Shown: positions 1 through 64,000 of the stretch, piece after piece | Position numbering within the stretch: position 1 is the first letter of the stretch | Layout of the letters: each line of letters opens with the position of its first letter | Assembly: GCA_038087875.1 (NCBI GenBank) | Contig: CM075993.1 | Span: 2,110,001-2,174,000 of the forward strand | DNA: 64,000 nt | Source: Malacoraja senta | Lineage: Eukaryota | Direction of reading: 5' to 3' | Position numbers and translations under genes: made by a program | Notes under the pieces: generated by a model | Told to the model about the DNA's origin: nothing | The model's input: only the letters and a program-made list of their open reading frames with translations | The model's database searches: none

Positions 1-107
1 TGTCATGTTGTTACTTGTGGGCGGAGCACCAAGGCAAATTCCTTGTATGTGAATACTTGGCCAATAAACTTATTTACTTATCTCACTTTCGCATCCACTC
101 CCTGCAC

Positions 108-389
108 ACTCGGAGTTGCTGCCTTACAGCGCCAGAGACCCGGGTTCGATCCTGCCTACGGATGCTGTCTGTACGGAGTTTGCCCGTTCTCCCATGTGAC
201 TGCGTGGGTTTTCTCCGGGTGCTCCGGTTTCCTCCCGCATTCCAAAGACGTGCGGGTTTGTGGGTTAATTGGCTGCAGGTTACATTGTAAATTGGCCCCA
301 GAGTGTAGGAAAGTGCTAGTGTACGGGGTAATCGTTGGTTGGCGTGGACTCGGTGGGCTGAAGGGCCTGTTTCCACTCTGTACCTCCAA
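108..389 (+). mobile_element. tRNA-derived V-SINE (HE1-like), 5' truncated
   Basis: B box GGTTCGATCC, V-domain GGAGTTTG..TTCTCCC..GGTTTCCTCCC..TCCAAAGAC, CR1-like tail GGGCTGAAGGGCCTGTTTCC. Confidence 0.8.
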
Positions 390-720
390 ACCTCCTGTAA
401 GTAAAAGCTGCAAGGAAAATGTTGTTAATCTTACACAGCCCAGCTTCAGGGAAGTCCAGTGGTGAGGAATAGATTATAAATGGAGCCGAGAAAATTCCAA
501 TTTGCCACACAAGCATAAAATTGGGGATAAGATAACCGATGTGGAATCAGATTCCCATCGGAGAAAGCACTAGCTGTCAGTTGTGGTGAAACCAAAGGAC
601 ATGTTCATCAGACGGATTCAATTACAACAGAGATCTCTATCACAAACCTGCTTACATTGAAAATCGACTTTCTTTTTTTCATCCACAGCGAAAATATTCC
701 ACTGAGCAGAACTCACTCAA

Positions 721-1115
721 CCCAAGCGCAGGCTCGGCGATCGTTTCGCTGAACACCTCCGCTCAGTCCACCTAAACCTACCCGATCTCCCGGTGGCTCA
801 GCACTTTAACTCCCCCTCCCATTCCCAATCTGACCTTTCTGTCCTGGGCCTCCTCCATTGTCAGAGTGAGGCCCAGCGCAAATTGGAGGAACAGCACCTC
901 ATATTTCGCTTGGGCAGTTTACACCCCAGCGGTATGAACATTGACTTCCCTAACTTCAAGTAGCCCTTGCTTTCTCTCTCTCTCCAACCTCTCCCCCTTC
1001 CCAGTTCTCCCACCAGTCTCACTGTCTCCGACTACATTCTATCTTTGTCCCGCAGCATCTCTGGAGAGAAGGAAGTGGCGACGCTTCGGGTCGAGACCCT
1101 TCTTCAGACTGGTCA
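721..1115 (+). mobile_element. Penelope-like element fragment (GIY-YIG C-terminus) with inverted terminal piece
   Basis: Closely similar to 53050-53290 (KRRLGDRFAEHLRSV...HFNSPSH...EEQHLIFRLG), followed by a reverse-oriented terminal repeat. Confidence 0.85.
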
Positions 1116-2969
1116 TTGTTAGCTGCGGGCTGAATGAAAACGTGCTACACAAGTCTGTGTTGAAAAGCCTTTGAATAAGATTCATTAGGTACTGAAATTT
1201 GTTTGAATTCTCCCTGAAATGTGTTACACGACACACAGTTGCTTTTGAATCACTTGAAATCGCAAGAATTAACAAGAGTTAATATTTGCACTGGGATTTT
1301 TTAACATCATTGCTGACAAGACCTGTATTTATGGTCCATTCCTGATTGCTCTGAAACCCAGTGGCTTGTTAGACCATTGTTGAGATCAGTTAAGAACCAG
1401 TGGGCTATAAATTCTTTTGTATAGTGTGAAGTTTTTACTGTGTCACCTCAAGGAATTTAATCTAAATTCCAATTATGAAATGCAATTGGCTTTTTGGGGG
1501 TGGGTCACACAGGTTTGAACATTTTTTTATTGGCTTCTATGTGTTTCTAACATGAAAGCAGCAGAAAAAATGCTTCAAAGTCAAATGGCTTGCTATTCGG
1601 ATTTGAGCTCAATTAGTTGCATGCAGCAAAAATCAAACGCTGGAGAGGAATGGGCAGTTGATGTTTTCATTCGAGACCCATTCTCATGTATTGTCACAAA
1701 ACATAATTCATGTTCATAAGTGATGGGAGTAGAATTAGGTCATTTGGCCCATCACAAAAGTCCACTCCGCCATTCGATCATGGCTGATCTATCTTTCTCT
1801 CATAACCCCATTCTCCTGCCTTCACCCCATAACCCCTGACACTCGTACGAATCAAGAATCTATCTATCTCTGCCTTCAAAATATCCACTGACAGCATCCA
1901 CAGCCTTGTGGAGTAGAATGGCAATGAATTCTGAAGATTCACCACCCTCTGACTAAAGAAATTCCTTCTCATCTCCTTCCTAAAGGGCCTGTCCCACTTA
2001 CGTGATTTTTTTCGGCGACTGCCGGCACCCGTCATAGCAGGTGGCCGAAAATGTTCAACATGTTGAAAGACCAGCGGCGACCAGAAAAAGGTACGACTCT
2101 TTGGGCGACTACTCACGGCCATACAGGCGTCACCTCGCGACACATCTATACAAGTCCATTTTGACGTGTTTAGCCCACATCCCTCTATTTAAGATCATAA
2201 GTGATAGTAGAATTAGGCCATTCGTCCCACATTCTACTCCACCATTTCATCATGGCTGATCTATCTCTCCCTCCTAACCCTATTCTCCTGCCTTCTCCCC
2301 ATAACCTCTGACACCAAGTCTAAAGAAGGGTCTGAAAGCCCATTTGAGTCTGAAGAAGGGTCTTGACTTGGAAGCTCACCTATCCATATTCTCCAGAGAT
2401 GAGGCATGACCCGTTGAAATACCCCTGCACTTTGCATCCGCCTTTCATATAAATGAGGATAAATGAAGGACATTCCTTTAGGAAGATGAGGAAGAATTTT
2501 GTACTCCAGTGCTTTGTGTCCATTTACATAAACCAGCATCTGTAGTTCCTTGTTTCTACCTTTAGAGTTTAAAGTTGAGTAATACAGCATGGAAACAGGC
2601 CCTTCGGCCCATTGTGTCCATGCCAGCCCATCAATCACCCATTCACACTAATTCAATGTTAACCCACTTTCATCAGTCAGAGGGTGGTGAATCTGTGGAA
2701 TTCATTGCCACAGAAGGCTGAGGAGGCCCTCAATGGATAATTTTAAAGCAAAGACAGATAGATTCTTGATTAGTGCGGGTGTCAGGGGTTATGGGGAGTA
2801 GACAGGAGAATGGGGTTTGGAGGGAGAGATAGATCAGCCGTGAATGAATGGCGGAGTAGACTTGATGGGCCGAATGGCCGAAATTCTGCTCCTATCACTT
2901 ATGAAGGACAACAAATAAATACTGAGGCTCCATCAGCTAGTTTCAAATCGAAACTTGCAGTGAATGTTC

Positions 2970-2985
2970 TTTATTTCGTTTTAAT
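2970..2985 (-). terminator. Candidate LOXL1 polyadenylation signals (ATTAAA 2985-2980, AATAAA 2975-2970)
   Basis: First canonical hexamers I found on the minus strand downstream of the stop codon. They sit in AT-rich unique sequence with a U/GU-rich tract about 45 nt further on. Confidence 0.3.
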
Positions 2986-3305
2986 ATTGCAATTATACAT
3001 CCAGCCTACAAAAGTTCAGTAAAAATTAACAATTTCTTGTGAAATATTTCTGCTATTTTAAGTAATGCATACACACATGGTTGCCAAGGCAGAGTCTTTG
3101 AGTGCAAAGTTATATAATCCTATGTGATCGACATGGATTGAGTTAAAGACCAATGATACAGTAGAGTAATGTTTGCTCTCAGGTTGTCCAGTTTATGAGT
3201 CCTGAGAACTCGAAATAAAAGCAGAGACCAGTTCCGTGAACAATGTGTAGGAAGGAACTGTAGATGCCTGTTTAAACCGAGGATAGATGCAAAATGCTGG
3301 AGTAA

Positions 3306-3694
3306 AGCCCCTGTCCCACTTAGGAGACCTAAACAGCAACCTCTGGTGACCTTGTCCGCCACCCAAAAAAAATCAAGGTCGAGGTGACCTGCAACCTCCT
3401 ACCACCTCCCACGCATATGTTGAAAACCTTCCTCGACTATGAAGAAAACCGGCTTCGTCTAGACCTGCGACTAAAAAATTATCGTTTTTTAAAACGGCAA
3501 CTTATTTTTAGTCGAGGCCGGTTATAATCACGATGAAAAAATAGCAGCAACCTAGATGAAGCTTCGACCGCGCGGAAACCACTTTCGACCATTAGGGAGA
3601 GTGACCAAAACCTCCAGTGACCTCGGGGAAACCTTGGGTGGCGGGCAAGGTTACCAGAGGTTGCTGTTTAGGTCTGCTAAGTGGGACGGGGGCT
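3306..3694. mobile_element. PIF/Harbinger-type MITE, complete
   Basis: About 60-bp imperfect TIRs starting AGCCCCTGTCCCACTT; TAA duplicated at 3303-3305 and 3695-3697; splits the host sequence GGAG-TAA-CTCAGC. Confidence 0.85.
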
Positions 3695-4114
3695 TAACCC
3701 AGCGGGACAAGCAGGATCTCTGTAGAGAAGGAATGGGTGACAGTATCTAAAGAAGGGTCTTGACCCATTCCTTCTCTCCAGAGATGCTGCCTGTTCCGCT
3801 GAGTTACTCCAGCATTTTGTGTCTATCTTCGGTTTAAACCAGCATCTGCAGTTCCTTCCTCCACATTGTTTCCAGACTAGCGTTTTATGCTTTTACTCTG
3901 CGACTAAAGATTCTTCAACTGTGTCCCACAGGCACCGTTTCTGTCGGCTACCTTCAGTATTCAGTGGATCATTATTTTCCTTTGTCAGTAGTAACGATAG
4001 TTTGTCTACTACAGATGTGATATTTACAGAGATATACACGCTGAACCGGTGAGGAATGGAACGCGCAGAACAACGAGGGCAGGGAGAGAAACGTTAGCTA
4101 ATAATGGTTCCGTC

Positions 4115-4960
4115 AGGGCCTGTCCCACTTGGCTGGCATTTACGCGACAGGCGGTAGTGACTGTCGCGCACGTCATCATGCGTCCGCGCAGCCGTCTGGA
4201 GCGTGTGACGTCATTTCAATACCCAGTTTATGATATTTACCCAGTTTATGATATTTAAGGTGATTTTCTAAATGTTCCAGTTTCTTGAGTGTAGCTAGCA
4301 ATTGGAAAACTGCAGATGTAATGCCCCTATTCAAATAAAGAGGTGAAGGAAAAGTAGCAAGGTGCAGACCAAATTAATCTATGGGAAGGAACTGCAGATG
4401 CCGGTTTAAATTGAAGATAGACACAAAAAGCTGGAGTAACTCAGCGGGACCAGCAGCATCTCTGGAGAGAAGGAATGGGTGATGTTTCGGGTCGAGACCC
4501 TTCTTCAGACTGATGTCAGGGGAGAGGGAAACACAGAGATAAGGAAGGGTAAGGTGTAAAAACAGGGCAAAGGGAATGAAGATCAAGGAAAATGTGGAAT
4601 AGATCATTGTTAGCTGGGAGAAGGTAACAACTGACATCCCAACATCAGTCTGAAGAAGAGTCTCGACCCGAAAACATCACCCATTCCAGAGATGCTGCCT
4701 GTCCCGCTGAGGAACGGATGATGTTTCAGTCTGAAGAAGGGTCTCGACCCGAAACGTCACCCTGTCCCACTTGGCCGTCATTTACGCGACAGGCCGCTGG
4801 CGCGCGAAGATTTCGTGCAGGACGAAATCCTGGAGCGCTGCGCGATACCGGGCGCAACTCCACGCTCCTCCACGCCACTCCATGCGCCTGTCCCGCGCTA
4901 ACCACACGCTACCAGGTCGCGTAAGTGGCGCGCAAATGACGGCCAAGTGGGACAGGCCCT
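4115..4960. mobile_element. Harbinger-type composite MITE (left end, internal cargo, internal TIR copy at about 4761, right end)
   Basis: AGGGCCTGTCCCACTTGG at 4115 and CCAAGTGGGACAGGCCCT ending at 4960; same parts in the same order as 50524-51084. Confidence 0.6.
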
Positions 4961-5207
4961 TTCTGCATTTGCTGTGTGCGGTTAAAATGCTGCCGCGACC
5001 TTGAAACGCCATCGATCTGCTCTCCCAACTCTTGAAACAATGCTGTTAACCCTTGGGCTTCTTTCAGAAAGAGTTTTCCCCAACATCAATGGCAAACTAT
5101 CCCCCATCTCGATCATGTGACATTTTCTGTCACTTATGTTTCAGAAAGAACTGCAGATGCTGGAAAAATCGAAGGTGAGGCAGCATCTATGGAGCGAAGG
5201 AATAGGT

Positions 5208-5235
5208 GACGTTTCGGGTCGAGACCCTTCTTCAG
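5208..5235 (-). ncRNA. Minimal hammerhead ribozyme motif, sense to LOXL1, downstream of the stop codon
   Basis: Reverse complement reads CTGAAGAAGGGTCTCGACCCGAAACGTC. Confidence 0.6.
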
Positions 5236-5469
5236 ACTGATGTGGGGGTCAGTAGTTCTGTCACTAAGGTCATTTGTTGCACGCAATAGATTTAAGATGT
5301 TAACGACATCGCCACTTACCAATCCATCACTAGTTTAGTCCGAGACTTGGGAATAACAGGAGGCTCTCTCTTCTCTCCTGGTAAATGCGTCATGTAGAAA
5401 GGGTCCCGACACAAAACATTCCCAGTCCATTCCCTCCACAGAGGCTGCCTGACCGTCTGAGTTCCTCCG

Positions 5470-5870
5470 GTTGCCTGATGACAGCTGGGAAGAAACTGTC
5501 CCTGAATCTGGAGGTGTGCGTTTTCACACTTTTGTACCTCTTGCCCGATGGGAGAGGGGAGAAGAGGGAGTGGCCGGGGTGCGACTGGTCCTTGATGATG
5601 CTGCTGGCCTTGCCGAGGCAGCGTGAGGTGTAGATGGAGTCAATGGAAGGGAGGTTGGTTTGTGCGATGGTCTGGGCTGCGTCCACAATGTGCTGCAATT
5701 CAGATAGAGGGCAGGCTAATCATCTACTAGAGAGCAGTCCTGACCTCATTGGTGACCCTCGGACTATCCTTGATCAGACTTTCCTGGCTTTACCTTGCAC
5801 TAAACGTTATTCGTGTATCATGTATCTGTACACTGTGAACGGCTCGATTGTAATCATGTATTTTGTTTCG
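5470..5870 (-). mobile_element. Rex1/Babar-type LINE 3' fragment
   Basis: ORF 5390..5698 [60 protein letters not shown]. Confidence 0.78.
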
Positions 5871-5874
5871 AATA

Positions 5875-6172
5875 GTTTAGAGACACAATGCAGAAACAGG
5901 CCCTTCGGCCCATCGAGTCCATGCCCACCAGCGATCCCCACACATTTACCCTACACTTACTAGGGACAATTTCGCATTTGTAACCAAGCGGATTCACCTA
6001 CAAACCGGCGCGTCTTTGGAGTGTGGGAGGAAACCGAAGATCTCGGAGAAAAGGAACGCAGGTCACGGGGAGAACGTACAAACTCCGTACAGGCAGCACC
6101 CGTAGTCGGGATCGAACCCGGGTCTCTGGCGCTGTGAGGCAGCAGTTCTACCGCTGAGCCACTGTGCCGCCC
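5875..6172 (-). mobile_element. tRNA-derived V-SINE (HE1-like)
   Basis: A/B boxes, V core, LINE-derived tail. Confidence 0.85.
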
Positions 6173-6270
6173 GTCTTTCTGCTGACTGGTCAGCAGGCGA
6201 CTAAAGCGTTCCACTGTACCTCGGTACACGCGACAATAAACTCAACTCAACTCAACCCAATTGGAAAAAG

Positions 6271-6536
6271 TTTGAAGAAGGGTTTCGGCCCGAAACGTTG
6301 CCTATTTCCTTCGCTCCATAGATGCAGCAATTTTGTCTACCTTGGAGAAACTCTGCGGGTGCAGCAGCATCTATGGAGCGAAGGAAATAGGCAACGTTTC
6401 GGGCCGAAACCCTTCCGGGTTTCGGCCCGAAACGTTGCCTATTTCCTTCAGGGTTTCGGCCCGAAACGTTGCCTATTTCCTTCGCTCCATAGATGCTGCT
6501 GCACCCGCTGAGTTTCTCCAGCATTTTTGTGTACCT
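6271..6536. mobile_element. Penelope-derived foldback short element with 14-bp target duplication
   Basis: Inverted and tandem copies of the hammerhead terminal repeat, flanked by CCAATTGGAAAAAG at 6257-6270 and 6537-6550. Confidence 0.8.
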
Positions 6537-8172
6537 CCAATTGGAAAAAGGCAGGTTCACATGTTTCTGAGTGTGTAACTCCTTTCTAAGTAGAAGAAGG
6601 CTAAGGGGCAGGCTCTTCTAAACTTTCTTTGGCATTATTTTGGCACTAAAGAGGCAGTGTAGCACAATTCACCTTAATTAACTAAATAAATCATTCAATG
6701 AATCAACAGAGAACCTCATGTTTGTGGAGCTTTGGAGTTGTTGCCTCACGGTGCCTGAGATCTGAGATCAGTCGTCACCTTGGATGCTGTCCGCGTGGAG
6801 TTTGCACGTTCTCCCTGCGACTGTGCGTATATCCTCCCTCATCCCGTAGCCGTGCCGGTTGGAAGGTTAATTGTGTTGGAAGGAACTGCACCGAAGGTAG
6901 ACACAAAATGCTGGAGTAACTCAGCGGGACAGGCGGCATCTCTGGAGAGAAGGAATGGGTGACGTTTGGGTCGAGGCCCTTCATCAGACTGAGAGTAAGG
7001 GAGGGGGGAAAACTAGAAGGCATGAAAAGGTACAGAACAAGTCGCGTCAGGTAAAGTCGAGTCATCGATGACCAAGGAAGGGCAGAGCCCACAATGGTCT
7101 ATTGTTGGCTGGGGACAAGGCAACAACGAAGGGATACACATGGTGAAATTAGCAAGAGGACTAGGCTGGGGGGGGGGGGTGGATGACAAGAGAGGGGGGG
7201 ACTTTGACAGTGGAGGAGGCCCAGGACAGAAAGGTCAGTGTGGGGAATGGGAGGGGGAGTTAAAAGTGTGTCGGAGGGAACTGCAGATGCTTGCTTCTAC
7301 CAAAGGTAGATACAAAGTGCTGGAGTAACTCAGCGGGTCAGGCAGCATCTCTGGAGAAAAAGGATGGGTGACGTTTCAGGTCGGGACCCTTCTTCAGTTG
7401 TCACCCATCCCATTTTCTCCAGAGATGCTGCCTGACCCGCTGGGTTACTCCAGCACTTGGTGTCTACCTTGGATGAGTGGTGGTCTTGTCATCGTGTCCG
7501 GCACGGACATTGTGGGCCGAAAGGCCTGTTCTTGTGCTGTACTGTTCTATGTTCTATGATTCTGGGAAGGGTTGAATGCTGGAAAGGACATCCCCTGCTT
7601 GATTGAATCAAAGGGATGGACGTGACCAAGACATACTCGCTTGGGGAAGCTGGGACGGTTGGAAATATTCAATCCAAAATCTGTTCGAAAATGGGCCAAA
7701 GTTCAGCACATTCAAGACCAAAGTGGGAAGATTTGTGATCCTGGCCAATAACCCCCCGGTAGATAATGCAGGAATATACCGATGTGGATGCCCAACCCTG
7801 GTCTTCAATAGGCAGGGAAGAGTGAGTTGGGCTTACGGGCTACACTTGCATCTATTTCTTATCTATTGAAAAGTGCAACAGAGGAATTGGCTTTCCTAAT
7901 GGGCATGCCTAGATTGTAACGAGGGGTGCTAAGAGTGGCTTTTCCAGATGTCCATACACAGGCGTTGGCTGACGGGTCAGTGCGGAGGTTTATATGTAGT
8001 GGGGTCGCCTCCAGGTCCACAGGTCTCTCGACACCCCTCTTGGATACTTTGGTTGTGACTGATCTCCAGGTGACAGCTACCAAACCACAGCCGCTGCAGG
8101 ATAAAGTTCGCCCCCCCCCGCGACGATGTCAAGCAGTATGGAGGCAGTGTTTTGAGACTCAAAACTTGAAGA

Positions 8173-8179
8173 TCAGGAC
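8173..8179 (-). CDS. LOXL1: LOXL1 exon 7 coding part (7 nt: G TCC TGA), start of 3' UTR
   Basis: Polypyrimidine acceptor ttggttttttttattatccag|GTCCTGA completes CA|G (Gln), Ser, stop, matching the QS-stop end of LOXL1. Confidence 0.85.
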
Positions 8180-11100
8180 CTGGATAATAAAAAAAACCAA
8201 ATGGCAGTGAAAGCCTCAACAAGCAGTTTCAACATCCCTTACCTCAAGAATAAGGACAGAACTTTTATTATAAATCCAGGAACAAAGAACTGCAGATGCT
8301 GGTTTATACCGAAGATAGACACAAAAAGCTGGAGTAACTTAGCGGGACAGGCAGCATCTCTGGAGAGAAGGAATGGGTGACGTTTCGGGACAGGCAGCAT
8401 CTCTGGAGAGAAGGAATGGGTGACGTTTCGGGACAGGCAGCATCTCTGGAGAGAAGGAATGGGTGACGTTTCGGGTCTCGACCCTTCTTCAGACTGATGT
8501 CAGGGGACAGGGAGATACATAGATAAGGAAGTGTGAGGTGTGAAAACAGGGCAAAGGGGATGGAGATCAAGGAAAATGTGGAATAGATCATTGTTCGCTG
8601 GGAGAAGTTGACAACTGACATCCCAACATCAGTCTGAAGAAGAGTCTTGACCCGAAGCGTCAACCATTCCTTGTCTCCATGAGATGCTGCCTGTCCCGCT
8701 GAGTTACTCCAGCTTTTTTGTCTACCTAAAAATACTTACTGTGTTATTTTACAATTTGTAGTGGCAACCTGTTGTCCTGTGTAATGAATGTTGCATCTGA
8801 TCACATTGTTGGTGAAATCGGATTCTGGTATAAGGTAATTGGGATTTACTTGAAGCTGTAACATAAAAAGACAAATTATAAAGACATATAGAGACAGGAG
8901 GAACTGCAGAGTCTGGCATCTGGAGCAAAACACAAAGTGCTGGAGTAACTAATTGGGTCAGGCAGCATAAGTCCATAAGTTCATAAACGAGAGGAGCAGA
9001 ATTAGGCCATTCGGCCCATCAAGTCTACTCCGCCATTCAATCGTGGCTTATCTCAGAGGGGGTGGAGGCCGGTTCTCTGGATACTTTCAAGAGAGCTAGA
9101 TAGGGCTCTTAAAGATAGTGGAATCAGGGGATATGGAGAGAAGGCAGGAACGGGGTACTGATTGGGGATGATCAGCCATGATCACAGTGAATGGCGGTGC
9201 TGGCTCGAAGGGCCGAATGGCCTACTCCTGCACCTGTTGTTGATTGTCTATTTATCTATCCTTCCCTTTCAACCTGCATCCTCCCCATAACCCCTGACAC
9301 CCGCACTAATCAATAATCCATCTATCTCTGCCTTAAAAGTATCCATTGACTTGGCCTCCACCGCCTTCTGTGGCATCTGTGGAAGGAACGGATAAGGATA
9401 CCCCCTTCGGTCTGAACCAGTGTCCTGACCCAAAACGTCACCTCCCCATTCCCTCCACAGATGCCGCCCGACCCAATGAGTTACCCCAGCACCTTGTGTT
9501 CTGCCGCAAAAATATTTGCTTCACAATATTGAGCAAAGCAACAATTATCTCTACAATTACCTTTAGAATATAATTCCCGGGCTGGACGTCTGTGATGTCA
9601 ATCCACTGACAGTCAATATCTGCGTTGTAGGTGTCATAGCAACCAGGACTCAGCCCCTGAAAGACCAAAGAAGATGTCTGCGATGTTAAATAGCAATGTC
9701 TTGGCCCCCACGATTAACGAACATTAACGGTCGCGGTGGCGCAGCGGTAGAGTCGCTGCCTTCCAGCGAATGCAGCGCCGGAGACCCGGGTTCGATCCCG
9801 ACTACGGGTGCTGTCTGTACGAGTTTGTACATTCTCCCCGTGGGTTTTCTCCGAGATCTTCGGCTTCCTCCCACACTCCAAAGACGAACAGGTTTGTAGG
9901 TTAATTGGCTTGGTGTAAATGTTTTAAAAATTGTCCCTTAGTGGGTGTAGGATGGTGTTAATGTGCGGGGAGTCCTTCAGCTCATGATATCTGTGCCATA
10001 CATGAGCCTGAGGCCGCATCCTATCGTGATCCATATCCCTCCATTCCTTGCGTCATTTTATCCTGCAGATGTTGTTAACATCTCAAATTGTGCAGGAAAA
10101 AGGACCATTAAGGGAAAGAAATCCATTCTTTGAAAGATCATCCAACTGCTCTCCTCTCATGCCCTTTCCCCACAGCTCTGCAATTTACTTCTTTTCAATT
10201 AGATATTCAATTCCATTTTAGAAAATTACCCTTGAATTGTTTCCAAGATCCATTCGGGCGGTGTAATCCTGATTCTAATGCTTAATGAAAATTCTCAGCT
10301 CCCCTCAATTACCTGAAATGTATGTCTCCTGGCTAAATAACCTGCCTGCCGATGTAATTGTCCAATCTTTAACGTCTGTGGAGAATATTGCCATCACCTA
10401 CTCAGCGAGGCATGGCAAATATTTATCTAAAGAAGAGGTTTATTTACAATGGGGAGGAAGGAAGTGCAGATGCTGGTTTTAAAGCGAAAATAGACTCATC
10501 TTAGAGAGGTGTAGAACATCATGAGAGGAATCGATCGGGTGGATGCACAGTCTCTTGCCCAGAGTAGGTGAATCGAGGACCAGAAGACATAGGTTTAAGG
10601 TGAAGAAAAAATGATTTAATAGGAATCTGAGGGGTAACTTTTTCACACAAAGGGCGGTGGGTGTATGGAACAAGCTGCCAGAGGAAGTAGTTGAGGGACT
10701 ATCCCAACGTTTAAGAAACAGTTAGACAGGTACATGGATAGGACAGGTTTGGAGGGATATGGACCAAACGCAGGCAGGTGGGACTAGTGTAGCTGGGACA
10801 TGTTGGCCGGTGTGGGCAAGTTGGGCCGAAGGGCCTGTTTCCACGCTGTATCACTCTGTGACTCTATGACTCAATAAACACAAAAAGCTGGAGTAACTCA
10901 GCGGGAGAGGCAGCATCTCTGGAGAAAAGGAATAGGTGATGTTTTGGGTCGAGACCCTCCTTCAGACTGAGTCAGGGGAAAGGGATGGTGGTATAAAGAG
11001 ATTTAGAACAAAAGATATGCGAAGATATTTTATATTAGACAGTGAACATGCAAACTCCGTACAGACAGCACCCGTAGTCAGGATCGAACCGCAATGGGAG

Positions 11101-14100
11101 AAGGTTCTGCAATGGGAGAAGGTTCCTCTGGCTGGAGTCCACGTCCTACCTGAGTGTGCGATGTGCAGGCGTAGCGCTTCAGGTGGCCAAAGTCACATGT
11201 GGTGTCCTCAAGGCAGAAGCTGGCCTTGTGACCCTCAGCTACCTTCCTGCCAGTGGCCACATCCAGTAGGTCATAATGGCTGAACTCACCCATGCTGTGG
11301 TAGTGCCTGGAAACGAAATGAGCGGAAGAAATTAACGGAGACATCAAGAGTCTAGTCGGGGAAGAAGGTTCTCGACCCAAAACGTCACCCATCCCTTCTC
11401 TCCAGAGATGCTGCCTGTCCCGCTGAGTTACTCCAGCATTTTGTGCCTATCAAGAGTCCACAGTGTTTCAGTTCAATTTTGTTTATTGTCACGGAACATT
11501 GTCATGGTTTCAATGCCATATGTACCAAAACATTCATACTTGCAGCAGCATAACATGTCAGTTTTTTTTATTGTCACATGGACCGAGGTACGGTGAAAAG
11601 CTTTTTTGTTGCGGGCTATCCAGCCAGCGGAAAGACTACAAATGGTTAGAATCAAGATGCAGAATAAAGAGAATAATGTTTAGTGCAAGATAAAGTCCAG
11701 AAAAGTCCAAGTAAAGATAGCCCAAGGGTCTCCAACGAGGTAGATGGTAATTCTGGACCACTCCCTAGTTGTTGATGGGATGGTTCAGTTGCCTGATACC
11801 AGCTGGGAAGAAACTGTCCCTGAATCTGGAGGTGTGCACATCACCACTCACAGGTCCTCCTCCAAGTTTCACGCAACCTTGGAAGTGGACTCCAGCGGGC
11901 GGCGACGCTGACTTTAACATCGGGAGCCGAGATCGCCAGCGGTGGAGCTCCGTCCAGCGCGGCCCTGTCGGCTTCGGGAGCCGCGGTCTCCGGCAAGGAA
12001 GCGGCCGTTCCAGGCGTCCCAAGCCGCTGAGAGGGTTCTCCCGACGCCGGAGCACCATCACCCGGCGAGAAGGGCGTGGAACATTGGGCCCCGTAGCAGC
12101 GACTGCGGAGAGCCTCAATAGGCCCCGACTATGGGTGGACAAGGGATGGATGGACAAGACTTTGTGTCTTCCCTCACAGTGGGAGCCATTGTGAGGGAAT
12201 GTTTTTACGTTTTATGTTAAATTTCTTTATAATGTGTGTTGTATTCTTATTAACGTGCTGCAATGGCAACTTGAATTTCACTGCACCAATTGGTGTATTT
12301 GACAATAAATGAACCTTTGAACCTTTGAACCTCCACAAATGAAGAAATGGGAAGAAGACTCTCGACCCGAAACATCGTCCATTCTTTCTCTCCAGATGTG
12401 TTAACCACTGGGTCTCTGGTTACTTTAGAGTTGATAGGTCAGTTTAGAATTTTGAGATTCAGCGTGGAAAGCGGCCCTTCGGCCCATCGAGTCAGCGCCA
12501 TCCAGCGATCACCCCCCGTTCTCTCGTCCTATCGTACGCACTGGGGACAATTTCCAGAAGCCAATTAAGCTACAAACCTGCACGTCTTCGGAACGTGGGA
12601 GGAAACTGGAGCACACCGGGGAAAACCCACGCGGTCACGGGGAGAACGGGGGGGGGGTTCAAGGAAAGAGCGTTCAGGTCGATCGCGGCAATGTCTCCAC
12701 ACAATCTTTCCACCATCATGCACAAGAAGCCATAGAAGCCACAAAACAGACACCATTGCGTGCAGATGCCGAGAAGTGTGTTCACATCTGGCTGAACAAC
12801 TCCTAATCTGTTGCGTGGACTCCATAAGAAGAAGAAGGCGGGGAGAATGTACAAACTCTGTACAGACGGCACCCGGAGTCAGGATCGAACCCGTGACTCT
12901 GGCGCTGTGAGGCAGCAACTCTACCGCTGCACCCACTCAATGCAGGTGGCAGATTTCAGTGAACTGCGATTGCATTGAACCAGTGAATTGCATCTTTACA
13001 ACGATCTCTGAGTTTTATTTCCGACTTCTGTTGTGTACATATATATATATAATTGATAAGACCTGAGGATCATAAATAGGATCATTAAAATGTGGTGGAA
13101 TGAGAAAATTAAGTGGTCAGATTAATCTTGCATGAGATAGGTTTACAGTACCATAAAACCACTGGCATTAATGTCTTGATGTTCCAAGGTGCTTCGCTGA
13201 TGCACACATGGATGCACGGGGATACAGAAAGAGAGGTTAGAGCAGCAGATTAATTCATTCCTCTCACAGCCACTCATTTAGTTAGTGGTAGCTCCAAATA
13301 CAAGAATAGGCTAACTCCTCTGATTTTGAATAGCCCCCCTCTCCCCCTTCTCCCCCTCCCCTCCCATGCCCCACCTGGACTTGAACCTATGCCTCCGTTC
13401 CCCCTCCACCCACATTCATCCTCCAGCTTCACAATTTGTAACTCTTCAACCCTTTTAGTTTATTCAGTTAAGTTTTAGAGATACAGCGCGGAAACAGGCC
13501 CCGGGGTAACTCTGCGGGTCAGGCAGCATCTCTGGAGGGAAGGAATGGGTGACTTTCGCGTCAGCGAAATGTATTTCTATTCCTTGGTGTTCTGGTTTCT
13601 TCCGACACACTATCGACCCTAAAGGGCCTGTCCCACTTGGGTGTCATTTGCGCTTCACGCAGGTGGCGCGCGAAGATTTTGTGGATCCCAGAATCCTGGG
13701 GGCGCCGCGCGCGACTGCCTACGTCACCACGCACACGTCATGACGCGTAAACGATGTAGCGTGCAAATGACGCCCAAGTGAGACAGGCCCTTAAACGTCA
13801 CCCATTCCTTCTCTCCAGTGATGCTGTCTGAAGAAGGGTTTTGGGCCGAACGTTGCCTATTTCCTTCGCTCCATAGATGCTGCTGCACCCGCTGAGTTTC
13901 TCCAGCATTTTTGTGTACCTGCTGGAGAAACTCAGCGGGTGCAGCAGCATCTATGGAGCGAAGGAAATAGGCAACGTTTCGGCCCGAACCCTTCCGGGTT
14001 TCGTCCCGAAACGTTGCCTATTTCCTTCAGGGTTCGGCCCGAAACGTTGCCTATTTCCTTCGCTCCATAGATGCTGCCGCACCCGCTGAGTTTCTCCAGC

Positions 14101-17100
14101 ATTTTTGTCTACCTTCGATTTTCCAGCATCTGCAGTTCCTTCTTAAACATCCTGCTGTCTGACCCGCTGGAGTTACCCCAAATTTAGTGTCTATCCTCGG
14201 TTCAAACCAGCATCTGCAGTTCCTTCCTAGACGAGAGACGTAGGCTATTGTGCAGGGCAGTCTGCTTCCACAATGCATACCACTGCAGGCTAGATAACAC
14301 ATCCTGAGGGCCATATCTGTCCGTTCAATCAATGGATTGGAGCTGCTATCAAGCTGCCCAGTTGTGTCGCTGGCTTATAACAAACACAAGGACCATGCTG
14401 ATAGGGATGTTTAACTTGGAAAGCAACATCACTTGGCAGAGAATGTGATGACAAGTTGAAAGGACAGCTTCCCCTCCAAGCACAATGAGTCATGTAGAAC
14501 ATGCACTAAATGTTTTCCTTGATAAAGCTGGCTAGTAAAACACTGACCCCGTGCGAACATCATCCGCCTTCCAATGATCTCATCATGGTCTGCTGAAGAC
14601 ATTTGGTGTGTGTTGCCTTTGTTTAAGTATTTCTTTGGTCCCGGTTAGAAAAGGCAAAGCATATTTCAGCCAAAACAGCCCTAGACTTACTGGAATCTAC
14701 ACCCTGGGAGTGGTGAGTGTGGAATTCTCTGCCTCAGAGGGCGGTGGTGGCAGGTTCTCTGGATACTTTCAAGAGAGAGCTAGATAGGGCTCTTAAAGAT
14801 AGCGGAGTCAGGGGAAGGCAGGAACGGGGTACTGATTGGGGATGATCAGCCATGATCACATTGAATGGCGGTGCTGGCTCGAAGGGCCGAATGGCCTACT
14901 CCTGCACCTATTGTCTATTGTGAGTCTTGTGTCATCTAAGCTGGAGAGGGTGGAGAGAAGTGTGTCGGAAGGAACGGCAGATGCTGGTTTACATCGAAGA
15001 TGGACAGGAAAAGCTGGAGTAACTCAGCGGGTCAGGCAGCATCTCTGGAGAGAAGGAATGGGTTACGTTTCTGGTCGAGATTCTTCTTCAGTCTGAAGAA
15101 GGGTCTCAACCCGAATTCCATATCTCCAGAGATGCTGTCTGACCCGCTGAGTTCTCCAGCTTCTTGTGTCTGTCTAGGGTGCAGGGAAGATTACGAGAAT
15201 GATGCCAGGACCTGAGGGCGTGAGCTAGAGGGAGAGGTTGAGCAGGCTAGGACTGTATCCTTGTTGATCGAAAAGAGGTGTACAAAGTCATGAGAGGAAT
15301 AAATAGGGTGAATACAACAGACTCGTTTACCCAGAGTAGGGGTATCAAGAACGGGAGGACATGGGTTCAAGGGGGGGGGGGGGGGAAGATTTATTGGGAA
15401 CCTGAGGGGCAATTTTGCCACACCAACAGCGGCAGGTGTATGGAAGGAGCTGCCAGAGGAGGTAGTTGAGGCAGGTACTGTCACAACATTAACAAGACAG
15501 GTACATGGATAGGATAGGTTTTAGAGGGATATGGGCCAAACGCTGGCAGGTGGGACTAGTGTAGAATGGGCTGTCGGTCGGCGTGGGCAAACTGGGCTGA
15601 AGGGCTGGTTCCACGCTGTGTCAATCTGTGATTCTCTGATATGTACTAGAGAACCTAAGACAATAAGAACAGGGGTGGTCACGGTGGCACAGCGGTAGAG
15701 TTGCTGCCTTACAGCAAAATGCAGCGCCAGAGACCCGGGTTCGATCCCGACTACGGGGTGCTGTCTGTACGGAGTTTTGTACGTTCTCCCCGTGACCTGC
15801 GTGGGTTTTCTCCGAGATCTTCGGTTTCCTCCCAAACTCCAAAGACGTGCAGGTTTGTAGGTTAATTGGCTTGGTGCATGTGTAAATTGTCCAAGTTGGC
15901 GATATGCAAAGTACTGCCCTGCCGACTACAAAATTCAGAAGGTTCAGAAGGGAAGAAGTCCAGAGGTTAATTGTATGCCTTGACCCCGTTCACCCCAACC
16001 CCTATACATCTTAAATCTGCTGCTTGCTGCTTGGTTGTCTATCAATCACAACTTGAAACTACTTAGCAACTGATGTCTACAGTCCTAGTTTAGTTTACGG
16101 ACATAGCGCAGAAACAGGCCCTTAGGCCCAAGAGCCATAATGATCTTCCAATATGGTTCCTCCAGTACTATGCTTAGTTTGGCTTAGAAATACAACATGG
16201 AAACAGGCCCTTCGGCCCACCGAGTCCGCGCCGACCAGCGATCCCCTATCCCACACACACTAGGGGCAATTTACAATCTTTACCAAAGCCAATCAACCAA
16301 CAAAAAATGTACGTCTTTGGAGTGTGGGAGGAACCCGGAGCACCCGGGAGAAAACCCACGCAGGTCACGGCGAGAACGTACAAACTCCGCACAGACAGCA
16401 CCCGTGGTCAGGATCAAACCCGGGTCTCTGGCGCTGTGAGACAGTAACTCGCTCGCTGCGCCACCGTGCCGCCCCAAGCCGTTTGATTCTCCTTGATGCA
16501 AAGCTGACAATTTAGTTACCATAAGACATCGGAGCAGAATTAGGCATTCGGCCCATCAAGTCTGCACCACCGTTTGATTGTGGCTGATCAGTTTTTCCCT
16601 CTTAACTCCATTCTCCTGCCTTCTCTCAGTAAACTTTTGTTGCCCTAACTATCAGGAACCTATCAACCTCTGCCTTGAATCTCCACAATGACTTGGCCTC
16701 CACCGCCGTCTGTGGCAATGAATTCCAAAGATTCACAACCCTCTGGCCGAAGAAATTCCTCCCTCATCTCCATTGTGAAGTAGGGCTACTGGAGTCTGTG
16801 TCCTTGTGACTTTGAGGCAAAGTGGTCGGCTTGGCGGTTTGGCGCCGGCTGCGAGATCCTTTGTCCAAATTGGCACAGCCCGGCCTTTGTGGCGGTGAAC
16901 TTTTGACTTGTTTATTACGAATTCCTCACATAGTTTGCAAGCTTGTTGTGTAATTATGGACAGGCAGCAAAACCCCAGCCAAGATGCGAGGAAAAAAAAC
17001 AACATGTTATTGGGACTCAGGACTGCTGGTCCGTTTTTCTCAGGGGAGATGTCTCAGTGAGATCTCAATGGGAAGCACCTAGAATTAGAGCTTGCAATCG

Positions 17101-20100
17101 GTTCCCTGTGGCTCAACTGAGAGCAGCGTCTCTTTAGTCATTGGACTTTAAAGATACAGCGTGAACAACTGGCCCTTCGGCCCACCAAGTCCACACTGAC
17201 TAGCGATCACCCCACGCACTAGTCCTATACTGCAGACAAAGGACAATAAACAATAGACAATAGACAATAGGTGCAGGAGTAGGCCATTTGGCCCTTCGAG
17301 CCAGCACCGCCATTCAATGTGATCATGGCGGATCATCCCCAATCAGTATCCCGTTCCTGCCTTCTCCCCATATCCCCTGACTCCGCTATTTTTAAGAGCC
17401 CTATCTAGCTCTCACTTGAAAGCATCCAGAGAACCTGCCTCCACCGCAGAGAAGTCTGAGGCAGAGAATTCCACAGACTCACAACTCTCTGTGAGAAAAA
17501 GTGTTTCCTCGTCTCCGTTCTAAATGGCTTACTCCTTATTCTCAAATCTTAGCAACCAATTAGTCTGAAAAAGGGTCTCGACCCGAAACGTCACCCATTC
17601 CTTCTCTCTGCAGAGATGCTGCCTGTCCCGCTGAGTTGCTCCAGCTTTTTGTGTCTATCTTGATCAATTTACCTCAAGGTGACTGATCTAATTCATTTCT
17701 TAAACGTGACACTAAAGATAATTCACCAGTTTCTTTATTGTGGCCATGACGGAACTCTGCGATTGCTTATTATCACCTCTTTGTGGAATATTAATGCACT
17801 CTGAGTGGCTTTGCTTTGTAAATGCTTCCACTGGCAGCAGCAACGGATTTAAAGTATTGAAAGCAACTAATATTCGAGTCAATCTTGTAACATGGTAATA
17901 ACATTTCACTTGGCTTTAATAGTTTGCTGGCCAGATCATTGCATAGCTGTGGAATTTAATTTGTTTTAAATAAAAAGCAATGTTTGAAGTCTTCCCGTGC
18001 TAAAAGATAAAATATCAAATTAATGATTTGAGAATTAAATGCTAATTTTCAATCACATTGATCAGTTTATGAACTGTACACATCATGTAACTCCCTTCCA
18101 TTTACTTTAAAATACTTCCTTCCTGTTTAGTTTAGTTTAGAGATACAGCACGGAAACAGGCCCTTCGGCCCACCGAGTCTGTGCCGACCAGCGATCCCCG
18201 CACATTAACACTATCCTACACACACTAGGGACAATTTGACATTGACACCAAGCCAATTAACCTACAAACCTGTACGTCTTTGGAGTGCGGGAGGAAACCA
18301 AAGATCTCGGAGAAAACCCACCCAGGTCACGGGGAGAGCACGCAAACTCCGTACAGACAGCACCCGTAGTCAGGATCGAACCCGGGTCTCTGGCGCTATA
18401 AGGCAGCAACTCTACCGCTGCGCCACCGTGCCGCCCTAGGAAAAGGACGTGCTATAAGAAATATGTTGTCAATGGTTCAGAGAAGATTTACCAGGATGTT
18501 GCCAGGACTCAAGGGACTGAGCTATAGGGAGAGGTTGAGCAGGCTGGGTCTGCATTCCTTGGAGCGCAGCAGGATGAGGGGTGATCTTATAGTGGTGTAC
18601 GAAATCTCGAGAGGGTAAACACACAGTCTTTTGCCCAGAGTAGGGGAATCGTAAACCATAGGTTTCTGGTGAGAGGAGGGGGTAGGAAAAAGTTAATGGG
18701 ATCTTGAGGTGTAACATTTTTACACAAAGGGTGGTGGGTGTATGGAACGAGCTGCCGGAGGAGGTAGTTGAGGCAGGTTAATTCGTGTCTATTCCCTCCC
18801 CAGGCAAGTGTTAATCCCCTGTCCCACTGTGCGAGATCATTCTAGAGTTCTGCCGAGTTTTCCCCTGATTCGAACTCGGAGAATATCCATAGCGGGTCCG
18901 TGGGAGTTCGTGGATGTCTCGTAGCAGCTCGTACCAGTAAAAAGTAACAATTTTTTTCATCACGAGTATTTTTTTACTCGTGGACATTTTTTTGCGGGGA
19001 TGAAAAAACGTCACGAGTTTACCGGATGTCCCGAGTACCTACCGTTACTCATACGAGCCGCTACGGGACATCCACGAACTCCTACGGACATTCTCCGAGT
19101 TCGGATCAGGGGAAAAGCTCGGGAGAACTCTTGAATTACCTCGTACAGTGGGACAGGGGCTATAGATGGCAAAGAGACACAAAAAAACTGGAGTAGCTCA
19201 GCAGGTCAGACCGATGCTGCCTGTCCCGCTGAGTTACTCCAGCTTTTTGTGTCTATCTTCGGTTTAAACCAGCATCTGCAGTTCCTTCCTACACAAGCGA
19301 TATGTAGATGCAGGTTAAGGGATTAACTTGACCTGCTGAATTGCTCCATCACTTTATCAACATGATTATAAAGCAAACACAATTTGCCAAATGAATATTA
19401 ACTATTGTATTCAACCACAAAGCATATAATTATCTTTACATATTTTATTTGACGCTTGTTAACATCACCTTTTCATTCAGCATTTTAAATATGGTGCTGC
19501 CTTTAAAATTATGTTTTCAGATCATTTTCATCGAAACAAATAAGTAGTGGCAGACGGAATAGATGTTAGTAATAATGAGGAACTGCAGATGCTGGTTTAA
19601 GGCACAAAGGACATAAAGTGCTGGAGTAACTCAGCGGGTCAGGCGGCATGTCTGGAGAATGGGAGTAGGAGACCCTTCTTCAGACCAGAAACGTCACCCA
19701 TTCTTTTTTCTCCAGCGATGCTGCCTGACCCGCTGAGTTACGCCAGCTTTTTTTTGTCTGTCATCAGCATCTCTGGAGAACATAGAAGGGTGATGTTTCC
19801 TGAGGTGACATTTCTTCAGACTGACTGCAGGGAGGAAATTAAAGATGATAGAAGCAGGAGGCGGGACAAACCCTGGCAGATAATAGGTGAAGGAGGCTTT
19901 GAAAGGCAGATGGTTGGGACAAAGATCAGAGATAAAAAACAGAAGGTGTGAGACGATAGACTTTAGAGATACAGCACGGATACAGGCCCTTCGGCACACC
20001 GAGTCCACACTGATAAGCGATCACCAGCATCATCCTACACACACACTGGGGACAATTTTCCACTTTTACCGAAGCCAATTATCCTATACCTGTACTGCTC

Positions 20101-23100
20101 TGGAGTGTGGGAGGAAACCGGAGCACCCGGAGAAAACCCACGCATGTCACGGGGAGAACGTGCAACTCCACACAGACAGCACCCGTAGGTGGGATCAAAC
20201 TCAGGTCTCTGGCACTGTGAGCCAGTAATGGGCCTGTCCCACTTGGGCGATTTTTTTTTAGGCAACTACAGGCGACTAGTTTGTCGCCGCTGGTCGCCGT
20301 GAGTCGTCTCCTCAGTCGCGCAAAAAGTCGTAACGTCTTTCTGGTCACCGCTAAATTTTCAACATGTTGAAATTATTTTGGCAATAGTGGGTTTGACGCC
20401 AATGGGACTTCTCCTGACGTGGGTACTGTCATAGGTTGTCGCCAGGGATGACGTCGGTTGTCGCCGACTATTGACAGTCACCGGCAGTTGCCTAAAAAAT
20501 CGGCCAAGTGGGACCGGCCCATAACTCTACCGCTGAGCCACTGAGACACGATTGAAGAGTTGTGGACTGGTGAAGCCAGAGGGAGGAAAATAGCCAAAGG
20601 GACTACATGTTAGCTTCATTAAACTCCATTACAAGTGCTTGAGATTTGGTTCTCCCTTTCCTCTGCCCATTCCCCAGAGGGATATCTCCACGCACGCACG
20701 CACGGGGACTCTCGGCCGATGGACTTACTGGTGGCAGCTGTGCCATTCCCACGTATGGCGTGGCCGGTTCGGGAGGAAGTCCGCGGTTCCCTCGTTCTTC
20801 ACTCTCTGCGGAAACCTCAGTAGAACCCTGACGTCGTAGTCCGTGACATCAGCGGCGTAGGCGGAGCTGGGGAGAAAAGGGAGAGTTGGTCTGGGGAACA
20901 GTGCCTGGCGTTTCACTTGGGCAGCTTGCAACCCGGCGGCATCAACGTTGACCTCTCTAACTCCAAGTAACCCTTAGTTTAACCCAAAAATCCCAACACA
21001 ACAAAGTATACCCAAATAACCCAAGAACAAAGGAAGACCCGGCTTGGGGAGACCACCGTGAGAGAGGGGGGGGGGTGGAACAAGGGGGGACGTGGCGCGG
21101 GACACTGTGTTACTTTGTCTGCGCCCTTTATGTGGCGGCTATTTGCATACCTTCAGTACGCAAGCAAAGAAAATTCACTGTGAATTGTCACAGTGCATTT
21201 GAAACATATAAGATTGTCAAGGTTTGGACACGCTAGAGGCAGGAAAACATGTTCCCGATGTTGGGGAGTCCAGAACCAGGGGCCCACAGTTTAAGAATAA
21301 GGGGTGAGCCATTTAGAAACGNNNNNNNNNNNNNNNNNNNNNNNNNNNNNNNNNNNNNNNNNNNNNNNNNNNNNNNNNNNNNNNNNNNNNNNNNNNNNNN
21401 NNNNNNNNNNNNNNNNNNNNNNNNNNNNNNNNNNNNNNNNNNNNNNNNNNNNNNNNNNNNNNNNNNNNNNNNNNNNNNNNNNNNNNNNNNNNNNNNNNNN
21501 NNNNNNNNNNNNNNNNNNNNNGCTAAAGTGTTTCCTCTGTCCATAGTGAGTCTGCCTCGAACTTCTCTGCCTCAGAGGGCAGGTGGAGGCCGGTTCTCTG
21601 GATACTTTCAAGAGAGAGGTAGATAGGGCTCTTAAATATAGCAGAGTCAGGGGATATGGGGAGAAGGCAGGAACGGGGTACTGATTGGGGATGAGCAGCC
21701 ATGATCACATTGAATGGCGGTGCTGGCTCGAAGGGCCGAATAGCCTACTCCTGCACCTATTGCCTATTGTCTATTGTCTAACTACCTCTTCTGGCAGCTC
21801 ATTCCATATTCTCGCCACCCTCTGAGAGAAAAAGTTGCCCCTCAAGTTTGTATTAAATCTTGCCCCTCTCACTGTAGACAGATGTGTTCTGGTTCCTGAT
21901 GCCCTTGTTCTGGGTAATTGGCTTCTAGATTTATCCATCGTAACTAAAGGCTTGCAAAGGTTTACCTTAACTATTGTGTATTACTTATAGTAGACATACG
22001 TTCCATGTGCTTTCTCAAGCAATATCAGCTTGGACTGCATTTTATGTTACAGGATTGCCTATTTAAGGCAAAAGGTATAGGGATGACCTTTCAGAGAGTT
22101 GTGAATCTTTGATGTGTTAGAAGGAACTGCAGATGCTGGTTTTCAATCGAAGGTAGATACAAAATGCTGGAGTAACTCAGCGGGTCAGGCAGCATCTCTG
22201 GGGAGAAGGAATGCGCGACGTTTCGGGTCGAGACCCTTCTTCAGACTGATGTCAGGGGAGGGGGCGGGACAAAGATAGAATGTAGTTGGAGACTGTGAGA
22301 CTAGTGGGAGAACTGGGAAGGGGGAAGGGATGGAGAGAGAAAGCAAGGGCTATCTGAAGTTAGAGAAGTCAATGTTCATACTGCTGGGGTGTAAACCATC
22401 CAAGCCAAATTGATGTTCCCAATTGAAACCATTCCCAAGTGAATCGTTGATGTTCTCTGACCCATAGTGACAGAGGTCGAAGCACTGAGCGTACACAAAG
22501 GCCGAGACAGATGACTATTTAGCCTATCTGTCTGAAGAAGGGTCTCGACCCGAAACGCCACCTATTCATTCACTCCACAGATGCTGCCTCACCTGCTGAG
22601 TTTCTCCAGCATTTTGTCTACCTTCAATTTTTCCAGCATCTGCAGTTCTTTCTTCAACATTTAGTCTATTTATTTAGTTTAGTTTAGTTTAGTTTTAGTT
22701 TGGAGACGTACATGGATAGGATCGGTTTTGCGGGTGGTGAATCTGTTGAATTCATTGCCAGGGAAGGCAGTGGAGGCCAGGTCAGTGGATGTATTTCAGC
22801 CAGAAGAATAGCGATAGGGATCCTGACCCAAAATATTGTCCACCATTTCCCTCCACAGACCTGACCCATAGAATTTCTCCACCAAAGACAGACACAAAAT
22901 GCCTCACCGGTCAAGCAGCATCTCTGGATAGGTGACAATTCAGGTCGGGAGACCCAGCTCTTTGTGTCTATTTATCCACAGAAACTACCTGAGATGCACT
23001 TTGGGAACCATCACCTTTCCTTCTACGTTAAGCACTGAGGCCGCACAGTGTCACAGTGGTAGAGATACTGCCTCATAGCACCAGAAATCCGGGTTCGATC

Positions 23101-26100
23101 CTGACCACGGGTGCTGTCTGTGCGGAGTTTGTACGTTGACGTTTCAGGTCGGGGCAAGCCAGTGTAACTGGCATGCCTTCTACCATCTTAAACATGCTGC
23201 CAAATCTACTGAGTTACTCCAGCGCTTTGTGTCCGTTTGTGTATGAATCAGCATCTGCAGTTCCATGTAACAAAACAAAGTCCTGCTTGAACATCTGGAG
23301 TAACTCAGGAGGTCAGGCAACATCTCTGGAGAACATGGATAGGTGATGTTTTGGGTCAGGAACATGAAGAAGGGTCTCGACTGGAAACGTCACCTATCCA
23401 TGTTCTCCACAGATGCTGCCTGACCCGCTGAGTTACTCCAGCACTCTGTGAAACGTCACCTATCCATGTTCTCCACAGATGCTGCCTGACCCCCTGAGTT
23501 ACTCCAGCACTCTGTGAAACGTCACCTATCCATGTTCTCCACAGATGCTGCCTGACCCGCTGAGTTACTCCAGCACTCTGTGAAACGTCACCTATCCATG
23601 TTCTCCACAGATGCTGCCTGACCCGCTGAGTTACTCCAGCACTCTGTGAAACGTCACCTATCCATGTTCCGGCAGCATCTATAGAGCGAAGGAAATAGGC
23701 AACGTTTTGGCCCGAAACCCTTCCGGGTTTCGGCCTAAAACGTTGCCTATTTCCTTCAGGGTTTTGGCCCGAAAGGTTGCCCATTTCCTTCGCTCCACAG
23801 ATGCTGCCTGACCCGCCGAGTTACTCCAGCACTCTGTGAAACGTCACCTATCCATGTTCTCCACAGATGCTGCCTGACCCGCTGAGTTACTCCAGCACTC
23901 TGTGAAACGTCACCTATCCATGTTCTCCACAGATGCTGCCTGACCCGCTGAGTTACTCCAGCGCAGTGCGTCCTGGAGTGTTTTCTAGGGCTGGTTCTCT
24001 CACTAACACATGGGATCTGCTCTCAGCAGCCACACCGAGCAGATTTACATACACTTGTACATACTTATACAATTATTTATTGTCATTTGAACCTCAAATG
24101 AGGTTCAAACGAAATGTGGTTTCTGCAGTCATACACCAAGACACAACACCAACACAATTTACACAAACATCCATCACAGTGAATCTCCTCCTCACTGTGA
24201 TGGAAGGCAAAGTCTTGCAATTTACAATTCGCACAGCCATCCCAAGAATGTCAATTATCCTTGAAGGCAACATTAATTTCACGGTAGGATTGACAAAAAC
24301 AAACCCTTCTTTCACATGTAGGAAGCAACTGCAGATGCTGGTTTAAACCGAAGATAGACACAAAATGCTGGAGTAACTCAGCGGGACGGGCAGCATCTCT
24401 GGAGAGAAGGAATGGGTGACGTTTCAGGTCGAGACCCTTCTTCAGACTGGGAGTCAGGGGAAAGAGAAACGAGAGATATAGACGGGGAATGTAGAGAGAT
24501 ATAGAACATATGATTTAAAGATATGCAAAAAAGTAACGATGGTAAAGGAAACAGGCTATTGTTGGCCATTTCTAGGTAAGAACGAGAACAGATATGAAAG
24601 TTAACGCAAATTGGAGGAACAGCATCTCATATTTTGCTTGGGCAGCTTACAACCCAGTGGTATTAATATTGAATTTTCCAACTTCAGGTAACCCCGGCAT
24701 TCCCTCTCTCTCCATCCCTCACCCACCCAAGTCGCACCAGCTTCTCGTTCTCACCTAGCAAACAACTAACAATAGGTTTAAGACAGAACTGCAGATGCTG
24801 GTAAAATCGAAGGTAGATTTAAAACACTGGAGAAACTCAGCAGGTGAGGCAGCATCTATGGAGAGAAGGAATAGCAATGGCCTGTTTCCTTTATCACCAT
24901 TACTTTTTTGCAAATCTTTCATTCACTTGTTCTATATCTCTCTACATCACCGTCTATATCTCTCGGTTCCCTTTCCCCTGAAGAAGGGTCTCGACCCGAA
25001 ACGTCACCCATTCCTTCTCTCCAGAGATGCTGCCTGTCTCGCTGAGTTACTCCAGCGTTTTAGACAATAGACAATAGGTGCAGGAGTAGGCCATTCAATG
25101 TGATCATGGCTGATCATCCCCAATCTGTACCCCGTTCCTGCCTTCTCCCCATACCCCCTGACTCCGCTATCTTTAAGAGCCCTATCTAGCTCTCTCTTGA
25201 AAGCATCCACCGCCCTCTGAGGCAGAGAATTGCACAGATGTTGTGCCTATATTCGGTTTAAACCAGCATCTGCAGTTCCTTGCTGCACAAGAATCTATCC
25301 CTCTCTCTGCCTTAAAAATATCCACGTTGATGAAAGTGAAATGTGTACCTCTGCCGGCACGATCCGGTCTGAAGACACTTCCCAAAGCCACCCTTGGTCC
25401 AGGAGCTTGTTGTCCCTGTTCCATCTCACCATTGGGTAGGGACCTGGGCAATGGATACTGTTCCAGGCTGGGATCAGCATTGCGGCTGGGCTGGGGGTAG
25501 AACCCAGAGCGCGGACCTTCGGCCGCCAGGCCCGTCCTAGAATAGCCGGCGTCCAGGGATGGTCCCGGCTGGAAGGCGGAATTTCTGGAAGTCAAGAGGG
25601 GCGAGGTGTCCTCTCCTCCAGGGACCACCCGGCCTTCGCTCTCGTCGAACAAGCTGTGCATGTACCGTCGGTCCAGCCCATCGTAGGCAGGTGGTTGTTG
25701 GGGCACTTGGCCCTGACCCTGGGCTCTGTAGGGGTGCAAGTTGTCACCATAATCCCCGTACCTGGGTCTGGCTTGGAAGGGGTAGCCCCCGGCGATGTCA
25801 AAGGGAAGCCGGCGATAGGGGAGGCTCTCATCCGCAGTGTCAAACGCCCTTGGAGATGCATACTCGGGGTTGGGGTCGTAGGGGTTGGGGTAGGAGGGCA
25901 CTGGGAACCGCTGGTAGGGCACTTGGTGGTAGCTGGGCTCGGGGTAGGTGGGCTGGCGGGGTCTGGGTCGACTGGCCTCCTGTCTGGGTGAGGGTTGGGG
26001 GTATCTGTGAGTGTTGCTGGGATCTCCGAAGGTCCCTTGCCTCCAGTTGTCGGGGACTTGCCCAAAGCCGAACGGGTGTCGGGTCTGCCCTCTCACCGTC

Positions 26101-26408
26101 TCCGAGCCGGCCCTGACCGACTGGGTGGGCACCTGTCGCCGGCCGGGTCTGCTCTGCCTGTTGCCCGGGTGCCGCAACGCCCCTCCGCCCAGCCAGACCC
26201 TGGGGCTGCTCCGTGCGGCCAAGTGGCCGGCGGGGACGTACTCCGAGCCCGTGTTGAGGAGGCTGTAGACCCGCCCGTTGTTTTCCCATTGGATCATTTG
26301 CCTCCAGCGATCACTGCCATCCTCGTCTCTCGCCTGGCCACCGACTCCGGGCAAGGGGGGTGCAAGCAACATTGACAGCACCAACGCCGGCGCCAACCAC
26401 CGCTCCAT
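8173..26408 (-). CDS. LOXL1: Lysyl oxidase-like 1, spliced CDS (7 coding exons expected, 6 visible; about 560 aa if exon 2 is 109 nt)
   Basis: Exon 1 encodes a signal peptide plus LOXL1-type pro-region motifs [36 protein letters not shown] and [12 protein letters not shown]. Downstream exons encode the LOX catalytic domain: copper motif [15 protein letters not shown] Lys in AEGHK, LTQ Tyr in [10 protein letters not shown]. Ends QS-stop. Visible internal exons are 138/157/96/116 nt with GT-AG junctions in consistent phase. Confidence 0.95.
8286..8727. mobile_element. Penelope-derived foldback element filling most of LOXL1 intron 6
   Basis: Inverted terminal-repeat arms; the left arm contains three 43-bp tandem units starting at 8344, 8387 and 8430. 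Confidence 0.8.
8740..8855 (-). CDS. LOXL1: LOXL1 coding exon 6 (116 nt)
   Basis: Acceptor ctttttatgttacag|; encodes [39 protein letters not shown]; donor CA|GTAAGT. Confidence 0.95.
9561..9656 (-). CDS. LOXL1: LOXL1 coding exon 5 (96 nt)
   Basis: Acceptor ctttggtctttcag|; encodes [32 protein letters not shown]; donor AAG|GTAATT. Confidence 0.96.
9728..9970 (+). mobile_element. tRNA-derived V-SINE (HE1-like), LOXL1 intron 4
   Basis: GGTGGCGCAGCGGTAG...GGTTCGATCCC head and V core; extended-anticodon subtype. Confidence 0.85.
10500..10870 (+). mobile_element. CR1-clade LINE 3' fragment (subfamily sharing its tail with the SINEs)
   Basis: GAGGACCAGAAGACATAGGTTTAAGG...GGGCCGAAGGGCCTGTTTCC..CTGTATCACTCTGTGACTCTATG. 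Confidence 0.82.
11150..11306 (-). CDS. LOXL1: LOXL1 coding exon 4 (157 nt)
   Basis: Acceptor catttcgtttccag|G; encodes [52 protein letters not shown]; donor CAG|GTAGGA. Confidence 0.96.
11353..11448 (+). mobile_element. Solo Penelope-derived short element with 10-bp target duplication
   Basis: ATCAAGAGTC at 11343-11352 and 11449-11458 flanks a degenerate hammerhead-plus-tail unit, about 45 bp from the exon 4 acceptor. Confidence 0.75.
11860..12332 (+). repeat. GC-rich interspersed repeat with terminal hairpin and (TTGAACC)n-like tail
   Basis: Aligns by eye with 58745-59015; hairpin CCCTCACAGTGG..CCATTGTGAGGG; then AATAAA and GAACCTTT repeats. Confidence 0.65.
12455..12935 (-). mobile_element. 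V-SINE with a nested ~190-bp (AAG)n-tailed insertion
   Basis: SINE split at a GGGAGAA duplication (12640-12646 and 12841-12847). Confidence 0.75.
13623..13791. mobile_element. PIF/Harbinger-type MITE, complete
   Basis: TIRs AGGGCCTGTCCCACTTGGG / CCCAAGTGAGACAGGCCCT; TAA on both sides. Confidence 0.85.
15672..15892 (+). mobile_element. tRNA-derived V-SINE
   Basis: Same head and core as the other copies. Confidence 0.82.
16176..16473 (-). mobile_element. tRNA-derived V-SINE, near full length
   Basis: Head, V core and tail all present. Confidence 0.85.
18126..18436 (-). mobile_element. tRNA-derived V-SINE, full length with (CTAAA)n tail
   Basis: GGGCGGCACGGTGGCGCAGCGGTAG...GTATCTCTAAACTAAACTAAAC on the minus strand. 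Confidence 0.9.
18814..19161. mobile_element. PIF/Harbinger-type MITE
   Basis: Long imperfect TIRs CCCCTGTCCCACTGT...ACAGTGGGACAGGGG; internally related to 44197-44527. Confidence 0.8.
19961..20545 (-). mobile_element. V-SINE interrupted by a Harbinger MITE
   Basis: SINE sequence is continuous once 20229-20524 is removed. Confidence 0.8.
20229..20521. mobile_element. PIF/Harbinger-type MITE inserted in a SINE head
   Basis: TGGGCCTGTCCCACTTGG...CCAAGTGGGACCGGCCCA; TAA at 20226-20228 and 20522-20524; the SINE continues on both sides. Confidence 0.85.
20729..20866 (-). CDS. LOXL1: LOXL1 coding exon 3 (138 nt)
   Basis: Acceptor ccttttctccccag|C; encodes [46 protein letters not shown]; donor CA|GTAAGT. 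Confidence 0.96.
21200..21780 (+). mobile_element. CR1-clade LINE sequence on both sides of the assembly gap
   Basis: Left flank ends ...CCATTTAGAAACG; right flank resumes TCTCTGCCTCAGAGGG...CTATTGTCTATTGT. Confidence 0.85.
21322..21521. other. Assembly gap (200 N)
   Basis: Run of exactly 200 N, likely a fixed-size scaffolding gap of unknown true length. Confidence 0.99.
22113..22420 (-). mobile_element. Penelope-like element 3' end (LOXL1 intron)
   Basis: Terminal repeat with intact hammerhead core at 22217-22244 (minus), preceded by the EN C-terminal coding remnant. Confidence 0.8.
23384..23962 (+). repeat. 66-bp tandem array from the Penelope terminal repeat, interrupted by a foldback insert (about 23671-23795)
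   Basis: Units start at 23384, 23450, 23516, 23582, 23648, then 23838 and 23904. Confidence 0.9.
24978..25005 (+). ncRNA. Minimal hammerhead ribozyme motif
   Basis: CTGAAGAAGGGTCTCGACCCGAAACGTC, intact core. Confidence 0.6.
25349..26408 (-). CDS. LOXL1: LOXL1 coding exon 1 (signal peptide and Pro/Tyr-rich pro-region, 1060 nt)
   Basis: ATG at 26408 in context AAATGG ([18 protein letters not shown]...). Open frame to ...DRAGR-G, then donor AG|GTACAC at 25348 (phase 1). Part of ORF 25182..26504. Confidence 0.93.
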
Positions 26409-27000
26409 TTCCCTTTGCTTCAAACTGGCAACCAGAAACTTCTCCAAAGTCCAAAAAAAAACCCACCTCAAAACACACACACACAAAAACAGCAGCAAAA
26501 ACAAACAAAAAGTCGCAGAAACTTATCCACACTTTTTCACCAAGGACTCAGACTCCAGGGCAGCGCTGCTCCCGGCTTGTGCAACATGTTAGACCAGGCT
26601 TTCTATACCTATATCCACCAGGCTCCCCTCCCAGCCTCTCCCACTTCACACCCTTATCCACCCCGCAAGCCGTGCGATCCTCAAACCCGGCGGATCTCTG
26701 AACAACAGAAGAAAAACCTGCCTTCGCTCTCAGCTCGTTTTTCTCTTTCCCCCCCGGCGTGAAATTTTATGCACGGATTAGATCTTCCTTCCTCCGCTCT
26801 TTGGAGGAGCGGGAATTTGTTTTTTTCCCAATTTAATTCCACCCCCCTCCCCCTCACCCTCCCCTTCCCCTTGTCACACAGTCACTATCTCATTCTACTC
26901 TCAGTCTCAAGATTTTTAATTCAAGTTCCAGGAAGAATTCCGAGTCGCTTTTTTTTTTTTTTAAACAGCCCAACAGTTTACCGTGAAATTTAATAGGGAA
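26409..27000 (-). promoter_or_regulatory. LOXL1 5' UTR and proximal promoter region
   Basis: TE-free, CpG-containing stretch directly upstream of the ATG, with a short (TG)n tract and a TATA-like GATATAGGTATAGAA near 26601-26615 (minus). TSS cannot be determined from sequence. Confidence 0.5.
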
Positions 27001-27649
27001 TTAAGAAAAGAAAGGTTATCCCTGAAGGACATTGAGAATGTGAAACTTTTCCCACAGGGAGGGGGGTCGAGGTGCGTTGAAGTTTTACTTCATAAGTGAT
27101 GGGAGCAGAATTAGGCCATTCGGCCCATCGAGTCTACTCCAGCATTCAATCATGGCTGATCTATCTATCCCTCCCAACTCCATTCTCCTGCCTTCTCCCC
27201 ATAACCCCGACACCCGCACTAATCAAGAATCTATCCATCTCCACCATAAAAATATCCACCGACTTGCCCTCTGCAGTTGTCTGTGGCCATGATCACATTG
27301 AATGGCGGTGCTGGCTCGAAGGGCCGAATGGCCTACTCCTGCGCCTATTGTCTATTGTCTATAATGAGTTCCACAGATCCCACAGATCCACCACCCTCTG
27401 GTTAAAGAAAGTGGGATAACATAGCATTAGTGTGAATGGGTGATTAATGGCTGGTGTGGACACAATGGGCCGAAGGGCCTGTCTCCATGCTGTATTATTA
27501 ACCTTTAAACTCTAAAGGTAGAAACAAGGAACTGCAGATGCTGGTTTACACAAATGGACACAAAGTGCTGGAGTAACTCAGCAGGTGAGGCATCCCCGGG
27601 GAACATGGATAAGTGGTATTTCGTTAAAAGTAAACTCTCAAGGTAGAAA

Positions 27650-28130
27650 GACACAAAATGCTGGATTAACTCAACGTGACAGGCAGCATCTCTGGAGAGA
27701 AGGAACGGGTGACTTTTGTGGGTCGAGACCCTTCATCAGACTGAGAGTCAGGGGAGAGATCAAAGGGGGTGAAGCTCGAGGAAAATGTAGAATAGAAACA
27801 TAGAAAATAGGTGCAGGAGTAGGCCATTCGGCCCTTCGAGCCTGCACCGCCATTCAATATGATCACGGCTGATCATCCAACTCAGTATTAGATCATTATT
27901 AGCTTGGGGAAGGTGACAATGATTCCCAACCAACAAATTTAATCAGTGGACAGTCAGACTGGTCGGAGAACTGGGAAGGGGGAGGGATGGAGAGAGAGGG
28001 AAAGCAAGGGTTACTTGAAGTTAGAGGTCAATGTTCATACCGCTGGGGTGTAAGATGCCCAAGCCAAATATGAGATGCTGTTCCTCCAATTTGTGTTTGG
28101 CCTCACTCTGACAATGGAGGAGGCCCGGGA
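27650..28130 (-). mobile_element. Penelope-like element 3' end interrupted by a CR1 tail
   Basis: ORF 28021..28227 contains [29 protein letters not shown]; terminal repeat at 27650-27750; CR1 3' end at about 27793-27887. Confidence 0.75.
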
Positions 28131-30760
28131 CGGAGAGGGAGAGGGAGAGGGAGAGGGAGAGGGAGAGGGAACTTCCTCTATGCATTCCACTCCTTATCAG
28201 AAGAATGTACGTCTGTAGAAATAGCACACAATGAGTACTTTGTCAGCAATATTTATTAGAGCCCACCTCCAAGACGGTGCCTACAATTGAATGGAAATGA
28301 AGGGCTATGGATCTTGTTATAGAATGATTTTAGGAGCCATCTGATATCGAGGGGGGGGATTAAATTCATGTAGGGAGGAACAGCAGATGCTGGTTTAAAC
28401 CAAAGAGAGACACAAAAAGCCGGAGTTACTCAGTGGTTCAGGCAGCACCTCCGGAGAGAAGGAATGGGTGACGTTTAGTTTAGATTAAAGCTACAGAGTC
28501 CACACGTCCACTACACAAGGGGAAATTTACAGGAGCCGATTCACCTTCAAGCCTGCACGTCTTTGGAGTGTGGGAGGAAACCGGAGCACCCGGAGTAAAC
28601 AGGGAGAACGTACAAACTCCGCACTGACAGCACCCGTGGTCAGGATCGAACCCGGCTGTGAGGCAGCAACTCTACCGCTGCTGAGATGTGAAAATGTCAG
28701 TTGCTTATCCTTAGGGAGAAACAAAGTCATTAGCCATTCTGTAAGGACCCTGGAGCCAACCAGGTGTTTTTCACTATGTGTTATCAATCTTGCATGCCTA
28801 ATAAATACTGTCATTTAAATGCTTGGAACTTGATTCCCCCTCTGGGCGATTTCAGAATCAGAGATTGCCGGTTTACAATTGAGGTAAGGAGGAATCAAGT
28901 CAAGTCAAGCTTATTGTCATATGTACCAGTGGGGTGATGTACAGGTTCAATGAAAATCTTGCTTGCAGCAGCATCACCGACACACTGACTCAGACAACAC
29001 ACAAAAACATAAATAATACATTAATTACACAGGGCAGCAAAAAGAAAAATTAAATCAAGATCCCGACTGTCAGTCGGAAGAAGGGTCTCGACCCGAAACG
29101 TCACCTATTCCTTTTCTCCAGAGATGCTGCCTGTCCCGCTGAGTTACTCTGGCTTTTTGTGTCTATCTGCAGTTCCTTCCAACACAAACTAAATCAAAAC
29201 ATTAGTGCAAACAATTTGAACCAAAAACACCCATGGTAGTGCAAGATTTGGTCCATATTCTGAAGAAGGGTTCTGATCCGAAATGTTGCCCATCCAATGT
29301 TCTCCAGACATGCTGCCTGACCTGCTGAATGACTCCAACATTTGGTATCTTTTTTTGTCCATTGTGCAGGTACATAGTTCCTTGAAAGTAGCATGGCAGG
29401 TAGATAGAGTGGTCAAGAAGGGTTTCGGCACATTGGCCTTCATCGGAGTATTAGGGAGGTCACGTGGGAGGTCACGTTACAGTTGCCTAAGACATCGGTA
29501 AGGCTCCTTCCTATACATCAACCACTTGTTTTGGGACTGGTACTAGGACTTGTGCAAATCTTTGCACTCATAAATGAGGTCGAAAGTGATAGTAGAATTA
29601 GGCCATTCGGCCCATCAAGTCTACTCCTCCATTCAATCATGGCTCTCCCTCTAAACCCCATTCTCCTGCCTTCTCCCAATAACCTCTGACACCCGTACTA
29701 ATCAAGAATCTATTTATCTCTGCCTTAAATATATCCATTGGCCTCCACAGCCGTCTGTGGCAAAGAGTTCCACAGATTCACCACCCTCTGACTAAAGAAA
29801 TTCCTCCTCATCTCCCTTCTAAAGGAACGTCCTTTAATTCTGAGGCTATGACCTCTGGTCCTGGGCTCTCCCACTAGTGGAAACCTCCTCTCCACATCCA
29901 CTCTATCCAAGCCTTTCACATGCAAGGGCAATTGAATACAAAAGTAGGAAGGCTATACTTTGGTCGTATAGGATATTATTGAATCTAGGATATTGTCTGA
30001 AGAGGGGTCTCGACCCGAAACGTTCCTTTTCCCCAGAGATGCTGTCTGACCTGCTGAGTTACTCCAGCTTTTTTGTGTTTAAGAAAGAACTGCAGATGCT
30101 GGAAAGGTAGACAAAAATGCTGGAGGAACTCAGCGGGTGAGGCAGCATCTATGGAGCGAAGGAATAGGTGATGTTTCGGGTCGAGACTAGGAAGCATCTA
30201 TGGATTGAAGGAATAGGTGACGATTCGGGTCGAGACCCTTCCGGGTTTCGACCCGAACGTCACCTATTCCTTCGCTCCATAGATGCTGCCTCACCCGCTG
30301 AGTTTCTCCAGCATTTTTGTCCACCAGCTTTTTGTGCCTATCGTCGGTTATAACCAGCATCTGTAGTTCCTTCCTACACAGGATATTATTGAGACCGCAT
30401 CTGGTGCATTGTGTAAAGCACTGGCCTCCTCATGTAAAGGAAGGATGTTCATGTGTTGTAAACACTGCTCAGAGGAAATTTATGAGATTAATTCTTGGAA
30501 GGAACACACTCTTATCAACCGTAGTTGGGACAGACCAGCCCTTGTGAAGGTTAGGAAAGGTGAAAGCTGACAATTGAAAACGTTTGGGACCACTGAGGAG
30601 GTCTTGGCAGAATGTGATTGTGGAAAGAATGTTTCCCTCTTGTGGGAGAATCGAGAACCAGGGCAACTGTGTAAAAATAATAGCCATGCATTTATGGAAG
30701 ATATTAGGCAAGTTGTCGTACTAGTTTCAAAGTCGTCTTGTTGAGTCTCGTAGTCTGTAA

Positions 30761-30965
30761 AGGGCCGGTCCCACTTTCACGACCTAATTCACAACCCTTT
30801 TTTACTCGTGGACATTTTTCATCAGGCTAGAAAAAAACGGCCCGACCTACTTGATGCCACGAGTACCTACGACTAGCATCACGGCCTGCTACGACCTCCT
30901 CGTGACAACCATGCTGCGAGTATGAGTCAAGGGCAAACTCGGCAGAGGTCGTGAATTAGGTCGTT
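30761..30965. mobile_element. Harbinger-type MITE, right end truncated
   Basis: TAA-AGGGCCGGTCCCACTTTCACGACCTAATTC...; reverse-orientation relative of 39993-40219. Confidence 0.7.
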
Positions 30966-31406
30966 TACACCCAGCCCACAGCTAACAATGGCCTGTTTCC
31001 TTTGTCATCATTACTTCTAAAGATTCACATGTTCTATATCTCTCTACGTCACCATCTATATCACACGTTTCCCTTTCCCCCCCGACTCTCAGTCTGAAGA
31101 AAGGGTCTCCACCCGAAATGTCACCCATTCCTTTTCAACAGTGACGCTGCCTGAGTCGCAGAGTTACTCCAGCTTTCTGTGTCAGCTATCTTCGGCCAAT
31201 TATCTATCTCCCGGGTGATTGTGAGTCTTTGCATTTCTCTTCTTCAAAGCTTGTTGGGAGCAGAGACTTTGAATAATTAATAGGGGTAAGTGGATCATTT
31301 TATCATACATCACAGAAACAGACGTTTTGGCTCGATGTCCGCGCCATCCAAGATGCCCCTTCCAAGCTGGCCTGATTTACCCACACCTGCCCCTCTCCCT
31401 CTAAAC

Positions 31407-31906
31407 CAAGGGTTCCCAACCTGAGCTAAATTTACCCCCAGCACAAAGCAAGACTAATTCACGGCGGCACGATGGCGCGCAGCGGTAGAGTTGCTGCCTT
31501 ACAGCGCTTGCAGCACCGGAGACCCGGGTTCGATCCCGACTACGGACACTGTCTGTGTGGAGTTTGCACGTTCTCCCCGTGACCTGCGTGGGTTTTCTCC
31601 GAGGTCTTCGGTTTCCTCCCACACTCCAAAGACGTACAGGTTTGGAGGTCCATTGCCTTGGTGTATAAGTAAATTGTCCCTAGTGTGTGTAGCAAGGGTT
31701 CCCAACCTGGAGTATATTGCCTACCCAGGGGGTAAAGTTGTTGATTCTGGAGTTGGACATATGTTTTCTCATTGACGGACTGTGTTTGGTTCTGGTATAA
31801 CGGTATCTGTTCATCATTAGTTGTTCATGAATAAGTGAAAATAACATTGTTACGTGCGATTAAAGTTGCCGGGGGTAAACGGGATGAGAAAGGTTGGCAA
31901 CCCTTG
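31407..31906. mobile_element. hAT (Charlie-like) non-autonomous composite element carrying a tRNA-SINE
   Basis: TIRs CAAGGGTTCCCAACCT / AGGTTGGCAACCCTTG; 8-bp flanks CTCTAAAC / GTCTAAAC; second left TIR at 31693. Confidence 0.82.
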
Positions 31907-32628
31907 GTCTAAACCCTACATAGAAACATAGAAAATAGGTACAGGAGTAGGCCATTCGGCCCTTCGAGCCTGCACCGCCATTCAATATGATCATGGCTGA
32001 TCATCCAACTCAGTATCCCGTACCTGCCTTCTCTCCATACCCCCTGATCCCTTTAGCCACAAGGGCCACATCTAACTCCCTCTTAAATATAGCCAATGAA
32101 CTGGCCTCAACTACCTTCTGTGGCAGAGAGTTCCACACGTGCTGGAGGAACCCCGCGGGTCAGGCAGAGACTGCAGAGGGAATGTACGGGTGACTTTTCA
32201 AATTAGGACATCTCCCCAGTCAGAAGGGGGGGGGGGGGGTCCTGACCAAAAACCTCGCCCGTCCTTTCCCTCCCCAGGCTTACCAAGCCAGGAGGTGAAA
32301 AGTCACTGCAAGTAGTGAAGAATTTGAAGGGAAGTTACATTCAGATCGGCTGTAATCTCCCTGCATATCCGGGCAGGCTCAAGAGCCAGCACCTGCCTCT
32401 GCTCTTAATTCCCAGGTATGTTAATTGCAGTTGTAAAGGACAGGGAGAAGATGGATACAAACTGTTCTTTGTCATGGCGAGGGTATGATGCACAAAACAC
32501 ACTGGGAGCTGTACACCTGCCCCACTATAGTACACAGGCTGAGAACCTCTGCTGTGAACTACACAATCCATGGATCAAGACGTCTGTAAAAGTACAACAA
32601 GAATCCTTCTACCATTACCAATATTTTG

Positions 32629-32843
32629 GGCGGCACGATGGCGCAGCGGTAGAGTAGCTGCCTCACAACGCTGGAGACCCGGGTTCGATCCTGACTACGG
32701 GTGCTTGTCTGTACGGAGTTTGAACATTCTCCCTGTGACCGCTGTTTCCTCCGGGTGCTCCGGTTTCCTCCCACACTCCAAAGACGTACAGGTTTGTACG
32801 CTAATTGGCTTCGGTATAATTGTAAATTGTCCCTAGTAGTGTA
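32629..32843 (+). mobile_element. V-SINE 5' part; its 3' part resumes at about 33240 after a CR1 insertion
   Basis: Head and V core; tail GGGATCATTGGTCGGCGCGGAC...GGCCGAAGGGCCTGTT at 33266-33310. Confidence 0.8.
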
Positions 32844-33237
32844 GAAACATAGAAAATAGGTGCAGGAGGAGGCCAATCGGCCCTTCAAGCCAGCACCGCC
32901 ATTCATTGTGTTCATGGCTGATTGTCCCCAATCAATAACCCGTGCCTGCCTTCTCCCCATATCCCTTGATTCCACTAGCCCCTAGAGCTCTATCTAACTC
33001 TCTCTTAAATCCATCCAGTGACTTGGCCTCCACTACCCTCTGTGGCAGGGAATTCCACAAATTCACAACTCTCTGGGTGAAAAAGTTTGTTCTCACCTCA
33101 GTCTTAAATGACCTCCCCTTTATTCTAAGACTGTGGCCCCTGGTTCTGGACTTGCCCAACATTGGGAACATTTTTCCTGCATCTAGCTTGTCCAGTCCTT
33201 TTATAATTTTATATGTTTCTATAAGATGCCCCCCTCA
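32842..33237 (-). mobile_element. CR1-clade LINE 3' fragment nested in a SINE
   Basis: ORF 32932..33171; (CTATGTTT)n tail. Confidence 0.88.
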
Positions 33238-35394
33238 TATGTGTGTAGGGTAGGGTCAGTGTGCAGGGATCATTGGTCGGCGCGGACCCAGTTGGCCGAA
33301 GGGCCTGTTGAAACTGCAGGAGCTGTAGATGTTGGTTTACACCGAAGACTGACACAAAATGTTGGAGTAGCTATGGGTCTCGACCTGAAACTTCGCCCAT
33401 TCCTTCACTCCGGAGATACTGCCTGTCCCGCTGAACTACTCAATCATTTTGTGTCTATCCTTGTCTGTAGGGAGTGGATGGGATAACATAGCACTAGTGT
33501 GAATGGGTGGCCGATGGTCGGCATGGACTCGGTGGGCCGAAGGGCCTGTGTCCAAGTTGGCATCTACACTAAACTAGACGCAGCCACACACGAACGGCAA
33601 CTTGCAATGATCAATATCTTTGGGGATGGGGAGGAACGAAACTAAAGTACCGGAGGAAACGCACGCAGTCACGGGGAGAACTTGCAAACTCCACACAGAG
33701 AGCACCCGAGGTCAAAATTGAAACCGAGTCACTGACGTTGTGAGGCTGTAGCAAAATTAGCTGTGCCGCTGAGCTGCTAAAGATCGAACTCTTTGCCGAG
33801 ATTCCGTGAGAAAAGCAACATTGCCCAACATGAAGGTCACATCAGGTTGCCGACAAATGGGAGAATAATTTTCATTAAAACGAGAATGTCTGCAGAACAG
33901 GATGAGACACAGACAGGAAGATCGTTCAGCTACCTTGCCCATCATGCAGAGACACAGTCATGAACTACTTGCTAAATCAACTTGCCTGCAGATATATTGC
34001 CTAATATTTCTCTGCAAGAGAAAGGTATTCGTATGGACTGGTGGAATTATACACAAGTGGAATCAGTAAACACAACATCCCATGTGCTAGCCTTTTAAGG
34101 ATAAAGTGAGCTTTTGGCCAAAGTAGAAGCAGATGGAGCATGTATTTTAGTATAACCTGGACAACGAACCCACATGCTTCATCCTGTTCTGAAGATTACT
34201 GTTGATTTATTTCGAGGGCCGTGCGATATTGCTAGATCACACAGCGCACACAGGCTGGGGGGATCAGACGTCTGCGTGCATTCATTCGAATCCAGGTGGA
34301 GTGCGTTACAAAGACAAGGCAGGAATTTGGATAGGGGGGTAGGTCAATGGGTCTGACTAAGGGTCCTGACCCTTCTTCGGATACAAGAATAAGGGGTCGG
34401 CCGTTTAGAACGGAGATGAGGAAAGACCTTTTCACCCAGAGAGTTGTGTGAATCTGTGGAATTCTCTGCCTCAGAAGGCAGTGGAGGCCAATTCTCTGGA
34501 TGCTTTCAAGAGAGAGTTAGATAAAGATAGCAGAGTCAGTGGATATGGGGAGAAGGCAGGAACGGGGTACTGATTGTGGATGATCAGCCATGATCACAGT
34601 GAATGGCGGTGCTGGCTCGAAGGCCGAATGGCCTACTCCTGCACCTAATGTCTATTGTCTATTGACCCGAAACTTCATCTATTCCTTTTCTGTCTGAGAT
34701 GCTGCCTGTCCCGCTGAGTTACTCCAGCTTTTTGCGTCTAACTTCGGTTTAAACCAGCATCTGCAGTTACCTTCCGACACAATGGGTCCCCTTCCATGCC
34801 AGGGTCCATACCCAGACTCAGACCTTCGAGGTACAGCGCAGATACAGGCCTTTCGGCCCACCGAGTCCGTGCCGACCAGCGATCCTAGTCATAGGAGCAG
34901 AATTAGGCCAATTGGCCCATCCCGTTTACTCTGCCATTCAATCGTGGCTGATCTGTCTCTCCCTCTCAACCCCATTCTCCTGCCTCCTCCCCGTAACCTT
35001 TGACACCACTCCCAATCAAGAGCCTGTCGATCTCTGCTTTAAAAATACCCAGTGACTTGGCCTCCACAGCCGCCCGTGGCAATGAGTATCCATCAAGGTC
35101 ACTTTAGCCGTGAAGCAAAAGCCGCGGAGAGATTGATTGAAGTTTGAAGCAAGAATTTATTTTGTTTGGAAGTCACAATTGACAAATGAACTCGGAGTCA
35201 TATTGATTTACCTCTTGCAGAAGTGGAGACTGCCAGGATTAACCCTAACATCAAATGACAACCTCCTAACTGCCCCGGGCTGCGAGACGGTGGTGAGAGC
35301 GTCCTAAGCCAGTGATCCAGAACAAGCGTGGGAGGAAAAACTAGATCAACGGCACAGATGACAGAGAAAGAGCCAGGCTAACACCTGACAGAGT

Positions 35395-35842
35395 TAACCT
35401 ACGATGAGCGTTTGTCGGCACTGCGCCTGTACTCGCTAGAGTTCAGAAGGATGAGGGGGACCTCATTGAATCTTCACCAAACACTGAAAGACTTGGATAG
35501 AGTGGATGTGGAGAGGATGTTTCCACTAGTGGGAGAGTCTAGGACTAGAGGGCACAGCTGCAGAATTAAAGGACGTTCCTTTAGGAAGGAGATGAGGAGG
35601 AATATCTTTAGTCAGAGGGTGGTGAATCTGTGGAATTCATTGCCACAGACGGCTGTGGAGGCCAAGTCAGTGGATATTTTTAAGGCAGAAATAGATAGAT
35701 TCTTGATTAGTACCGGTGTCCAGAGGTTATGGGGAGAAGGCAGGAGAATGGGGTTAGGAGGGAGAGATAGATCAGCCATGTTTGAATGGCGGAGTAGACT
35801 TGATGGGCCGAAGGGCCAAATTCTGCTCCTGTCACTTATGAC
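35395..35842 (+). mobile_element. CR1-clade LINE 3' fragment
   Basis: ORF 35412..35873 LYSLEFRRMRG...RTRGH...[10 protein letters not shown]. Confidence 0.9.
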
Positions 35843-36298
35843 CTTAAACATAGAAGATACGATACAACTTTAGTGATCGCCGGAGGGATGTTGGTCGGCC
35901 GACAGCCACAACACACAGCAAGGTACACAAAAATTAAAAGTGCAAGCAAGAAGATAAAGACAAGCGACTGTGGGCTGGCTGCCGTGTGTACGACACCTTC
36001 ACCTAGAGAGTGTAACACAGGAACGGGCCCTTCGGCCCACGACGTTTGTGCAGAACACGAGGCCAAGTTGAACGATCCCATCTGCCTGTACAAGATCCAC
36101 ATCCCTCTATTCCCCGCGCTTCCATCTGCCTGTTTTTTTACCTGAGTTACTCTAAGGCTTAAGAAGGAACTGCAGATGCTGGAAAATCGAAGGTAGACAA
36201 AAGTGCTGGAGAAACTCAGCGGGTGCGGCAGCATCTATGGAGCGAAGGAAATAGGCAACGTTTCGGGACGAAACGTTGCCTATTTCCTTCGCTCCATA

Positions 36299-36956
36299 GA
36301 AGAAGGGTTTCGTCCTGAAACGTTGCCCATTTCCTTCGCTCCATAGAAGAAGGGTTTCGTCCCGAAACGTTGCCTATTTCCTTCGCTCCATAGAAGAAGG
36401 GTTTCGGCCCGAAACGTTGCCTATTTCCTTCGCTCCATAGAAGAAGGGTTTCGTCCCGAAACGTTGCCTATTTCCTTCGCTCCATAGAAGAAGGGTTTCG
36501 GCCCGAAACGTTGCCTATTTCCTTCGCTCCATAGAAGAAGGGTTTCGTCCTGAAACGTTGCCCATTTCCTTCGCTCCATAGAAGGAGGGTTTCGGCCCGA
36601 AACGTTGCCTATTTCCTTCGCTCCATAATAGAAGGGTTTCGTCCCGCAACGTTGCCGATTTCCTTCGCTCCATAGAAGAAGGGTTTCGGCCCGAAACGTT
36701 GCCTATTTCCTTCGCTCCATAATAGAAGGGTTTCGTCCCGAAACGTTGCCTATTTCCTTCGCTCCATAGAAGAAGGGTTCCGTCCCGAAACGTTGCCTAT
36801 TTCCTTCGCTCCATAGAAGAAGGGTTTCGGCCCAAAACGTTGCCTATTTCCTTCGCTCCATAGAAGAAGGGTTTAGGCCCGAAACGTTGCCTATTTCCTT
36901 CGCTCCATAGAAGAAGGGTTTCGGCCCGAAACGTTGCCTATTTCCTTCGCTCCATA
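36299..36956 (+). repeat. 47-bp tandem array (14 units) of hammerhead-derived sequence within a foldback element
   Basis: Unit GAAGAAGGGTTTCGGCCCGAAACGTTGCCTATTTCCTTCGCTCCATA. The whole element is flanked by TTACTCTAAGGCTTAA at 36147-36162 and 37001-37016. Confidence 0.92.
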
Positions 36957-37729
36957 GATGCTGCTGCACCCGCTGAGTTTCTCCAGCATTTTTGTCCACC
37001 TTACTCTAAGGCTTAATGGCCGGTGTGTGAATGATGGCAGAGGAACTGCAGATGCTGGTTACAAAAAGGCCGGAGTAACTCAGCAGGTCAGGCAGCATCT
37101 CTGGGGAACGTGGGCAGGTGATATTTCCGGTCGAGACCCATCTTCAGGTTACAGATCCTTTTTCTCCAGAGAATGCTGCCTGTCCCCGCTGAGTTACTCC
37201 AGCACTTTGCTCCCATCTTGGGTTCAAACCAGCATCTGCGGTCCCTTTCTACTCAAGTCTGGGGTCGGGCAGGATATGTCGGTCAGATTTCCCTCTGCAG
37301 GGGAAGCAGGTGTTTGTTGTGTTTTGAACGAGTCTGATGGTTCCATTTGGCTCCCGATCGTCATAATTAATGGCTTGGATTCCACAGTGGCTGTGGCGGG
37401 ATTTGAACATGCGTCAATGGTTCCTGCTGCTGCATCCACAGGCCAGTGATGCCGTCACTCGGGCCCAACACCTGTAGATGTGCGGTCAACTCTACGGCCA
37501 GGCGAGGAAGCCCTTTGTGGCTCTGTATCGTTCCCAAGTGTCTACAGTGAGACCAGACCTTGACTCTGAGCCCTGCTACTATCTCTGCTCGGTCCACACC
37601 ATGTTTGTGTCTGCTTACCATTCCCTCGGGTGCTCCGGCCTCCTCCCACATCCCAAAGGCGTGCGGGTTGGTAACTTAACTGACCACTGTAACATTTGTT
37701 GGGGGGGGGGCTTAATCTGGCGGGGGCAA

Positions 37730-37950
37730 GGGGCAGAGAGAGAGAGAGTCTGTAAGTGAATGGGGGAGTGGGGGAGAGGGAGAGAACAAGAGGGGGAGAG
37801 AGAGAGAGTCTGTAAGTGAATGGGGGAGTGGGGGAGAGAGGGAGGGAGAGAGAAAGAGAGGGGCAGAGAGAGAGAGCATCTGTAAGTGAATGGGGGAAGT
37901 GGGGGAGAGAGGGAGGGAGAGAGAACAAGAGGGGGAGAGATGGAGAGAGA
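37730..37950. repeat. GA-rich low-complexity tract with three copies of TCTGTAAGTGAATGGGGG
   Basis: Directly visible. Confidence 0.9.
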
Positions 37951-39992
37951 CATGTAGCTGGGACATGTTGGCTGGTCTGGGCAAGTTGGGCCGAAGGGCC
38001 TGTTTCCACACTGTATCACTCTATGACTCTCTGATGAGAAAAGTCATGGTATGAGATTATTTTCTGATTTCTTTGATGAGAACATATCTAATATTTCAAG
38101 GTTAGAACGAGATCTAAAACTGCATTTGCATCATAGAGGCGTAGAATTGTGTTCTACAGCTAGGAAACAGGCTCTTCGGCCCATCTTACCCATGTTGGCA
38201 TATAGGTCCTAGTCCCATTTGCCTGCATTTCGCCCATAGCCCTGTAGGCTGTTCCTATCCATATATCTACCCAAATCTTTTTTAAAGTCATAATTGTATC
38301 CACTTCTAGATCTTCGTCTGGCAGCCCGTTCCAGATAAGGAATAAGGAATGTTGGTCGGCCGACAGCCACAACACACAGCAAGGTACACAAAAATTAAAT
38401 GGCAGCCCGTTCCAGATAAGGAATGCATACTTGTGTAGGAAGGAACTGCAGATGCTGGTTTACACCGAAGATAAACACAAAATGCTGGAGTAACTCAGCG
38501 GGACGGGCAGCGTCTCTGGAGAGAAGGAGTGGGTGACGTTTCGGGTCGAGACCCTTCTTCAGACTGTTCAGGTCAGACCCTTCGTCGGTACCCGGATGGG
38601 ACAGGTTTGGAGGGATGTGGGTCAAGGGCGGGCAGGTGGGATTAGTGTAGCTGGGACATGTTGGCCGGTGTGGGCAAGATGGGCTGAAGGGCCTGTTTCC
38701 ACACTGTATATAACTATGACTCTGAGGGTCTCGAGCCGAAACGTCACCCATTCCTTCTCTCCAGAGGTGCTGCCTGTCCCGCTGAGTTACTCCAGCACTT
38801 TGTGTCTATCTTCAAAGTTTACCTGTACAGTTTAGGAATAATACCTTTAGTATATCTGCTTGGATTGTACATAGTTCAAGAAGGAACTGCAGATGCTGGA
38901 AAATCGAAGGTAGACAAAAGTGCTGGAGAAACCCAGCGGGTGCAGCAGCATCTATGGAGCGAAGGAAATAGGCGACGTTTCGGCCCGAAACCCTTCCGGG
39001 TTTCGGCCCGAAACGTTGCCTATTTCCTTCAGGGTTTCGTCCCAAAAACGTTGCCTATTTCCTTCGCTCCATAGATGCTGCCGCACCCGCTGAGTTTCTC
39101 CAGCACTTTTGTCCACCTTCGATTGTACACAGCTAGATTTCATGAAACCCACTGTTGCACAAGAAGGTTTTCGACCAGCATTGAACATCTGAAGAGTTAC
39201 TACACAACCGACTTTTTATGTGTATAAAGCTTTCTATTTATCCAATTGAGATCTAATTCAGATCTGCACGTTTTGTTCTACGCCAAAGTTGATCAAAGCC
39301 AGGAAACATCTATGTACAACACCTGGTTCAACGGATTAAAAGATTGGAACTGTACCCTTTGGTATTAGGGAGGAGGGACAGATATTATCTCCGTTGGCAG
39401 ATCTAAATCCAGGTGATGCTTTGGGCACAAGATTATGATTATGCTTGCTCAGACGGAGAAAGTGGGATATCAATCAGAACTCTAGACTGCATGCCATGGA
39501 AGAATTATTGCTGGTACTAAATGGAATTAGATCAGTCTCGACATGTCCCTTACCATTCAAACTTGGACCAGACCAACAGCTACAGCTCACACATGTGTAA
39601 TTGGCAGACAGACGATAGTCATAACGCTGCAGGAGATATATTACTCAACCCTGTATCAAGGCGTGCCTGAAACAAAAAAGAGATTTTCAACATGATTCCA
39701 AGTGTATATGTTGCATGCCGAGGTGAATCTGTGGAACTCTCTGCCACAGAAGGTAGTTGAGGCCAGTTCATTGGCTATATTTAAGAGGGAGTTAGATGTG
39801 GCCCTTGTGGCTAAAGGGATCAGGGGGTATGGAGAGAAGGCAGGTACAGGATACTGAGTTGGATGATCAGCCATGATCATATTGAATGGCGGTGCAGGCT
39901 CGATGGACCGAATGGCCTACTCCTGCACCTATTTTCTATGTTTCTATAAATTGGACTGAGAGCAGATTAACGGACACCAGGTCTTGGAGTTA

Positions 39993-40219
39993 AGCGCCTG
40001 TCCCGCTTTCACGACCTAATTCACGACCTCTGCCGAGTTTGCCCTTGACTCATACTCGCAGCATGGTCGTCACGAGGTCGTAGGAGGTCGTAGGTGGGTT
40101 GTAGCAGGCCGTGATGCTAGTCGTAGGTACTCGTGGCATCAAGTAGGTCGGGCGTTTTTTTCTAGCCTGATGAAAAATGTCCACGAGTAAAAAAAGGTCG
40201 TGGATTAGGTCGTGAAAGT
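39993..40219. mobile_element. Harbinger-type MITE, right TIR tip replaced
   Basis: AGCGCCTGTCCCGCTTTCACGACCTAAT...ATTAGGTCGTGAAAGT; the expected terminal GGGACAGG is missing. Confidence 0.7.
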
Positions 40220-41091
40220 CTCCGTTGGCAGATCTAAATCCAGGTGATGCAGGTGATACTCAGCAGGAGAGGCGGCTTCTCTGGAGAAATTTCACTGCCT
40301 GTCCTGCTGAGTTACTGGGGCGCCCCTGAGATGAACCAAATTAATAGGTGACCCTTAATGAAGTGCCCACGGATTCTCAATTCCTTAACACAGGAGAATC
40401 CATCCCATCAAGACTCTTCAGAACCTTGTTTAAGAAGGAACTGCAGATGCTGGAAAATCGAAGGTAGACAAAAATGCTGGAGAAACTCAGCGGGTGCAGC
40501 AGCATCTATGGAGCGAAGGAAATAGGCAACGTTTCGTCCCGAAACGTTGCCTATTTCCTTCGCTCCATAGATGCTGCTGCACCCATCACAACCTTGTATG
40601 GTTCAAAAATTCATTTCATTCTTTTAAACGCCAGTGAGAATAGACTCAAACCTGCTCAAACGATCCCCCAAATCAACCTCTTCATTGGAGTTGTAGCTAG
40701 ACTTCCAGCTGTTGTGATCCATTCCACCTGCAATAAAGGCCAGCATTCCATGTGCTTTGCCTGCTGTATCTGCATGATAATTCTCTTCATTTAACCAATA
40801 TCAGGCTTCACAGACTTCACCCCAACCTCTTCGGCGCCCCAGTGCTAAATATTTTGCACTTGCTTAACCCAGTTTGATGCCTTTCCGAATTCTTTGATAC
40901 TTTTCTGGATGGAGTCGAGAGAAATGATTGCTGTGCAACTGCCAAACCACGATGACCACACCCAGCCTCTGATGGACTTCAGGAGGTGGGGAACGATGAT
41001 TCCTTGTGGTTAACTTGGGAAACACGTTGATGCTGGAGGAGTCCAATCCCAGTCCACTGGACAATTGATTGGTTGAATGATACAGCGTGGA

Positions 41092-41446
41092 AACACGCAC
41101 ACACACACGCACGCACACATATACACGCTCACACACATATACACGCACACACATATATGCACTCGCACGCGCACATGCACACACGCACACACACATGCGC
41201 ACAGACGCACACACATGCATGCACACATACACGCACGCGCACACACATATACACAAGCACGCACACATATGCACGCGCACATGCGCACACACATGCACAC
41301 ATACACACGCGTGCACACACACACACACATGCACACACGCACACATACACGCACGTACGCACATACACACGCACGTACACACATACGTGCACACACACGC
41401 ACACATGGACACACACCCACAAACACACATAAACACCCACACACAA
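41092..41446. repeat. Compound (CA/CG/TA)n microsatellite
   Basis: Directly visible. Confidence 0.97.
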
Positions 41447-41487
41447 GTAAACAAAAACATTGCCCCCAAGTCTATGTAGTTAGGAGC

Positions 41488-41735
41488 CTATTTGGAGGTT
41501 GTCGTGTTTAATAGCCTAGTGGCTGTAGGGAAGAAGCTGCCCCTGAACCTGGACGTTACAGTTTTCAGGCTCCTGTACCTTCTTCCCGATGGCAGGAGTG
41601 AAATGAGAGCGTGTGGGTCTCTGATGATGCCGGCTGCCTTTTTGAGGCAGCGACTCCTGTAGATCCCTTCGATGGTGGGGAGGTCAGTACCCGTGATGGA
41701 CCGGGCAGGGTCCACCACCTTTGTGCCATCTCCTC
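41488..41735 (-). mobile_element. Rex1/Babar-type LINE 3' fragment
   Basis: ORF 41488..41718 ...KAAGIIRDPH...LLPSGRRYRSLKTVTSRFRGSFFPTATRLLN. Confidence 0.78.
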
Positions 41736-42267
41736 GGTTCCTGGGCTGGATGTCAGACTGGAGGGGCTGAAGGGACTCGGGGAGGTTTACCGTCGACTCT
41801 CGAGCAGAATCTCACACAGGTGTACGAATCAAATAAAACCCCTCTGGCAGTTGTCAATTTACTTTTAATTAGGTGCAGCTGCGGTTAGAATAGACCTGAG
41901 CTCTGGACAGGGAGGGAGTCCATCACAGGCAGCATGGTGTGGGCTAGAGATGACATGTTTCTCTAGACTCCCACAGGCGCTCCAAGCTCACAGATTTATG
42001 TCATCGTTCAACAGCGATAGACAAATCCTGGGGGCACTTCAGCTTATTACATCAGAAATCAGACATAGCTAACAACTCCACTGAGAGTATTCGCCAAGTT
42101 AGGACACGTGACATCCATTTGGGTTTACAAGGGCCTGCTCTGTCTTCCCTCTTGTTTAAGAAGGAACTGCAGATCGGAGGTAGACAAACATGCTGGAGAA
42201 ACTCAGCGGGTGAGGCAGCATCTATGGAGTGAAGGAATAGGTGACGTTTCGGATCGAGACCCTTCCG

Positions 42268-42604
42268 GGTCTCGACCCGAAACGTCACCTATTCCTTCGC
42301 TCCATAGATGGTTCCTGGTCTCGACCTGAAACGTCACCTATTCCTTCGCTCTATAGATGGTTCCTGGTCTCGACCCGAAACGTCACCTATTCCTTCGCTC
42401 CATAGATGGTTCCTGGTCTCGACCCGAAACGTCACCTATTCCTTCGCTCTATAGATGGTTCCTGGTCTCGACCAGAAACGTCACCTATTCCTTCACTCCA
42501 TAGATGCTTCCTGGTCTCGACCCGAAACGTCACCTATTCCTTCACTCCATAGATGCTTCCTGGTCTCGACCCGAAACGTCACCTATTCCTTCGCTCCATA
42601 GATG
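42268..42604 (+). repeat. 49-bp tandem array (7 units) from the Penelope terminal repeat
   Basis: Units start at 42268, 42317, 42366, 42415, 42464, 42513, 42562. Confidence 0.9.
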
Positions 42605-42850
42605 TTGCCTCACCCGCTGAGTTTCTCCAGCATTTTTGTCTACCTGTCTTCTCACTTGACTTCTATCTTTTATTTTTTTTCCAGGTTGTATCACTCTATT
42701 AGTCGTAGAGTGATACAATGTGGAAACAGGCCCGAGTCCTGGCAACATCCTCGGAAACCTCCTCGGCACCTTTTCCGGCATATTTTTACATAACTTGCAA
42801 TCATTTCAGCATCCTCTGTTCCAAGAAAACAAGCCGCTCTTTTCTTAAAC

Positions 42851-43206
42851 GCTAGATGCAGGAAGATTGTTCCCGATGTTGGGGAAGTCCAGGACAAGGG
42901 GTCACAGCTTAAGGATAAGGGGGAAATCCTTTAAGACCGAGATGAGGAGAAACTTTTTCACACAGAGAGTGGTGAATCTCTGGAACTCTCTGCCACAGAA
43001 GGTAGTTGAGGACAGTTCATTGGCTATATTTAAGAGGGAGTTAGATGTGGCCCTTGTGGCTAAAGGGATCAGGGGGTATGGAGAGAAGGCAGGTACGGGA
43101 TACTGAGTTGGATGATCAGCCATGATCATATTGAATGGCGGTGCAGGCTCGAAGGGCCGAATGGCCTACTCCTGGACCTATTTTCTATGTTTCTATGTTT
43201 TCTATG
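42851..43206 (+). mobile_element. CR1-clade LINE 3' fragment
   Basis: ORF 42867..43106; (CTATGTTT)n tail. Confidence 0.9.
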
Positions 43207-43770
43207 ATACGCTACGCTACGATATGATACGACTTTATTTATCCCAGGAGGGAAATTGATCTGCCAACAGTCATAAAAAACACGAAATACATGAAACATG
43301 AAATTAAAAGTGACGAGTGGAAAGGATTGGGGATGCGCAAAGATTGGGGAGGGGAGTCAGTCTCAGTCTACCCCACGACAGAAGGGGGAGGAGTTGTACA
43401 GTTCGATAGCCACAGGGAAGAAGGATCTCCTGTGGCTTTCTGTGCTGCATCTGGGTGGAACCAGTCTGTGGCTGAAGGTGCTCCTCAGGTTGACCAGTGT
43501 GTCATGGAGGGGGTGTGAGCTGTATTGTCCGGGATGCTCCGCAGTTTGAGGAGCATCCTCCTCACCTCAAAGACCAACCTCCCGTGAATCCAACGCCACC
43601 CCCAGCCTTCCAGATGAGTTTGTTGATCCTGTTGGCGTCCGCGGCCTTCACCCTGCTGCCCCGGCACACGGCAGCGAAGAAGATGGCTCTGGCCAACACC
43701 GGTCGGTAAAACAGCTGCAGCATCTCACTGCAGATGTTGAATTAGCGGAGCCTTCTCAAAAAGTACAGGT
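43207..43770 (-). mobile_element. Rex1/Babar-type LINE 3' fragment, degenerate
   Basis: Minus strand reads LYFLRRLR...FNICSEMLQLFYRPVLARAIFFAAVC...INKLIWKAG; ends AATAAA plus (CGTAT)n. Confidence 0.7.
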
Positions 43771-44196
43771 GGTAAATATAACCATGAAGTTAACATCTCC
43801 TGGCAACTTCCCCTGTGGGTTACCTCTGCATATTTATGTTTATGATTCACGATTTATGTTTAGTGCCACAGATGCAAGTCTTTCACATAGAGCAAATGCA
43901 GATCACTTTCAGCTTTATTCTGTGTCTCGAGGGATAGTCCCACTTGCGTCTGCCTTCGTTAAACCTGTTCGCACTCATATCACGAGGAAATGCGGCTTAA
44001 AAGCATCACGCGTTTCCAATTGCCAAGACAGGCCATTGAATTTCTTGGTTTAGGAAGGAACTGCGGATGGTTTAAACCGAAGATGGACACAAAAAGCTGG
44101 AGTAACTCAGCGGGACAGGCAGCGTCTTTGGAGAGAAGGAATGGGTGACGTTTCGGATCAAGACCCTTCTTCAGACTGAGAGATTCTGAGGGGTAA

Positions 44197-44527
44197 TGGC
44201 CCTGTCCCACGGTACGAGTTCATTCCACGAGCTCTCCCGAGTTTGCCCTGATTCGAACTCGGAGATTTATGGTAATGGCCGCTCGTCGGTACTCGGGGCT
44301 CTCGTGGACATTTTTCAACATGTTTGAAAATTTTTCACGAGTCTTCCCGAGCTTACCTGCCGTTAGCGAGTCTTCCCGAGTACCTGCCGTTAGTGTTACG
44401 AGCCGCTACGAGACGTCCCCGAGCTCCGACGTACCCGCTACGTTCATTCTACGTGCTTACCACGAGTTTGATTTTTTTTAAACTCGGGAGAGCTCTTGGA
44501 ATGAACTCGTACAGTGGGACAGGGCCA
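44197..44527. mobile_element. PIF/Harbinger-type MITE inserted in a CR1 fragment
   Basis: TGGCCCTGTCCCAC...GTGGGACAGGGCCA, flanked by TAA and TTA. Confidence 0.82.
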
Positions 44528-45249
44528 TTACTGTTTTCACACAAAGAGTGGTGAGTGTGTGGAATGAGCTGTGAGTGGAGGCTATCGCAACATTTAAGAC
44601 ATAGATAGGTACATGGATAGGGCAGGTTTGGAGGCAAGGTGGGGCTAGTGCAGCTGGGACATGTTGGCCGGTGTGGGCAAGTTGGGCTGAAGGGCCTGTT
44701 TCCACGCTGTATCACTCTAGGACTGTGCAAGAAATGATGTATAAAGAATCAGTGTTGTCCCCTTCAGTTAAATTGGCACGAGTATCACGAGGAAGGTTTT
44801 GGTGGGGTGTAATATAACGAGTTAGTGCTGATCACACAACTGTGAGGTGTTGGGGCAAATAGTCCAGGACACACACAGCTGGTTCAACATGTGTAAGCTG
44901 CTTTATTGATTACTGGTAACCACTGACGTGCAATCTTACCATCAAAGTGCATAAATACGCATGAATGTCAAATTTACATATATACACTAAAGTAAAGCTC
45001 GGATTGGAATTCCACAAGAGGCGATGAGACTTCTCAAGTCATCATGAAACTCAGAGTCTCTGACCGATAATGTATACTCATGTTGAGAGGCAGAAGACTG
45101 AGCATTTGTTTGGCTTTAGGCTTTAGAGATACAGCCCACAAACAGGCCCTCCAGCCCACGCCGACCAGCGATCACCCCGTACACTAGCACTATCCTATAC
45201 ACTAGGGACAATTTACCATTTTACCAAAGCCATTTTACCCGCAAACCTG

Positions 45250-46002
45250 ATAGACACAAAGTGCTGGGGTAACGCAGCGGGACAGGCAGCATCTCTGGAG
45301 AGAAGGCATGGGTGACGTTTCGGGTCGAGACCCTTCGTCTGACTGACGTCAGGGGGGGAGGGAGATACATAGATAAGGAAGCGTCAGGTGTGAAAACAGG
45401 GCAAAGGGAATGGAGATCAAGGAAAATGTAGAGTAGATCAGTATTAGGTGGGAGAAGGTGACAACAAAGAAAACAGAGATAGAATGTAGTCGGAGGCAGT
45501 CAGACTGGTGGGAGAACTGGGAAGGGGGAGTGGGTGGAGAGAGAGACAGGGGAAGTAAGGGTTACTTGAAGTTAGAGAAGTCAATGTTCATACCGCTGAG
45601 GTGTAAGCTGTCCAAACGAAATACGAGGTGCTGTTCCTCCAATTTGTGCTGGGCCTCACTCTGACAATGGGGGGGGAGGCCCAGGACAGAAAGGTCAGTG
45701 TGGGAATGTGGGGGGGGAGAGTTAAAGTGTTCAGCAACCGGAAGATCAGGTAGGTTTAGTCGGCCTGAGCGAAGGTGTTCAGCGAATCGATCGCCGGGCC
45801 TGGGCCTGGTCTTGACCAAGCGCAGGCTCGCCGATCATTTCGCTAAACTCTTGTATATCGACGAGACCAGGTGCAGGCTCGGCGATCGTTTCGCTGAACT
45901 CTTGTATATCGGCGAGACCAGGCGCAGGCTCGGTGATCGTTTCGCCGAACACCTCCGCTCAGTCCGCCTAAAACCTACCTGATCTCCCCGTTGCTAAACA
46001 CT
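45250..46002 (-). mobile_element. Penelope-like element 3' part with foldback junction and triplicated GIY-YIG segment
   Basis: Minus-strand EN coding sequence 45562-45800 plus terminal repeat, then a plus-strand copy from about 45814 with three ~51-bp in-frame repeats. Confidence 0.85.
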
Positions 46003-46751
46003 GCCAGAGGAGGTAGTTGAGGCTGGGACTATCCCAATGTTTAAGAAACAGTTAGACAGGTACATGGATAGGACAGGTTTGGAGAGATATGGACCAAAAG
46101 CAGGCAGGTGGGACTAGTGTAGCTGGGACATGTTGACCAGTGTGGGCAAGTTGGGGCGAAGGGCCTGTTTCCACACTGTATCACTCTGTGACTCTATCAG
46201 GAAACCATTGTAATGTTCAGACAGAACTGCGCTGGAATGTCATGCCCAGATTCCCTTGTCACCGTACCAAAATAAATTGACTTTGTTTTCCTTCGTTAAG
46301 TACCTTGCCGTCATGGGCAGCATTTTAAAACAAGCTGCAGTGTAGCAAAGTCCCCTGAAAGATGAAAGTTTATTCTTTATAGTAACCCAAAGGATTATGT
46401 ATAACAAGGATCTTCTGAAATCCTATCCAAGTGGCTTAGGAGGGATAGATACTCACAGGAATTTTGACAGAACCTGTGGCCTGGTTCAAACAGTGGAGAC
46501 CTTTGTACATTTTCTTAGCTGTTCCGGGGAAAATATGACCAATGAGCTTTGTGTCTTTTGTTCAGTCTTTATCCAGCAGGTTCTGATCCTACGGCAGCGG
46601 TAAGCGATTCTGCAAAAAGCATATTTTTCAAAGCCTGGTATGGGATAACAAGGTCCATTGAAACACTGTTTAAGAAGGAACTGCGGAGGCTGGAAAAATC
46701 GAAGGTATATAAAAATGATGGAGAAACTCAGCGGGTGAGGCAGGCGAAGGA

Positions 46752-47304
46752 GACCACACCTGGAGTATTGTGTGCAGTTTTGGTCCCCTAATTTGAGGAA
46801 GGACATTCTTGCTATTGAGGGAGTGCAGCGCAGGTTAATTCCCGGGATGGCGGGACTGTCATATGCTGAGAGAATGGAGCGGCTGGGCTTGTACACTCTG
46901 GAGTTTAGAAGGATGAGAGGGTATCTTATTGAAACATATAAGATTGTTAAGGGTTTGGACACGCTAGAGGCAGGAAACATGTTCCCGATGTTGAGGGAGT
47001 CCAGAACCAGGGGTCACAGTTTAAGAATAAGGGGAAAGCCATTTAGAACGGAGACGAGGAAACACTTTTTCTCACAGAGAGTGGCGAGTCTGTGGAATTC
47101 TCTGCCTCAGAGGGCGGTGGAGGCAGGTTCTCTGGATGCTTTCAAGAGAGAGCTAGATAGGGCTCTTAAAGATAGCGGAGTCAGGGGAAATGGGGAGAAG
47201 GCAGGAACGGGGTACTGATTGGGGATGATCAGCCATGATCACATTGAATGGCGGTGCTGGCTCGAAGGGCCGAATGGCCTACTCCTGCACCTATTGTCTA
47301 TTGC
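46752..47304 (+). mobile_element. CR1-clade LINE (HER1-like) 3' fragment
   Basis: ORF 46772..47218 QFWSPNLRKDILAIEGVQRR...SRTRGHSLRI...FFSQRVASLWNSLP...FKRELD; (CTATTGT)n tail. Confidence 0.92.
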
Positions 47305-47401
47305 CTGTTGGAATAGGTGACGTTTCGGGTCGAGACCCTTCTTCAGACTGATGTGGGGGTGGGAAGAAGCTTCTTCCCGCCCCCACCACCCCCACATCAG
47401 T

Positions 47402-47429
47402 CTGAAGAAGGGTCTCGACCCGAAACGTC
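47402..47429 (+). ncRNA. Minimal hammerhead ribozyme motif
   Basis: CTGAAGAAGGGTCTCGACCCGAAACGTC; mirrored by an inverted copy at about 47320-47347. Confidence 0.65.
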
Positions 47430-48108
47430 ACCTATTCCTTCGCTCCATAGATGCTGCCTCACCCTTTGAAACACTTCATTCCCTGGACTCTCGGAGGATT
47501 TGCCTTCAATTTTTCTGTGGAAAAGTTAGTTTGGAGTTTGTTTTATTGTTGGGAAGCATTTCTGCCAGCGACTGACCATCTGATGATAGATTACTTAATG
47601 TTCGGCACCCAATCACTGTGATTAGTCAATTAAACCATTGTCACTGTCCTCTCAGGGTACATTAAGCATGTTCCAAACAGGCTGGGAAATGTGAACCATT
47701 AGTTTAATTATTTTTTATAATAATAATTGCAGAGAAAGCGAATAAGTGCAGAGATGATTTACGAGGATGTTGCCGGGATTCGTGGGCCAGAGCTACAGGG
47801 AGAGGTTGAGCAGACTAGTCTGCTCAACCTCTCCCTGTGGCTCTGGCCCCTCGAGTCCCGGCAACATCCTCGTAAATCATCTCTGCACTTATTTCTCTAT
47901 TCCAAGGACTCTATTCCTTGGAGCGCAGGAGGGTGAGGGGTGATCTTACAGAGGTGTATAGAATCATGAGAGGAATACATCGGGTAGACGCACAGAATCT
48001 CTTGCCCAGAGTAGGGGAATCGAGAACCAGAGGACATAGGTTTACGGTGAAGGAAGGAACTACAGATGCGGATCTACACTGCAGATAAGACACAAAATGC
48101 TGGATTAA

Positions 48109-48320
48109 AGGGCCTGTCCCATTTGGCGATTTTTTCGGTGACTGTCGGCATCGGCGTGACGGCGTGACGCGGTATTGACGCGCGGCGACTCCTCAAGTGT
48201 CGCAACATTTGTTTTTGTTGCCGCTGGATTTTGAAATGTTCACAGTCTTTCGCCGACCCTGATACATCAGTCAATGATGCCGGCAGTCGCCGAAATAAAT
48301 CGGCAAGTGGGACAGGCCCT
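48109..48320. mobile_element. PIF/Harbinger-type MITE, complete
   Basis: AGGGCCTGTCCCA...TGGGACAGGCCCT; TAA at 48106-48108 and 48321-48323; host sequence GGAT-TAA-CTCAGC. Confidence 0.85.
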
Positions 48321-48445
48321 TAACTCAGCGGGACAGGCAGAACCTCTGGATAGAAGGAATGGGTGACGTTTCGGGTCGAGACCTGAAGAAGGGTCTCAAC
48401 CCTAAGCTGTGGTGGTTCTCCTCTTTGTACAAAAGTCTTTACTTA

Positions 48446-48536
48446 CGTGTGTGTGTGTGTGTACGTGTGTGTACGTGTGTGTACGTGTGTGTGTACGTGT
48501 GTGTGTGTACGTGTGTGTGTGTACGTGTGTGTGTGT

Positions 48537-48579
<43 letters not shown>

Positions 48580-48636
48580 TGTGTGTGTGTGTGTGTGTGT
48601 GTGTCTCTCTCTGTGTGTGTGTCTCTCTGTGTGTGT

Positions 48637-48686
<50 letters not shown>

Positions 48687-48912
48687 GCGTGTGTGTGTGC
48701 ATGTGCGTGTGTGTGTGTGTGTGTCTCTCTGTGTGTGTGTCTCTGTGTGTGTGTGTGTCTCTGTGTGTGTGTGTGTGTGTGTGTGTCTCTCTGTGTGTGT
48801 GTGTGAGTGTGTGTGTGTGTGTGTGGTGTGTGTGGTGTGTGTGTGGTGTGTGTGTGTGTACGTGTGTGTACGTGTGTGTACGTGTGTGTACGTGTGTACG
48901 TGTGTGTGTGTG
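48446..48912. repeat. Compound (TG)n microsatellite with TAC and TC interruptions
   Basis: Directly visible, about 470 bp. Confidence 0.97.
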
Positions 48913-49307
48913 CAGATGGCAAAGATATTTCGATGCAGTACATGATGCTTGCCCGGCGTTGGGCATGTTTCAAAGTGTTTACACTACAGTTGGAATTTGC
49001 TTTGTACAAACACACATGTTCATCTGTAAACCTTCGCTGTGGATTTTGGAGAATGAAAAGCTGAGTTAACCGTCAAAGTAAACTTAGAAAATGTCAGGGC
49101 TTTTATTTGTGTGGATGAAACATCAAAATGCTTGTACGCAATGTAATTATTCACTCGCTTCTCAAGTCATCTAAATGAGGCAAATGTAATCACCCCTGAT
49201 ATTTACATTTGGCTTTCCTTTATCTTAGCCGGGGTTAGATTCTCTCTTCCCCTCTTCCTCCCCTTCCCTCTCTCCCACCCATTGATATCTGGAACAACAT
49301 TTCACAC

Positions 49308-49737
49308 ATAGACAATACACAATAGACAATAGGTGCAGGAGTAGGCCATTTAGGCCCTTCGAGCCAGCACCACCATTCAATGTGATCATAGCTGATCATC
49401 CCCAACCAGTACCCCGTTCCTGCCTTCTCCCCATATCCCCTGACTCCGCTATCTTTAAGAGCCCTATCTAATATCTTGAAAGCATCCAGAGAACCGGCCT
49501 CCACCGCCCTCTGAGGCAGAGAATTCCACAGACTCACCACTCTCTGTGAGAAAAAGTGTTTCCTCGTCTCCGTTCTAAATGGCTTACTCCTTATTCTTAA
49601 ACTGTGGCCCCTGGTTCTGGACTCCCCCCAACATCGGGAACATGTTTCCTGCCTCTAGCGTGTCCAAACCCTTAACAATCTTATATGTTTCAATGAGATA
49701 GCCTCTCATCCTTCTAAACTCCAGAGTGTACAAGCCC
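49308..49737 (-). mobile_element. CR1-clade LINE 3' fragment
   Basis: Close reverse complement of 46890-47300. Confidence 0.9.
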
Positions 49738-49856
49738 ACATAGCTAAGCTTCTAAAGCAAATGCAATGATTGCCACAGCCTTAAATATTCCACGATGTAC
49801 AAAAAATGCACTCCCTTCATCCTTGAAACAAGACACAAAGTTCTCAAGCAACTGAG

Positions 49857-50153
49857 GGGGCACGGTGGCATAGCGGTAGAGTTGCTGCCTCACAGCGCCA
49901 GAGACCTGGATTTGATCCTGACCACGGGTGCTGGCTGCACGGAGTTTGTACGTTCTCCCCGTGACCACGTGGGTTTCCTCCGGGGGCTCTGGTTTCCTCC
50001 CACATTCCAAAGACGTGCAGGTGGATTAGCTTCTGTAAATTGCCCCTAGTGTGTAGGATAGTGCTAGAGTACGGGGTAATCATTGTTCGGTGTAGAATCC
50101 ATGGGCCGAAGGGCCTGTTTCCGCACTGCATCTCTAAACTAAACTAAACTAAA
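49857..50153 (+). mobile_element. tRNA-derived V-SINE, full length
   Basis: Head, core, tail and (CTAAA)n. Confidence 0.87.
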
Positions 50154-50290
50154 TTCCAAAGACCAGCAGGTTTGTAGGTTAATTGGCTTCTGTAAAGTTG
50201 CAAATTGTGCCTGGTTTACCGGATAATGCGGTTCGCTGGTCGGAATGGACTCGGTGGGCAGAAGGGCGTCTTTCCACACTGTATCTCTTA

Positions 50291-50508
50291 AGGGCCTGTC
50301 CCACTTGGTGTTCTTTTCGGGCGACTGCCGGCATCATTGACTGACGTATCAGGTCACCGAAAAATTTGCGTCGTGATGACGTACGACGCACGATGTTTAT
50401 TCAACATTTTTTTCGTCACCGCTGGATTTTGAAATGTTCAAAATCTTTTGGCGACCCTGATATGACTCCGGCAGTCGCCGAAAAAAATCGCCAAGTGGGA
50501 CAGACCCT
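50291..50508. mobile_element. PIF/Harbinger-type MITE
   Basis: AGGGCCTGTCCCACTTGG...CCAAGTGGGACAGACCCT, flanked by TTA and TAA. Confidence 0.82.
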
Positions 50509-50523
50509 TAAAGTGTAAAGTAA

Positions 50524-51084
50524 GTGCCTGTCCCACTTGGCCGTCATTTACGCGACAGGCCGGTAGTGACTGACGTGCGACGGTCGGGCGCGTCATCATG
50601 CGTCCGCACAGCTGTCTGGAGCGCGTGACGTCATTTGAAGATAGACACAAAATGCAGGAGTAACTCAGCGGGACCGGCAGCAACTCTGGAGAGAAGGAAT
50701 GGATGATGTTTCTTCTTCAGTCTGAAAAAGGGTCTCGACCTGAAACGTCACCCATTGCTTCTCTCCAGAGATGCTGCCGGTCCTGCTGAGTTACTCCTGC
50801 ATTTTGTGTCTATCTCCAATCGTCTTGGCCCCGCTCTGGGAGTAGGAGTGGGGGCGGATCCGGATCCGCAACGGCCGTGAGCCCCAGGCCGAGCTCGGCG
50901 ATCGTTTGCCTGCTTCTGCTGCTGTTGGAGGTGAGACGTTGCGCCGCGCCAGGGTGTCCCAATTGGCCGTCATTTACGCGACAGGCCAGTGGCGTGCGAA
51001 GATTTCGTGCAGAACGAAATCCTGGAGGGCTGCGTGATACCGCACACTCCTCCGCGCAAATGACGGCCAAGTGGGACAGGCCCT
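50524..51084. mobile_element. Harbinger-type composite MITE carrying a Penelope-derived foldback (about 50637-50816)
   Basis: Left TIR, cargo, degenerate internal TIR copy at about 50952 and right TIR CCAAGTGGGACAGGCCCT. Confidence 0.7.
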
Positions 51085-52814
51085 GTAAAGTCTAAAACAG
51101 ATCAAGCAGCATCTGTAGAGGGAATGGACAGATATGATACGGTACGATAGAACTTCATTTATCCAGGAGGGAAATTGATCTCCTGAGAACATTTTGGTTT
51201 GGGACCATTCTTCAGACCCTCCTTTCTTCCTTAAACATATTCTCATAGTTCGGCTCTGTGTGATCAAGTGACTAAATTTCAATGAGCAAACTTATGGATC
51301 CATTCAATGTTTGTCTTTTCCATTGAACGCAGGGATTTGCTTACAAAGAATTGCAGATTCAATTTAAATTCATCCAGTGCGATCAAATGCCAAATCTTAT
51401 TAATTGGCATATCCAATCATGAATTCAATGGTTTGCGTTTAAGATAATTGTCCATTAATAGACACATGGAAGTATAACAGTTTGCAATTTAACTCAAATC
51501 ACTTTCTATTGTATTTGAAAAGGACAACAGGAAACCAATTATTCCAAATCAATTACTAAGAGTCAAGTGATAATTTGCATTTGTTCACTCACCTGTTAAT
51601 GTCAATCATTTGGTTTATCTCCAACAGAATCCTCGTTCATCCATGCTGATACGAGTCGTCTGACGATTCTGTGCATATTTCTGTCGCGAGGGTGAAATGG
51701 CAAACCTCAATGGATTGATCTTATTTCCCTCATTTCTCCCAGCCTCTCCCTCTCCCCCTCTCTCTTTCACTCTCCCCCTCTCTCCCTCTTCCTCTCATGT
51801 CTTCACACATCCCAGCAGTGGTGCAGCAGTAGAGCCACACGGTAGAGTCACAGCGCCAGAGACCCGGGTTCGATCCTGACCTCAGGTGGCATCTGTGTTG
51901 AGTTTGCACATTCTCCCTGTGTCTGAACTAAGTTAGTTTAGAAGGCTGCTTCCCAATTGTATTAACGGCCCCACAGCAGAAGCATCCACGTCGCGGGGCA
52001 GGAAACTGGAAGTATCCCGAGCTAATTCTGCTACCACCATCATCTATTGCAACAAGTAATGGCCTCCACTGATTGTCGCCAGAAGCTTGCGTCCATTTCA
52101 GGACGGACAATGACAGCGAGGTCAACATTTGTACCAACATGGACACGGAAAGAAGAAGAATTCTATTCATGGTGGCCATCCATGTAATCCTCGATTAAAT
52201 TTGGCTTTCAATACCAGCCAGTGGAAACAGAAACCTTCAAAAGACAATCATTTATACATGTCAAGGTGTCTGTACATGTGATAATGAAGAACAACTGAAG
52301 CATTACATGGAAGCATTGAATTTGCTGAACTAAAGAAGATGGTTAAATCCCAATTGATCCTGCAATCCAGAAGGATTGATGTACAACACTTTCTAAGCCA
52401 TTACATGTCCATGCACGAGTCTATAAACACAACGTTGACCTTCTGCTATGCCTAGGGTCAACTCCAATCTTCCTTCACATATCATGGGAGCAGACACTTG
52501 AGGCACATTCAGAAACTCTTCATCGCACGACTTACTGTTTAAGAAAGAACTGCAGATGCTGGAAAAAAATTGAAGGTAGACAAAAATGCTGGAGAAACTC
52601 AACGGGTGAGGCAGCATCTGTGGAGCGAAGGAAATAGGTGACGTTTCGGGTCGAGACCCTTCTTCAGGACCCGAAGCGTCACCCATTCCTTCTCTCCAGT
52701 GATGCTGCCTGTCCCGCTGAGTTACTCCAGCATTTTGTGTCTACCTATCTCATAATGTTATATATACTTCTTCCATGGTCTCCCCACAACCTCTGGTATT
52801 CTAAGTCTTTCCAA

Positions 52815-53490
52815 CCTCTCCCTGTAGCTCACACGCCTCATTCGCCCCTTCCCACCCGAACCACCCCCTCCCCGGGCACTTTCCCTTGCAACCGCAAGAG
52901 ATGCTACACTTGTCGCTTTACCTCCCCCCTCGACTCCATTCAAGGACCCAAGTAGTCGTTCCAGGTGCGTCAGAGGTTCACCTGCACCTCCTCCAAGCTC
53001 ATCTATTGCATCCGCTGCTCTAGATGTCAGCTGCGCTACATCGGTGAGACCAAGCGTAGGCTTGGCGATCGTTTCGCCCAACACCTCCGCTCGGTTCGCA
53101 ATAACCAACCTGATCTCCCGGTGGCTCAGCACTTCAACTCCCCCTCCCATTCCGAATCTGACTTTTCTGTCCTGGGCCTCCTCCATGGCCAGAGTGAGGA
53201 CGACTGCAAATTGGAGGAGCAGCACCTCATATTCCGCTTGGGCAGTTTGCACCCCAGCGGTACGAACATTGACTTCTCTAATTTCAGGTAGTCCTTTACT
53301 TTCTCCTCCCCTTTTCAGCTCTCCCTCAGCCCACTGGCTCCACATCTTCCTTTCTTTTTCCCGCCCCCCCCCCCCCCCCCTCCCACCCTCACATCAGGCT
53401 GAAGAAGGGTTTCGGCCCGAAACGTTGCCTATTTCCTTCGCTCCATAGATGCTGCCTCACCCGCTGAGTTTCTCCAGCCATTTTGTCCTC
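52815..53490 (+). mobile_element. Penelope-like retroelement 3' part (Neptune-type): Cys-rich linker, GIY-YIG endonuclease and terminal repeat with hammerhead motif
   Basis: Translations PGTFPCNRKRCYTC and LIYCIRCSRCQLRYIGETKRRLGDRFAQHLRSV...HFNSPSH...EQHLIFRLGSLHPSGTN; an in-frame stop at about 52953 shows decay. Followed by CTGAAGAAGGGTTTCGGCCCGAAACGTT at 53399-53426. Confidence 0.9.
53399..53426 (+). ncRNA. Minimal type I hammerhead ribozyme motif (Penelope-associated)
   Basis: CUGAAGA + A + stem II GGGU-UUCG-GCCC + GAAA + CGUU, about 110 nt after the GIY-YIG stop codon. Confidence 0.7.
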
Positions 53491-53885
53491 ATTCTGATAA
53501 ACCTCCTCCGTACCATTTCCAAAGCCTCCATATTCTTCCTGTATTGGGATGACCTAAACTGCACGCAATACTCCAAATGCAGCCCTATAACACTTCTCTA
53601 ACACTAAGCTAACTCACGGTAATGTTACACAGAGTACATCTGTTTTCCTTGGTTCCATCATCCTTGTTCAATCCCATGAGATGATATAATGTTATATTAC
53701 TTTTAATATTTGCTATTTCCACTTGGCTGTGAAAACAACGTATTAATGCTATCTTTACCGCTAGTCATTACCAGGGGGGGGAAAGCAGAAACCAAACAGC
53801 TGGAAAGAATCAGAGGATCACGCAGCTGTGCTGAGTAAAACTCTGCAAGTGCCTCAGCTCGATGACCTTTCATCAGAACAAGTTA

Positions 53886-54215
53886 AGGGCTTGTCCCACT
53901 TACACAACCTTTTCGGCGACTGCCGGCACTTGTTATAGGTCGCCGAAAATTTTCAACATGCTGAAGATTCAGCGGCAACCAGAAAGACGCTACGACTCTT
54001 TGGGTGACCGAGGAGACTACTCACGACCATACAGGCGACACCCTGGCGACATGCCCCCTGGTGACTGTATGGGTCGTGAGTCGTCTCCTCAGTCACCCAA
54101 AGAGTCGTAGCGTCTTTCTGATCGCCGCTGAATTTTCAAACATGTTGAACATTTTGGGCGACCCATGACGGGTGCCGGCAGTGGCCGAAAAAGTTGCGTA
54201 AGTGGGACAGGTCCA
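53886..54215. mobile_element. PIF/Harbinger-type MITE, complete
   Basis: AGGGCTTGTCCCACTTAC...GTAAGTGGGACAGGTCCA; TTA on both sides. Truncated relatives at 1984-2146 and 59993-60126. Confidence 0.85.
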
Positions 54216-54507
54216 TTAAAGTGGCAACTCACTTTACACTGGAAATGTTAGATACAACCACGATACAATCCGATACGATAGAACTTTATTCATCCCCGGA
54301 GGGAGATTGGTCAGCCGACAGTCACAACACACAACAAGGGGCACGATAGCTTGAAATTAAAATTAAATTTAAAGTGGGAATAAAAAAGAAAAAGTCAAGC
54401 GACTGTTGGCTGGCTGCCGTGTGCACAGCCCCTTCACCGGAACAAACACTTATACCCTGGGCTGAGGATTCTAGAGTGTCCCCCCCCCCCCCACCTTCCA
54501 GTTCTGT

Positions 54508-55510
54508 ACAGTACAGTTTTGGTCTCCTAATTTGAGGAAGGACATCCTTGTGATTGAGGCAGTGCAGCGTAGGTTCACAAGATTGATCCCTGGGATGGCG
54601 GGACTGTCGGATGAGGAAAGTTTGAAAAGACTAGGCTTAAACAGATCACTTCCACCTGACGTGGTCTGCATTTATAGAATTATTACAAATATAGGGTGCA
54701 AAAGTACTAAAAAAAAAATTGAGGTCAGGTAAGGGGGGATGCTAGTTGAAGAGTTGGTATGTCCCATTTACGTAATGCTCATAAAAATATTTGTTTCTCT
54801 CTTTTTCCTCTTTCTCTTTCTCTTTCTTTTCTAGGGTCTATTTCTTAACTCTTTTTCTTTTGTTTTTTAATTTTGCTCTTATAGGGTCTTCGTCCTTGTT
54901 TGTTGTCACATTTTCTACACTTTCACTTTTTCCTTCACTTTCTTCTTTCTTTCAATCTTTTCTTTTTCTAGTGTAAAAAATAAATGGAGTACATTAATTG
55001 TAAGAAGACATAAGTGACGAGTACTAATGTATGTGGTTGTAATGTAATGTACTTCTAATAAATAAAAATTAAAAAAAAAAAAAAGACTAGGCTTGTATTC
55101 ACTGGAGTTTAGAAGGATGAGGGGGGGGGGTTTATAGAAACATATAAAATTATAAAAGGACTGGACAAGCTAGATGCAGGAAATTTGTTTCCAATGTTGG
55201 GCGAGTCCAGAACCAGGGGCCACAGTCTTAAAATAAAGGGGAGGTCATTTAAGACTGAGGTGAGAAAAAAAAATGTCACCCAGAGAGTTGTGAATTTATG
55301 GAATTCCCTGCCACAGAGGGCAGTGGAGGCCAAATCACTGGATGGATTTAAGAGAGTTAGATAGAGCTCTAGGGGCTAGTGGAATCAAAGGATATGGGGA
55401 GAAGGCAGGCACGGGTTATTGATTGGGGACGATCAGCCATGATTACAATGAATTGCGGTGCTGGCTCGAAGGGCCGAATTGCTTCTGCACCTGTTTTCTA
55501 TGTTTCTATG
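54508..55510 (+). mobile_element. CR1-clade LINE 3' fragment interrupted by a poly(A)-tailed insertion
   Basis: CR1 ORF2 sequence on both sides of 54639-55080. Confidence 0.85.
54639..55080 (+). mobile_element. Poly(A)-tailed retroposed insertion (L1-type 3' end)
   Basis: Ends AATAAATAAAAATT-poly(A); 14-bp TSD AAAAGACTAGGCTT at 54625-54638 and 55081-55094. Confidence 0.8.
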
Positions 55511-56318
55511 ATTCCCCCACATCAGGTCCCCCTTTGTTCTCCCACCGTCTCTCAGGCTGGGTCTCCCCCCCCCGCCTCACGCTCATCGACCGCCGATCGC
55601 GAGGCCCCACCATCGCCGAGCGAAAGGAGATTCCCGGATTAAACCTTCTACTGTGCCTTTGAATTGCACTTTAAATCATCCCAAATGTCTTGCCCAGTTC
55701 AACAGTTCATAAGTGATAGGATTAGTTGCCAACACCTGTTTTTGGTTACCTTGTCTTCAAGCCAAAAGTCCTTCAAATCCCCAATTCTTAGGGTGTAGGA
55801 TTTAATGAATTATGACTTCATATTGCTGTTTGCAATCAAATAAAGTCACATCAGATTGCGATCAAAATGCCAATTCATCCATTATTACCCTGGCAACCGG
55901 GTGATATTATTTCTGCCTCAAATCTACATCACCACTCTAATACAGAATGATGGAAAAAAATACTAACTCGGCATTAAACGTTTTTCTTTGTAACCCACCA
56001 AGAGAATGCTCTCTCTCTCTCACAAGTGAAATTATAATGTCTCCTGTTATGGATTTCCCTGTGATTGCAATGCACTTGTATTCCAAATGGAAAGGATGAT
56101 GTCAGTGTTTCTTCACAATAAAATCTCATGATCGCAAGGGATGAGATTAAGAGAAATATATTGACGTTATTGTAATGACTTCACTCTGATGTAAGGACAA
56201 GAACTAGAGAGCTTAATCAGCCTTTAAAAGATCTTGTTCTTAATCCCAACTCTGATCAATCGCCACATATCCACCTGCATTCGGCTGATTCTGAGAATAA
56301 TAAACTTAGTATGATTCA

Positions 56319-56646
56319 TTTAGTTTTAGTTTGGAGATTCAGCGCGGAAACAGGCCCTTCGGCCCACCGAGTCCGCACCGACCAGCGATCCCCGCACATT
56401 AACGCCATCCTAAACACACTAGGGACAGTTTTTACATTTACACCAAGCCCATCAACCTACAAACCTGTATGCCTTTGGAGAGTGGGGGGAAACCGAAGAT
56501 CTCGGAGAAAACCCACGCAGGTCACGGGGAGAACGTACAGTACGAAATCCGTACAGACAGCACCCGTAGTCGGGATCGAACCCAGGGGCTCTGGTGCTGT
56601 AAGCGCTGTAAGGCAACAACTCTACCGCTGCGCCACCGTGCCGCCC
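56319..56646 (-). mobile_element. tRNA-derived V-SINE, full length
   Basis: Head with anticodon-region duplication, core, tail. Confidence 0.87.
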
Positions 56647-57390
56647 CATACGCTCATTGCCTTCTCTGGACTGTCAGAGGCTGAGGGAAGACCTGATAGA
56701 AATATACATAACGATGAGAGGCATAGACGCAGTAGATAGTTGGAACCTTTTTCCCCTTTGCTGAGTATTGTGTTCAGTTCTGGGCACCATGTTATAGGAA
56801 AAATGTCATGGGGAGACCTCATGCATTTTAATAATCAACGTTGGACACCAGCTGGACTATAGAGACACAACGCTGGAGTAACTCAGCGGGATAGGCAGCA
56901 TCTCTGGAGAGAAGGAATGGATGACGTTTGGGTCGAGACCCTTCTCCAGCTGCAAGACTGCAGTTCTTGCTACATCTCCAGAAGGGACACCATCGATCTG
57001 CAAAGAAAGATCGATGCTTCTGTAACACTGCTTCAATGAGATGGAGCACTACACTATTTTCTTGTCGGGATAACTGAATATAATGGAGACATTTGTGCCT
57101 CGACAAATGCACGCACTGATAGAAATGATTGTTATTTGCAAGGTATCAGAAGTCCTCATCGCCCTTGAATAATTAAGCAGCTCTCTGATGGTGATATATT
57201 TATGTCTGGGTCTGATTCGACTGAAGTACCAACCTAATGAAAAACTGTTTGCAAGAACACCCAGTATTAGGTTATCTTTCGTTATCTTTTCATAATATCT
57301 TTCACTCTTTGGGACTGAATTTGTGTTTAGGGAGATTTTCATTTGCTTGGACCAAGGACCATTCTTCTTTGGCCTCGTTCTCATAGGCTT

Positions 57391-57690
57391 GCACGATGGC
57401 GCAGCGGTAGAGTTGCTGCCTCACAGCGCCAGAGACCCGGGTTCGATCCCGACTACGGTCGAACGGAGTTTGTACGTTCTCCCCGTGACCTGCGTGGGTT
57501 TTCTCCAGGATCTCCGGTTTCCTCCCACACTCCAACGACGTGCAGGTTTGTAGGTTAATTGGTGGATACAATCATAAATTGTCCCTAGTGTGTGTAGATT
57601 CGTGTTAGTGTGCGGGGATCGCTGGTCGGCGCGGACTCGGTGGGCTGGAGGGCCTGCTTCTGCGCTGCATCTCTAAACCAAGCTAAACTA
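57391..57690 (+). mobile_element. tRNA-derived V-SINE, near full length
   Basis: Head, core, tail and (CTAAA)n. Confidence 0.85.
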
Positions 57691-57707
57691 AATAAAGGAA
57701 TTATATT

Positions 57708-57924
57708 GAAGATAGACATTAAATGCTGGAGTAACTCAGCGGGACAGGCAGCATCTCTGGAGAGAAGGAATGGGTGACGTTTTGGATCGAGACCGTTCTT
57801 CAGAGTCTTGACCTGAAACATCACCCATTCCTTCTCTCCAGAGATGCTGCCTGTCCTGCTGAGTTACTCCTGCTTTTTGTGTCTATCTGCAGTTTAAACC
57901 AGCATCTGCAGTTCCTTCCGACAC
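57708..57924. mobile_element. Penelope-derived foldback short element with 14-bp target duplication
   Basis: AAAGGAATTATATT at 57694-57707 and 57925-57938; inverted arms inside. Confidence 0.8.
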
Positions 57925-58479
57925 AAAGGAATTATATTAGATAATAGACAATAGACAATAGGTGCAGGAGTAGGCCATTTGGCCCTTCGAGCCAGCACCG
58001 CCATTCAATGTGATCATTGCTGATCATCCCCAATCAGTACCCCGTTCCTGCCTTCTCCCCATATCCCCTGACTCCGCTATTTTTGAGAGCCATATCTAGC
58101 TCTCTCTTGAAAGCATCCAGAGAACCTGCCTCCACCGCCCTCTGAGGCAGAGAATTCCACACTCACCACTCTCTGTGAGAAATTAGCATCTTACCCATTA
58201 GAAAATACAACATGCCTTGCGGAGGTTGTCACAAAAACTTCCACCGTTAATCGATATTTTGCCACGATCAAATATGACTCAAGCAAAAGAAAGCTGGGAT
58301 TGCCATTGTTATTTGTACATTGGAATTTAAACCTTGTGAACCTGTTATCGGAGTTCATCGTGTGATTGCTGAGAACAGCACAATTAGCCCTTCCTCAAAG
58401 CCATTTGCCGAGCATCACTTGTCTTGTCTGTGGGAGAAATCAACTTTTTAATGTAGGGGCAAGGGGATAACCATATTTC

Positions 58480-59296
58480 TAGGTCCCTACCTGGTCGGTG
58501 AGGCAGCTTTTTCTCCGGGCTGCCCCGTCGACCCGTCCTCGTGGCCTACCAGCGGGCCTGGAGCGCCGTTTCCTGGCGGGGGCCGCCCAGCAGCTCGGCT
58601 TCGGTGGCGGCACAGCGCTGGAGCGCTATCGCGGAGCCGAGCGGGCGATGCCTTGCCTGGGTCACTGGATCAACGCGCTGGCGCTCCGGTGAGCTGTGAC
58701 CGCCGAGTTCAACACCTCCGGGCTGCGGGTCTGCGGAGCGGAGCGGGCGACGCCGATTTCAACATCGGGAGCCTGGGAGCTCCAAACCGGCGCGGCCTTG
58801 TCGCCTTCGGAAGCCGCGGCCTCCGGTGAGGGAATGCGGCCGTTCCAGGTGGCCCAGCCGCTGAGAGGACCCTCCCGACGCTGGGTGAGAACGGCCAGGA
58901 ACATTGGGCCTCCGTAGAGGCAATAGCGGAGGCCTCAATAGGCCTGACTTTGGGAGAACTGGGGATGGGGACTGGACATTGTGCCTTCCCCCACAGTGGT
59001 AACCATTGTGGGGGGATGATTTTTGTATGTAGTGTCTATTTTTAGTCTGTGTCCAAGATGGCGGTTGGAAGGGAGAGTGGACGCTGGCGCGGTTTAGCTG
59101 CCGCTGCTCTCTCTTCACATTGTGTTTCAGATTTTTTTGTGTCTTTGGATCGAATTCTGTTTTTAATTTGTGTATTGGTGATGTCTTTATAATTTATTTT
59201 ACTCCGATTATATGTTTCTTACTTGTTAAACTCTGTAAGGTGTCCTTGAGACTTGGTATAAGGTGCCCATAAATACAATTTATTATTATGATTATT
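58480..59296 (+). repeat. GC-rich interspersed repeat, followed by a CAAGATGGCGG-headed unit with an L2-like (ATT)n tail
   Basis: Homologous to 11860-12332; CAAGATGGCGG at about 59054; ends TGTAAGGTGTCCTTGAG...ATAAATACAATTTATTATTATG. Confidence 0.6.
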
Positions 59297-60494
59297 AAAT
59301 GCTTAAATAATAGCAGATGATATTTTGAAATTACATGGGTGAATGGTAGCCTCACTTGGAAAACGATTCGATTCTGCTCATGTAGAATGTTGAATGTAAT
59401 CAAGAGGGGAATAATTACCATCTGTGGCATAATTAACATTTTCTTCACCAACAGCGGAAGTGATGCTACACAAACTTTGCTCGTTCACCCTTAATGCTAT
59501 CTGGGGAGTTTAGCAATTGCAAACTTGATGTTGTTATTTTGATAAGTTTGTAACAGTGTGGTCTGTAAGGAGAATTCTTCTCTACCTCCGTACACATTGA
59601 TTCTTTTATTCTCAATGCTGCTCAATGGAAGCCTAGCCACAGAAAGGGTACAATCGTATAGGCTGGTGAATCTGTGGAATTCTTTGCCACAGAAGGCTGT
59701 GGAGGCCAAGTCTGGATATTTTCAAGGCAGAGATAGATAGATTCTTGATTAGTACGGGTGTCAGGGGTTATAGGGAGAAGGCAGGGGAATGGGGTTAGGA
59801 GGGAGAGATAGATCAGCCATGATTGAATGGCGGAGTAGACTTGATGGCTGAAGTGCAAACTCCTTACAGACAGCACCCGTGGTCAGGATCGAACCCGGGT
59901 CTCTGGCGCTGTAAGGCAGCAACTCTACCGCTATGCCACCGTGCCACCCAAGGAAGTACAACGCACAGTCAGAATACATCAATGAGGAGTAAAGGGCCTG
60001 TCCCAATGACGCGATTTTTTCGGCGACTTGCCGGCACCCACCATAGTCGCTGCAGGTTGACGAAAATGTTCAAAATGTTGAAAATCCAGCGGCGACCAGA
60101 AAAAGGTACGACTCTTTGGGCGGCTAGGTTTGGAGGGATATGGAGCAAGCGCAGGCAGGTGGGATTAGTGATGCTGGGACATGTTGGCCGGTGTGTGGCC
60201 TGTTTCCATGCTGTATCACTCTATGACTTTAAAAACACCCTTGGAATGTTTGGCCGTGGTAAAGACATGATATATTTGTATTTTAATGCTAGTACATTTG
60301 TTCCCTACTTTAACCACTTTATATATTCTAAACAAAGATATTTGCTTCCAAAATCAGGATATATTTTTACTCATCGTCTTTGTGTTACAGAACTGGGACA
60401 AATACAAGTGAAGCATCAGCTCCATCTGCTGTCCAGACAAATGATCATCCTTTACATCTCACCTTTATGACTGATAGTTCGATGTTTCCCCCTT

Positions 60495-60905
60495 ATGTCT
60501 CTCCATCCCTCCCCTCTCTCTTTCTCTCTCCCACTGTCCCTCTCACTCTCTCACTTTCCCTCCATCTCCCTTTCTCTACCATCTCTCTCTCTCTCACCCT
60601 CGCTCCATCCATCCATCCATCTCTCTCTCTCCCACTGTTCCCCTCCCTCTCTCCCCCTCATCCCCACCTCTCTCCCTCTATCTGTCACTCGCTCTTTCAT
60701 TAATACCTTTATTCTCTGGTCCCCATGTCTCTCCCCTTTCTCTCTCACACACACACACACACTCTCTTTATTAATCACCTTTATTCTCTTTCATTCTCTC
60801 TCTTTCTCTCCCTCACATTTTCACCCTCTCTTTCTCTCTTCCTCTCTCTCTCTCCCATTAGCCTCCTTCATTCTAAGGTTCTCTCTCTCTCAGTCTCCTT
60901 CTATC
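60495..60905. repeat. CT-rich low-complexity tract
   Basis: Directly visible. Confidence 0.92.
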
Positions 60906-61199
60906 CCACAGAGAACCCCTCACTGATGCAAGTTAGAGTCATCCTGGGATTAGACACAACCAGCCTGGATAGTTACAATCAATGTTTGCAGCAACAACTG
61001 AACCCTGAGCTATTTCCTGCCAACAGCTTTATCTCCCAGCTCTAGTGTGAGTGAAAAGAATAACATTTGTATTCATCTTATGCCTTGCAATTCCATTAAG
61101 CTTAAAGTAAATTTGTAATCATATATTGCTTTCCAATGACTGGCTAGCACGCAACAAAAGCTTTTCACTGTACCTCAGTAAGCGTGACAATGAGTTAAA

Positions 61200-61600
61200 G
61201 CAGGCTAAAGGTTTGTTAGCAATAGAACTGGCGTGTGATGATGCAGATAAATGTAACATCCTACCGTAATAACCTTCAATATGTCTGCTTGGTTTGGGTC
61301 ACTATCCAACATCCATCGCAACCGAAACACAATCATATCAATGAGCAGTAAAATAATCGGACTGGAGCAGGAACCACTGATCAGTATTTACAATAGAAGG
61401 ACTAAACTAAAAGGAACACAAATAGCCTCAGACACCACTCACTCACTGCACAGCCAACGCAGTCTTCTACCCTCAGGCCAGAGGTACAGGCCACTCACAT
61501 TCAGGACTAAGAGAGCCATGTCGAGTTTCGTGCCTACATCCATTAGACTCACGAATAGTTGATCTATTTATTTATTCATTTATCTATATATACATTTTTA
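61200..61600 (+). mobile_element. Rex1/Babar-type LINE 3' fragment, old
   Basis: ORF 61281..61562 AWFGSL...SKIIG...DTTHSLH...LLPSGQRYR...SFVPTSIRL. Confidence 0.7.
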
Positions 61601-61646
61601 ACATTCTTTCAATGTTTTTATTGCCTATTCTTCATGAATTAGAATC

Positions 61647-61941
61647 CACAGTCTTAGAATAAAGGGGAGGTCATTTAAGACTGAGGTGAAAAAAAACGTT
61701 TTCACCCAGAGAGTTGTGAATTTATGGAATTCCCTGCCACAGAGGGCGGTGGAGGCCAAGTCACTGGATGGATTTAAGAGAGAGTTAGATAGAGCTCTAG
61801 GGGCTAGTGGAGTCAAGGGATATGGGGAGAAGGCAGGCACGGGTTATTGATAGGGGACGATCAGCCATGATCACAATGAATGGCGGTGCTGGCTCAAAGG
61901 GCCAAATGGCCTCCTCCTGCACCTATTTTCTATGTTTCTAT
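61647..61941 (+). mobile_element. CR1-clade LINE 3' fragment
   Basis: Same subfamily as 55220-55510. Confidence 0.85.
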
Positions 61942-62116
61942 TGTGTTTTACCTACTGACCACTGTTGGATTGCTGGTTTGTGATGTGTGTGGTATATTGT
62001 GTTGTGTTGCTGGGTATGTGAACTGTACACACACTCTGATGTTCTGCACAAATGAAGTTCCTAACGGATAAATAAAGTGCATTGAATATCCTTCTATAAA
62101 CGATTCCCCAGTTTCT

Positions 62117-62211
62117 GAGTCTGAAGAAAGATCTCGACCTAAATCGTCACCTATTCCTTCTCTCCAGAGATGCTGCCCGTCCCGCTGAGTTACTCCAGCA
62201 TGTTGTGTCCA
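62117..62211 (+). mobile_element. Solo Penelope-derived short element with 12-bp target duplication
   Basis: TCCCCAGTTTCT at 62105-62116 and 62212-62223; the insert begins GAGTCTGAAGAAAG. Confidence 0.75.
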
Positions 62212-64000
62212 TCCCCAGTTTCTTATCCAGGCTCACTCTTAAATTGTTCATGTAATCAATCCCTGCTCCTCACCACACAGTTACTGCATTAGTTTATCCA
62301 CACATTTACCCCCTCTGTACAGATAAGTTTAAAAAAAACTCTCCCACAAAATTCTAGCATCATTATATTCTGTCAAACTATTGCATGTTACTCAACTGTC
62401 CAAAAAGAGCTGTATAAATGGAAGACTCTTAGTACACAGAGGTTGCCATTTGGCCCATTGCTTCAAATACTAACCCTTTGAACAGACCTGCACAATCAGT
62501 CCCATACATAGAGTCATGGAGTCATATGCAGCATGGAAACAGGCCCTTCGGCCCAACGCTGAACAAGATGCCCCATCTACACGAGTCCCACCAGCCTGCG
62601 TTTGGCCCATATCACCATAAACCTTTCCTATCCGTGTTGGAGTTTGGGTTGAGTTTAATGTCTCGTGTTCCGAGGTACAGTGAAAAGCCTTTGTTGCGTG
62701 CTAACCTGTCAGTGGAATGACAATACACGGTTACATTTGAGCCATCCACAGTGTACGGATACATGACAAAGGGAATAAGGTGAATAACATTTAGCGCAAG
62801 ATAAAGCCAGTAAAGTCCAATCAAGGAAAGCGTGAGGGTCTCCAATGAGGTAGCTCCAATATTCCTGCCCAAATGTCCCTTCTATGTTGTTCTAGTGCCT
62901 GCCTCAACTACCTCCTCTGACAGTTCATTCCATGCATCCATTACCATGTGTGTGAAAATATTGTCCCTCAGATTCCTATTAAATCTTGCCACTCTCACCT
63001 TAAACCAAGGTCCACTGGCTCTTGATTCCCCGTCTTCAAGGAAGAGTTAGATTTAGCGGTTTTCAAGAAAGAGTTAGATTTAACTGTTTTCAAGAGTTAG
63101 ATTTAGCTCTTAGGGCTAATGGAATTAAGGGATATGGGGAAAAAGCAGGAACGGGGTACTGATTTTGGATGATCAGCCTTGATCATATTGAATGGCAGTG
63201 CTGGCTCGAAGGGCCGAATGGCCTACATCCTGCATCTATTTTCTATGTTTCTATTCGGGGTAAATAAAAAGACACTGTGCATCTACCCGATCTATTCCCC
63301 TCAAGATCTTATACACCTCTATAAGATCACCCCTCATCCTCCTGCACTCAGAGGAATGATGTCCTAGCCTGCCCAACCCTCTCCTTGCAGTTCAGGCCCT
63401 CAAGTCCTGGCAACATCTAGTTAAACCTTCACTGCACTCTCCTCTTGGCCCCAGCATCCCTTTCCATTGAAGCTTGTAATCAATTCCCTGTTGAAGGCGA
63501 CTTGCAGGCAATGCTTTGTAGATCACGAAAAATGCATTTACCTCCAGTTACGCTGTAAATATTCCCAATTGCCACGCTCGAAAAGCTAATCCTATGATCA
63601 GTCAACCAACTGTTGACGGAGCTGCCGACTGTGTATTCGTGTTCATTCCAACTGAATTAGCTGCTCAGTCCAGAATCGGCACTGAAGTGAAGCGATGGGG
63701 AAGGTTCCACATCCAGAGAGGTTCAGCCACTTAGTTCCAGCATTGGTCAGAGACAGACTCACGGTTTATCCTGCATTCACATCACCACAATGGATGTCTT
63801 TCCTTCTGTAAACCCTGGAGTCTGTCTGCTTGTAAGTCTGAAATGTTCCACTGATCCAAACCCTATAGGTGACCTGAAACGTCACCCATTCCTTCTCTCC
63901 AGAGATGCTGCCGGTCCCGCTGAGTTACTCCAGCACTTTGTGTCTGTCTTGGGTGTAAACCAGCATCTGCAGTTCCTTCCTACACGTGGGAATTTCAGGC

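What the first reader, a model, noticed from the sequence alone, without database searches (positions are those of the whole stretch)
1050..63985. Genome-saturating family of hammerhead-ribozyme short retroelements derived from Penelope ends
Seen: the commonest repeat in the window (dozens of copies) is a ~100-150 nt unit containing CTGAAGA-A-GGGTCTCGACCC-GAAACGTC, or the variant CTGAAGA-A-GGGTTTCGGCCC-GAAACGTT. Stem II is kept in both subtypes (GGGU-CUCG-ACCC vs GGGU-UUCG-GCCC, U-A to U-G). At 53399 the unit sits about 110 nt after a Neptune-type GIY-YIG ORF, identifying the parent. Several copies have no coding sequence yet are bracketed by their own direct repeats: 10 bp (11343/11449), 12 bp (62105/62212), 14 bp (6257/6537, 57694/57925), 16 bp (36147/37001). 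Known: Penelope-like elements carry minimal type I hammerheads with a palindromic stub for stem III that are thought to cleave as dimers. Inference: these are independently inserting, non-autonomous ribozyme retroelements (retrozyme-like) mobilised by Penelope RT/EN. Stem I pairing looks short by eye, so activity is unproven.
Basis: partly seen in the sequence, partly recalled or inferred. Interest (0 to 1): 0.85.

Follow-up and report, generated by a model that had tools for sequence, protein, structure and literature searches.

The report
Truncated Penelope retrotransposon ends, not retrozymes
The repeat is real and abundant, but most copies are the short 3' ends of a Penelope-type retrotransposon that break off at its hammerhead motif and were likely inserted by the full-length parent, and the ORF-less subfamilies that do appear to copy themselves have lost the ribozyme core.

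Summary
Observation confirmed: 105 arms (15% of the window), all five target-site duplications exact, 41,995 exact cores genome-wide, about 4% of 450 kb sampled elsewhere. The retrozyme reading is mostly not supported. The short copies are 3' ends of Neptune-type Penelope-like elements: the ~100 nt after the hammerhead is the parent's 5' UTR, and short and ORF-bearing copies share two 3' ends (+65, +100 from the predicted cut) and 11-15 bp duplications. 5' ends pile up inside the hammerhead (94 of 170 arms in -36..-13), not at the cut site; only 38 of 275 arms keep all core nucleotides. Head-to-head pairs join one +65 arm to one +100 arm in 44 of 50 cases (50% expected), pointing to two priming events per insertion. 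Discrete ORF-less families exist (a palindrome junction, 1,148 exact copies; a 66-bp array junction, 13,755), but lack the CUGANGA box; the young arrays sit inside older copies without new duplications. Cleavage is untested; stem I is 2 bp. Known kind, with testable mechanistic detail.

The parts
52840..53486 (+). 5'-truncated Neptune-type copy: Cys-rich linker and GIY-YIG end (one in-frame stop, frame ends 53294), 3' UTR, hammerhead core 53399-53426, tail to about +60
53399..53426 (+). minimal hammerhead core, GUU subtype; predicted cut after 53426
52536..52746 (.). head-to-head pair whose arms are of different subfamilies, no duplication found (probably two insertions)
11343..11458 (+). solo short copy ending at site 1 with 10-bp duplication (11343/11449)
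62105..62223 (+). solo short copy, 5' end about -32, ending at site 1, 12-bp duplication (62105/62212)
57694..57938 (.). head-to-head pair, site-1 arm plus site-2 arm, 14-bp duplication (57694/57925)
36147..37016 (.). head-to-head pair (site 2 left, site 1 right) with a 47-bp x 15 internal array, 16-bp duplication; array units share mutations, so it expanded in place
6257..6550 (.). composite with the recurrent palindrome junction (about 6410-6453) and 34-bp duplication, 14-bp target duplication
13826..14150 (.). second composite with the same junction
38874..39129 (.). third copy of the junction palindrome, site 2 left and site 1 right, 13-bp duplication
23290..23962 (.). young 66-bp tandem array (no CUGANGA box) carrying the captured junction, nested in an older head-to-head copy; no flanking duplication found
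42173..42645 (.). head-to-head pair with 49-bp x 7 internal array
8284..8727 (.). head-to-head pair (site 2 / site 1) with 43-bp x 3 array and a longer 3' UTR piece
40426..40584 (.). head-to-head pair joined in the stem II palindrome, 12-bp duplication
45250..45756 (-). GUC-subtype copy that still carries a GIY-YIG end and a 250-nt 3' UTR
22112..22405 (-). GUC-subtype copy with GIY-YIG end and 135-nt 3' UTR, ending at site 2
1047..63985 (.). all 105 arms in 59 clusters, many in introns of a lysyl-oxidase-like gene on the minus strand

Best explanation
Most of the short copies are 5'-truncated ends of Neptune-type Penelope-like retrotransposons, likely inserted as dead-end products by the parent's own reverse transcriptase and endonuclease rather than copied from one another. 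Shown: the parent unit is about 3.96 kb; the 100 nt after the hammerhead are its 5' UTR (ATG at +136); all copies end at +65 or +100; 79% of arms that reach -13 stop by -36; head-to-head pairs carry one arm of each end. Inferred steps: (1) the endonuclease makes staggered nicks 11-15 bp apart; (2) each nick primes cDNA at one of two internal start sites, one site per nick (twin priming; about 0.65); (3) the cDNAs run off the 5' end of a linear RNA that begins just upstream of the hammerhead (about 0.5; alternatives are cDNA-hairpin release or a protein roadblock), while long copies come from circular or tandem templates; (4) the two cDNA ends are joined, often through small palindromes in the hammerhead. 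Ribozyme cleavage does not set the insert ends. A minority (the junction palindrome and the 66-bp arrays) have a single ORF-less source each and likely spread secondarily, the arrays by homology-guided copying into older resident copies.
For: Tail equals parent 5' UTR in full-length copies. Each subtype also occurs with a GIY-YIG end upstream, 74 such copies with 3' UTRs of about 60-320 nt. 3' ends bimodal in 131 of 170 random arms; a 2.8-kb ORF copy has the same site-1 end and a 15-bp duplication. 5' ends: 94 of 170 in -36..-13, 25 beyond, 9 in -4..+4; stop rate 0.065/nt against 0.005-0.012 on either side; only 3 of 70 such solos have UTR-like DNA upstream, so the peak is not an alignment artefact. 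Mixed-site pairs 32 of 37 (p=3e-6) and 12 of 13 in a second set (p=0.002), pairs with an unassignable arm (8 and 9) left out. Duplications in 20 of 44 pairs, 13 of 132 solos, 3 of 300 controls. PMC11167929: a PLE nicks and extends both strands, starts at two internal sites that match genomic tail ends, needs RNA downstream of them, and does not need hammerhead cleavage in vitro.
Against: Discrete ORF-less families do exist, so not every short copy comes straight from a parent, and no tree of short versus ORF-linked copies was built. 119 of 132 solos show no duplication within the search range. 5' ends form a zone, not a single-base edge, which weakens the RNA-start step. The second-pass sample is 8 events from young subfamilies. 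No intact full-length ORF was seen among the loci fetched. The biochemical analogy is to a Poseidon-clade element.
Confidence: 0.78

Rival explanations
1. One reading: a non-autonomous retrozyme-like family whose RNA is processed by dimeric hammerhead cleavage, circularised and reinserted by Penelope enzymes.
For: Minimal type I core present; independent insertions with duplications; 5' ends clustered; occasional tandem complete cores (L050); animal retrozymes are proposed to derive from pLTRs (bioRxiv 10.64898/2026.07.22.740005).
Against: No end peak at the cut site; 38 of 275 arms keep the core; none of the window's 34-, 43-, 47-, 49- or 66-bp arrays contains CUGANGA; stem I is 2 bp and the hammerhead fold has probability <=0.01 in four monomers; many parent subfamilies, no private body.
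Confidence: 0.08
2. Head-to-head pairs arise from one cDNA that folds back at hammerhead palindromes, the second end being set by endonuclease cutting at the tail rather than by a second priming.
For: Junctions often sit on the small palindromes (overlaps of 9 and 15 nt); PMC8557442 ascribes the one-sided tail to endonuclease resolution.
Against: Fold-back from the +100 arm requires the +65 arm to start further 3'; in 12 of the 30 random-sample pairs it reaches more than 5 nt further 5' (read by hand), and in L002 and L107 the +65 arm is the longer, ORF-bearing one.
Confidence: 0.2
3. The hammerhead region is a structural or protein roadblock (or a cDNA-hairpin release signal) on a template that continues upstream, not the RNA's 5' end.
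For: A conserved alternative hairpin pairs -26..-17 with +1..+13; tandem-unit boundaries fall at its edges; ends are spread over 24 nt.
Against: Stops are not raised at the 3' edge of either stem (0.005-0.007/nt), and 7 of 8 second passes go through.
Confidence: 0.35
4. The 66-bp arrays are new retrotranspositions of a chimeric or rolling-circle RNA, not homology-guided invasions of older copies.
For: Head-to-tail units of a PLE tail segment are what template jumping would make; non-autonomous head-to-tail PLE derivatives are described (MRC1, PMC8557442).
Against: Internal units differ by 1.2% (49 of 4,026 nt) across four chromosomes while their outer ends are older, of several subfamilies and mutated (2-6 differences in 28 nt where scored); no flanking duplication in 0 of 10 arrays with both ends in view; strong regional clustering.
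Confidence: 0.25

Closest known systems
Neptune clade of Penelope-like elements (PMC8557442)
   Same: RT, CX2-5CxxC linker, C-terminal GIY-YIG, partial tandems forming pLTRs, heavy 5' truncation, inverted 5' copies, 30-40-bp tail at one end, hammerhead in the pLTR.
   Different: Here most insertions are only 95-135 nt because they stop at the hammerhead; the one-tail-per-pair rule is quantified (44 of 50).
PAc Poseidon element of Anolis (PMC11167929)
   Same: Two internal reverse-transcription starts downstream of the hammerhead that define the tail; both target strands extended; cleavage not reflected in insert ends.
   Different: Different clade; there the ORF starts in stem II, here at +136; the paper saw no strand difference in start site in bulk and did not report pairing within one event.
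Minimal hammerheads of metazoan PLEs (PMC4209133)
   Same: Same core, extra nucleotide before stem II, palindromic stem III stub; mostly single motifs linked to truncated PLEs, some close opposite-strand pairs.
   Different: Stem I 2 bp and stem II 4 bp here versus 4-5 and 7-8 bp in Schistosoma; 41,995 exact cores versus about 4,000 and 9,000 reported for coelacanth and Xenopus.
Metazoan non-LTR retrozymes (PMC7229834; bioRxiv 10.64898/2026.07.22.740005)
   Same: ORF-less, pLTR-related, can form tandem arrays.
   Different: Retrozyme units each hold a complete hammerhead; the arrays and palindromes here do not, and the solos are not unit-length repeats.

Membership tests
Neptune-type Penelope-like element (parent) | RT with C-terminal GIY-YIG endonuclease in one ORF | tested here: met
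   871-aa open stretch in L101 with RVT_1 (E=9.6e-6, below the curated cut-off) ending in the GIY-YIG domain (PF01541); no intact full-length ORF seen
Neptune-type Penelope-like element (parent) | CX2-5CxxC linker between RT and EN | tested here: met
   C-x4-C-x2-C in translations; shared with Nematis per PMC8557442
Neptune-type Penelope-like element (parent) | pLTR by partial tandem, 30-40-bp tail, inverted 5' copies | tested here: met
   tail about 35 nt
Neptune-type Penelope-like element (parent) | RT phylogeny within the Neptune clade | not tested
   no reference PLE sequences were held
Minimal type I hammerhead of PLEs | CUGANGA, GAAA and UH boxes, extra base before stem II, G10.1-C11.1, palindromic stem III stub | tested here: met
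   position frequencies over 116 cores; alignment A1; true of the subfamily motif, but of only 38 of 275 arms
Minimal type I hammerhead of PLEs | stem I of 4-5 bp | tested here: not met
   2 bp (G-C, U-A/U-G); a tried outer extension was 29% paired. A 2-bp stem I is described for D. virilis Penelope (PMC4209133)
Minimal type I hammerhead of PLEs | compensatory covariation | tested here: inconclusive
   stems I and II 90-95% paired but only one-sided changes in 24 related copies; the rival hairpin is kept about as well
Minimal type I hammerhead of PLEs | self-cleavage (dimer or protein-assisted) | not testable with these tools
   needs in vitro transcription
Non-LTR retrozyme | tandem units each with a complete hammerhead | tested here: not met
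   window arrays lack CUGANGA; one two-core tandem in 450 kb (L050)
Non-LTR retrozyme | discrete ORF-less family with its own sequence | tested here: inconclusive
   not met for the bulk; met for the junction palindrome and 66-bp arrays, which lack the ribozyme
Non-LTR retrozyme | monomeric linear and circular RNAs cut at the ribozyme | not testable with these tools
   no raw RNA reads were offered

The most novel reading that the evidence does not exclude
This genome records the Penelope integration cycle at scale: one insertion event uses both internal start sites, one per target strand; linear promoter-initiated RNA yields ~100-nt strong-stop inserts while circular RNA yields unit-length and longer copies; and a ribozyme-less 66-bp derivative has become a homing minisatellite that invades older Penelope remnants region by region, taking a captured palindrome with it.
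Probability: 0.3. Interest if true: 0.7.

Novelty: new member of a known kind. Interest (0 to 1): 0.42.

Why it matters
How Penelope-like elements integrate is still open. The end statistics give three predictions that the existing in vitro PLE assay can test directly: mutually exclusive use of the two start sites per event, termination at the hammerhead's 5' edge rather than its cut site, and no mobilisation of tail-only RNA. It also warns that hammerhead counts in such genomes mostly count truncated insertions, not retrozymes. The nested 66-bp arrays would be an unusual route by which a retroelement remnant spreads without its ribozyme.

Tried and rejected
Rfam scan: no hammerhead hit; the miRNA hits are palindromes below threshold. 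First genome search used the wrong reading frame; redone. L058 and L062 looked like pLTR-flanked full-length copies but were separate insertions. The 1,264-aa ORF in L153 is a PLE piece running into another element, not an intact ORF. An apparent antisense second core in the 3' UTR has no GAAA box. A sharp single-base transcription start at the TCAGT before the core was not seen: successive matches 0.85, 0.88, 0.73, 0.67, 0.71. Reiterative copying at insertion as the source of the 47- and 49-bp arrays: units share mutations, so later expansion contributed. A longer stem I: 29% paired. Junction followed by the ORF start: 0 exact matches, weak evidence. RNA: no RNA holder listed; contigs cannot show ends. 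The 3' end of full-length copy L027 was not in the stretch fetched. Earlier scan notes: nothing. Paper searches found no description of this family, of twin priming in PLEs, or of PLE-derived arrays spreading by gene conversion; Dfam and Repbase could not be consulted, so the family may already be annotated.
Full report
Setting. The window is G000:C17:2110001-2174000 in a 1.94-Gb genome and overlaps a lysyl-oxidase-like gene on the minus strand (PF01186). That the host is a cartilaginous fish is my recalled impression, not tested. Positions below are relative to the predicted hammerhead cut (+1 = first base after GUC/GUU).

Observation. BLAST with 30 ORF-linked copies found 105 arms in the window (9.9 kb) and 170 in 45 ten-kb stretches from elsewhere (18.3 of 450 kb). 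The exact 28-nt core occurs 41,995 times in the genome, control 0, 9 times in the window and 11 in the sample. All five direct repeats are exact. Only 13 of 105 and 25 of 170 arms keep all core nucleotides. Rfam gave no hammerhead match.

Parent. Walking upstream from the GIY-YIG fragment gave RT-linker-EN copies and full-length copies with a 5' pLTR. The unit is about 3.96 kb; the sequence after the hammerhead is the 5' UTR, ATG at +136. The linker has C-x4-C-x2-C, the Neptune/Nematis mark (PMC8557442, 12 passages read). No intact full-length ORF was among the loci fetched. The GUC and GUU subtypes and others each occur behind a GIY-YIG end with their own 3' UTR (74 copies), so the short copies are ends of several parent subfamilies.

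3' ends. 131 of 170 random arms end at +58..72 (site 1) or +91..110 (site 2); ORF-bearing copies end at the same sites. The 35-nt difference is the known PLE tail. PMC11167929 (parts 1-2 of 4 read, supplements not seen) showed for an anole Poseidon element that tail ends are two internal reverse-transcription starts, that both target strands are cut and extended, that RNA up to 172 nt into the ORF is required (146 nt past its cut, downstream of the start it maps), and that hammerhead mutants insert normally. By analogy, copies that end at the start sites would lack the downstream RNA needed for remobilisation; this is inference across clades.

5' ends. 94 of 170 random arms stop in -36..-13, 25 go further, 9 stop in -4..+4; the stop rate is 0.065/nt against 0.005-0.012. 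Only 3 of 70 such solos have pyrimidine-rich upstream DNA, and the 13 duplication-defined solo ends fall at -15..-42. There is no single-base edge. In full-length copies that pass the hammerhead a second time, 7 of 8 distinct events (duplicates merged by flank) go beyond -37, versus 25 of 119 first passes, or 11 of 32 for the matching subfamilies. I therefore favour run-off from a linear RNA starting just upstream; D. virilis Penelope has a pLTR promoter with initiator and downstream element (PMC2377424, 5 passages). Four further full-length copies begin at about +56..+90; three whose 3' ends were found are within about 25 nt of unit length, compatible with a circular template as proposed in PMC4209133 (parts 1-2 of 4 read, supplements not seen), but also with a tandem one.

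Head-to-head pairs. 45 of 192 clusters are head-to-head. One site-1 and one site-2 arm: 32 of 37 assignable pairs, and 12 of 13 in flanks of other loci, 50% expected; 8 and 9 pairs with an unassignable arm were left out. Duplications of 9 bp or more flank 20 of 44 pairs, 13 of 132 solos and 3 of 300 controls; 29 of 36 are 11-15 bp; all 20 pairs have exactly one site-2 arm (one 9-bp match may be chance); three clearly mixed-subfamily pairs have none. Inner ends vary independently, against simple fold-back. A tail at only one end is already described (PMC8557442); the pairing rule and its reading as two primings were not found in searches.

Ribozyme. The motif fits the minimal type I pattern. 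Stem I is 2 bp; stems I and II are 90-95% paired with one-sided changes only. Single-sequence folding gives the hammerhead pairs probability <=0.01 in four copies and the alignment prefers another hairpin. Minimal PLE hammerheads cleave poorly and the anole one needs protein, so activity remains possible for the parent and untested.

Discrete ORF-less families. A rearranged junction (hairpin join plus 34-nt duplication) occurs four times in the window and 1,148 times exactly in the genome, never exactly ahead of the ORF start. Of 20 loci taken from the first 100 listed, 19 lie in arrays of a 66-bp unit (-8..+58), some in 256/322-bp higher-order repeats. The 66-bp junction has 13,755 exact matches, none in the first 2.69 Mb of C1, then 100 in 0.7 Mb, and none in the 450-kb sample. 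Internal units differ by 1.2% from one window unit (loci were chosen by an exact match, which favours young ones), while the outer ends are old copies of several subfamilies, and no duplication flanks the 10 arrays (or the one array-free locus) with both ends in view. Contigs from four runs of four coded organisms show the 66-bp back-joint (37, 16, 10, 8 contigs; 85% likeness; one run may be this genome's source), so it is not an assembly artefact. Neither the junction nor the unit contains CUGANGA.

Comparison. Retrozymes have a complete hammerhead in each tandem unit and make circular RNAs (PMC7229834, 12 passages). Verdict: a new member of a known kind; interest 0.42 for the end rules and the nested arrays.

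Noticed in passing
window 51956-52161 (+); second copy L109 6199-6782: HDV-like ribozyme matching Rfam CPEB3 (33.3 bits, gathering 35) heads a ~195-nt repeat ending in GAA repeats. 1,522 first-look candidates in the genome; the 39 other scored matches start at query positions 16-29, near the predicted cut; the L109 copy is split by an insertion and flanked by a ~11-bp duplication. Likely a ribozyme-headed SINE with an RTE-like tail (RTE label recalled); one search found no paper. Possibly a better 'ribozyme short retroelement' than the finding itself.
   Followed up: partly
window 23290-23962; L160-L179: 66-bp arrays nested in older copies, regionally clustered (e.g. C1 2.7-3.4 Mb; junction form at C1 227 Mb, C2 86.6-90.5 and 193-195.5 Mb, C3 0.6-0.9 Mb).
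   Followed up: partly
window 30233 and 42257: The same hairpin join occurs in a second subfamily without the 34-nt duplication, suggesting the join can recur.
   Followed up: no
L136/L181, L137/L182, L132/L183, L027: Near unit-length full copies; L137 has the tail at both ends like the 'primitive' D. virilis form with two 34-bp repeats.
   Followed up: partly
G000:C3609 23185, 47095, 70887: RT-bearing copies at a regular 23.8-23.9-kb spacing, probably inside a large tandem array.
   Followed up: no
window 25182-26522 (-) and 11078-11446 (-): Exons of a lysyl-oxidase-like gene (signal-peptide-like first exon; PF01186 exon).
   Followed up: partly
window 35382-35873, 46739-47218, 49235-49654 and others: LINE 3' fragments (CR1/L2-like by recalled resemblance), several with short AGACAAT repeats; not analysed.
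   Followed up: no
window 45814-45945: 51-bp x 2.6 tandem derived from the GIY-YIG coding region, just upstream of the 45250-45756 copy.
   Followed up: no
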